Source: Eledone cirrhosa
Lineage: Eukaryota
Direction of reading: 5' to 3'
DNA length: 64,000 nt
Assembly: GCA_964016885.1 (NCBI GenBank)
Contig: OZ024741.1
Coordinates: forward strand, 276,272,001-276,336,000
A model generated the notes under the pieces. The model saw nothing but the letters and a program-made list of their open reading frames with translations. It did not search any database and was not told the DNA's origin. The position numbers and the translations under genes were made by a program. Shown piece by piece: positions 1 to 64,000 of the stretch (position 1 is the first letter of the stretch; the number at the start of each line of letters is the position of its first letter).

Positions 1-484
1 CAACTGAAAAGTGATCTCTAGCCTTTGTTTGGCGAGTTTTGTACAAATGGATGCCTTTCCTATCACCATCCACTTTACAGAGTGTACCAAGTGTGTTTTA
101 TTGTGTCACCAACACTAGAGAGGTTGTTGTGCCATTGACACAACTGAAGAGTCCTCTTGACCCTTTTTTTTTTTTTTGCATGGTTTCAACAGTTTGATAA
201 CCTTACCACCAGCCTCTTTTCAAGGTGTATTAAGTGTATTTCTACTTTATCGTGTTTCAGTCCATGTGCAGGAAATATCGATATATTGAGGACATTTTTT
301 GGTAAAAAAAATTAATGATACCTATTTCAAATAAAAAAAGAAGAGAACACCCCAACCCTTCCCCTGACCCCACCACCTGCATTATTGATTTTTAAACTCT
401 CTAATAAAATGATTGTTAAAGTTTACTGTCTACCTCTGTGTCTTTCACTGCCAAAATAACCTAAACTGTGGTTTGTTGTTTCAG

Positions 485-589
485 ATTGCTGCACAGATTT
501 GTCGTCAAGGTGGTTTAGTGAAACTGCCTGGTAAAAGTATTATGGATGATCACGAAGACAACTTTGCTATTGTGTTTGCTGCTATGGGT
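485..589 (+). CDS. ATP6V1B: V-type H+-ATPase V1 subunit B, internal exon (first in window); upstream exons lie outside the window
   Basis: ttcag|...|gtaagt; encodes [35 protein letters not shown], a recognisable V-ATPase B segment. Confidence 0.96.
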
Positions 590-720
590 GTAAGTACTGT
601 AACTTTCTGTTTATCCGTTTAATAACCAACATGGTCTGAAACTGCTCCTGGTTTTATAATACAAAACTTTATTTTAAAGTACTTCTACTGATCCAAAACC
701 TTCCATCATAATTTTATCTA

Positions 721-1070
721 CTCTAAGGTCCCAAATAATAGGGGTGGGGATTAGAAGGGGTGGGGGATTCGGTAAGTGTTTCAGTTTGTCTCTGTTGACT
801 TTTTTAAAGGCCAGAATTAGTCGTTTAGTTTACATATTAAGACCCCAACCCGTCCTTTTAATTTTATAACATATGGGATTTCTTTTAATGTAATTTTTTT
901 GTCATGTATAATGTTTATTAATGTAAAAATAAAATTGTCGCAGAATGCTACCACTTAAAATTAAATTTTGCTGGAGATAGATTAGCAAAATTTGATAAGG
1001 GGCAGGGGTTGGAACAAAATCTGAAAAATTACAAAGTGGGGAGCTGGGACGATTATTCGAGACCCGAGAA
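721..1070. mobile_element. TA-flanked MITE (second copy at 29442-29757, opposite orientation)
   Basis: Imperfect TIRs ctctaaggtcccaaataat / attattcgagacccgagaa with TA flanks in both copies. Confidence 0.55.
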
Positions 1071-1199
1071 TAACTATTTTGTCTTAACCCATTCAATAAC
1101 CAACCTACCTGAAACCACTCCTGGTTCTATAATGCAAAAAAAAAAAAATTATTTTTAAAGTATTTCTACTGATCTAAAACCTTCCATCATAATTTTAAT

Positions 1200-2273
1200 T
1201 AATGTAGTGTGCCATGTGTCTGTTCCTAATTAGACCACAATAATGTAGTGTGCCATGTGTCTATATTCCTAATTAGACCACAATAATGTAGTGTGCCATG
1301 TGTCTATATTCCTAATTAGACCACAATAATGTAGTGTGCCATGTGTCTATATTCCTAATTAGACCACAATAATGTAGTGTGCCATGTGTCTATATTCCTA
1401 ATTAGACCACAATAATGTAGTGTGCCATGTGTCTATATTCCTAATTAGACCACAATAATGTGGTGTGCCATGTGTCTATATTCCTAATTAGACCACAATA
1501 ATGTAGTGTGCCATGTGTCTATATTCCTAATTAGACCACAATAATGTAGTGTGCCATGTGTCTATATTCCTAATTAGACCACAATAATGTAGTGTGTGCC
1601 ATGTGTCTATATTCCTAATTAGACCACAATAATGTAGTGTGCCATGTGTCTATATTCCTAATTAGACCACAATAATGTAGTGTGCCATGTGTCTATATTC
1701 CTAATTAGACCACAATAATGTAGTGTGCCATGTGTCTATATTCCTAATTAGACCACAATAATGTAGTGTGCCATGTGTCTATATTCCTAATTAGACCACA
1801 ATAATGTAGTGTGCCATGTGTCTATATTCCTAATTAGACCACAATAATGTAGTGTGCCATGTGTCTATATTCCTAATTAGACCACAATAATGTAGTGTGC
1901 CATGTGTCTATATTCCTAATTAGACCACAATAATGTAGTGTGCCATGTGTCTATATTCCTAATTAGACCACAATAATGTAGTGTGCCATGTGTCTATATT
2001 CCTAATTAGACCACAATAATGTAGTGTGCCATGTGTCTATATTCCTAATTAGACCACAATAATGTAGTGTGCCATGTGTCTATATTCCTAATTAGACCAC
2101 AATAATGTAATGTGCCATGTGTCTATATTCCTAATTAGACCACAATAATGTAGTGTGCCATGTGTCTATATTCCTAATTAGACCACAATAATGTAGTGTG
2201 CCATGTGTCTATATTCCTAATTAGACCACAATAATGTAGTGTGCCATGTGTCTATGTTCCTAATTAGACCACA
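1200..2273. repeat. 43-bp minisatellite, about 25 near-identical copies
   Basis: Unit aatgtagtgtgccatgtgtctatattcctaattagaccacaat, head-to-tail with no spacers. Confidence 0.97.
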
Positions 2274-2432
2274 AGGCAAAGTTTACCTTGAAGGGATTTG
2301 AACTTAGACTGTGGAAAGCCAGAATAAATACTGCAAGGTATTCTATCCAACATTCTAATGACTGCCATTTCATGACCTACTATTTAGATATATAACCATA
2401 GATTTATAGTGAACCTAAATGTAACTATGTGA

Positions 2433-2585
<153 letters not shown>

Positions 2586-2757
2586 TAGGTATCATTTGTC
2601 ATGGAAATATACATGTATCTATGTATCAATGTATCATCATTATCTTTGTCACTGTTTTTGTCTATTTTCCATGCTTGCATTGGTTAGATGGGTTGTCATA
2701 TCATGAGACTAGACAAGTCAGGTGATCCTTGTGCTGTGTGTATCATGTTGTGAGCTT

Positions 2758-3022
2758 CTGTTGTGGTCCTTGTGTTGTGGTATTTGTACTGTGTATCATG
2801 TTGTGGTCCTAGTGTTGTGGTCCTAGTGTTGTGGTCCTAGTGTTGTGGTCCTTGTGTTGTGGTCCTTGTGTTGTGGTCTTTGTGTTGTGGTCTTTGTGTT
2901 GTGGTCTTTGTGTTGTGGTCTTTGTGTTGTGGTCTTTGTGTTGTGGTCTTTGTGTTGTGGTCTTTGTGTTGTGGTCTTTGTGTTGTGGTCCTTGTGTTGT
3001 GGTCCTTGTGTTGTGGTCCTTG
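2758..3022. repeat. 14-bp minisatellite
   Basis: Unit tgttgtggtc(c/t)ttg. Confidence 0.93.
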
Positions 3023-3144
3023 AACTGTGTCTATCATATTGTGAGCTTGTGTTGTCTATTATGCGAGATCAAACACCTCTCACCATAATTTACCACATCC
3101 ATTTCTCCATTTCTCCATATTCATCTTTCTGTATTGTTTTGCAG

Positions 3145-3268
3145 CATTGAACGTATCATCACACCTAGGATAGCCCTGACCACTGCCGAGTACCTGGCTT
3201 ACCAATGTGACAAACACGTACTGGTCATCCTTACTGACATGACATCATATGCTGAAGCTTTGCGAGAG
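3145..3268 (+). CDS. ATP6V1B: V-ATPase subunit B exon
   Basis: tgcag|...|gtaggt; [41 protein letters not shown]. Confidence 0.97.
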
Positions 3269-3452
3269 GTAGGTTCTTCAGGGGAGCAGGATACACATTG
3301 AATGTAGAAGTTGTTTTTGTTTAGACTCTTAACTCCTCTCTACCCCAACTCTCATACAACCTATTGCCCCACATCCCACATATCAATCAACCAATCTAAG
3401 TTGATCTCCTCTTCAGTCCTGACTAACCCAATACCATTCTGTTATATTTCAG

Positions 3453-3603
3453 GTCTCAGCTGCTAGAGAAGAGGTGCCTGGTCGTCGTGGTTTCCCCGGT
3501 TACATGTACACCGATCTGGCTACCATCTATGAGAGGGCTGGTCGAGTTGAGGGTCGTAATGGCTCTATCACACAGATTCCTATTCTTACCATGCCTAATG
3601 ACG
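3453..3603 (+). CDS. ATP6V1B: V-ATPase subunit B exon
   Basis: ttcag|...|gtaagt; [50 protein letters not shown]. Confidence 0.98.
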
Positions 3604-4010
3604 GTAAGTCAATGATGTTGGCCAGGTAACAAACAGATTGCTAGTGTGTGTGGAGGGGGGGGGTATATTTCGGCCACTACTAACCCTGGCACAACCCCTC
3701 TGTAGTGCAGATAAGTGGAACTTAACTGACCAGGTTTTTGCTCCAGTCACTATCACCTCTGATGTCCTCGGGACCCTAAACTGCCATTTTCCTCAGCAAA
3801 ATCGAGAGAAAGGCATCTCATCTGAGGAAGGAGACACATGAGGTTTCGTGGCCAATACAGCAGGTGTTGCTTGGGAGTTTTGTGTGGCAATAAGTTTCCC
3901 ATTTTGTCCACAGGGCACAGCTGAGATATACTGCCTAGACTGGGGGTGTAGTCAACCACTACCACCCTCTTCCCTTTCATTATTTATTGAATCAATAAAT
4001 AATGAAATGA

Positions 4011-4351
4011 TGGAGGCACATGGCTTAGTGGTTAGAGCATTGGCCTTACAATCGAAAGGTTGTGAGTTCAATTCTCAGACTGGGTGATGTGTTGTTTCCT
4101 TGAGCAAGACACTTTATTTCACATTGCTCCAGTTTACTCACCTGTAGAAATGAGATGATAGGGACTGGAGTCCATATCATTCCACTGCAAAGTGGTCGTG
4201 GAGGTGCCACGGCAAAAAAAGCACCCAGCACTCACTGTAAATGAGGTTGGTGTTAGGAAGGGCATCCAGCTGTAGAAATCAAGCCAGAATCAGTTCCCGT
4301 CTCGCCCTTGCAAAGAGGGAAAAAGCGGACGTAAAATGGAATGATGATGAT
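4011..4351 (+). mobile_element. tRNA-derived SINE with an RTE-derived 3' tail (close copy at 32981-33312, -)
   Basis: A box tggcttagtggttagagc, B box gagttcaattc, ccttgagcaagacact core; tail matches the 3' UTR of the RTE at 55945-56200. Confidence 0.85.
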
Positions 4352-5063
4352 GTAGAGCATCGGATAACTTGCTTTGCGGCATACAGCTACATTCCTTTAT
4401 GTTCTGAGTTCAATTCCTGTTGAGGTTAGCTTTGCCTTTCATCTTTACAGGGTTTGATAAAATAAAGTACCAATAATGTACTGGGGTTGATTTAATTAAC
4501 ATTTCCCCTCCCCTCAAATTACTGACCTTAATTTTTTTTTTTTCTTGCAAAGTTGAAAAAAACTTTTTATTTGTTATTAGCATGGTGGGAATCTTTATAT
4601 TTTTTTTATTGGTTTCTGTCATTAGACTGTAGCCATTTTGGCTAGCAGTGAAGAAACAACTAGCCTGCCATCTAGTATATCAGATGAGAACTTACATCAC
4701 TAATGTTTATGGAAGTAAAATACTCTCTAATGATATTGTATCTGAGGATTACGTAACAGATACCATTGGAATACATATAAATTCAAACCTACTACTTGCT
4801 AATTCATTACTATACCAGCACTCCGTCATACATAAACCTACAGGGTGATAATATAATGGTAGAAATTTACTACATTGCATGCTTAATCTTGCTTACACAA
4901 GTGTTTATTAATGTACACCTGAAAACTAATAACGGATTTATTAACACAAATTTACCATAATATGAGCAAGACACAGTCATCTGATCTGGCTTGTCTCACA
5001 AAGGGACAACTCATCTAATCCATGCTAGCAGGGAAAATGGACATTAAATGATGATTATATATA

Positions 5064-5482
5064 CTAGCAGAAAAACCACCTACGGGTGGTTTTCTGCTAG
5101 CGTGTGTAGTGTGTATATTGATATTATACGCAAGTATATATACATGTAGATATGATACAACAAATAAAATCGTAATTGACAATATACACAGAAATTGAAC
5201 GAAGACTGTGTTACACTCTCTTATGTAATCAGTAACGTAATCCATGATACATTAAAAAAAGACAATATTATATATCTGCTAGCATGTGTAGTGTGTATAT
5301 TGATTTATTTAAGCGATCGCGAACCGGAAGTGTTGACATTTGAAAATTTTAAAGAAGTGAATCTTAAAATAAACAATAAAATATAAAATATATTTAATGA
5401 ACAGCCACAAAATTTAGTAGATGAATTATTCATTCATTTTTTATTCAAAATAATCCAACTTATTTTACTTTATTATAGTTTA
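5064..5482 (-). mobile_element. Non-autonomous Helitron in an ATP6V1B intron
   Basis: Terminal palindrome ctagcagaaaaaccacc-tacg-ggtggttttctgctag; body is the reverse complement of the 25440-26636 element. Confidence 0.75.
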
Positions 5483-5919
5483 TATATATATATATATATA
5501 TAAACACACAGTTTACAAAAGTCACTGATGTTATTTCAGTGATCTCCAACCACGACTCACTCACTCAATGAATCAATACGGTTGCAGTTGTGAACTGCAT
5601 TTCGAAGTTCAGAGTATAGTGCGTGTATTTTGGTAAAGATATGTTATGTATCTAGCTCCTCCGTGGATTCTGTTACTGTGTAATATTCTTCCCAACAATG
5701 GTTATTAAAATTGCAGTGTGCAGAAAATTGCATATTTTCAGCAGATATTATGCAATTGGGTAATTGCACATCCCGAACAGGTTAACACCCAACTCAAATC
5801 ATAGGTCATTAGTGTGTGCATACTAGTGCGTATTTTTCCGATATATATATATATATATATATATATTCGTCTAACCCATACTAGCAGGGAAAAATGGATG
5901 TTAAACAGTGATGATGATA

Positions 5920-6122
5920 CAGTGTATCAAAAAGAATCATCCTATTTCAAAGGGTTATTTTTTAAAACAAATACCTATGTAATAATGTGGTAACTTGTCC
6001 ATGTCTGAATATAAAGTTTTATTCTTTCTTTTATAACTTTTATAAATTTTTATCAAGTTATTTACAATTTTTACATGCCTTTCAGTCTACTTCAAGATGA
6101 TGATTCTTTTTGATACACCCTG
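5920..6122. mobile_element. Tc1/mariner MITE
   Basis: TA-cagtgtatcaaaaagaatcatc / gatgattctttttgatacaccctg-TA; similar small MITEs at about 37916-38040 and 38931-39033. Confidence 0.72.
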
Positions 6123-6174
<52 letters not shown>

Positions 6175-6187
6175 CTTTTCATTTCAG

Positions 6188-6270
6188 ATATTACACATCC
6201 CATTCCTGATTTAACTGGGTACATCACAGAGGGACAGATTTATGTTGACCGTCAATTACACAACAGACAA
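6188..6270 (+). CDS. ATP6V1B: V-ATPase subunit B exon
   Basis: ttcag|...|gtaagt; [28 protein letters not shown]. Confidence 0.97.
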
Positions 6271-6711
6271 GTAAGTATTCCAACAACAGTAATTACAGTC
6301 CCTAGATATTTCATATTCTAACCCCATTGTCATATGGAAAGTGTCTACCATACATACAACAGAAGCTGTGGTCTCTAGTGTGTTTAATTGTTGGTCTGCA
6401 TATAACATCACATTTGGCCTTGGTGGTGGTAACAAAGGAGCTCTCTGTGTATGAAGTTTGATGTTATATGGTAGTGTGATGTGAACATTGAATGCAGGGG
6501 ATATGTGAAAATTAGAAAGAAATGAATCGATCCAACATTTTCTGTTGGCTGTATCATGTTACTGTATGTGAACAATGAAACAGACCAATTAAGAGAAAAA
6601 CTGGGTGTAAGAGGAATTAGACATAATGTCTGTGTAAGAGAAGATAGGACATGTTGAAGAGGAATACATGGGAAGGACTGAAAGTTTCTAATTTTCCTCT
6701 CTTTTTCATAG

Positions 6712-6831
<120 letters not shown>

Positions 6832-7248
6832 TGATAGGGGGTGTGTGTGTGTGTGTGTTGTTGTTGTAGTTTAGCCCTAGATCAGCCCTGATTAACTAGA
6901 ATTATGCTCAAAAGTATTCCATTCATGATCCTGTTTTTTTCTTTCAAATAATACATCCTTTAACTCACCCTAACTCCGTTCCTTAAAACCTACCCTAATT
7001 CCCATCCTTAAAACCTACCCTAATTCCCATCCTTAAAACCAACCCTTACTCCCTTAAAAACCTACCCTTATTTTATTGTTTCACATTGAGGTTCAGAACT
7101 CTTTTACACTTAAATGTTACTGTCTAACCCATTATGTTAGTTAGATGGCCAGATTGTTTTGCTGTCATATTGTGAATTATTGTCTATAGTATATCTGTTA
7201 TACCATCGATAAAGATGTGATATTGTGAATTATATTGTCTATCTATAG

Positions 7249-7425
<177 letters not shown>

Positions 7426-7978
7426 TAACAATTGTTAGCACCTCCACCACTACCACTGACAACACTTGTTAGCACCTCCACCACTTGTTATAACACCACT
7501 ATTTTCTGCACCTTTCGTACAAATGTGGGTGTTCTAATGGTATTAGGACCCTAACCAAGCATTTAAGGTTTGTCTACTGCTGTTGAATTACTGTCAGTGA
7601 CGTCCAGATCTTTAAGAACTTTGACAACAAACATCATCATCATTTAATGTCTGCTTTCCCTGATAGCAAGGGTTGGATAGGTCTACATAGACCAAGACAG
7701 TACTGAAGTAGAGCCAGGCAAGCCAGGGATTTATGTTTTGCTTTATGCATGGTTGACACTCCAGCAAGTGCACAGGAAAGGTTTGTCATGTCTTTGACAC
7801 AACTGAATATCCACTTCACCCTTTTGTTTGGCAAGATTTCTATGGCTGGAAGCCCTTCCTATCACCAACCACTTTACTGCGTGTACTGGGTGTGTTTTAA
7901 ATGTATATAGTCTGTAAGTGTTGTCTCTTATCTCCACATCTTACTATAACTAATGCCAAATGGTTCTTCTCTTTTCAG

Positions 7979-8136
7979 GTCACTATGAAAACCGCACCAT
8001 ATTTGAATCACTGGACATTGGATGGCAGTTGTTGCGTATCTTCCCAAAGGAAATGTTGAAGAGAATCCCTGCTGCCACTCAGGCCAAATACTATCCTCGG
8101 GACGGTGGTCAGTCGAACACTTCCACACAACTGTAA
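7979..8136 (+). CDS. ATP6V1B: V-ATPase subunit B terminal coding exon
   Basis: ttcag|; [51 protein letters not shown] then TAA at 8134-8136. Confidence 0.96.
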
Positions 8137-8449
8137 AGGGTTTGCTGCAACTTCACTGTGAATCTCTTGGATTTTGCACCTGAACAACACATTCCATGCC
8201 CCTCCCCACTCTGCCACACACACACACACACACATACACATACACAATAGCAGCTTGGCCAGCACCATGAACTGTATGAGGCCTCATCCAGTATCATCTC
8301 ATATCAGTATTATATATATGTGTGCGTGTTTCTGTTTGTATATTCATGTATATGTGTGTGTAAGTATGAAATTGATATATATATATAAATTGTGTGTATG
8401 TATGTATATACGTACACACTCACACATATCGTTTAGGAATTGCTCGTAC

Positions 8450-8492
<43 letters not shown>

Positions 8493-8502
8493 ATATATGT
8501 GT

Positions 8503-8541
<39 letters not shown>

Positions 8542-8772
8542 ATATATATATACACATACATACAGGAAACTCATGAAAATCTGAGTGTGCCGTCTTACAT
8601 ATGAGCTGGACCAAAGTAAAACCATCCACTGCTATATGGTAATGGAAGGAGGAGATAATGGCTTTAAATGCTCAAATCCCTTCTTTGTTGTTGTTATTAT
8701 TGTTGTTGCTGTTGTAGCAGTTGTTTCAAATTATTGTTAGTCTGCAGAAAACTAGTTTTAGATGATCTAAAA

Positions 8773-8811
<39 letters not shown>

Positions 8812-9193
8812 ACACATATGTACACACATTCGTACATACATATATATGTATACACACACAGACCTTCCTATTGCTGATTCACACACACGCACACACTAGT
8901 CATTACGTACAATGATTGTATGTGAAAAGGAAATGTGTGAAAGCTGAAAATGAAAAAAAAAAGACTCCATCTTTAGAAATCTACTATTACTGCTAATACT
9001 AATACTGACAATAATAAAGTTGATAATAATGACCATAATAATGATTTTTGACATAAAACAAAATACAATGATTTTGAACAATAACAATAATTTCTTATAT
9101 TTCCAAATTTCAGCAAAATTTTGAAAATATAAAAAAAAAAAAATAACCAAAAATACATAATCTAATTTTAGAATATTAAATTAGAACTTTTCT

Positions 9194-9239
<46 letters not shown>

Positions 9240-9659
9240 AAATTGTTTTTACTGACATGAAATGGTGTTTAAAAATGGTTTATAGACAATCTCTGTAATG
9301 GATGATTTCTTACTTTTACAATCTCGGTTATTGTTGATATGGTTATTGTCCAAAGAATTTGATTTCAATGGGTATGGCAGTATAACTATTTTAGAAGTGT
9401 TATGAAACTGTCACAATCCTAACCACCCTCTTATAAAAGTACCAGATTTTTTTTTTTTTTTTTAGAGGGAGGTGGTTAATTTTTTTCCTTTTTTTTTTTT
9501 TCCTGATTCCTTCCTTAAAAAAACCTGTTGGACATAATTGTGTGATAGAAGTTTTTTTTCTTTTCTTTTATCTATTCTGCTGGAAAGAAATAAAAACGTT
9601 TTACTGTTAATTCCTGTAAAGAGGATTTTCTTGATGATGAATTTTTTTTTACAAATGTG

Positions 9660-10070
9660 AATGAAAGCTGTATGAGGTGTCTGTGTGATGTTACATTGTA
9701 GTGAGACATCGGCAGTGAATGCAGAGGATATGTGAAGGCTGGAGAGAAATGAAGCAACCATGCCTCAAAGGATGTGCAATGTTTATGTGTATGAATGACA
9801 AGGTATAGATGAGCTGAGAGAAAAACTGGGTATAAGATGAATCAGATGTAGTATGCAAGGAGAAAAGACTGTGCCGGTATGGACATGTGATGCATATGGA
9901 TCATAACCACTGAATGAAGAAGTGCAATGAAATTCCAATGGAATAAAGCAGCAGTAGTGGAAGACCAAGGACGACCTGGGTAAAAGTAGTGAGAGCTGAT
10001 CTCATGCTGTACTGGAAAAGACATGTTCAACCCATACAAGTGTGGAAAAACATATAGAAGGGTGATGATA
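9660..10070 (+). mobile_element. Degenerate RTE LINE 3' fragment
   Basis: Decayed match to the RTE C-terminal coding region (agagaaatgaagc..., ggtatggacatgtgatgc); similar relics at 6440-6680 and 31880-32000. Confidence 0.75.
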
Positions 10071-10779
10071 TTTACTTCATGTCAGTTTGTTTCAACAGAC
10101 CTATGATTCACCAAACTCTCTATTTTTACCAGGGATAGTATATTATGTCAACTGGAATATGAATTTAAAACTTTTGTTATATTTCTGATGAAATATCTTG
10201 CCAATGTGTTTCAATTGAATTTGAAAATAAGAATTTAAAGGAATTTAGTAAAATAACTGTTTTAATTTTAAGTTAATGTTTGGAACATAACTTAACAGAA
10301 GTTCTTACCTAAAATTATGTTGGGAATCATTATTGTTGTTTTAACATCCTCTTTCCCTACTCATAAGGGTTTGATGGGTCTACATAAACCAAGTCAGTAC
10401 TGAAGCACAGCCACTGATCTTTCAGGCAGGCCAGGGATCTGTCTTGCTTAATTATGGTCAATGCACCACAGTGCAAAGGAGTAGTTGTCATGCCTTAGAC
10501 ACAACTGAGGGTCCTCCCAACCCTTTGTTTGACCAGATTTCTATGGCTGGATACTCTTTCTATCACTAGTAGTTTTGTATCATAAAACCAGGGCCAGTTT
10601 TAGGTAGGTAGGTTGGTATCAAATGGGTTAAGACACATTGGTAGAAAAACTGACATCTTATATAACAGATACACATGTTTTGTTGAGTACTTTAACAACA
10701 TTCACTGCATATCATTTGCAGGAACCTGCTTAGGAATATTCAGTACTGTAGACTTATGGACGGATTTGTTATGCACAGA

Positions 10780-11057
10780 AGATTTATAAGCATGGAACAA
10801 ACTACCTGCATCGGTTGTTAGCTGTCAGGACACTGCATCCTTCAAAACTTCCATGCTTCCCGAAATTCATCAACTCTACACTTGATATTCCCCTCCATAC
10901 ACACACACACACACACATGCATATGTGTGTATATCATGACTCGTACACTGTTCACTTTTCTGACATTTTTACATTATTCTATGTACTATACATGCACCTT
11001 TAATTAGTTGTAGTGCACCTGAGCACTGTACACAATAATTTTCATTATTATTATTAT
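10780..11057 (+). mobile_element. CR1/L2-group LINE 3' end
   Basis: AWNKLPASVVSCQDTASFKTSML motif and (ATT)n tail; same tail at 43303-43346 and 46160-46276. Confidence 0.72.
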
Positions 11058-11591
11058 AAAGGCGGTGGATTGGCAGTATCGGATGGTTGGACGCCATGTT
11101 ACGGCCCTTTACGGTCTGAGTTCAGATTCTGCCGAGGTTAACTTTGCCTTTCATCCATACGGGGGTCGATAAAATAAAGTACCAGTAATGTACTGGGATA
11201 ATTGCTGGCCTTGTGCCAAAAAGTAGAAAATTATTATTATAAGATTTTATACCTGAGTGGGTACTTAAATATGATGTGTGGCTTAGTGGTTAGAACATTG
11301 AGCTCACAATTGGCAGGTTGTGAATTTGAATACCGGACCAGGTGGTATATTGTGTTCTTGAGCAAGACACTTTATTTCACGTTCCAGTTTACTCAGCTGT
11401 AGAAATCAGTTACGTCACTGGTGCCAAGCTGTATCAGCCATTGCCTTTCAACTGGACAACATTGGTGACATGGAGAGAGGAGACAAGCATGCATGGGCAA
11501 CTACTAGTCTTCCACAAATACACCTTCCCCAGGCTTGTGCCTTGGAGAACTTTCTGGGAGCAAAACCATGGTCATTCATGACTGAAGGAGG

Positions 11592-11728
11592 CCTACATGC
11601 ATACAAATCCTTAAATGAGTTAAGCTGGAGCTCTGTGGGAATATCTTGTCACAATGTTCACATTGGTACAACTTCTCACCTGTATAAGAGACCATGTGTA
11701 ATTTCAAGTGACTTTTACATCTGAAGCA
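11592..11728 (-). pseudogene. C2H2 zinc-finger gene fragment (about 1.5 fingers, degenerate)
   Basis: [43 protein letters not shown]: TGEK linker and C-x2-C-x3-F-x5-L pattern with damaged His ligands. Confidence 0.7.
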
Positions 11729-12330
11729 ATTAATACATATAGTGTTAGGAAGGGCATCCATCCATAGAAACCAAGCCAAAATCAGTTCTGTATGAGCAAG
11801 ACATGTTCATCTGACTTGTCCCATTGTGAGGCAAGCCAAGCCAACTCATTTAACCAATGCTAGCATGGAAAATGGACATTAAACGGTGATGATGAAACAG
11901 TCTCACTAAAAATGTATTTTCAGATGAAGCTGTAACTCTAAGTTGCAGCAAGTGGAAGTGACGAGCAAGAGTGCACTTCTGCAGCGCCAGGACTTATATT
12001 TTCTAGCGTCAACTTGTTGCTGAGCATTCTACTTCTCTCTCCGATCTCTCTATCTAATTTGTTCATTTTATCACGCATACGTCACACCAGCATAAATATT
12101 TGTTCTGTTGCACAAGCCAGCAATTTTATGTAGTGCTCTAAAGTTAAATCGTGCGAAACTACAGCTGATGAGGTGAAATGTTTGTACGATTTTGTCTTGC
12201 TCATTTTCTTTCTTCCTATCACTGCTGTGGGCCAACACACTTCTAGCCACTGATTTCTGACCTTTGAGGTAAATTCTACCCAATGCTGTGATTAATGGCA
12301 TTTTGCTGTTTTAACGGCTATTCTTGTGTT

Positions 12331-12367
<37 letters not shown>

Positions 12368-14106
12368 GTATTTACAGTATATATAGGCAGTAAATTGGTA
12401 GAGTTGTTGGAACATCAGATAAAATGCTTTGCATTATTCCTTTTGGCTCTCTTATCTCTGAGTTAAAAAATGTACCAGTCAAGTACCGGGGTCGATTCAT
12501 TCTCTATATCTCTTTCTCACACTCTCTCCCTATCATTCTCTGGAAGAAACCTACTGTATTCAGACCTGGAGAGGAAATGGGCTCCACTAGGTTTAAAAAA
12601 ATGCCCTTGAAAGGCTGTATGTGAATATGGTGCCTCTACAACTCCCTTGGGAGTTATGGGACCATACCATACATATTTATATATTCTCTTTTACTAAGAT
12701 TTATTACATTCCTAACCAGTTGTAAACATGGATTACAGCACAATTGACCAATTCTACACACTCTTGTCAGCTAAGTGGACTGGAGAAACGTGAAATAAAG
12801 TACCTTGTTCAAGGACAATCTACCACCTGGAATCAAACTCCCAACCTTATGATTGTGAGTTAACATCCTAACCACTAAAACACCTTCACAGAAGGCAAAG
12901 TTAACCCTCAATGTATTTGAAATAAAAATCTATCTAAATATTGATTTCTGATTTAAGCACATGGCCAACAATTTTGGGGAAGGGGAAAGTCAATTAAATT
13001 GAACCTAGTACTTTATTGTAAGGATGAAAGGCAAAGTTAACCTTGGTAGAATTTGAACTCAGATTGTAAAGGGCTATAACTCCAATGTTTTATCTTGTCA
13101 TACCCCACACCCCCATAACAAATCAAAGAGGTATTACATAGTCAACAACCTATTAAAAATGCCAGCCAAATCTCCAAAATCACACAAAAAAAAAAGGTAA
13201 TTGGATAAGGAATTGTTTAATATCTACTTTCCATGTATACTGGTTGTCTCGTTTGAGGCATATTGGGTCAGGTGACTATCTCTTGCTCATACAGAACTGT
13301 TTCTAGCTTGGTTTCTACAACTGGATGCCCTTCCTAATGACAATCATATTTACAGTGTAGACCACTTTAGTGTGGGCTGGGCACTTTTTGTTGTGATGCC
13401 TACATGACCACTTTACAAAGTAGACTGGGCATTTTTGGCATGACCACTTTACAGTGTGGACTGGACACTGTCGTGAAACCTACACAACCACTTTATAATG
13501 TGGGCTGGATGCTTTTTGTCATGTCACCACATGACCACTTTACAGGGTAAACTGGGACCTTTTTGTTGTGACACCTACATGACCATTTTATAGCATAGGC
13601 TGGGTGATTTGTGTGGTGACACCTACATGACCACTATAAGTGTAGTCTGGGTAGTCAGGAAAATATACAGAAAGGGTCATGGTGAGAGTGTCTTTAATTA
13701 GAGCTGACCCGACGTGACAAAAAAAACAAAACAAACATAACAAGAACCATTTCAAATGATAGCTACGAAATCTTTATTACTCTAAACTACAGCTATTTAC
13801 ATTCCTCAAAACATTTCTTCAGCCACAAATTTAGGCATATTTGGTATTGCTTCATATTTAGCAGAAAGGTACTTAAAGTGGTATAACCAGAGAGGATAGA
13901 ATAAGATTGAGAGGAAAGAAGAAAAGACAATGAAAGGGAGGTACAATAAAAATGGAAGAGAAAACAAAGATAAACAGAAGGTAAATCAAATGTAAAATTA
14001 TCTAAAGCAAGTGAAACAAAAGAAAAATTAGTGATGGTGTGAAGACAACATTTTTTTGTTTATAAAGAATTTTTAAGTGAAGGAATTTCATCATAATCAT
14101 TTTATT

Positions 14107-14141
<35 letters not shown>

Positions 14142-14153
14142 ATGTGTGTATGT

Positions 14154-14260
<107 letters not shown>

Positions 14261-14687
14261 AACAATAAAAACAGAAGTCAGGTGTTGGTAGATACTCCAT
14301 TGTTTTACAATCGTTTCAGAGGGTCAATTGATTGGTGGAGATCGATGTATCAACTAGCATGGTGGTGGTTAAGTTACTACCTATTTCTAGTCTCAAAGAC
14401 CCTGTTTAATTGGCCATCCTCCTCAGAAACACTAAACAGATCAGATTATGAAACAATGAACTAACTCTACCTACACCTGACTTCTGTTTTTATTTCAAAC
14501 ACACATATATGCAAATAACTCTGTAACCCAGACTGATTTTCTTCGAGGTTAGCTTAGAGTGATCACCTACCACAAGAACTACTGGTCACACTGCTGATTC
14601 TCGCCACAACCATCTTTCCTAGGATATATTGAGTTCTAACATCATCAGCCCCACCACAACCAAGAGGACTCCAATACATATACACAC

Positions 14688-14718
<31 letters not shown>

Positions 14719-15143
14719 TATTCAACGGCTGCTTTCTCTGGCACAAGGGCTGAATGAGTCTACATAGACCATGTCAGTACTGAAACAAGGGTCTGCAACC
14801 TGCTTATGTACGGTCATATGTTCTATTGAATACAGAGAAGTTGTGTCTTGACACAATATATCATTTCATCATCATCATCATCAACATCGTTTAACGTCCA
14901 TTTTCCACACATGCATGGGTTAGACAGACTGTCATGTTGAGACAATTCAGATCAGGAGACCCTGTCATAATCATATGAATCTGTATTTTGGCTTGATTTC
15001 TATGGTTGGATACATTTTCTATCAACAACTACATTACATATATATATAAATACACACACACACATTATATATATACATACATACACAGATACACATATAT
15101 ATCCATATGTAGTTGACAGACGAAAATATATATATCATCATCA

Positions 15144-15181
<38 letters not shown>

Positions 15182-16140
15182 AAGAGAAAATATTGGCAGT
15201 TTCCCTTGTGTGTAGCAAACAACAATTGTGACAAGTTGTCAGACATTACGCTGGATTAGACCCATTTAATTCTCTATTAGTTTGATGATGTGTGTTGTAC
15301 AGTTGTGTTAAACATCCAGGAAGCTGTGTTTGCAATATGTCTGATTGAGACATCTAAACAATAAAACCCCTCTTATTTCTTGCAGTTGTTTTCTTAGTCA
15401 TAGTTAATACAATAGCCACAGGCGTTCTTATTCCATCAAACCAACAACACTACTTTAAGTCAAATCTGTCTGCATTTAATTTAAAGCTATGAATCATTTT
15501 CAACTTTATACACTCACATTTGTGCATATATATATATATATATATATACACATACATACACACATACACAAATACATACATATATACACAAATACATACA
15601 TACATACATACACACATATCTATATACATATATGAAGATGGCACAAAAGTCATCAGACCATTTTTAAAATAAATATATATATAAAATGGTCTAGTGACTT
15701 TTGGAAGAAGGTGTGTGTGGTCACCATCATTGGATATCTTCCGCACTAGCAAGGGTTAGATGGTGTGTGTGATTGCTGCACCTCGATTTTGAGTAATACC
15801 ATCACTAGATACTTATGCATGAGCATCACGTGCGTGGCTTTTTTAGACTGCCAGGGATTTGCCTATGCCCAGCAATATGGATAGCAAAAAAAAAAAAAAA
15901 AAAAGAAGAGGGAGTGTGTGCGTGCGCACAGTAATCGTTTTTACGTCCACCTTTTCCTTGCTTGCATGGGTTGGACATATATAATGGTGACACTAAATAT
16001 GTATAAACCAAATGATACTGTTGTTTCATTACATTTCATTTATCACCATCCAAACAAGTGGAAGATGAGACAAAATATGAACAGAACAATATAAAAACAT
16101 GATAAAAACAAGACAAACTGGGAAATGTGACAGACATAAT

Positions 16141-16824
<684 letters not shown>

Positions 16825-17504
16825 ATACACACATAATGGTATATATGTGTATATATATATATTCATACACATGAATCTGGCTGTTACAATATCAAGGGCC
16901 TTTGTTTTAGCATATTCACTCTCCACAGACTGGTGGTGGATTAAAAAACATTAGTTTATATTTTTTACATATTGAATAGTTGCAGTACAGCTTGGGTCTT
17001 CAGTGTGACAATTCACACTAAACTATATATATAATGTTTTGGTATGAAAAGTGAGAATTCTTCCATTTCACATTTTTCTATACCATACAGAATGCTTCAA
17101 GCAAACTACAACTTTCTCCTATATCTATATATATATATATATATAAAATATTCATTTATATTCATACAGAAAAGCGCTTCGTAAGCTTTCAAGGTTTAAT
17201 ATTGACCATATCTCCAGATTGTAAGAGGGATCAAAATTGTGACTAACTTTCATGCTTCTACGAGTTTGAAGGTACCATTAAATGTATAGCACACTAAAAC
17301 ATCTGAATGCCTGAAGATTAGGTCACAATTGTGATCCTTTTTACAATCTGGAGCTATGGTCAATATTGGGCATTGAAACCTTAGATAGCACTTTTGTTCC
17401 ATGTATGAACATAAATAAATATATGATATAACATATCAGCTCTCTTCCCTGATTGAGCAGTTTTTCTTTTTCCTTTTCACACCTTCAGATATTTTCTACA
17501 TATA

Positions 17505-17710
17505 CAGGGTGAGCACAAAGTCTTTCCCCGGTTACAAAATACTATATCTTACAATATTATTTGAGATTTTACGTTTTCAATGTTTTAATTTTTAAATTTC
17601 AAATTTTTCTGAACATGTTTTACATTTTCTCTTCAACAGGAAGTAGTTGTAATTTTCAGTAACAAAATGGCAGCTATGAAACAAAAAGGGAAGACTTTAT
17701 GCTCACCCTG
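17505..17710. mobile_element. Tc1/mariner MITE
   Basis: TA-cagggtgagcacaaagtctttccc / gggaagactttatgctcaccctg-TA. Confidence 0.82.
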
Positions 17711-18122
17711 TATATCTCATTTAATTTACAATTGTAAAGCATTAAATGGGATTATTCTATCATTTCTTTGGTTAGATATGCTGTGTTTATGTCTATCTTT
17801 CTGTATTTTTTTAAAGTTAAAAATACTTCTCATGTTCCACCCATAACTACATAAACACATTGAGCTTTGAATAAAACTATTTGGAAATCATATACTCTTC
17901 TATATAGTTCTCTAAATGCAAATAGTTATATTTTTATCCTTGCTATATATATATAAAATTTAATATAGGAATGGCTTCTACAGGACTAGAACCGTTTCAT
18001 TCAAAGGAAATCAATAGGAAAGCCAACTGTCATTGTGGTATGGTGGTATTTGCGAAGGTGATTAGGATGGGTGGAGGTCATTGGTCAAGGGATTTTATGA
18101 ACAGGATATGTGTGTATATGTG

Positions 18123-18172
<50 letters not shown>

Positions 18173-18852
18173 TAATAGTGTCACACTCTACTATCCCAAG
18201 TATTGAGTACTCTGCTGAATAATGGTCTTACTAGTTTAAAACTGGTAAAATCCTGATCTATCTATCTCTCTATATATATATTCTATTACTGGCCTCTGTG
18301 ATTGGGTACAACCATGCTGGAACACCCTCTTCTAACCCCAGGAGGGAGGGAGTCCACCACAACAACTCCAATAGTTAGTATGGTACTTATTTTCTAAACC
18401 TCAATGCAACAGGAAGTGAAAGATAAATGGATGGGAAGGGAGTTAACTGCTATCGAACAAAATAAAATAAAATATTTTTATTTATTTATTTATCTATTTA
18501 TTCAATATTGCAGTTTCAATAAGTGCTAACCACCGAATGAGAGAAATTCATGAAGAAATATAGAATATAAAATTATCTTCTTTATATTTATTATTCCCTG
18601 ATTAGAACATATTGTAATTGATTATCCTGTGCCCTATATTCAATAAATATATTTTTCTCTCCAACATTTTTATAATTTTTGTTTCTAGTTTATATAATAT
18701 TAACCAAGATTCTTTTCACATCGGTTGTCTTTCTTTCAGTTTTCATCTAAACAATGTTATATTATATTTGCAAGAATACAATGGATAAGATTTAAAAAAA
18801 TGAAAGGAAATGAAACAGTGCCCATTAACAAGAAAGTATTTTCCTTTTTAAT

Positions 18853-18988
18853 CTATCCTTCCTGGTTTCGGTGTGAGGTCGTATGATCACCACCATCTTT
18901 AGAATGATGAGAATCTTTTCCACCTGAAGTTGATGATGTAGAGCTTGACACATCCCCTATTTCACTGTACTTGGTTTTTGGCTTATAT
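18853..18988 (-). CDS. UBLCP1: UBLCP1 terminal coding exon
   Basis: Strong acceptor ttttttttctag|, correct phase; YKPKTKYSEIGDVSSSTSSTSGGKDSHHSKDGGDHTTSHRNQEG then TAG. Low sequence conservation, so less certain. Confidence 0.75.
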
Positions 18989-19174
18989 CTAGAAAAAAAA
19001 GTCAAAGGAAATTAGAGTACAATTTTGTCAAGTAGGAGAGAAAATTAAAAAAAAAATATTTATGTAATGAAAAGAGTAAAATAACAGCTGGGAGTATTTG
19101 TTATATTGTTTCTTGTATTTAAAGAAAGAAGGAAGGACTCAGCTAGAACACTTTTGATCATAGAGTGTAAGATT

Positions 19175-19690
19175 ATTGTAGATATGGTCATAGAATTGAC
19201 AGAGTGTAACTAATGTAGATAGGGTCATAAAAGTGACATGGAATATAACATTGTAGATAGGGTCGTAGAAGTGACATGGAATATAACATTGTAGATAGGG
19301 TCGTAGAAGTGACATGGGGTGTAACATTATTGTAGATAGGGTCATAAAAGTGACATGGAATAGAACATTGTAGATAGGGTCGTAGAAGTGACATGGAATA
19401 TAACATTGTAGATAGGGTCGTAGAAGTGACATGGGGTGTAACATTATTGTAGATAGGGTCATAAAAGTGACATGGAATAGAACATTGTAGATAGGGTCAT
19501 AGAAGTAACATGGAGTGTAACATTGTAGATAGGGTTGTAGAAGTGATATGGAATAGAACCTTATTGTAGATAGGGTCATAGAAGTGACATGGAATGTAAC
19601 TGTAGATGGGGTCATAAAAGTGACAGTGTAACATTATTGTAGATAGGGTCATAAAAGTGACAGAGTGTAACAGTATTGTAGATAGGATTA
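19175..19690. repeat. Approx. 31-34-bp minisatellite
   Basis: Unit acattgtagatagggtc(g/a)tagaagtgacatggaatata with variants. Confidence 0.92.
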
Positions 19691-19731
19691 TAAAAATATG
19701 GACGTTAAACAATGATGATGGTGGTATTTAC

Positions 19732-19859
19732 CTTTCCCAGTGTGAATGTTTCAGATGACTAAAGTCTTCAAGTGGTGCGATGACCTTGAGATATCTTGAG
19801 AGTTTCAGCAGCTCTCGGTCAGTGCCACGGTTCATATGGGCAGATTTGAAAGGTCGGAT
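19732..19859 (-). CDS. UBLCP1: UBLCP1 coding exon 8
   Basis: ctcag|...|gtaaat; IRPFKSAHMNRGTDRELLKLSRYLKVIAPLEDFSHLKHSHWER. Confidence 0.95.
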
Positions 19860-20365
19860 CTGAGGCCAAGAGAGAGAGAGAGAGAGAGAGAGAAGAGGTG
19901 ATACATTAAGATCTGAAAATAATACTGCAAGTAAAATGAAAGGAGAGTAAGGGATGGAAAGAGAGAGGAGAGCAAAAGAGAGAAAGAAACAGAGAGGGAG
20001 AGAGAAACAGAGAGAGGGGGGAGGGAGAAAGAAAGAGGTAAGGAGAAGAGGAGAAAAGAAGAGGGGGAGAAGGAAATTGAGAAAGAAAGGAGAGAGACAA
20101 AAGAGAGAGGGAGAGGACAAAGAGATATAGAGGAAGAATCGACCTCCAGTACTAAACTGGTACTTTTTTTATCGACCTTAAATGGATGAAAGATAATGTT
20201 GACCTTAGCGGGATTTGAACTTAGAGAGCAGAGAGACGAAACAAATACCGCAAAGCATTCTATCCAATGTTCTAATGACTACCAATTCACCACCTATGCT
20301 CCAGTACATAGGGGTTAAATAATTGTATCACAAGACAGGCTAGCTAAAGTAAAAGGTTCCCTTAC

Positions 20366-20479
20366 TTTTAAACCACTCTGTGGATTCATCAAGAAGTTAC
20401 GCCGGACATCATCAAACATAATAGTATTCTTTGTTGACCAACGGCTGAATTTTCCCCAAATGACACCCAAAGGCTTGAC
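20366..20479 (-). CDS. UBLCP1: UBLCP1 coding exon 7
   Basis: attag|...|gtaagg; [38 protein letters not shown]. Confidence 0.96.
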
Positions 20480-20550
20480 CTAATTCAAAAGAAAATGAAT
20501 AAATAAAAAAATAATATTCAAATAAATTCATATTCATAGCATACATAGTA

Positions 20551-20856
20551 CAGTGGAACCTCAATTCACGAATGTTCCCATCATGAACAAATCGGTTCAC
20601 AAACAATTTTTCCAAACATAAAATGTCTTGGGTGACGAACAGAATTTCGAGAAACAAACACACAAGCTGGCAACAAGCTGGGAGTATTGGCAGAAAAGTG
20701 TCACTTGTTGTGTAGTTAGTTACTGTAGTGATATCTGTCTTTTACACAGTCTCTCTCTCAACATTTTGTAAGGGAAAAATAGTTTTGGTTTACAAACTTT
20801 TCGGGTGACAAACAGCTTTCAGGAACGAATTAAGTTCATGAACCAAGGTTCTGTTG
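20551..20856. mobile_element. Tigger/pogo-type MITE (second copy at about 46299-46646)
   Basis: TA-cagtggaacctc..ttcacgaa left TIR; ttcgtgaaccgaggttccactg-TA right TIR in the second copy; shared interior. Confidence 0.75.
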
Positions 20857-21280
20857 CATTAGAATCTTCTAGAGATTGGTCATGTTGGATATTGCTTATA
20901 TTGATTTCGTTAATTTAGGAGGGCTTGTAAAGGTCATGGGAACTGCCCCTCCTCTATTAACTAATTCATACAGTAAATATCTTATTAGCCGTTTATATAT
21001 CCATTAAACCCATGCAAACATGGAAAAACGGATGTAAAAATGGTGTTGATGATGATGAGATGAAGGGACATGGCTAATGGAGAGATGCTGTGTTGAGAAG
21101 GACCCATCCAACCCATGTGTGAAAAAACATATCAAAAGGTGATGATGTTATTAACTTCAGGTCAGTTCTGTTTCAGCAGACCTATGATTCACCAAACTCT
21201 CTATTTTTCCAGAGATATATTATACAATATGTAGTTTTAGATAATATTCCAAATGGAATATGAATTCAAAACTTTTGTTA

Positions 21281-22230
<950 letters not shown>

Positions 22231-22380
22231 ACAACTACGACAACGGAGCATCAAAGTTGAACTGTTCCACTCGAAACATCTTTTTACTATCTTATTCACC
22301 TGAAAGATAGGATGCAAATAAATTAATTAAATATTTTTTTTTTTAAAAATCAGAAAAAAATCTCTCAAACCTTCACTGAC

Positions 22381-22517
22381 CTTAACGACCCCATATTTTG
22401 GAGTTTGTACACTAATCATAGCCAAGTCATCAAGCATAAAGGTTATCTTGTAGTTTAAATTACTAGTTACACCAAGTTCTTTCATCTTAATCTCAATCCA
22501 TTTCATGGTGGTGGCCG
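22381..22517 (-). CDS. UBLCP1: UBLCP1 coding exon 6
   Basis: tctag|...|gtcagt; SATTMKWIEIKMKELGVTSNLNYKITFMLDDLAMISVQTPKYGVVK. Confidence 0.95.
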
Positions 22518-22571
22518 CTAGAAGGAGGAGGAGAAAGACAATACAGAAATTTAAAAGCTGGTATATACAGT

Positions 22572-22760
22572 ATAATTGTTTCTACTTTTGGCACAAGGCC
22601 AGCAATTACCCAGTGCATTACTGGTACTTTATTTTATCGACCCCATAAGGATGAAAGGCAAAGTTAACCTTGGCGGGATTTGAACTCAGAATGGCAAGGG
22701 CCGTAACTCTATGCGTCAAAGCATGGCGTCCGACCCTCTACCGATACTGCCAATCCCCCG
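22572..22760 (-). mobile_element. Abundant approx. 190-bp SINE family (representative copy); others at about 11060, 25537, 28970, 29195, 34535, 36055, 39760-40075, 40430-40810, 41840, 43860, 48135-48730, 49172, 57275, 63420
   Basis: B box gagttcaaatccc, core gttaactttgcctttcatccttacggggtcgataaaataaagtaccag, (TAT)n-like tail; 17-bp TSDs at 25520/25699 and 49155/49312. Confidence 0.88.
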
Positions 22761-22784
22761 TATATACAGTATAATGAGGATGTG

Positions 22785-23332
22785 CGAGGGGCTTCAAAAA
22801 GTTCGTGGAAAAAGCACAGTTGGAAAAACCGGTTTAAGTTACAATGATAATTTTTCAACGTATGCTCCACGTAGGTCAATACACTTCTGCAAGTGTTGAT
22901 ACCAGCCTTTAGGTCCATCTGTGTAAAACTGAAGGCCATGCGATTTAAACCACGTCAAAGCAGTTTTTTTTACATCTTCAACTGGGAATCATCTTCAACC
23001 TCATCTCTTCCACTTCTAAAACGACTTATCCATTTGTAGGTTGTTGATTTCTTTGGGTCATTGTCACCATAAACTTTCTCCAGAGCATCAATGATTTGGC
23101 TACTCTTCTACCCCAGCTTCACCATGAATCTGATGTTTTGATGGAAACAATGTTGCTCAAGCAGGTGCTGACATCCGACTGGCACCACCGTGTTGCAACA
23201 TGCATTTAAGGGTTCATGTTAGAACATATTATGACACATTAGTACGACAACGTACAGGTGCATTGAAATCAAAATCCCTGCATATTATTTTTAGCATTGT
23301 ACTTTTTCCACAAACATTTTGAAGCCCCCTCA
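22785..23332 (-). mobile_element. Internally deleted mariner, irritans subfamily (Hsmar2-like)
   Basis: TIRs cgaggggcttcaaaaagttcgtggaaaaag / ctttttccacaaacattttgaagccccctca-TA; remnants IRFMVKLG*KSSQIIDALEKVYGDNDPKKS and KKTALTWF..WYQHLQKCIDLRGAYVEK. Confidence 0.88.
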
Positions 23333-24534
23333 TATAACAATGACATAAATAAATGACATCTAATATAGATATTGTGCAATATATTAAACAGTAACAATTA
23401 CTCTATATTAAACAACAGAGGGTGAAGGCATGTGGCCTAGTGGTAAGGGTGTTGGACTTACGATCGTAATGTCATGGGTTCAATTTCTGGGCTGGGTTAC
23501 ATGTGTTCTTGAGCAAAACATATCATGTCATGTTGCTACAGTATACTCAACTGAAAATGAGTACTAGCAATAGCTGGGGGTCTAACCCTGCGATGGACTG
23601 GCGTCTTGTCCAGTGGGGAGTCTTGTACACTCAGTTGCTTCACGCCATCTAACCGGGATAATCACAGTATATATACACTGTATATATATTATGTAAAGTA
23701 GATATACACTATATATGATGTCCAACGGAACGAAAGACCGATATAGCTTGCCACCAATGATGTCACAACTCATATCTACAGCTGAGTGAACTGGAGCACT
23801 GCTTAGTCCAAGATTCGAACTCACAACCTTCTGATTGTGAGCTCAACACCCTAACCACTAGGCTACACTCCTTCACTATAATAAAGATGTAGGGCAGGGA
23901 AAGCAGACATTAAAATGACAATGATATAACTAACAATAACTCCATATTACACAACTGGGAAGAAAGTGATGTGTAACAGTGAGTCTTCATTTTTTTTCTT
24001 TCTTAGTGCCTTCTTTGAAATATTTATAAAGGCTAATGAGACTCCAGTCCAAGGAATTTACAATATATGGTGGTAGCCCCACATTTCAAAAGCTTCTACT
24101 TTTCTCATAATATCCCTAGTTGAACTCACAACCTCACAATTGTGAGCCCAGCACTATAACCACTAAGCCATATGACTCATTGATGTATGTATGGTCCCAT
24201 AACTCATGGAGAGAGTTGTAGGGGCACCATATTCATATACAGAGTTTCTTGGGCATTTAAAAACATGGCAAAGCCCAGATATCCTCTCCAGGTTTAAATA
24301 TAGCAGATTTCTTCCAGAGAAGGATATATATAGAGAGAGAATGGAAGTGAGAAGAGATGTTGAGAAAGAATCGACTCCAGTATTTGACTGGAACTTTTGT
24401 TAACCTTGAATAGATGAAAGGCAAAGTTAACCTCAGAGAGCAGGGAGACGGGACCAATATCACAAAGCATTCTATCCGACGTTCTAACAACTCTACCAAT
24501 ACACTGTCTATCATTGATGTATACAATACAACAG

Positions 24535-25062
24535 CAACAACTACACAACAGTGGTGTATAACAACTATACAACAGTGGTGTATAACAACAACTACACAAC
24601 AGTGGTGTATAACAACTACACAACAGTGGTGTATAACAACTACACAACAGTGGTGTACAACAACAACTACACAACAGTGGTGTATAACAACAACTACACA
24701 ACAGTGGTGTATAACAACAACTACACAACAGTGGTGTATAACAACAACTACACAACAGTGGTGTATAACAACAACTACACAACAGTGGTGTATAACAACT
24801 ACACAACAGTGGTGTATAACAACTACACAACAGTGGTGTACAACAACTATACAACAGTGGTGTATAACAACAACTATACAACAGTGGTGTATAACAACAA
24901 CTACACAACAGTGGTGTATAACAACTACACAACAGTGGTGTATAACAACTACACAACAGTGGTGTATAACAACTACACAACAGTGGTGTATAACAACTAC
25001 ACAACAGTGGTGTATAACAACTACACAACAGTGGTGTATAACAACAACAACTACACAACAAT
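24535..25062. repeat. 21/24-bp minisatellite
   Basis: Unit (aca)acaactacacaacagtggtgtata. Confidence 0.95.
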
Positions 25063-25159
25063 GTGAGAAAATGATGTTTAACAAAGCTGAAAGGGATTAC
25101 ACAACAACAACAACAACTCTAATTAAACTGATTAATTATTGTAAATCTAATCAACTTAC

Positions 25160-25258
25160 ACCATATAACGATGTCATAATCTTCATAGGCAGCGGTGAGG
25201 AATTCATGGAGAAATGGTCGCATCAGTTCATTGGCTCTTTCGGCAGCTGACTTGTGGT
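25160..25258 (-). CDS. UBLCP1: UBLCP1 coding exon 5
   Basis: cacag|...|gtaagt; [33 protein letters not shown]. Confidence 0.95.
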
Positions 25259-25439
25259 CTGTGTGGACACACGATAAAGTTTACTATAGTGTCACTCATT
25301 ACATTCTAACACACACATATATTAGAATATGGGATTAACCGACCAGGATGTGCAGACCACATTATGGTCTGTTGGTTGTAAAGCAGATAAAAAGAAGTGC
25401 TCAATGACCTGTATAAATGGTGCAAGCCGGAGCATTATA

Positions 25440-26636
25440 TCTAAACTATAATAAAGTAAGGAGTGCGGGACTGCGTCCAGAATATGTTTTTTTTATCCCG
25501 CTTGTAAAATAAGTTGGATTACTTTGAATAAATAATTGTTTCTACGTTTGGCAGAAGGCCAGCAATTACCCAGTGTATTACTGGTACTTTATTTTATCGA
25601 CCCCGTAAGGATGAAAGGCAAAGTTAACCTCGGCGGGATTTGAACTCAGAATGGCAAGGACCGTAACTCTATACATCAAAGCATGGCGTCCGGCCCTCTA
25701 CTTTGAATAAATAATGAATGAATATTACATAATTTATCTACTAAATTTCGTTATTCTTGATTAAATATAAATAATTTTGTTGGTTATTTTAAGATTCACT
25801 TCTTTAAAATTTTCAAATGTCAACACTTCCAGTTAACGATCGCTTAAATAAACATTCATATGTTTCCGTCACTAATTTTCTCCTAATGCAGTTTATATAT
25901 AACTAGCAGAATGGCCCGGCGCTGCTCGGGATTTGCTCTAGGGTTCTTATATATTTGATATATAATTATCATTATCGAGCCTCGTGAAATAAATACGTTT
26001 CTTTATATTTTGTTATTGTGTATGCAAAAATATCTGTACACAAATATATAATTATATATTAAAATAACAGATTAAAGTTTAAGCAAAGAATCGCTGCTTT
26101 CACCCTTAACGGGATCTTTTGAAACTACAAAAATCAATCTGTGAACACAGAAGTAAATATTTCGAAAAACGTTACACACCATATATATACACACACACAC
26201 CGCGTCATAATGTCATAATGCAGACAGCCAGGCATACAGACATATTATAAGGGCGCAACGTTATATCTATGTATCTATCTAAAAAGAGAATGACTAAGAA
26301 TTATAGAGAGAGATCACTAAATTGCCTAATGCGCTCCCTAGGGTATTGAACATTTGCTCAAAACACACACAGGATCATAAGTATTACATGTGTAAAGTTT
26401 GAAAACAATTGGTTGGGTGGTTCTCGAGTTTCAGTGAATGGATAGACAGACATTCTCTGTTTTAGATATATAGATATCGTCTTTTTTTAATGTATCATGG
26501 ATTACGTTACTGATTAAATAAGACAGTGTAACGCAGTCTATTATGATTTTATTTGATATATCATATGTACATGCATATATAATATACACACTATCATGCT
26601 AGCAGAAAACCACCCGAAGGATGGTTTTTCTGCTAG
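25440..26636 (+). mobile_element. Non-autonomous Helitron containing a nested SINE and a second Helitron
   Basis: A|TC start; 3' hairpin agcagaaaaccacc-cgaa-ggatggtttttctgCTAG|T; related uninterrupted copy at 5064-5482 (-). Confidence 0.78.
25903..26474 (-). mobile_element. Non-autonomous Helitron (inner, different family)
   Basis: Minus strand starts A|TCtatatatctaaaaacagagaatgtctgtct and ends cccgagcagcgccggg-ccattctgCTAG|T. Confidence 0.8.
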
Positions 26637-27758
26637 TATTATTTAAAGATTGAAGGCCATTTAAGGTTTATTGAAAACTCTATTAACCCTTTAGCATTTA
26701 CATCACTCTATATAAACTATTATATTTTCATGGTAAAGGCTTTATATTACATAATATCGAATCTATCAGAATTTGATATTATTTTGAGAACAATACCTTA
26801 ACATCAGTATGAGTAGCTGGTTATGGCCGGTTTGAACAGAAAGAGGTGAGAGAATTTTGGGCAGATATGGCCAGTTTAAATGCCAACGGGTTATACTTAT
26901 TTCACTGAGGACTATCAGTTATGATAGTCTGAGCTCTTCAGACGGCAAAACTTATGAAGTCTTTAAAACATTGAAAGTTCCCCCGAACAAAAAAAAAAAA
27001 AACACCACACCTTTGGTCATAAATAACCATGGGATTTGCACCTAGAAAGTTCCCCTCCCAGGCACAAGTCCAGGCAAAATTGCTTGTGGAAGACCAGCAG
27101 TCGCCCATGCATGAATGGGTACACAAATTCTTTCTATATTTTTTTATAGCTATACTGTATTTATATTGTTCAAGATTAAATATTTAAAAACAAAAATATT
27201 TGGATATTATCCAGATATTTTACAGCAAAAATATGAAAACAATGGAAAAAAATTGGAAAAGAAAAAAGTGAAAAAAAAAAAAAATTTGGTAACGAAAAAA
27301 TTAAAAGCCAAGCAATTAATAAAAAAATATTTTAGATATTTTAGATATTTTAGCTTTGCTAGTTTGAGATAAAAAAGCAGTAAAAAAGAAATTGGACAAA
27401 AACAATGGTATCTAATTTTAGAAGATTTAGAATATGTTGGATGGAGGAAATGTTAAGAATGATTGGGCACATATATGTATATGTGTGTGTTACTTACATA
27501 TACACACACAAACACATAGCTTCGTATGGATGTATAACACACGCACACATATAGCTCTATATACAAAACCTTATTTTTTCCATTTCAGGTAGACGCGCTC
27601 CATCATCCATGTTTCTAAAAATTTATATCATACACGAAACACCAGCATCAACAGTTTTCCAAGAGATGGCAACATGAATGAACCTGTTATTTTTCTCTAA
27701 AAACATTTTTTCCGATTCCGCCCTGCCCGTCCCTTCAATCTTTCTAATTTCTCATTCT

Positions 27759-27795
27759 TTCTTCTGATGAAGGACTAGTGTCCGAAATGTTAAAA
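27759..27795 (+). ncRNA. Minimal type I hammerhead ribozyme-like motif
   Basis: tt-CTGATGA-a-GGAC-tagt-GTCC-GAAA-tgtt-aa. Confidence 0.6.
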
Positions 27796-28807
27796 CCCTC
27801 TTTCTGTTATTTCAAGCGTTAAACAAATATATTCCTTCTATATACTGTACTGATTATGTTGTTATTTCTGTTCACCTTTTACATACATACATACAAGATA
27901 GCTGCAAACTCTGCTGAGAGTATTGCAATCGCTTGTCAGATTATAGAGTTTGGTGCACTTTTAGGCTATGGCCAGCCACACGAACCTGTAACATATCCTG
28001 AACAAGCAATGCCTGTGCTTTGAAGGTTTTTTAAGTGAGGAGAGGCCTTGCACTCGACCAATCCCACTCTCTTAGCATCGAAAACACTACCAGAAAGGAG
28101 AACTGGTCAACATCATCGGATGCTCCCAAAGCTGCAGGTTTTTTTTTCAGAGTTTCCTTCTCTTAGAAAGGTGTTGTGGCAACAACTGGGGGTCTTTCAC
28201 TCCCAGGTGAAAAAGAAACTACTATTTGGATGGCTGTTGACTCTGCTGAGTTCCTCTGCCCTTTGCCGGGTCTTGTATTTCATCCCACAGGGTGTCCAAA
28301 TATCACCCTCCTCACCAAGCTAGCTTGGTGAGGTTGCCGGTTTAGTGACCGATGATCCGACCATGAGACAGGTTGTGCTGGGTTACCATGTGAACAGTAG
28401 CACTCAAGAGCATCCTGACATACATATATATATAAATATATAGATATATATATATGTATGTGTGTATGTATATGTCATCATCATTGTTTAATGCCCATTT
28501 CATTTTCCACGCTATCATGGATTAGACGGGTTGTCCCATTTGAGGCAAGTTGGGTCAACTGTTTCTGGCTTGATTTATATGGCTGGGTGCCCTTCCTAAT
28601 GCCAACCACATTTACAGTGTGTGCTGGGTGCTTTTTGTCGTGACATCTACACGACCACTTTACAGTGCGGGCTGGATGTGTGTGTGTGTATATATATATA
28701 GTGACACACATGTATATACACACACACAAACATATATATAGCACCAACAACACTGCCACTATATAACATCTGCCTTCCTCCCTTGTTAGTATAACATGTT
28801 AACTTAC

Positions 28808-28923
28808 CAAACAGAGTATAATCAATATCTAACACCAAAAGCTTCTTGCCTTCTCTGGGTGGGTTTAAAATGTTCACATTGTAATCTCGGACACGTTTTT
28901 CAATCTTAGCAAGATGTTCCTCC
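28808..28923 (-). CDS. UBLCP1: UBLCP1 coding exon 4 (catalytic DxDxT motif)
   Basis: tgtag|...|gtaagt; [38 protein letters not shown], the FCP/SCP-type HAD motif I. Confidence 0.96.
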
Positions 28924-29757
28924 CTACAAATCAAAAATTGGCATACAGTCAAAAACATGCTAAGTTTTAATAGCTTCTGATTTAGGCACAAGGCCAACAA
29001 CTTTGGTGGGGAGGGGAAGTCGATTAAATCGACCCCAGTGCTTACTGGTACTTTATTTTAGCGACCCCGTAAGGATGAAAGGCAAAGCTAACCTCAGTGG
29101 GATTTGAACTCAGAACATAAAGGGCCATAATTTAGTGCCACAAAACGTTGCCCGGCACTCTACCGATTCTGCCAGTATACCACCCTTAATCAAAACAATT
29201 GTTTCTACTTTTGGCACAAGGCCAGCAATCACTCCAGTACATTACTGGTACTTTATTTTATCGACGCCATAAGGATGAAAGACAAAGTTAATCTTGGCAG
29301 GATTTGAACTTGGAATGTAAAGTGCCATAACTCCTATGCTGCAAAGCATGGTGTCTGACGCTCTACCGATATTGCCAATCCAACTGGATATTATAGTCAA
29401 AGACCACAAAGAATAAAAGTGTGTTCTAATCAATGTATCTATTCTCGGGTCTTGAATAATTGCCCCAACCCCCCATTAATTTTTTAGACTCAGCCCACTC
29501 CGCCTCCACTTTGCTTATTAAATTTTGCTAATCTATCTCCAGCAAAATTTTATTTTAATTTTCTTTAGACATGGCAAAAAAAGTACATTACTAGAAATCC
29601 CATACGTTATAAAATAAATATGATGGGTTGGAGTCTCAATATGTAAGCTAAATGACTAAGTCTGGTTTTTTTTTAAATCATCAGAGACAACCTAGAAAAA
29701 TTACCGATTTTCAAACACATCCACTTATTCCAACTACTATTATTTGGGACCCAGCAG

Positions 29758-30025
29758 TATCCCCACAGATGAAAATATATCCACCAAGAAAATTGGGAAA
29801 TTATCCAAATATAAAGATCTAGAGGTAGAAATAACCCATATATGGATGACGAAAACAGAAACAATCCCTATAATAATAAGTGCTCTGGGAATGATAAAAA
29901 AAAAACCACTCAGTCAGATACATAACCAAAACCTCAGGACATACAAACATATAGAGCATACAGAAAATAGCATTACTAGGCACTGTACACATATTAGGAA
30001 GTGTGCGCTCAATACAATAAAAATA
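29758..30025 (+). mobile_element. R4/Dong-type RLE LINE 3' fragment
   Basis: KLSKYKDLEVEITHIW..TIPIIISALGMIKK, then IQKIALLGTVHIL in a shifted frame. Confidence 0.75.
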
Positions 30026-30164
30026 TTTATTTTGGTCATAAACTGGCCCTGTAGAAAAATAGAAAAATACTAGGTAACAGAAATAAGATGGCTCTTCTTT
30101 GATATAGCCAAAGACCAACTTATCTTGTGGTGTTGTCTTATATATATATATATAGAGTGAGATA

Positions 30165-30915
30165 ACACTGCCAATCACTCCAATGATACAGCCAGTGACT
30201 TAAAACTGCCATGGCACAGCCAGTCATTCCCATGACACAGCCAGTGATGACTAAAACTGCTGTAACACAACCTGTGTGTTAAAACTGCTGTGGCACAGGC
30301 AGTCATTCCCATGACAGCCAGTGATGGCTAAAACTGCTGTGACACAGCCAGTCATTCTCATGACACAGCCAGTGATGGCTAAAACTGCTGTGACACAACT
30401 AGTGACAGTTACAACTGCTGTGACAGCCTGTCACTGTTAAAACTGCTGTGATGGCAAAAACAGCTGTGACACAGCAGTTATAGGCTGACATACAACCATT
30501 GGCAATGAAATGCTGTAACACAGCCAATCACTCCCTTGACACAACCAGTGACAGCTAAAACTACCATGACACAGCCAGTGATAGCTAAAAGTGCCATGAC
30601 ACAGCCAGTCACTCCCATGGCATAGCCAGTGACAGCTAAAACTGCAGTGACAGAGCTAGTGACAGCTAAAACTGCTGTGACACAGCTAGTGACAGCTAAA
30701 ACTGCCGTGACACAGCTAGTGACAAGCTGACACTGCTAGAGATAGCTAAAACTGCTGTGACACAGCTAGTGACAGCTAAAACTGCCGTGACACAGCTAGT
30801 TACAGATAAAACTGCTATGACACAGCTAAAACTGCTGTGTCAAAGCTAGTGATAGCTAAAACTGCCAAGACACTGCTGGTGACAGCTAAAACTGCCGTGA
30901 CAGCTAAAACTGCCA
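30165..30915. repeat. Degenerate approx. 30-bp minisatellite
   Basis: Unit gacacagc(t/c)agtgacagctaaaactgctgt. Confidence 0.88.
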
Positions 30916-31013
30916 TGGTGGAAGGTTTTTAGAGAAAAATAAACAATTTGTAAGATAGATGATAGAGCTAGGGGTGGTGGTTCAGTATCAAAAGAGTTTA
31001 ACTGATTTCTTAC

Positions 31014-31096
31014 TTATTTTCAACAGAAACCTCCTCATCTTCCATACCAAAATCATTGATGACATTTGAATTTTTAGGTAGCTCTTGGATCTGAGC
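31014..31096 (-). CDS. UBLCP1: UBLCP1 coding exon 3 (acidic linker)
   Basis: tctag|...|gtaaga; AQIQELPKNSNVINDFGMEDEEVSVENK; phases match both neighbours. Confidence 0.9.
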
Positions 31097-31346
31097 CTAG
31101 AAAACAAAAACAAACAAAATAGTCAACTGTTAAAAAGATGTTACATTATTCCTGGCTGCTAACATAGGTAGAAATCTTTAAATAAAGAATTAATCTAGGT
31201 GTAAAATATTTACTCAAAACTTTATACATACATACATACACATTATATATATATATATATATAAAGCAACCATGCCCTTAAATTGAGATTTTGGCATAAG
31301 TTGAACACGTTTTATCATGCTAGTATGGAAAATAGATGCTAAATTA

Positions 31347-31390
<44 letters not shown>

Positions 31391-32238
31391 TCTTTTCCAT
31401 TATAAAGCATGAAACTAATAAAATATTGTTTTTGTAATTCTGTTTGTCATTTCCTTGAAACACACACACACATATATATACATATGCGATATCACAGCAT
31501 CTTAGTGGATACTTTGAGGATCTAAGATCAAGGGTATACAGGAGAGGGTGGAGCATGGCCTATTATGTAATAGAGTTGTAGCCACTGTAGATAATAATAG
31601 CTTTGGCTTTATTATATAGAAACTAATATGACAGCTGCAGCTTGATAACATCTAGGTAGCTATTAGGTTGTGTAAGTTGACTTTGGGAGAATAGGGGGAC
31701 CACATATGATTTGATGAATTTAGAGGGTGAGTAAGGTTTGTTTGGCAGGAGTCATGGGTACAGTTTAGGGTATTTGCTGAGACTGATTGGAGCAATATTC
31801 TCTTATTTTTATATTGTACTTATTTATCCCAATTTACTGGAATTGACATGTGATATGTATGGATGATAATTGCTGGGTGAAGGGGTGCCAGGAAATTTCA
31901 GTGGAAGGGAGCCACAGTAGAGAAAACCAAGAAAGACCTGGGCGAAGGTGGTGGGAACTGATCTTAAATCACTGAAGCTCACAGAGGAGATGATGAAGCA
32001 TGTCGCTGAATGTGTCTTTGCCAATCAGCTGGGTACAATTTAAGTAGACAGCGGAACCCGACCCCACACCATGGTACATACTTCTGACTTCCAGTTTTAA
32101 GAGGATGCGAGACAAATCTTCCTCTGGCTAGGTTACCATCTTATTGTAGTGATTCTCTTTGTCATCATGAGCAAAACTGACTCTAGTAAACACTGCAGAG
32201 CAACACCAGAACACTCGCCAACTTTTACAAGTGAAAAT

Positions 32239-32276
<38 letters not shown>

Positions 32277-32288
32277 CAGAAGGCTTAC

Positions 32289-32380
32289 CACAACATCTTC
32301 TCTAGAACCCATCATTATTATTTTGACATTTGGTTTGAGGTTTAAAGTTCCAAGTTGAATTTCATCATCTGGTGGTCGAC
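32289..32380 (-). CDS. UBLCP1: UBLCP1 coding exon 2
   Basis: ttcag|...|gtaagc; GRPPDDEIQLGTLNLKPNVKIIMMGSREDVV. Confidence 0.94.
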
Positions 32381-35300
32381 CTGAAACAGTAAATAGTTAT
32401 CATTACATTTATGTCAGCTTTACCATGCTGGCATGGGTTGGACAAGGCTCTCTTGAAGCAGTTTCTTTCCAAAGCAGAATGCATTTCCTGACATTGACCT
32501 TTAGTTTATTTGTAAAGTATGGTGTATGGTATATGCCACTCATCTTCATCAAACTACTACGCTGCAGGATATCTTATGCTTGTGTGGGACATAAATAAAA
32601 CTTCACTACAATATGAAGATGCATGGTGACAGACACAAACACACACAGAAACATACAGTGTACCCCCAGCATCTGCAGCCCCAGTTATTCGCGGAATTTT
32701 CCTGAGAACCTAACTAATAATTGTTCATGGAAACAACTGCATATTCGTGGAATCGTAAATATCTTTCACAATTTTTGTATGGTATTTTTCGAGGCAATAT
32801 ATATTTTTTTTACTAATAACGATATGCGCTATTTGCTGGCCTATATTTTACATCATATTTTGACATTTATAGGCATTTTTATGGACCACATCCAATATTT
32901 GCAGTTTTTCACTCTTCACAGGTGCTCTAGTAATGTACCTCCCATGAATACCAGGAGACAACTGTGTATGTGTGTGTGTGTCATTTCATTTTATGTCCAC
33001 TTTTCCCTGCTTGCAAGAGTGGGACGGGAACTGATTCTGGCTTGATTTCCACAGCTGGATGCCCTTCCTAACACCAACCTCATTTACAGTGAGTGATGGG
33101 TGTTTTTTTGCCGTGGCACCTCCACGACTACTTTGCAGTGGAATGATAGGGACCCCAGTCCCTATCATCTCATTTCTACAGCTGAGTAAACTGGAGCAAT
33201 GTGAAATAAAGCGTCTTGCTCAAGGAAACAACACATCACCTGGTCTGAGAATTGAACTCACAACCTTTTGATTGCAAGGTCAATGCTCTAACCACTAAGC
33301 CATGTGCCTCCATATATATTTCGTTTTTGTATTTATTTTGCAAGGTTTCTTATCTGAAAACATGTTGAAACATTGTTATACTTTGTTATGGTACCAATAA
33401 AAACACATAAATTGAAGTAAAAACCTCAGGACCGGCATAAACAGTGTAATAGGATTAAACCTGGAACACCCTGATTATGAAGTCAAGTTAAAAGCCACTC
33501 AGAATTCCATATTTGGCATGTTGTCTATGGATTTGAGACCCTTCCTAACACCATTTTTTTTTTTTTACAAGAGGCACTGAGCATGTTGTCTATGATTAAG
33601 ACCCTTCTTTCCAAGGTGCACTGAGCATGTCTGTGACTTGAGGCCCTTCCTTCCAAGGTATACTGAGCATGTCTATGACTTGAGGCCCTTCCTTCCAAGG
33701 TGTACTGAGCAGGGTTTTTTTATTATCCCCAGTACTGTCATTTTATAGAGTGGACTGGGTGGATGCATTTCATTGTGGCACCAACACTAGAGAGGTTGTC
33801 ACATACATGATCGTCCAGATTGAAAAGATCTCCAGTCTCTCAAGGATATCTATATAACAGCTAACTGGTCAACCCTTCTAGTAGGTCAAGCAAACGTTAA
33901 AAGACAATGACAATGGTGATGATGATGATGATAGTAGTTAACTCCATAAAAAAGTAATAGTGTTCTTATCCATAAGGCCACAGATCTAGTACATAAAGGT
34001 CCCTAGTTGAAACTAAAGAATATGATCACAGGTCAGACTGATCAAAGTATTATTTATATTATAATCTTTGTATGTTTGTAAAGATTATGTGTCCTATAAA
34101 CACATACAAAAACAAAACAAATAAACCCATTCTACTTGGTGTATTTTGTATTCTACATTGTGTTGGTTCAAAACAGCACAAACAAGAGGGTAAATAGAAG
34201 GGTAATGGCAGAACTAGGATGAGTAGAACTGTTGGGGTGAGACTGGGGTAGCAGAGACAGTGGTGGGGGGAGGGTGATGCGAGAAAAACAGTGGAGGGAG
34301 GTGGTGGAAGGATCTGACTGTGGTGGTGGGAGAGAGATGGAAGAGAATCAGTGATGGTGGGAGGGAGATGGAAGAGAAACAGTGATGGCAGTTACTGTGT
34401 TTGCTATTGAGAAAGAGAGAGATTGTGTGATGAATAGTGACACAGATGGTGAATAGTAATAAAATGATGGGCCTGGGTTGAGAGAGAGAGAGGAAGAGAG
34501 GGGGGCTGGCAACATAGAAAAGGTGGTGCTAATGTGTAATCCCGCTGAGGTTGACTTTGCCTTTCATCCTTACGGGGTCGATAAAATAAAGTACCAGTAA
34601 TGCACTGGGTAATTGCTGGCCTTGTGCCTAAAGTAGAAACAATTATGTAGGGAGAGATCCAATACAATCTTTGAGAGAGAGAGAGAGAGAATGAATGATA
34701 AGGATGATGATGGGAGGGGGAGGGATTGAATACTATAGTCACTTAAACATCAGACAATTTTATTTCTGGCATCAGAAAACATCCTTGATCACATGATTAA
34801 GCATCAAATGAGAAAATAGGGAAGGGGTAAAGAAGGGCAGATCTGGCTGTATGGGAAAGGATTATAAAAGCCATAAATGAGGGGAAAGCAAGGATTAGAG
34901 CGAGGGGCTCTGAGACTAGAGCGCAGCAGTATTGGGGCTGCGCCGTGGACAATAGCCTGTGCGACACCCGCTGCAACAGCCACTCCACCTCGCAGCGCTC
35001 CTTCCTCAGACAGGTGCATTACTTCTATTATAAATGATATTAACCCTTTTGATCCTAACATGGCCAAAAATGGCTCTGGTTCTATGAAACAAAACTAGTC
35101 AATTTAAAAGGTTTCTATTTAACCCTTTTATTACCAACCTAGCTAAAATTGGCTTTGGTTCTATGAAACAAAGCCACCTATTTTAAAGGGTTCCTATTTA
35201 TATTTAAATCTTCCAAGATAATTTTATATAAGAACCACGTGTTAAGGTACTATCTTGGTAATGAAAATAATTAATGATTTTAGTAAAGAATTCAAAATTC

Positions 35301-36758
35301 TTCATTAATTGATTGAAACAGAGTGTATTCCATGAAAAGGTTAATAAATGTTGGCTCTTTTAGTTATTCTTTATATCACTGATAAATATAGTTTATTTTA
35401 TTCCACATTAAACAGGACTGAGAGGTGGAGAGTAAGTTTGTTGGCAGTGGAGGATACTCATTCGTACGTCACTTTCGCACAAGATTTGAGTGCCTTTTTC
35501 AATCCATTCATTTCATATAATAAATAAGTTTTATACTTGAGAAAAAAAATGCTTATAATTATGATGTCAAGATATATGCATCATCATCATCATCATCACC
35601 ACCGTCGTCTACTTAACGTCCACTTTTCCATGCTGGCATGGGTTGGACAGGATGTTTTGAGTCAATATTTATAGCCTGCCAGATGCCCTTTCATGACGCC
35701 AACCTACTTAAAAAAGACGCAGGGATACAGTTTATCTATGCTTGTGAGGGCGCTTGGCTGTTCCAGCGCATAACCCGAGGTAACGCTGCGAGCGTGCTGG
35801 CTTGCCTCAAAAATTATTAGAGGTTTCCCAGTGCACCTCGCGATATTGTTATCTTTTGTTCTGGCAGCAGTTCGTTTGTCCACCCCTTTAACCTGCCTTT
35901 TGTTGTATGTGGTCCTAGATGTGTGCATTACCTGCTTGTGTTTTTTCTCTTTCTATTAGTAATATTATGTTGTATACTAACTAGGAAATAAATATTTTAA
36001 ATATTTCAAGTTTATCTATTCTGAAAACTGGGATGATACACACAGCATAGTTGCACATTCAATCAAATCCAGCCGAAGTTAACTTTGCCTTTCATCCTGA
36101 CGGGGTCAATAAAATAAAGTACCAGTAATGCACTTAGACAATTGCTGGCCTTGTACCAAAAGCAGAAAACAATTATTTCTATCAACTTAAAAAAAAATGT
36201 AATGATATTTCTTTGCGACAATCTTTTCAATAGTGTAAGTCAACGTCTGAAACCTGTAGATTCACTCATGTCACCATCACACCACCAACATACTCCACAG
36301 CAAAACAACAATCCTATTGTCTTTAGAACATTTCTATTGTATGGTCATAACCAATAGTTTTAAAATAAATTTTCTATAAATTATAATTTGATAATTGTTT
36401 CTAATTATAATTTGATAATGATAAATAATCGGATTTTGTCATTTTTTAAGATGTTAGAAACATTACAGTGTATAATTTCTAAGTCAACAATCTACAGTTT
36501 TGTATATATATATTTTCATTCAGATTTTATAATGAAATGCGGAGGTCAAGGACGATTTCTGACGCACGTATTCGGTGAGCTTTCACGTATTTCCCACCTA
36601 CAGAAAATATATGATTATATATTGAAATAAATATGCAAAACATGTTTATATCCTCATTTCTTACGAATGTTACAAGTCTGTACATTTAATTGTACCTACA
36701 TATTATCACCATAATAAACCTAACGATTAGTATTGATATAGTTTTTAAAAAATAAGAC

Positions 36759-36822
36759 GTGTCGACCGGGAGTTGAACCCGAAACAGTGTTTAGAAGGCA
36801 ACTGTGTTAACCCTTACTCCAC
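36759..36822 (-). pseudogene. tRNA-Gly(TCC)-like relic or SINE head
   Basis: gtggagtaagggttaacacagttgccttctaaacactgtttcgggttcaactcccggtcgacac aligns by eye to tRNA-Gly-TCC; 5' acceptor strand missing and anticodon arm mismatched. Confidence 0.5.
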
Positions 36823-38036
36823 TGAGGGAGCCTCGCAGTGGTCGTTCGATATGCTAGAAATAGCTGCCAAATCACCCCTCCCCCAAATTACACTCATCAT
36901 TTGGGATAATCACCGAATGAGAGAGCCTCGAAGTGGTCGCTGACCTGCTAGAAATAGTCACCAAATCTCTCCCCACAAAATTATACCGTTACCATTTTGG
37001 ATAATGACTGACGGAACCTCGAAGTGGACGCTCGATCTGTTAGAAATAGCTGCTAAATCTCTCATCCCCCACCTCAAATTACACCTTTACCATCGAGGAT
37101 AATGGCAGTCTTACAGACTCATAAAAGTAGGCATAGTTGCCACATCTGAAATGTGTCGTCGGTGACAGGTCTTGCTAGATAAGGGGCCGACCTACTGGAG
37201 ATAAACAACACTACCAACGACTGATAGTAATTCTTTCATTGTGTGAAAAAAAAAGGGAGTAAGAGTGGGGAGATAGATTTCATTTTTTTTCTTCTAAACT
37301 ATATATCTCCCATTACATGAAATGATAGTTTTGGAAAATTCTACGCCTGAAGAAACACGGAATGGAACACATACCAGACACGAACACAACATGAATCCAT
37401 GAAACAAGACCGTGGCTTTTCTAAATGATTTCTCTTTTGTTTGACATTTTTCCCTCCCTAATAAAAACATGTTTACATTTTCATCACTGATTAGGAGAGA
37501 TGCCCTAGGTTTATACTGTTAAATGACTCTAGGCTAAGAATTATTTCGATTTAAAGTTTTACCTTTTTATATGTAATTTAAAATGACAATTATAAGGAAT
37601 CGTGGGGGGGGGGGGGGTCCATATCAAATGCGGTATTTCTGATATAAATATCAAATGCACAACGATCTTAACTATATCCACCTCATATATATATTAACAT
37701 GTTGAGTTAAAATCTCACAATATTCCCTTATCAAATAAGCTTAAGGAAAAATGTTCAAGCTCTTTATTACACAGTAAAGAGAGAAGGACACACACATATA
37801 TATATGTGTATATATATATATATATTATATATATTTATTAATTACCAACACGAGTGTTAATTATATGCAAATTAGTATGTCTATTTCAAAATAATACTAA
37901 GAGCGAATGGGTACATACAAGGTAGGCCTTAAAATCGTGCAACAACACCTTATTAAATGTCTTGACGTATTAAATATATTAATGTCCATGTATGCTAAAT
38001 TGTTTTTAATGCTTTGGTGCGCGACTTACGGCCCAC

Positions 38037-38092
<56 letters not shown>

Positions 38093-39045
38093 ATATTATT
38101 TTATTCAGTGCACAAAGGAATTAATTTTTTATCTTGATTAATGTAACAATTATTTTCTAGCAAAAAGAAATCGCGTTGATGAAACTTCACCAAAAATGTT
38201 GGTGAAATCTCTCATCTTTCTTATTAAGATAAGAATATTTATTAAAACATTATTTACGTCATTTTAAGTCACTGTTTGGGGGAGCGAGCATCACACCTTA
38301 TTTTAATACATAGTAGATAGCAAATAAAACCAGTTGTTCCTTATTTTAAATAAAGGAGTTGAAAAGGGATGTTAAAGAATCGTTAATAGGACAAAGAAGG
38401 TGGGGGGGGGGATATTTTATAACTAATTTTAAACCGGTTAGAATGAATACAAAGGCTATTGAGACGGGGTTCTCCATACAGATTCGATTTTATTCAATTG
38501 TCCGTGTATATTACAAAAATACAAAATATCCTTATATCACTCAGTAAGGGGACCGACCCCCTTTTTGCTTACAATAGTGAGAATTGGAGAGAGCAAGAAA
38601 GACGGAGGCAGTGACGATGGGAACTTGATTCCTAATATATATATACATTATGTATACACACTTTATATATAAAATGTATACATACTTCAACAGCATTCTA
38701 ATCAAAGTATGTATACATTTTTTCTGGACATCGTGTGTGTGTGTGTATATATATATATGTATATTTATTTACTACACCACATATATACACAAAGATAGAG
38801 AGACTGAGAGGAACGGTTACAGCTTCATTTTTTCTTTCTTCTGCTGGTGGCTTGTTGGTGAGATAAGTGAGACTTTCAGATACATGTTATAATTGTGTAT
38901 ATAACATACACACACACACATATATATATACAGGGTGTCCCCCAAAATGAATACACACTTCAACAGCATCCTAATAAATATTGTCTGAACAGGTAATCAA
39001 AGTGTGTATACATTTTGGGGGGGGGACATCCTGCGCACGCACGCA

Positions 39046-39076
<31 letters not shown>

Positions 39077-39270
39077 CACAAATTTGATATAGAAATGGCT
39101 TCTACAGGACTACAACGGTTTCATTCGAAGGCTTTCCTGATGATTTCCTTCGAATGAAACATTTCAAGGCCTGTAAAAGCCATTTCTATATTAAATTTGT
39201 TGTTTACACTCTACTAATCTATTGAGTCCCTCACTTACTGTGGTTACCCCCGATTGAACCCGGGACTCAG

Positions 39271-39302
<32 letters not shown>

Positions 39303-39385
39303 TAGTTAAACAGGAAAAGATTTAAATGAAGAAAGCAACGTTAAAATAATATAAACATAGAACGGTAAAATCAATCTCTCCAAAC

Positions 39386-39548
39386 CTTTATAAGGTAATC
39401 CTAAAAGCTTCTGTCTGTGAGGGAGGACTCCAGTTAAGTTCTGTAGTTGAGACTTAAGGTCTCCGATACTGTTCGAATGTGTTAGATCAGTTAATTTGTA
39501 TTCGGTTCCACTCCAGCGAACACTGATTTCTACAATTGTATCTGCCAT
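39386..39548 (-). CDS. UBLCP1: Ubiquitin-like domain-containing CTD phosphatase 1, coding exon 1 (UBL domain)
   Basis: ATG at 39548; MADTIVEISVRWSGTEYKLTDLTHSNSIGDLKSQLQNLTGVLPHRQKLLGLPYK; donor g|gtttg. Confidence 0.93.
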
Positions 39549-39659
39549 CCTGAAGACAAGGCGACGATAACACAAGTGTTGGTGTGTATATATATATGTC
39601 TGTCTGTCTGTTTGCCTGTGTATATATGTTATTTAACAAAAACAAGAGGGAGGAGACAT

Positions 39660-39735
39660 CAATGAACTTCCGTTTGTAACACGTGACTGCTACTTCCGTC
39701 TAGCAACCATCTAATCAACATCACATACACGTGTT
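39660..39735 (-). promoter_or_regulatory. Probable UBLCP1 proximal promoter (2 ETS-type sites, 2 E-boxes)
   Basis: CGGAAGT (minus strand) at 39666-39672 and 39692-39698, GTCACGTG at 39680-39687, CACGTG at 39728-39733; 120-190 bp upstream of the ATG. Confidence 0.5.
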
Positions 39736-40084
39736 ATAATCAACCTCCATCTCAAAACAATAATGTTTTCTGATTTAGGCACGAGGCCAACAATTTTGAG
39801 GGAGGGGGAGAAGTCGATTAAATCGATCCGAGTGCGTTACTGGTATTGTATTTTATCGACTCCAGTGCGTTACTGATACAGTATTTTATCGACCTCGTAA
39901 GGATGAAAAGCAAAGCTAATCTCGGCGGGATTTGAACTTAGAACGCAAAATAATAATTGTTTCTACTTTTGGCACAAGGCCAGCAATTATACCAGAGTAT
40001 ACTGGTACTTTATTTTATCGACCCCGTAAGGATGAAAGGGAAAGTTAACCTCGGCGGGATTTGAACTCAGATCATAAAGGACAA

Positions 40085-40428
40085 AGCCCCCACCCAAACC
40101 CTCGGTCACTAATGACCATGGGATTTGCACCTAGAAAGTTTCCCTCCGAGGCACAAAAGTCTGGGCAAGGTTGTTTGTGGGAAACTACCAGTTGCCCATG
40201 CATACCAGTCTCTCCCTCTCCACGCCACCGATGTTGTCCAAGATAAAAGTAATGGCTGATATAGCTTGGCACCAGTGATATCGCAACTCATTTCTACAGC
40301 TGAGTAAACTGGAACAACGTAAAATTAAGTGTCTTTATCAAGAACAACGCAAACCCCCGTCTGAGAATCGAACGCACAACCTTACGATTGCAAGCCAAAC
40401 GCTCTAACCACTAAGCCATACGCCTTCA
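40085..40428 (-). mobile_element. tRNA-derived SINE with the same head but a different tail (copy at 11275-11590, +)
   Basis: A/B boxes, ttcttga..aagacact core, shared tail gcatgggcaact..aaactttctaggtgcaaatcccatgg. Confidence 0.8.
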
Positions 40429-41174
40429 CTAATAATTGTTTCTACTTTAGGTACACAAGGCCAGCAATTTTGGGGGAGGGGACAGTCGATTAAATCGACT
40501 CCAGTGCATTTCTGGTACTTTATTTTATCGACACTGTAAGGATGAAAGGCAAAGCTAACCTCGGCGAGATTTGAACTCAGATAGTAAAATAATAATAAAG
40601 GTTTCTCATTTAGGCAAAAGGCCAGCAATCTTGTGGAAGAGGAAAGTCGATTAAATCAACTCCAGTGCGTGACTGGTACTTTATTTTATCGTAGGGATGA
40701 AAAGCAAAGCTAATCTCGGTGGGATTTGAACTCAAAACGCAGAGGGTCATAACTTTGTGCCACAAAGCATATTGTCCGACGCTCTACCGATTACTGCCAA
40801 TCCACCGCCCTTTCAAAACAATAATCTCATACATCCCTCACCCATAACCGTTCTTTTAAAGAATGCATATCTTCTTCCTTTACCCATACTGCAACTGTGA
40901 GAATCTATGTGAAACCCTTATCATATAAATACTCAAACATTAACACACCTGGTTATATAATTACACATGCTTATCTGGCATTAAAACTACTACAAATATT
41001 AATTCAAACACACACAAAATCCCTCTTGTCGTTCGTTTCCCCATTTACGCACTATACATATATGGTGATTACTTCATCTTTGCAGACGATTGACGTCTCC
41101 CTGTGCATCCCCACCAGCCGCCACCAACTCCAAACGTCCGTTCATGGCCTCTTGTGTGGTTTTTAAGTCCGAAT

Positions 41175-41543
41175 AGGCTATGTAGCCGGTAAACCCTAAA
41201 GGAACGTAACACACATATCGTTATAGTGTTTCACCAGCCACTTCCTTCTTCAATCATTCATAGATGTGTGTATATGTAATAATTATTTTGTATAATGTGC
41301 CTATGAATATGTATGAGTAGATGTGTGTACGTGTGGGTTTGCACTTTTGTTGTCTGAACCTGCTTATGTATTTACGTGTAAATGTGTGTAACAAAAGCGT
41401 AACATACGTTGCGAATGGACAACTAAAAGATTTTAACTTTTGATTTTAACAATTGATTTTGGAAAAGATTTCAAATTGTCTTAATTCCGATCGTAAAAGG
41501 CCGCAACTCGTAGTGTCTGACACTCTTACCGGCTACATAGCCT
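41175..41543. mobile_element. TIR element with a perfect 18-bp inverted repeat, superfamily unresolved
   Basis: aggctatgtagccggtaa / ttaccggctacatagcct; no clear TSD. Confidence 0.55.
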
Positions 41544-42438
41544 GGAAGTTTATTTTACCGGGACCGGCTACATGGTCTCTTTTTTTTAAATCCGACTTTA
41601 GATTTGCACGGTCTGCAGCAAATGTGACGGACAAAAGATGTGCCGATGAAGTTTCGTTTCTATGTTTTTATTGATTATCGACCAGTACGTGTGTTTCTCA
41701 GATGGAAGCTTTGAACCGCCTCCAGCACCGATTTGCTCACCAGATTCAACAAAACATAGAGTTTGTGGTGATTTGTACACTATCGGCCCTATCGTTATTG
41801 TTACTAGTAATACTATTAATACTAATTGTTGTCCCATATTGGTGGTGGATTGGCAGTATCGGTAGAGGGTCGGATACCATGCTTTGACGCTTAGAGTTAC
41901 AGCCCTTGCCATTCTGAGTTCAAATCCCGCCGAGGTTAACTTTGCCTTTCATCCTTACGGGGTCGATAAAATAAAGTACCAGCAATGCACTGGCCTTGTG
42001 CCAAAAGTAGAAACAACTGTTGACAATGCTGTCTTCTCCCACTTATTCCGGAGAGGGGCGTGGGAGGAAGAGTCCTCAAATACGCCTTTCAGTAGGTCCT
42101 GTCAGAAGCAACCGTCTCCAACTGATCCTGTTGGGTCCTCAGGCGAGACCAGTCGATGTCATGGATGTTGGGCCTGTTCCAAAAATATATTTCTATCTCT
42201 ATTTCATGCCGCCAAAACTCGCAATGGGCCTCGAAATGTCCTGGGAGGCATGGGATAGACGCATCAGATTGCGTATCCCGAGACCCCAAAGAGGGTTCGG
42301 AAGGGAGCAAACCTTGACAAATGCTGTGTGATTGCCTAAAAAATTATTAGAGAAGCTCCGATGGCCATTGTTACGGTGTGTGCTTGTGTGGGTATTATCA
42401 CCGTTTTTTTTTCTTTTTATTTCCCAGCTTTTCTTCTA

Positions 42439-43520
42439 TGAGGGTGGGCTGAATAGTTCATAGGCTAACTATGAAGGAGTGATGCTAGAACTGTAAAATC
42501 TTGCATGCTTTAATTTCAACTTTTCTTATTAATAACTGCATTGTTTCCCTCCAGGAAAACTGAAGACTTCAAAAGTAACTTGTAGCAATTTCTCTTGAAA
42601 ATGGACATTTGGCATCGTGTTGTTATCAAATACTTGCAGAAAAAGGGTTTAGTCCCGAAGGGGATGACATTTCATCAACAAGTGCATAAGTGGGCAGCTA
42701 AATTTAGGAAGGGATGGGAGAGTCTTGAAGATGACCCAAGGTCTGGACATCCTGCAACTGCCACCACCGAGGAAAACATTGATCATGTTCACTACATGAT
42801 GATGGATGATAGGCGGTTGACTATAAATAAAATAGCCAATGCTATTCCGTGAGAGAGTTTAGAATATTCTGTACAATCAACTTGGCACGACGAAGGTTTC
42901 TGTATGGTGGGTGCCACATTTTCTGACACCTGATCAAAAGCGCACTAGGCTGATCACATCACGGGCAAATCTGACATTGTTTGAGGCAGATCCAGCTAGT
43001 TTCCTTGAACGCTTCCTAACCCAGGATGGTGTTAGATTTAAAGCTTTGATCCAGAAAAAAGATATAATCCATGCAATGGAAGCACCTCTCCTCACCTGCT
43101 CCAAAGAAGGCCAAAGTTGTTTCATCTACAGGGAAAGTGATGGCCTCGTTTTTTGTTGTTGTTTTTATGCAAAAGGCATTGTGTTTATTGATTATCTTAA
43201 AAAGGGCCACATCATCAATGGAGAATACTATTCAAACTTGTTGAGGCAGTTGCCAAAGGATATCAAGACCAAACCCCCAGGAAAACTGACCCAAGGGGTC
43301 TTGTAATGCACCTGAGCACTGTACACAATAATTTCATTATTATTATTGTTTCATCAGGACGATGCCGCAGCACACAAGTCCTTGTGACTGTGGTTTTGGA
43401 CTGGTTAATCACCTCCTCTATTCTGATTTTGTCCCAACTGATTATCATCTGTCCCCCAACATGAAAACAACAAAAACAACAACACTTGGTTGGGAACCAG
43501 TATCGCAGTGATGTTAGCGT
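42439..43520 (+). mobile_element. Degenerate mariner transposase copy, right TIR not seen
   Basis: TA-tgagggtgggctgaatagttc left end; SLEDDPRSGHP, WVPHFLT, FLTQD and a decayed YSPDLAP-like block; frameshifts; interrupted by a CR1 tail at 43303-43346. Confidence 0.88.
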
Positions 43521-44759
43521 CTTAAGAAGAGCAAAAGAAAAAAAAGTTGAATTTGGTATCATTTGAAATTAGAATGTATAATACCACATTGTTTTTGTTT
43601 ATTTTTCTTACATTGGAACATCGCTATATGTTTGGTGTCGGGGTGTAATCGATTATATCAACTGTTACAATTTGCATTTATCCGGGTAAGTTGAAATTTC
43701 ATGTGTGAAGTGAGTGTCAATCTCTCGAGCTGAAATACATACGAGACTGAAATAGTTACATTTTTCAAGGGAAGTAACTCAAAACATCAAGGGAAATAAC
43801 TAAAAAAAAACAAGGGAAATAACTCCTTGTAATTTTAAAAATTTATTAAACATTATTGTATTTGGGCGCCATGCTTTGAAGCATAGAGTTACCTCCCTTT
43901 ATGATCTGAGTTCAAATCCCGCCGAGGTTAACTTTGCCTTTCATCCTTACGGGGTCGATAAAATAAAGTACCAGTAATACACTGGGGTAATTTCTGGCCT
44001 TGTGCCAAAAGTAGAAACAATTATTGTATTGTTTTTATTCACAATTGTACGAATATTACAAATATAACGCACAAAATGATCAAAACGAGAGAAAAAAGAC
44101 AAAAAACAAAAACAAAAAAAAACATCAATTCACCACCAAGTGCATCAATCGGTCACACACAACAAGGGTCAACGAAAATTTATCTCTCTTCGCCTACTTA
44201 TTCCTAAGAGGGTCATGGTGGCAGAGTCCGCTAACATTCCTTCCAGCGGATCCTGCCAGAAGCAACCGTCTCCAAATGATCCGGCTGGATTCCCAAGCGA
44301 GACCAGCCAAGCCCATGGATGTTATCCAACTGTCTTGCTCGGGATCTACCATAAATGAAAAAAAAAAAAAAAAATAAATAAAAACTTTATATTGATCTAG
44401 CCATCAACGTATATAGCTGGACGTGAAGAAATACCACGGTTGTTGACAACCAAAACACAATTACTCTGACATGTTTGTACAATTACATATAATTTTGTTG
44501 ACATAATTTATCATCTGTGGACCAATACATAAAAATATACACGGTATATTTTGATGTAAATATGAAAATAAACGGAATTTATTTTGTTATGTGTTATACA
44601 TAACCATATTATGTCAACTATATTTTACAGATTGAAGTTATACAATGATGGAAATATAAAAAAAAAAAGATAAAGACAAAATTAAGTAATGAAAAAAGAG
44701 GGAAGGGCTTTAGCCCTTCCCTCTTTTTTCATTACTTAATTTTGTCTTTATCTTTTTTA

Positions 44760-45015
44760 AGGCAGATCTGGGTGTAGAGGAAAGTAAAGGAAAGGACTAT
44801 AAATGTCATAAGAAGAAAAGGAGGGAAAAGACAAGGACTATTAGGCAACGGAAGAAAGAGAGGGGAGGGGAGAGGGTGATAGACTCTGCGCCTTGGTCGG
44901 GGCGGTATTTCGGCTGTGCCCGTGGACAAAACTACAAAGGTGTTTCCGAGGACAATAGCCAGTGACACCTGCTCAACAGCTCCCACGGGGCTCCTTCCTC
45001 AGACGGGGAGCTGGC
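44760..45015 (-). mobile_element. Second CRE-like family 3' fragment (copies also at 34800-35020 on - and 3670-3990 on +)
   Basis: QVSLAIVLGN and EWLLQRVS..AIVHG motifs; shared ctccttcctcaga and gctgtgccc.tggacaaaa blocks. Confidence 0.65.
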
Positions 45016-45354
45016 GTTCCGATTTTAATATACACACAAATGAGATTAACAATACTTAATTACATAAATATTTCACATAAAAATATAGAATCTTAACGAA
45101 AGAAAGAAAATGGAATTCATTTTATTTTGCTTCAACATCTAATGATTATAACGAAAGAAGTTTATATGTCTAAATTATCTCCTATTTACAACAGCAATTA
45201 CACTAGGAAGTATAAATTACTTCTCAATATGTGTGTCATATCGAATGAATAGAAGCAAACATACACACACACGTACACCAGGTCCGAATACAGAGGAGCC
45301 GAACTCCCGCTTTAATCGCCCCCATCTCTCTTTCGCCTTCCCCATGTTTCACTA

Positions 45355-45933
45355 TTATGAGCAAATGGGGTCCCCACGCGCTGACCGCCCCACGGCCCCG
45401 ATGGACAGAATGGAGAAGGCGTTTTCCCGGAGGATGGTGAGGAAGATGCGTTGGAAGAGCCATTTCATCTCGCGAGACTCACACTTGCGGGTAGCCAGCT
45501 CAGCGCCTATGGTGGTGAGTAGGGAAGTAGCCCTAGAGCCAAGGGCACCAGAAGTTTCCACTGCTAGGGTCTCGACTGCAAACCTGTCCGAGAGCGACCG
45601 ATACTTGGAGAGTTTACCTTCCTCAGCTCGAAGTGCAGCAGAGCCTGAGTTAGTCGCAGACTGCACCAGGTTGTCACTGGAGAATGTGTCGCTGCCTATG
45701 GCATCCCAGACGAAGGGTTTACCATCGTAGAACGGAAATATGGTCATGTCGTCTGGCCTTTTGCCGTCCGTTTGGTCCGGCCCCACGGGCTCGAGCTTGG
45801 AGGGGAAACCTGCAGCATCCAAGCCATGCTTTATGATTTCGTTGAGTGCAGCATGGCGTGGAAGGCGGCCGGCACTGTAGCGACAGGAAAGCGGTTGTGG
45901 GCCGAAAGGGTCTACGGTCGATCCGCAGCGACA
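45355..45933 (-). mobile_element. CRE-like non-LTR retrotransposon C-terminus (Zn knuckle plus restriction-like endonuclease)
   Basis: In-frame CRCGSTVDPFGPQPLSC..RHAALNEII..DGKRPD..WD..AEEGKLSKY..LAVETSG..WLFQRI..LRENAFSIL, the RLE domain signature. Confidence 0.85.
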
Positions 45934-46856
45934 TTAGTTACCAACTATAATAATAATGAATGAGTGTATATTCATTTATTTATATATTTGTCCATCCCGC
46001 ACTGAAAGGGAAATGACTGAGGAAGTAAGGGGATGCTGAGAAACTATAGAAAACAGCGACCAGCGTTCTAAGATTCACTCCATTAGTGTGTGTATATGCA
46101 ATTAATTGGCGACACACATTGGCTATTCTCATTGCATGTTTGTGTGGATATATTTATACTTGTGTGAGTGTATATCATGACTCGTACACTTTACTTTACT
46201 GACATTTGTACATTATTGTATGTACTATACATGCACATTTGATGAGTTGTAGTGCACAATAATTTTCATTATTATAAGCTATTATCTTGGTCACCTATGT
46301 TAGTTCACGAACGCCTCTTACCACGAACAAATCGGTCGACGGACAATTTTTCCAAACATAAAACATCTCGGGTGACGAGCGGTGTCTCAAATAAGGGACA
46401 AGCAAGCCGTCAACAACGGTTGGCAACAAGCTCGAAATGTCAGCAGGAAAGCGTCACTTGCTGTGTAGTTAGTTACTATAGTGATATCTATCTGTCTTTC
46501 ACAGACAGTCCCTCTCTCTCTCTCTCTCACTCACTTTATTTCTCTCTCAACGTTTCGTATGGGAAAATATAGTTTCGACTTACGAACATTTTGGATGACG
46601 AATGCCCAAAAGGAAGGAATTAAGTTCGTGAACCGAGGTTCCACTGTATTCATGTTAATTATGTTCTGATTTCAATTCCCACCACTAAATTTTACTTTGC
46701 TTTTCATCACTATATTGGCATGAGGATAGTGATAAAAATAAGTACCAGTAATACAATGAGGTAAATTTAAATCACTATTCTCTCAGACATTTCTGATAGG
46801 CAGGGAGGCAGGCAGGTAGGTAGATAGGTAAGTTGGTAGGTTGGTAGATAGATAGC

Positions 46857-47116
46857 TATGGTGGTGTTGTGGTGCTGGTGATGATTATGGTGGTGATGGT
46901 GGTGTTGATGATGATTATGGTGCTGATGGTGGTGATGGTGATGGTGTTGACGGTGGTGGTGGTAGAGGTGGTAGTGGTTGTGTTGACGGCGGTGGTGGTA
47001 GTGGTGGTGATATTGGTGGTAATGTTGATGATGTTGGTGGTAGTGGTGGCGGTAGTAGTGGTGGTGGTGGTGGTGGTAGTAGTAGTGGTGGTGGTGTTGA
47101 CGATGGTGGTGGTAGT
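46857..47116. repeat. (GGT/GAT)n microsatellite
   Basis: Imperfect trinucleotide run. Confidence 0.9.
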
Positions 47117-47554
47117 GTCAATAATATTTTTATTATTGAAAATATTTTTTCTTTTATTCAAAATAGAAGAGTTTTAATTCATTTTGGGATTTAATAGTTT
47201 TTTTTTAATATGTTGTTTTTATATTATCACATGTCTACAGTCATGGAAACTCTTCATCAGTGAGAGAGAGGGGAAGAGGTTGAAGAAGATGGATAAAGGC
47301 AGAGGATGAGGAGGGAGGGAGAGAGAGGGTAAAGAGGAGGAGAAGGAGGAAGTGAGAGAGACAGAGAGGGGGGGGAATGATGACAGAACTGATGTTAACC
47401 ATCCTCATTCTCTTCTTCTTCTTCCTCCTCCTCAACCTCTATGTTCATTTAACACCATTTTGAAAAATCTATTTTAGGGATGGAAAATTAGAAAATTAGA
47501 TTGTTTTTTATCTTATAAAACAGTATTTTCATTTACTTGCAATATGTGGCAATT

Positions 47555-48010
47555 ATCTTCTTCTTCACTCACTTATTTCTGACAGGGTCATGGGGCAGAG
47601 TCCCCAAATACTCCTTCCAGCCATCCTGTCAGAAGCAACCATCTCCAACTGATCTAGCTGGATCCCCAAGCGAGACTAGATTAGCCAAGCTCATGGATGT
47701 TATCCAACCATCTTGCTTGGGGTCTACCCCTGGGTCTCCTGCCGGCTGGTTTTGCCTGTTAAATCTGTCCAGCAATTCTTTCCTGAGACATTCTAGCTAC
47801 ATGCCCGTAATATCGGAGCTGTGATCTCTCAATTTGGAGAAGTAGCAGGGTCACTTATCTCCGAGCTACACACTTTATTGAGTAACATTACTCCGAACAG
47901 CCTTCGGTGGAACACTACTGTGGCCGCTTGTATTCACGATCGTATTCTTTCTGTCATTACCCAAAATTTATGACCATACGTAAGAGTTGGCATGAATACT
48001 GAATTTAAGA
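47555..48010 (-). mobile_element. Second RTE-like LINE family, 3' fragment
   Basis: Minus strand reads like SVFMPTLTYGHKFWVMTERIRS; shorter copies of the same 3' end at 42030-42180 and 44185-44350. Confidence 0.65.
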
Positions 48011-49467
48011 TAGTGTGTTTGGTTTTTACACCTACCTCAGTAACCAGAGAGTAATTATATTAAATAATAAAATGTCAGACAGGTAACAAGTGACAACAAG
48101 CAAGAGGAGAACATTTAATGTAAACAAATACTATAATAATAATAATTTTTCTACTTTAGGTAGAAGGCCAGCAATTTGGGGGGGTGGGATAAATCGATTA
48201 AATCGACCCCAGTGTATTACTGGTGCTTTATTTTATTGTAAGGGTGAAAGGTAAAGCTAACCTTGGCAAGATTTGAACTCAGAACTCATAACACTATGCC
48301 ACAAAGCAGAGGGTTCAACGCTCAATTGATACTGCCAATCTGCTGCCCTAATAATAATAATAATAATTGTTTCTACTTTTGGCAAAAGGCCAGCAATTAT
48401 CCCAGTGCATTACTGGTACTTTATTTTATCGACCCTGTAAGGATGAAAGGCAAAGTTAACCTCGGCGGGATTTGAACTCAGACCGTAAAGGGACGTAACT
48501 ATGCTGGGAAGCATGGTGACGAACTCTCTACCGATACTGCCAATCTACTAATAATAATTGTTTCTACTTTTGGCACAAGGCCAGCAATTACCCAGTGCAT
48601 TACTGGTACTTTATTTTATCGACCCCGTAAGGATGAAAGGCAAACTTAACCTCGGCGGGATTTGAACTCAGAATGGCAAGGGCCGTAACTATGCATCAAA
48701 GCATGGCGTCCAACCCTCTACCGATACTTACTATGATAATAATAAACATTACAAAGACAAGTTACACCATGAAGGTGGGGTTTACATAGAAATGAGAAAA
48801 TATGGGTAACAAGTATATATAGTATACAAGACATTCAATTCTATTGGGACAGAGAGCTGAATACATACAACTAATTGAGGAACCCCACATATCCACAATC
48901 AGTTTGACCACCAAAGGTGGGTGCTCTCTCCCAACTGACATTGTTTGACATAGAGTCACAAGCTGAGAGCAGACTAAATCATTCTCACCATTTTCCCTAC
49001 TTTCAACCACCTTTTGGTAAATTTACTGGAAGAGAACACCTCCCTCGCCATCCCCCATTCCAGATGAAAATTGAAAAAGTCAGCAAGATCTTAACTGAAG
49101 AGGAACGTGCTGTCTTCAGTTCTTTTGGCCTTGTCCACCACACAACCTCTTTCACCATAGCCACCAATAATTGTTCTGATTTAGGCATAAGGCCAACAAC
49201 TTTAGGGGAGGGAAAAGCAATTAAATTGACCTCAGTGCATTACTGGTACTTTATTTTATCGACCCCATAAGTATGAAAGGCAAAGCTAACCTCGGTGAGA
49301 TTTGAACTCATCCATAGCCACCAATAATAATATCTCCACACTGACCACGTTCCTTCGTCATCTCCTCTGTGAGTCAGCAATTTGAGGTCAGCTCTCACCA
49401 CCTCTGCCCAAGTCTTTCTTGGTCTACCTCTACTGTGGCTTCTTTCCACCCATATACATACATACAT

Positions 49468-49544
<77 letters not shown>

Positions 49545-49554
49545 TATAAATATA

Positions 49555-49612
<58 letters not shown>

Positions 49613-50473
49613 TTTAAACCCATGCTAGCGTGGAATATAGACGTTAGATGATGATGATGATATATATAAATATATATATAATTATATATATGTATATATC
49701 ACGATGCATTCCATGAATATGAACATGACAGAGACATTTTTGTTTCTTATCTTGGAGTTCAAAATATGTAAACTATACATAGCAACTCATAGAACCACAC
49801 ATACATACATACAAGCATACATATATCCATACAAACACACATACATACAAACATACATAAATGCATACATTCATGCATACATACATACCTATCTACTTTC
49901 CTCCCTCCCTGCCAACATACATACATGCACATATACATACAATCATGCATGCAAACATACATGCATATACAAATATAAATATACATACATGCATACATAA
50001 TACATACACAGTACTTAAACCATAAGAAATTGTCATAAGAAAAGAACTTTCCAGATACTAATAACTTGTGAGGGTCATGCTGCCAATGAAAACACACGCA
50101 CCAGTTAATTACTAGTTAGTTAACTAATCCATTCATCAGTTAGTTTACTAACTGGGTGCTTGTTTAATTATCTTATTTATTTTTAATTGTTGAAGCTCTT
50201 TCATCACACATACTGCGACCTTCTCAATGACTATTCTTGCTCCACTGTGTCTCCTCTTTGTTCTGATCTTGTTCTATTTACTACATCTTGTCTTTATTGG
50301 AAACATATATAGTGTCAACTTTTGAGAGTAAATAAATGAATTGCTTTGCCGAACAATTAACAGTGTGAGTTTGTAAATATATCTGTATATATATATATAT
50401 ATAAGTTGTAATAAAATGAAAACGAAATTTCATTTCTCACTCTTAGTACAGCACTTACTTAAATGTAAGTATG

Positions 50474-50518
<45 letters not shown>

Positions 50519-50728
50519 ATAATAATAAATTTGAAGACTATATATATATATATACATATATTTACAAACTCACACTGTTAATTTCTGCTTTCACCCTATT
50601 ACGGGATCTTTTGAGTTTCAGAAGATCCCGTAACAGGGTGAAAGCAGAAATTCTTTGCTTAAACTTTAATCTGAACTAATAATAAGTATTTGCTCTATAG
50701 GTTTATGTATATATTTTTTATATATATC

Positions 50729-51166
50729 TGGGATGAGGTGATAAAAGCCGACCATACCCAATTACACCTCTCAAAGGCGATGACACACGACCGTGACCTC
50801 TGGTGTCACACAGTAATACAGAAGACCCCCCCCCCCCCCATGGGTACAAGCCGAAGCTGAAGCATATAGACAATATGGCCCCACACCCTCCCACTGTAAA
50901 GTGGTCGTGGAGGTGCCACGGCAAAAAAGCACCCAGCCCACACTGTAAAGTGGACGTGTAGGCACCACGGAAAAAAGCACCCAGCACTCACTGTAAATGA
51001 GGTTGGTGTTAGGAAGGGTATCCAGCTGTAGAAATCAAGCCAGAATCAATTCCCATATGAGCAAGGTATGGTCAGCCGACCGGACACTGCCCACAACAGG
51101 ACAACCTGTCTAACCCATGCTAGCATGGAAGAACGGGCGTAAAACGGTGATGATGATGGTGATGAT
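50729..51166 (+). mobile_element. Short 3' copy of the same RTE family
   Basis: Closely matches 55781-56200 (tgggatgaggtgataaaagccgacc... through the GAT tail). Confidence 0.88.
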
Positions 51167-51484
51167 ACAATCCTTATTGAACCTTCTTTGGATTTTTGTC
51201 TTTGTAATTATTATTACTATATATATATATATATATATACAAATGCCCAGTCCACACTGTATTGAGGTCATGTAGGTGACACAACAAAAAGCACCCAGCT
51301 CACACTGTAAATGTGTTTGGGGCTAGGAAGGGCATCCAGCTGTAAAAAAAACTAGCCAAAAACAGTCCTATATGAGCGAGACATGGTCACCCGACCCAAC
51401 TTATCTCTAATAAATGGGACAAACCCGTCTAACCCATGCTAGTGTGGAAGATACACGTTAAACGATGATGATAATAATACATAT

Positions 51485-51925
51485 ATCATCATCATCATCA
51501 TCATTTTACGTCCGCTTTTCCCTGCTTGCAAAGGTGGGATGGCTCCTATTCAGCACAGCATCTCTCCATTTGTCATGGTTCTTCGTCATCTCCTCTGAGA
51601 GTATCAGCGATCTGAGGTCTGCTCTCACCACCTCCGCCCATGATTTTCGTGGTCTTCCTCAACTGCGTCTTCCTTCTACTGGGATTTCTTGGCACTTCTT
51701 TACCCAGCGGTCATCCTCCATGCGCATCACATGTCCATACCAATGCAGTCTTCTCTCCCACACACTACAGGTTATCCCTCTTATACACAGTTTTTCTCTC
51801 AACTCATCTATGCTTGGTCGTTCACGCACATTGAGATTGTACACCCAACGAAGCATGCTTGCTTCATTTCTCTCCAGCCGCATATCCTCTGCAGTTGCTG
51901 CCCATGTCTCACTACCATGCAGCAT
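51485..51925 (-). mobile_element. RTE LINE 3' fragment
   Basis: MLHGSETWA...ERRLHWYGHVMRM, homologous to the C-terminus of the 53408 ORF; (CAT)n tail on the + strand. Confidence 0.88.
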
Positions 51926-52195
51926 CTATGTGTGTGTGTTTGAGTATAGAACAATGAAAATAAGACTAGTCAGAGGTAGATAGTTAACTAGTTCATCGTT
52001 TTACAATCCTTTCAGAGGGTCGATTGATCATGGAAGATCAATGTATCGACTAGCATGGTAGTAATTAGGTTACCACCTATTTCTGGTCTTGATATATATA
52101 TAAATTGAATATGCATGTGTGTTTTTCTCATTTTTCTATATTCCTTCTTTTTCTCACTCTTCATCTTTCTATTTCCTCTTTTATATCTAATTCTA

Positions 52196-52229
52196 TTGCT
52201 GATGAAAGACTAGTGTCTGAAACGTTCAG
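52196..52229 (+). ncRNA. Minimal type I hammerhead ribozyme-like motif
   Basis: ttg-CTGATGA-a-AGAC-tagt-GTCT-GAAAC-GTT-cag. Confidence 0.65.
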
Positions 52230-52552
52230 ACACTTTTCCTGTTATTTCAGGTGATAAACTAATATATTTCTTCATTGTACTGTGTCGTTTGCTTTGTTAT
52301 TTCTCTTTACTTTTAACACACACACAAAAAGCACCCAGTCCACACTGTAAAGTGGTTGTGTAGGAGACATGGTAAAAAGGCTCCCAGTCCAAACTGTATA
52401 TGTGGTTTCATTCATGATTAATCCAGCCATAGAAAACCTGCCAGAAACAGTTCTATACGAGTGAGACATGGTTGCCCGACCAATCTTGCCTTAAGTGGGA
52501 CAAACCCGTCCAACCCATGCTAGCGTGGAAGATGGACATTAAACGATGATGA

Positions 52553-52614
<62 letters not shown>

Positions 52615-52668
52615 AGGATGGAAAATGGATGTTAGACGGTGATGATGATGATATATATATATATATAT

Positions 52669-53033
52669 ACAGGTTCCGGATGGCATACCATTCCTTGTCA
52701 ATACGTTTCTCTTAAGCTAGCAGATGTCTATAAAATCAGTGGGGGGTCATTCATGCTCGATAGAATGTGAATGTGTCTGTTGATTTGGCATATTGTTGAT
52801 TAGTTTAAGAGAAGTTCGAAGATAATAGTAAGATATGCACTCAGTATTTTGAATCTGTCTGCAGAATTCCCTAGACCTTTGTCACTTAGCAGAACTTAAT
52901 GACTTTAGCTTTTAAAGAATCTCCCTTTTCTTTAATTCTATCGAGCATGAATGACCCCCCCACTGATTTTATAGACATCTGCTAGCTTAAGAGAAACGTA
53001 TTGACAAGGAATGGTATGCCATCCGGAACCTGT
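52669..53033. repeat. Long inverted repeat (98/99-bp arms, 168-bp spacer)
   Basis: 52669-52766 is the reverse complement of 52935-53033 apart from one G/C-run indel. Confidence 0.93.
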
Positions 53034-53376
53034 TTATAGAATTCTGTCTGCCTTTGTTACTCTAAAAACATAAATAAATATAAATTAACTACAGCTATGT
53101 AGAATTAGCTTTTAATGAATTCCCTTCTCTATCAACCAATGACCTGCACCCATCCCACTCCCCACCCTCTCCTACCACTTGTAGAGACCTATAAATACCA
53201 TATTTATTTTTTGATACCCAGATTCCTGATGATTTCTAATGAATGAAACAGTTCTAGTCCTGTAGAATCTCATCTATATTAAAACTGTTATACTCTGCTA
53301 TGTATTGAGTACCTTACTTACTGTGGTTACCTCCGATTCAACCCGGAATAACGTATATATATATATATATATACAC

Positions 53377-56210
53377 TAGACTTCTAGAATTCTGCGACGC
53401 CAATGACATGTCGATATGTAACACAAACTTTAAAAAACCCGACAACCACCTGATCACCTATAGATCAGGGGAGCACTCTAGTCAGTTAGATTTTATCCTC
53501 ATCAGAGGACGTGACAGATGGACGGTCGTAAACACAAAAGCCTTCCCTAGTGAGGAATGTACATCCCAACATAGCTTAGTTGTCAGCGACCTCACGGTCA
53601 GAACTAGACGAGCCCTGAAACAGAGGCCAACCTGGAGAAGAAAGATCTGGAAGCTGAAAGTCCTCTCAACCAGTAACAGATTTAAAGATATTTTACTCAA
53701 CGCCTATGACAGTAAAGAAGAACAGATAGAGACATTTAACGTAGAAGAGAACTGGGAGTTCCTAAAAAATAACTTACTAGAGGCGACGGATGAGGTTTGT
53801 GGCTGGAGTAAGACCTCAAGCAGGAGGAGAGTGACTTGGTGGTGGAACAATAAGGTAGATGAAGCAGTCAAGGCCAAGAGACAGGCATGGAAAGAATGGA
53901 AGAACGGGGGGAGCAGGGTACATTACATAGAGACCAAGAGGGAAGCTAGGCGACAAGTATACTTAGCTAGGAGGGAAGCAGAGGATAGAAAATTCAAGCA
54001 TGTTTTACAACGTGAGGACCAGAAACAAGAGGTATTCAAGATTGCGAGGCAGTGTGTCAGAGATAGTTGTGATGTCATTGGAGAGAAGTGTTTCCGGAAT
54101 GATAAAGGTGAGCTTGCCCTCACAAGTGCTGAGAAGAAAGATGCATGGAAGAGTCATTATGATAGATTACTAAATGAGGAGAATGCATGGGAAGAAGAGA
54201 CCCTACCCCACGTAGACCCTATAGAGGGACCAGCAGTACAAGTCAGCGGCAGCGTAGTAAGTAAGGCAATCAGAGATATGAAGATAGGGAAGGCAACCGG
54301 TCCATCGGGTATAGCTGCCGAGATGCTGAAGGCATCTGGGTCTGTAGGTCACACTATAACCACACGTATCGTTAACCAGGTAATACTAGAGGGGGCCATA
54401 CCAAAAGATTGGTGCAGTAGCATCATTGTCAACTGCTACAAAGGTAAAGGCGATGCACTAGATAGAGGAAACTATAGAGGTATAAAGTTGATGGACCAGG
54501 TCATGAAAGTAACAGAAAGAGTTATAGCACAGCTGATTAGGGACCGGGTGAATATAGACGAGATGCAATTTGGGTTTGTACCAGGGAAAGGCACCACTGA
54601 TGCGCTCTTCCTTGTGAGGCAATTACAGGAAAAGTACCTAGCTAAAAGTAAGCCACTCTACTTGGCATTTGTCGACCTTGAGAAAGCCTTTGACAGAGTT
54701 CCACGTGCAGTAATCTGGTGGGCTCTTAGAAAACTAGGAGTAGATGAATGGCTTGTGAAAGCGGTACAAGCCATGTATAGGGGAGCAGTCAGCAAAGTTA
54801 GGATTGGCAATGAGTATAGCGAGGAATTTAGCGTACAGGTTGGGGTCCACCAGGGCTCTGTTCTTAGCCCTCTCCTGTTCATCATAGTCCTGCAGGCAAT
54901 AACGGAGGAGTTTAAGACCGGATGCCCATGGGAACTCCTGTATGCTGATGACCTCGCACTCATAGCTGAATCTATGGTAGAACTAGAGAATAAATTCCAA
55001 ACCTGGAAGCAGGGACTAGAGAGAAAGGGCCTCAAAGTCAACATGACAAAGACTAAGGTCCTTATAAGTAGACGAGAAAACAGAACCCAGATCCCCTCAG
55101 GGAAATGGCCTTGCTCAGTATGTAGGAAAGGTGTAGGTAGGAACTCCATTCTTTGCCCCAAATGCAAACAATGGGTACACAAGAGATGTAGCGGGATCTC
55201 AGGAAGCTTAATTAAGAATGTAGGATTCACATGCAGCAGCTGTGCTGAAACAGCAAGCAAACAGCCACAGGAAACAAGTACCACCAATCTCTGGGAGGGC
55301 CCTGTAGAAACAGTAGACAGCTTCTGCTACCTAGGTGACCGAATTAGCAACGGAGGTGGGTGCTCAGAAAGTACAATAACTAGGGTAAGAACGGGATGGA
55401 AGAAGTTTAGGGAACTACTACCACTGCTAGCTGCAAAAGGCTTCTCCCTCAGAATGAAAGGCAGACTGTATGATGCGTGTATCCGAACAGCGATGTTGCA
55501 TGGTAGTGAGACCTGGGCGCTGAAGGTGGAAGACCTACGTAGATTAGAGAGAAACGAAGCCTGCATGCTCCGATGGATGTGTAACAGTAATATACGTGAA
55601 CGACAAAGCATAAATGAATTGAGAGAGAGACTGAGCATAAGAGGAATCAAATGCTGCGTGCAGGAGAGGCGGTTACGCTGGTATGGACATGTGATGCGTA
55701 TGAAGGATGACAGCTGCATAAAAAGGTGCAGAGCACTAGAAGTTGATGGAAACCGCGGAGTGGGGAGACCCAAGATGACTTGGGATGAGGTGATAAAAGC
55801 CGACCTTACCCAACTACACCTCTCAAAGTCAATGACACACGACCGTGACTTCTGGCGTCACGCAGTAATACAGGGTACCCGACCTCCCATGGGTACATGC
55901 TGAAGCATATAAACAATATCCCCCCCCCCCCCCCCCCACCGCAAGGTGGTCGTGGAGGTGCCACGGCAAAAAAGCACCCAGCCCACACTGTAAAGTGGAC
56001 GTGTAGGCGCCACGAAAAAGCACCCAGCACTCACTGTAAATGAGGTTGGTGTTAGGAAGGGCATCCAGCTGTAGAAATCAAGCCAGATCAGTTCCTGTAT
56101 GAGCAAGGCATGGCCAGCCGACCAGACACTGCCCACAACAGGACAACCCGTCTAACCCATGCTAGCGTGGAAGAACGGACGTAAAACGGTGATGATGATG
56201 ATGGATGATG
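53377..56210 (+). mobile_element. RTE-clade LINE, 5'-truncated, with 3' UTR and (GAT)n tail
   Basis: Open ORF, 3' UTR built of cacccagcccacactgtaaa units, (GAT)n tail, possible TSD atacac at 53371-53376 and 56211-56216. Confidence 0.93.
53408..55903 (+). CDS. RTE LINE ORF (C-terminal part of APE endonuclease, reverse transcriptase, PHD-like Zn finger); N-terminus truncated
   Basis: 831 uninterrupted codons; SQLDFIL (APE end), QFGF, FVDLEKAFD, GVHQGSVLSP, YADD, C-x2-C..C-x2-C..H-x2-C..C-x2-C, ERRLRWYGHVMR. Confidence 0.92.
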   Translation: MSICNTNFKKPDNHLITYRSGEHSSQLDFILIRGRDRWTVVNTKAFPSEECTSQHSLVVSDLTVRTRRALKQRPTWRRKIWKLKVLSTSNRFKDILLNAYDSKEEQIETFNVEENWEFLKNNLLEATDEVCGWSKTSSRRRVTWWWNNKVDEAVKAKRQAWKEWKNGGSRVHYIETKREARRQVYLARREAEDRKFKHVLQREDQKQEVFKIARQCVRDSCDVIGEKCFRNDKGELALTSAEKKDAWKSHYDRLLNEENAWEEETLPHVDPIEGPAVQVSGSVVSKAIRDMKIGKATGPSGIAAEMLKASGSVGHTITTRIVNQVILEGAIPKDWCSSIIVNCYKGKGDALDRGNYRGIKLMDQVMKVTERVIAQLIRDRVNIDEMQFGFVPGKGTTDALFLVRQLQEKYLAKSKPLYLAFVDLEKAFDRVPRAVIWWALRKLGVDEWLVKAVQAMYRGAVSKVRIGNEYSEEFSVQVGVHQGSVLSPLLFIIVLQAITEEFKTGCPWELLYADDLALIAESMVELENKFQTWKQGLERKGLKVNMTKTKVLISRRENRTQIPSGKWPCSVCRKGVGRNSILCPKCKQWVHKRCSGISGSLIKNVGFTCSSCAETASKQPQETSTTNLWEGPVETVDSFCYLGDRISNGGGCSESTITRVRTGWKKFRELLPLLAAKGFSLRMKGRLYDACIRTAMLHGSETWALKVEDLRRLERNEACMLRWMCNSNIRERQSINELRERLSIRGIKCCVQERRLRWYGHVMRMKDDSCIKRCRALEVDGNRGVGRPKMTWDEVIKADLTQLHLSKSMTHDRDFWRHAVIQGTRPPMGTC

Positions 56211-56219
56211 ATACACATT

Positions 56220-56640
56220 TTCACAAAGTGATGTCTCCAAGTGCAGTGTTTCATCTGAGAAACATGTGGAAGGAGCATAGCAACAAAAATACTTGCAGAG
56301 CAAAGAGATACGGTAGACCTACAAATAACGGAGGCACATTTTATTAGGAAGTGGGTGCCTACCCTAAACCATCGGAGTGACCTGGACATATGGAAACACC
56401 TATACACACACACTGATAGGTAATGGATTTACCAAGTCAGGAATAATCTAGTCTGATGAGGGATTATTAATCCAAAAGCATTCACTATCAAAGGACCTAT
56501 ACTAACCCAGTAACAAGTCTCATAGACTGTAGCAATGTGACCATATTCATGGTAAGAAAACTAATCCGAATCCTAATTCTAATTCTAACATTATCTCTCA
56601 CACATTCATCTTTCAACACCGCTACCTGCACCTCAATAAA
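56220..56640 (+). mobile_element. Penelope-like element remnant (GIY-YIG C-terminus plus 3' region)
   Basis: TKILAEQRDTVDLQITEAHFIRKWVPTLNHRS resembles the GIY-YIG C-terminal E..I...P.LN motif; followed by CTGATGAG-GGATT-att-AATCC. Confidence 0.65.
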
Positions 56641-57602
56641 ACATGTAACATATACCGCTTTTAAACAAGTTTTATCTCATTTATTGTATTTTATTATATT
56701 CTAGCATCTCCCTCTTAGCTCCCTATAGCTTATTCTTCTTACATATATATGTAGATCATGAGTTAAATCGGGGGTAACCACAGTAAATAAGGTACTCAAT
56801 ACATTACTAGAGTGAAAACATCAATATTTAATATAGAAATGGCATTTACAGAACTAGAACTGTTTCATTCGTTTGAAATCATCAGGAATGTACATTCCTG
56901 ATGACTTCATACAAATGAAACTGTTCTAGTCATCATGTAGAAAGCCATTTCTATATTAAATATATATATATATATATAAGGAAAAGAAATTGAAAATGCA
57001 ACTGAAGTCTTTTAAGTATATTTCACAGTTCTTATGATTTTCAAAAGTAAAATTGAGATGGAGGGTTTGTGTTTCTGTTGTGGTTTGTCTCGTATCAGAT
57101 GCGTGAAACACAAACCCTCCATCTCAATTTTACTGAAAATCATAAGAACTGTGAAACCAGTAAAGTAAATAAATAAATATTCTTAAAAGACACCAGTTGC
57201 ATTTTCAATTTCTTTTCCTTATACTTTCACCCGTGTCAAATATCTTGTTTAAAAAAAAAAAATCATTTTCTTATATAATTGTTTCTACTTTCGGCACAAG
57301 GCCAGCAATTACCCCAGTGCATTACTGGTGCTTTTTTTAATCAATCCCATAAGGATGAAAGGCAAAGTTAACCTCAGCGGGATTTGAACTCATAAAGGGC
57401 CATAACTCTATGCTGCAAAGCATGGTGTCTGACCCTTTACCAATGCAGATAATTATCTGTGGAGGTTACATTGTAACACTGTGAGGATAAGCCAGTTTAA
57501 GCAGTCCAAAAGCACTCCATGTCAGCAGTGTATCCCCTGTAAAATGTTGGTCATTAGATGCATATCTGCATACTTGCATAACTACATCTCATAAGTGTAC
57601 AA

Positions 57603-57677
57603 GCATCTGATGATGTCACATGGAGACTATCAATGATATAACCATTGCATAACCATGTCATTGAAATGTATATAATG
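57603..57677 (+). ncRNA. Type I hammerhead ribozyme-like motif with extended stem II
   Basis: GCAT-CTGATGA-[ACATGG..CCATGT]-GAAA-T-gtat-A-TA-ATGC. Confidence 0.55.
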
Positions 57678-58069
57678 CAATAAAGTAATTATGTAAAATT
57701 AACTCTGTCTTAACAATATTGCATATCATATATATATATATATATATATTGAGAGAGAGAGTGTGTGTGTGAATGTACAAGTAGGAGTGATAGAAAGAGG
57801 TAATCTAAAACTGTGAGCAAAGAATTAAAGAGAGTAAGAGATAGGTGTTTATCACATGGCCAGAGAGAAAAATAGCTGTCCTGCTACCTGACTATCACAG
57901 ATTAAGCAAGACAATGAAAGGAAGACAGCTGACTGATCTGTCTTTTGTACACAAAGATAACCTTTTGTTGAGTAGATCTTTTAGCGAGAACTTGTGAACT
58001 AAAACCTGCTACAGAGAAGGAGGGAAGTAGAGAGGCTGGGATAGCTTATGTTCCAGATGTAGCACATCT

Positions 58070-58355
58070 CTCCCCATCTCTCACTATTATAAGCAAATGG
58101 GGGCCCATGTGGTACCTGTCCCGTGACCCTGGTAGACATAATTGGTTTGACTCAAAAAGGCGTTTCCCCTGAGGATGGTAAGGGAGATGTGTTGGCAGAG
58201 CCATTTCAGCTCACAACTCTGTGCTAATATTGGTGAGTAGAGAGGTACTCCTAGGGCCAAGGACAACAGAAATCTCCCCTGCTATGGTCACCGATAGTGG
58301 TGAGTAGGGAGGTAGTCCTAGGGCAAAGGACACCAGAAGTCTCCACTGCTAGAGA
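58070..58355 (-). mobile_element. Degenerate copy of the CRE-like 3' end
   Basis: Matches 45320-45570 (cactattat.agcaaatgggg..., ggcgttt.cc..aggatggt). Confidence 0.75.
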
Positions 58356-59899
58356 CATTTCAATTTTCTCTTAGATCAATTCTCAAGGTCCTGCTTACTT
58401 TCTGTGAGCCCCAAACTCTGGTGGGACTGGGTTGATGCCCATGGTCAACATCAGTGGCCTATTCAGTTTGGCTGAGCTTCTGTAGAGGATTTAAATGTTG
58501 CAGCAGACCTGGTCTTCATGGATTGTCTTGCTGTATGAATGCAGGTTGCTTCACTTTCCATACCAAGCTGAACATAATTATTAAGTGGACCCAGGCTTGG
58601 ATCAATATCCTTTGAATTCTGGAACCAGCCAGATTGTCCAGGGTTCATGGGAAGAGGCTAGATGGTCCGACACTTTGCCTCTGGGAAAGAGGTTAATGAC
58701 CGTTTTGCTCCTTCCTACATCTTTGATGTTGCATCAAAGTTGATAGTCATTGTATCTGCAGCTGAACAGAATAAAATCCTTATATATCATTAATTGAGGT
58801 CAACTTTGCTTTTCATCCATTCGAGGTCGATAAAAATAGTACCAGTCAAGTACTAGGGGAAATTCATTCTTTACATCTCTTTCACACTTCCGTTCTCCCA
58901 CTCTCTCTAGAGGAAATCTGCTGTATTCAAACCTTGAGAGGAGACCTGGACTCCACCAGGTTTTAAAATGCCTTGTCAATATGGCAGCACACTGTAAAGT
59001 GGCCGTGTAGATGTCACAACAAAAAGAACCCACTAATCACTGTAAATGTGGTTGGCGTTAGGAAAGACATCCAGCCGTAGAAATCAAACCCAAATCGGAT
59101 CTGTATGAACAAGACTTGGTCATCTGACTTCGACTTGCCTCAAATAGGACAACCCGACTAACCCATGCTAGCGTGGACGTTAAACGGTGATGATGATGAT
59201 GATAGAGGAAGAGAGGAGAGAAAGAAAGAGAGAGTGTGTATATGTTTATTTGTATGCATTCTAATGAAATATATTGACGTTTGAGACCGTTAAAAACAAC
59301 AACACAATAACACCAAACCAGTCTATGTGGTTGGTCGACCTATCTGAAATAGCAGCCAAATATCCCCCAAAATAACACTGTAGTATCTTTAAAAAAGGAC
59401 AGAAACGTTAAACAAGGTAGTCGTAGTTTACTGATGTTAGAATCCAGTGGTTGAACAAATAATTAGGATTAAATAGCTCACGTCTCTTTAGTACAGATTT
59501 GCTATAAATGTTTCGTTGTTTTCTAAACAGATTTAAATGGATAGATTATTTATGTGCTTCCCTATACTTAACTGTGTCGGGAATTAATAGATAACATTTT
59601 TTCAGGAAGTATTCCGAGGCAAGATTCCTTGACATCTTTGGAAAGGAAACGGTGATATATATACATTTGAGTTTCCTTTTCAAGGAAATTGTGAAGATTA
59701 CCAGGAATAATTTTTCAATTCGATGTGACACACGCACATTGGAAAGTGAATTCTGAATGATGAAGGAAATATAAATAAAAAAAAATTATGATGTTTTCAG
59801 CGACAGGTAAAAAGAAAAATAAAGAAGAATTATTGTTTATCTTTGAAAATAAAATGAAAATGATAGAATAGAAGTGTATGATAAAGTAAATGTTCGTGT

Positions 59900-60800
59900 G
59901 TGTGAGAAGAGAGAAAGAGTATGAGAAGGAGAGTATGATAAAAAGAGTAGGAGAGAGAGTAGAAAAAAGAGAGGGGGAGAGAGTAGAAGAAAGAGAGGGA
60001 GAGAGAGAAAGCGACAGAGATGGGAAGAAAGAGTGGAGTGAAGCGCCTAGAGAGATTGACACGAATATAGTGTGCAAGAACACACAAACAGTGAGATGTT
60101 AAACATGTTTATAGAAGGACTTGTCATATATATATGTACATACATACACACATATATAGAGACATACAGATAAAGGGTGACCAAGAAATATGTAAACATT
60201 AGCCTAATAAAAAATTAAAACAAGAAAAAACAACATAAACGAACGAAAGGAAAGAGCATGAGAGAAGAGTAGAATGGGTGAAGGGGGAAAAAAAGGAAAA
60301 TAGTAGAAGAGAAGGAAAGGAGATAGATAAATATAAACTAAGAATGAGAAAGAGAAGAAATGAAATATAGGAGAGAGCAAGATAAAAGAGAGGAGAAAAG
60401 GATAGAGATAGAAACTATGAGACAGAGACGGAGAGAGACAGTGCTGTAAGAGAGAGAATGAAATAACATCTGTGTGAGAGAGAGAAGAAAGAGTAAAATT
60501 ACAAGCTAGAATGAGAGAAGGAGGAGAGAGAGTAAGAAATACAAGCGGCAAGAGAGAGAAGAAGGGGAGAGAGAGTAAGAAATACAATCTGGAAGAGTGA
60601 GAAAGAGAGATAGAAGCTGTAAGAGAGAAAAGGAGAGAGAGAGAGATAGAACCTGTAAAACAGAGAGATAGAGATGTAAGAGAAAGAAGAAGGAGAGAGA
60701 GTAAGAGATAAAAGCTGTTAGAAAGAGAAGAAGAGCAGAGAGAGAAAAAAATGAGAGATAGAGATAGAAAGTATAAAAGAGAAAAAGAAAAAGAAAAATA
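59900..60800. repeat. GA-rich polypurine low-complexity tract
   Basis: About 0.9 kb strongly purine-biased on the + strand. Confidence 0.8.
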
Positions 60801-60930
60801 GCGACATGAAAGCCGAAAGCGGAAGCACTTCCGGTTGTTTTCTCCTGCACCACAATTCCTACTGCAGCAAGCGAGTTTGTGGGGAATAGATAGAATATCC
60901 CCGAACTGTCACTGAGGTGGGCGACACTGA
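60800..60930. promoter_or_regulatory. Candidate housekeeping-type promoter with paired inverted ETS sites
   Basis: CGGAAGcaCTTCCGG at about 60820-60834 in a locally CpG-richer unique patch; no linked coding exon seen. Confidence 0.35.
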
Positions 60931-63739
60931 CCCTTTGGATATTTCCCTGGACAATATTTTTTTTTAAAGAAGGACAACATCAACAAAAGAAAGGACAGAC
61001 AAAGTAGCCATAAATATAAATATATATATGTACAGAAAAAAAGGAGTTTATATGTCCTCGACAAAAATTTGTAACGCTTATGAACTTCAAATCCATTTCT
61101 GAAAAGGAAAAAAAACACATCAAAGACAGAAAAATGATATGAAAATTATTAGAAAATCGAATAGATTGTTAAATATTGATTTGTAGGAATATTATCTAAA
61201 AAAGAGAGAAAAACAACAACAGCAGCAGAAGAACAAAACAACAAACAAACGAAGAAAACGAAAAATAGGGACGAAGGACTGGGATGATTATAATAAGACG
61301 AGCAGACGAAAACACGGTCAAAATATATCAGGGGACTACGGGAATGAGAGTTAAGAAAAAAACTCACACCTTAAACAAATAATTTGGAATTAACCTTTAA
61401 TTATTAATAAGTGAAACACATGCAGGTTGTTTGTATATTTTTTTTTTTTAAATCCAACCTTGTGTTGTGCTAGATTAACTTTGACGATGTTCACGTAACA
61501 CATTTTCTGGTGTGTGTGTGTTGTTTTCTCTCTCTCCGTAATATATATATACTGTATATATAAGCTACGTTTATATATATATATTTATAATCTATGTTTA
61601 TATATATATATAAGCTACGGTTTTTTTCTCCTTTCTGTTGCTTCATTCAAGCACCCATCCATTCATCTATATATTAATTTATACCCAAGTGGAAAGAACA
61701 GCAACACCCTACAAACAACAATGTTTCAAGAAAACCGGATGATGTTTTCATTCTTTTCATTATTATTACTATATACAGCATTTGCTGGTGTGTTTAACAC
61801 ATATACCTCCTTTACTACGTGACTTCTGTGGCCTTTGGCCACAATTATTCTCACCCGTCTTCTTCAACAAATATTAATTACTGGAAAAAACAAAAGGAAC
61901 CGAAACTAAAACGAAAGGTTTGTTAACTATTATTGTCACCATTAATCGAAAACTACCACTACTAAAACTGTTACTACTCTTAGTCCAAATTTCACGGAGG
62001 TCGATATTGCTTTTCATATCTTCTGGGGGTCGATTGAAATGACCGTCCTACCCCCTCCAAATTCGTGGCCTTTTGTCGAGTAATGTAATTTGGCTGTTGT
62101 CTTTTTAGTGTGAATTTGTTACCTCCTTTCTGGCCTTCTAGTCAATAAGCAAACGTTCGTATTAGTTAGTTTTACTTGTAAAATATATATTAATATTGAT
62201 GAAGGGATAAAGGCGATGTCAGAAGCAGTAGAGCACTGGACAATTCCTTGCAGGTTTTATTTTCTTTCTTCTCAGTTATATAGGTATTCTAAGTTCTGAT
62301 TTTACTCTAGTTTCTGAATACAATGTCAATCGGCATCAAACGTTTCTATTTTCATTTTTGCTGGGTAAGGTGTATCAATATATGAAATAAATCGTGTACA
62401 GGAGCCGATTTAATCGATTACTCCTTCCCCTACTCAGCCGTGGCCTTGTGCTAATATTACGACCATCAAGAAATCATTCATTTGCTTTTAACAACAGATG
62501 AGGCAATGTGTTCTGCGAGGTTGAAAGGGGCTGAAGTCAGCTGTTTTCCGCTCCATTAGAGATCAACTTTGCCTTTCATCCGTTTTAGAGTCGATAAAAT
62601 AAGTACCAGTCAAACACTAGGCTTCATTCGACCATTTCCTATTAACATTTCTGTTCTTGTGCCTTTATCAGAAATAATAATCAATCTTTTTTTTTTTTTT
62701 GTTTGAAGTATCACTGAAGATGTATCAGAGTGGTAGGTTTGATGAGGGAGGGTAACATTAATTTTTAGCCATAGATTTAGTCAAGTGAGGACATTTGTCA
62801 GAAGCAAGAGGTTAGTGGATAGGCTTTTGGAATTCTTTGAATCATATCTGCGTGGCTGGTTCCGAAGGAATCTCCTCGCTCGGACACACACACACACACA
62901 CACGCACACACACACACACACTATATATATATATATATATATATATATTACCGTACTCCAGTTCATTGTCGTTAGAAAAGAAATTCAACTAAAACGAAAT
63001 GCTTTGAGATTTTTTAGGTTGTAATGCAATCTCTTTTTGTGGTCAACGGAAAGACTTTCTTTATTGAAGAATAAAAAAGTGTAAATAAATATTTTTGATG
63101 ATGTATAACGCCCACGGCAGGGGATTGTCTTCAAAATGCAAGTTGATTGATAGAGCGAACTTACTTCCTAGAAAAAAAAAATGAATTCTTACTGGCACAA
63201 GAACTCATTTATAGAGTCGATAGGTTATAATCGATTGATGGAATTAACCCCACCCTCACCTAACGCACACTTTTCACTTATTTTATCGATCCCTCACTTC
63301 CGTCCTTGTGAAATGAAAGACAGAGTCGGCGGCAAGGTGTATTTGAACGTAGAAATATATAGAGGGATGAAACTAAGTACCACAATACGTTTAATATGGC
63401 ACGCCACTGCCCTTTAACAACAATAATAATAATTTCTGATTTAGGCACAAGGTCAGCAATTTGAGGGGAGGGGGAAAGTCGATTAAATCAACTCTAGTAC
63501 GTTACTGGTACTTTTATTTATCGACCCCGTAAGTATGAAAGGCAAAGTTAACCTCGGCCGAGAATAAGGACAATACACATAATTAATAAATCATAACAGA
63601 AAAGGTTTACAATTATTTGTTGACTATAATTCAAGATATTTGACATGGAAATGTCGCTTGTGTTTTGGGGGTCAACAGCTGCCAGTGATTATTGACATTC
63701 ATACTCCTACATTCCCCTAAAGAACCACAGCATATTACC

Positions 63740-63771
<32 letters not shown>

Positions 63772-64000
63772 GATATGTGTGTATATATATATGCGTATGT
63801 ATGTATATATGTGGGTGTGTGTGTCGAATAATGAATTACTAAGAAAGAAACAAATTTAAAATGTAAATGAATATATATATATATATTTATGTGGACTGGA
63901 TATTTTATAGTTTATTTTTCTTGGCATTAGGGGAGTGGCTGTTTCTATGTTTTTACAAATACATATACTAGCACATGCTAGGCAACGAGGAGTCTCTTCG

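Follow-up and report, generated by a model that had tools for sequence, protein, structure and literature searches.

The stretch of Eledone cirrhosa DNA analysed here (the window, 64,000 nucleotides of contig OZ024741.1) contains two hammerhead-like motifs. We conclude that, very probably, these motifs match the minimal type I hammerhead, each sits within a terminal repeat (pLTR) belonging to an abundant family of Penelope-like retrotransposons, and the copies in question are solo, non-coding, decayed and likely inert. Minimal hammerheads in metazoan Penelope-like pLTRs were reported by Cervera and De la Pena (2014, PMC4209133). As such motifs in Penelope repeats, molluscs included, have been published since 2014, the value of the present case as a discovery is small. 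It adds an abundant family set, put at about 11,000 motifs by a single descriptor, a caution that CpG decay can make two decayed copies look compensatory and, through the mapped termini of short copies, a modest test of element transcription and priming.

Copy 1 (27496..27889, forward strand) is the 5'-truncated 3' end of a subfamily B element, consisting of 3' untranslated region and pLTR, with 330 of 386 aligned letters (85.5%) equal to the 3' end of the full-length copy L117. It has no coding sequence, and a tblastn search with the element's frames gave no match in the window. Its minimal hammerhead motif (27760..27795, forward strand, numbered according to PMC4209133) comprises CTGATGA at 27764-27770, an extra A, stem II GGAC/GTCC at 27772-27783, GAAA and TGTT ending at 27791, with a stem I of TCTT/AAAA that includes a single C-A mismatch; the predicted cleavage site is 27791/27792. 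Copy 2 (52104..52326, forward strand) is a solo pLTR of subfamily A, flanked by (TA)n and (CA)n runs, and shares 189 of 221 aligned letters (85.5%) with the 3' repeat of L111, a copy bearing reverse transcriptase (RT). Its motif (52196..52229, forward strand) reads CTGATGA at 52199-52205, A, AGAC/GTCT at 52207-52218, GAAA and CGTT ending at 52226, followed by CAG. Stem II thus has an A-T instead of the usual G10.1-C11.1 pair, stem I (TTG/CAG) carries private changes, and cleavage is predicted at 52226/52227. Re-reading of the window confirmed the letters and positions given for both motifs in the initial annotation, and the common repeat noticed around them is genuine (27747-27891 versus 52183-52326, 76.6% over 145 columns). 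The stem III palindrome ACGT described there is intact in copy 2, but damaged to ATGT in copy 1. The stem I pairs that had been contrasted, TT/AA and TTG/CAG, both deviate from the family norm of four base pairs, TCTT/AAGA.

Genome-wide, the exact core pattern had 796 matches and the reversed pattern none, and we therefore conclude that the motif of the shared repeat is not due to chance; the descriptor check proposed earlier returned 10,975 motifs against one control match. The motif agrees with the consensus printed in PMC4209133, namely U-rich, CUGANGAH, G..C, GAAAN, palindrome and UH. Both copies and the family have the core CUGANGA ... GAAA ... UH, an unpaired base is present between positions 9 and 10.1, and G10.1-C11.1 occurs in 539 of the 796 matches and is kept in copy 1. 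The palindromic 15.1-16.1 stretch, without a loop III, is ACGT in the family, and the short stem I is that of the family norm in subfamilies A and B. The assignment to minimal type I hammerheads of the Penelope-like kind, with predicted cleavage after GUU, is thereby consistent with the published consensus. Shared with the motifs of PMC4209133 are the type I topology without loop III, the palindromic 15.2/16.2, the short stem I, the extra base after A9, G10.1-C11.1, and the occurrence of motifs in the thousands, mostly single and derived from truncated elements; the molluscan motifs of Lottia also share the C-G-U-U ending. Stem II has 4 bp here, in contrast to 7-8 bp in Schistosoma and 5-6 bp in the printed mollusc rows. 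The family was not found in the available part of that paper, and may already bear a name. The suggested search with Rfam hammerhead models was negative, both in the window at the gathering score and in four chosen loci at E values up to 5.

In 18 of 20 extended loci, an RT fragment precedes the repeat on the same strand by 0.9-3.9 kb; these include 12 of the 14 loci that had not been pre-chosen for this link. The RT domain was recognized as RVT_1 (E 3e-08); a Cx4Cx2C linker comes next, then a GIY-YIG-like motif whose Pfam E value is only 0.053, below the cut-off. Pfam gave no match on four other frames, a PDB search yielded nothing useful, and an Atlas search returned unnamed eukaryotic clusters only. 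L117 has the layout partial repeat, coding region, repeat, that is, a pLTR-ORF-pLTR partial tandem. Of 30 loci found via its 5' untranslated region, 21 have the repeat joined upstream, and three of these read into a complete upstream 3' end (manual count). Judging from this sequence arrangement, it is a coding Penelope-like element that has the repeat at its termini; every Penelope-like copy examined was broken. The earlier description of the family as non-autonomous is apt for the dispersed copies, most of which are short, solo and non-coding (one of 90 has coding sequence of the element 1.5-3 kb upstream), but not for the repeat as such. The order of RT, Cx4Cx2C linker and GIY-YIG, the partial tandems, the inverted copies, the bias towards insertion in microsatellites and the hammerhead close to the 3' end are shared with Neptune/Nematis-type elements as described in the available part of PMC8557442. 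Two Neptune features, the CX2-5CxxC linker and microsatellite targeting, are present; by the same description, the linker also occurs in Nematis.

The initial annotation had further claimed that both helices covary, and this did not hold within the family. In the 796 copies, the first pair of stem II was G-C in 539, G-T in 176, A-C in 60 and A-T in 21; independence predicts 20.0 A-T pairs, and no association was found (odds ratio 1.07, p 0.79). The C>T change in stem II falls in a CpG column, and divergence is 19-32% in all six CpG columns. In the first pair of stem I, 22 of the 24 copies with G2.1 and 37 of the 39 with C1.1 lacked the compensating change. Because covariation is lacking in both stems, we reject compensation: on these counts, the apparently compensatory base changes are independent mutations and decay, which would have accumulated after insertion without selection. 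In non-CpG columns, mismatches amounted to 69/732 (9.4%) in the core and 561/4512 (12.4%) in the flanks, so that the core is not significantly better conserved within the family (p 0.21), even though the inclusion of subfamily differences in the flank columns tilts the comparison toward the core. Two of the observations that the initial annotation had named as evidence against itself, absent covariation and a core not significantly better conserved than its surroundings, were thus made within the family. Just 5 of 68 sampled copies retain every core letter together with all ten pairs.

Between sister families, two-sided changes were seen, as expected if selection affected the active parents only. 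All 40 stem II cells are paired, including an A-U/G-C swap, and stem I is weak (52.5% of cells paired, only 1-3 bp); the comparison comprises ten hand-picked rows, obtained with a pattern fixing 15 core letters, and few independent events. We consider it highly improbable that the window copies themselves are working ribozymes under selection, preserved by compensatory changes. Both retain all 12 core letters, as do only 20 of the 68 sampled copies, and in copy 2 two pairs are changed on both sides, one of which, G2.1-C1.1, recurs in one further copy. Both changes of copy 2 occur singly far more often, however, copy 1 lacks the palindrome and one stem I pair, and the two copies are separated by 24 kb and represent different subfamilies. 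Copy 2 is moreover predicted to form a competing 10-bp hairpin (52212..52234, forward strand; MFE -12.6 kcal/mol, z -2.72), in which both the GAAA box and the cut site would be inaccessible. The predicted probability of the hammerhead stems is 6e-9 in copy 2 versus 0.002-0.012 in five other copies, and in none of six sequences was the hammerhead dimer the lowest-energy predicted dimer fold. That the repeat letters look hammerhead-like by chance is very unlikely: the negative Rfam searches, folding z-scores close to zero in intact copies and missing within-family constraint would agree with it, but the Penelope pLTR is the reported site of such motifs, four non-core features (extra base, G10.1-C11.1, palindrome and U-rich 5' side) fit the consensus, and stem II pairing persists across the sister families. 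From PMC4209133 and PMC11167929 we infer that, in active parents, cleavage after GUU/GUC would require either the pairing of two motifs via their ACGU palindromes or assistance from the protein of the element.

The ends of 90 dispersed copies bear on how the short ones arose. The cut site is crossed by 68 of them; 35 start in a 40-base zone at -165 to -125 and only two farther upstream. As just three have their 5' end at -3 to +5 relative to the cut, and the 5' repeats joined to coding sequence start at scattered places, ribozyme-made 5' ends were rejected. Reverse transcription likely begins about 99 bases past the cut site, where the repeat has its 3' edge, with (TA)n/(CA)n sequences as targets. 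It would then cross the uncut ribozyme, often as far as a fixed position, 125-165 bases upstream, which may represent the 5' end of the transcript. Genomic copies that span an uncut motif and have a fixed downstream end are likewise known for Poseidon of Anolis (PAc; PMC11167929), which also has a pLTR hammerhead, and such ends are expected from internal initiation on unprocessed RNA (PMC11167929). The ORF of PAc begins within the hammerhead, whereas a non-coding stretch follows the repeat here.

Animal non-LTR retrozymes (PMC7229834; bioRxiv 10.64898/2026.07.22.740005) are similarly short, non-coding and pLTR-related, with a type I hammerhead. The unit of about 245 bases and its low GC agree with the description in PMC7229834, and the 2026 preprint traces retrozymes to pLTRs. 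Nevertheless, a tandem repeat of this kind, producing small circular RNAs, is an extremely unlikely explanation: animal retrozymes form tandem arrays with canonical hammerheads, whereas the present copies are dispersed and solo, their motif is minimal and joined to a coding element, and in the fetched flanks only one of 90 has a same-strand neighbour and five have an inverted one.

The start zone of 26 of the 90 copies bears a CAAAATGG-type motif, mostly after microsatellite or unrelated DNA. This motif is similar to the L1 5' end as printed in a primer, and can be read as a YY1 site. Tentatively, the subfamily A solo copies may be a fossil record of the Penelope cycle. They would span the uncut hammerhead, from a fixed 5' end by the YY1-like motif, which is a putative internal promoter, as far as a fixed 3' end. 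They might then represent a SINE-like polymerase II offshoot that bears the ribozyme, or else evidence on a genome scale of insertion from uncleaved, internally primed RNA, for which in vitro evidence so far comes from one lizard element (PMC11167929). The narrow start zone, the L1-like motif and the absence of upstream coding sequence in 89 of the 90 copies could also indicate that the subfamily A unit of roughly 245 bases is a non-autonomous element in its own right, with an internal promoter and a short master RNA copied by the Penelope enzyme. We regard this as rather unlikely, since the subfamily A unit is continuous with the long RT-bearing copies L111, L112 and L114, and an internal RT start on an ordinary transcript (PMC11167929) leaves an equal footprint without a separate master. 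A further cluster of 5' ends at +13 to +20 (10 of 90 copies) was recognized post hoc, is partly attributable to alignment edges or TA microhomology, and was discarded.

Both hammerhead-like motifs proposed in the initial annotation are present with the letters given (27760-27795, copy 1; 52196-52229, copy 2), as read directly from the window sequence, and the common repeat around them aligns at 76.6% over 145 columns. The palindromic stem III ACGT attributed to both holds for copy 2, whereas copy 1 has ATGT. With copy 2 as the query, the 3.0-Gb genome holding the window returned 3,750 candidates, 40 of which were scored. The 28-letter core, in which three letters are variable, occurs 796 times genome-wide versus 0 times for the reversed control, and a looser motif descriptor gave 10,975 matches versus 1 in the control.

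An RT-like fragment was found upstream of one repeat copy and, used as a query, led to 30 loci. Among the 20 of these that were extended, the repeat lies 0.9-3.9 kb downstream of the fragment on the same strand in 18; six had been preselected for a visible repeat, and it was found in 12 of the remaining 14. Frames of the element match RVT_1 (E = 3e-08, best of three frames) and, weakly and under the cut-off, GIY-YIG (E = 0.053), with a Cx4Cx2C linker between the two regions; a Pfam search of four further element frames gave no match. Locus L117 consists of a partial repeat, a coding region and a full repeat. At loci matching its 5' untranslated region, the repeat is joined upstream in 21 of 30 by our count, and three of those 21 run on into the 3' end of the upstream copy. 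Judged from sequence, the element has the partial-tandem structure seen in Penelope-like elements, with the motif lying in their terminal repeat (pLTR). Both the linker and the (TA)n/(CA)n flanks are suggestive of the Neptune/Nematis type, following the description in passages of PMC8557442. Copy 1 (27496-27889) belongs to subfamily B and shares 85.5% of its aligned letters with the 3' end of L117, and copy 2 (52104-52326) belongs to subfamily A and shares 85.5% with locus L111; coding sequence of the Penelope-like element was not found in the window. In the subfamily B 3' region, a pyrimidine tract plus CAG at 27570-27590 (+) resembles a 3' splice site and is retained in L117. Introns occur in Penelope repeats.

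A 29-mer downstream of the motif had 684 matches, and the first 90 served as a motif-independent sample. These copies all finish about 99 bases beyond the predicted cleavage site, at microsatellites, and 68 of them span that site. Their 5' starts fall between -165 and -125 relative to it in 35 copies, while two extend further and three start within -3 to +5. At the -165 to -125 boundary, 26 of the 90 carry a CAAAATGG-type motif, a putative YY1 site. This motif resembles the L1 5' end, as far as a primer and the reference titles in PMC5860796 indicate. Only one copy has coding sequence upstream and one has a same-strand neighbour; the sampled copies are therefore not retrozyme arrays as defined in parts of PMC7229834 and of a 2026 preprint, and the tandem-array reading is rejected for this sample. 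For an Anolis element, sections of PMC11167929 describe initiation from an internal, fixed site, cleavage aided by protein, and unprocessed RNA as the main source of insertions. By analogy, we infer that reverse transcription would be primed at the 3' edge of the repeat and that copying would then go back over the uncut motif, up to the transcript start. Alternatively, a separate short master RNA may be the source of the short copies.

The compensatory changes claimed for both helices did not hold up, since the stem II pair varies independently among the 796 core matches and single changes in stem I are mostly uncompensated. The first pair of stem II is A-T in 21 matches (20.0 expected if independent; odds ratio 1.07, p = 0.79), A-C in 60, G-T in 176 and, by subtraction, G-C in 539. 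In the first stem I pair, the G of copy 2 occurs in 24 copies, 22 of which still have A opposite, and its C occurs in 39, 37 of them without the G. The double change was seen twice, one case being the window copy itself; as about 0.2 are expected in some 4,000 eligible copies (extrapolated by us from the first 100 listed loose-descriptor matches, 36 of which qualify), one additional case is unremarkable. Column counts used the 68 of 90 copies that begin 60 or more bases before the predicted cut, the 22 shorter ones being excluded, and gave no clear excess of double changes at any of ten pairs (4.9 expected and 5 seen for the first stem II pair). Non-CpG cells differ in 9.4% of the core versus 12.4% of the flanks (p = 0.21) and CpG columns in 19-32%; all 12 core letters are unbroken in 20 of the 68 copies, and all ten pairs as well in five. 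As read from these alignments, the pattern is one of neutral decay following insertion.

Copies 1 and 2 are both likely to be inert, by prediction. In copy 1, one stem I pair and the palindrome are both disrupted. For copy 2, folding predicts a 10-bp hairpin covering the GAAA box and the cleavage site and gives the hammerhead stems a probability of 6e-9. Neither lies near a partner of its own kind.

Minimal hammerheads of this kind are already known, molluscs included. The family motif agrees with the printed consensus of PMC4209133 and the Lottia rows of its supplement, and shows features named there outside the descriptor. The sections consulted describe such motifs as mostly single and probably derived from truncated elements, with no cutting by a single motif and weak cutting by dimers. 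Rfam hammerhead models matched neither the window nor four chosen loci. Sister repeat families share the 28-letter layout (L205, L208, L224, L201 and L226, each near 1501-1528), with stem II GGGC/GCCC or GGAC/GTCC, a GTC triplet and a stem I of only 1-3 bp; searching up to 1.5 kb from these motifs revealed no element coding sequence. Ten sister-family copies, chosen by hand and all with the common downstream block, keep every stem II cell paired (40 of 40), including a 5:5 exchange between A-U and G-C. Their first stem I pair alternates between U-A and C-G, and stem I as a whole is just 52.5% paired. This between-family pairing modestly backs the hammerhead reading, since the rows represent few lineages and were found with a pattern in which 15 core letters are fixed. 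Among the papers listed for hammerheads in octopus or Penelope elements, no title or abstract opening concerned this Penelope-like family. The Octopus vulgaris repeat annotation includes Penelope families, with 'ribozyme' and 'hammerhead' occurring 0 times in its main text, and a passage of the giant squid paper gives 235 Rfam hammerhead-1 matches.

More canonical-looking type I motifs occur in L118 (two copies) and L119, with stem II GTCC/GGAC, a 2-bp stem III and a GTC triplet, and other cores, ending CTAGT, in L120 and L128. A second, unrelated hammerhead-like family, arguably of greater worth than the pLTR motifs, has window cores starting at 39137, 53226, 56862 (-) and 56898. Its exact pattern has 23,075 genome matches versus 0 in the control, and its members frequently occur as inverted pairs a short distance apart. 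Inspection by eye shows a 4-bp stem III ACAG/CTGT round a loop with a CTAG palindrome, GTA as the cleavage triplet, a 6-bp stem I in which both strands differ among subgroups, and an unusual stem II whose first pair is U-U in place of G10.1-C11.1. In one of 30 loci (L259), the same strand carries a GIY-YIG frame (E = 3e-05) some 1.2 kb upstream. Shortly past the motif at 53226 begins a LINE-type open frame of 864 codons (53309-55903, +), in which RVT_1 (E = 7e-32) precedes a PHD finger (E = 3e-06), a pairing found again in three further loci. A tRNA-like match at 4019-4082 (+; 30.7 bits, barely over the Rfam cut-off) is probably the head of a tRNA-derived SINE. Another repeat has two window copies, at 10185-10238 and 21286-21339 (+), both starting CTGATGAAAT.
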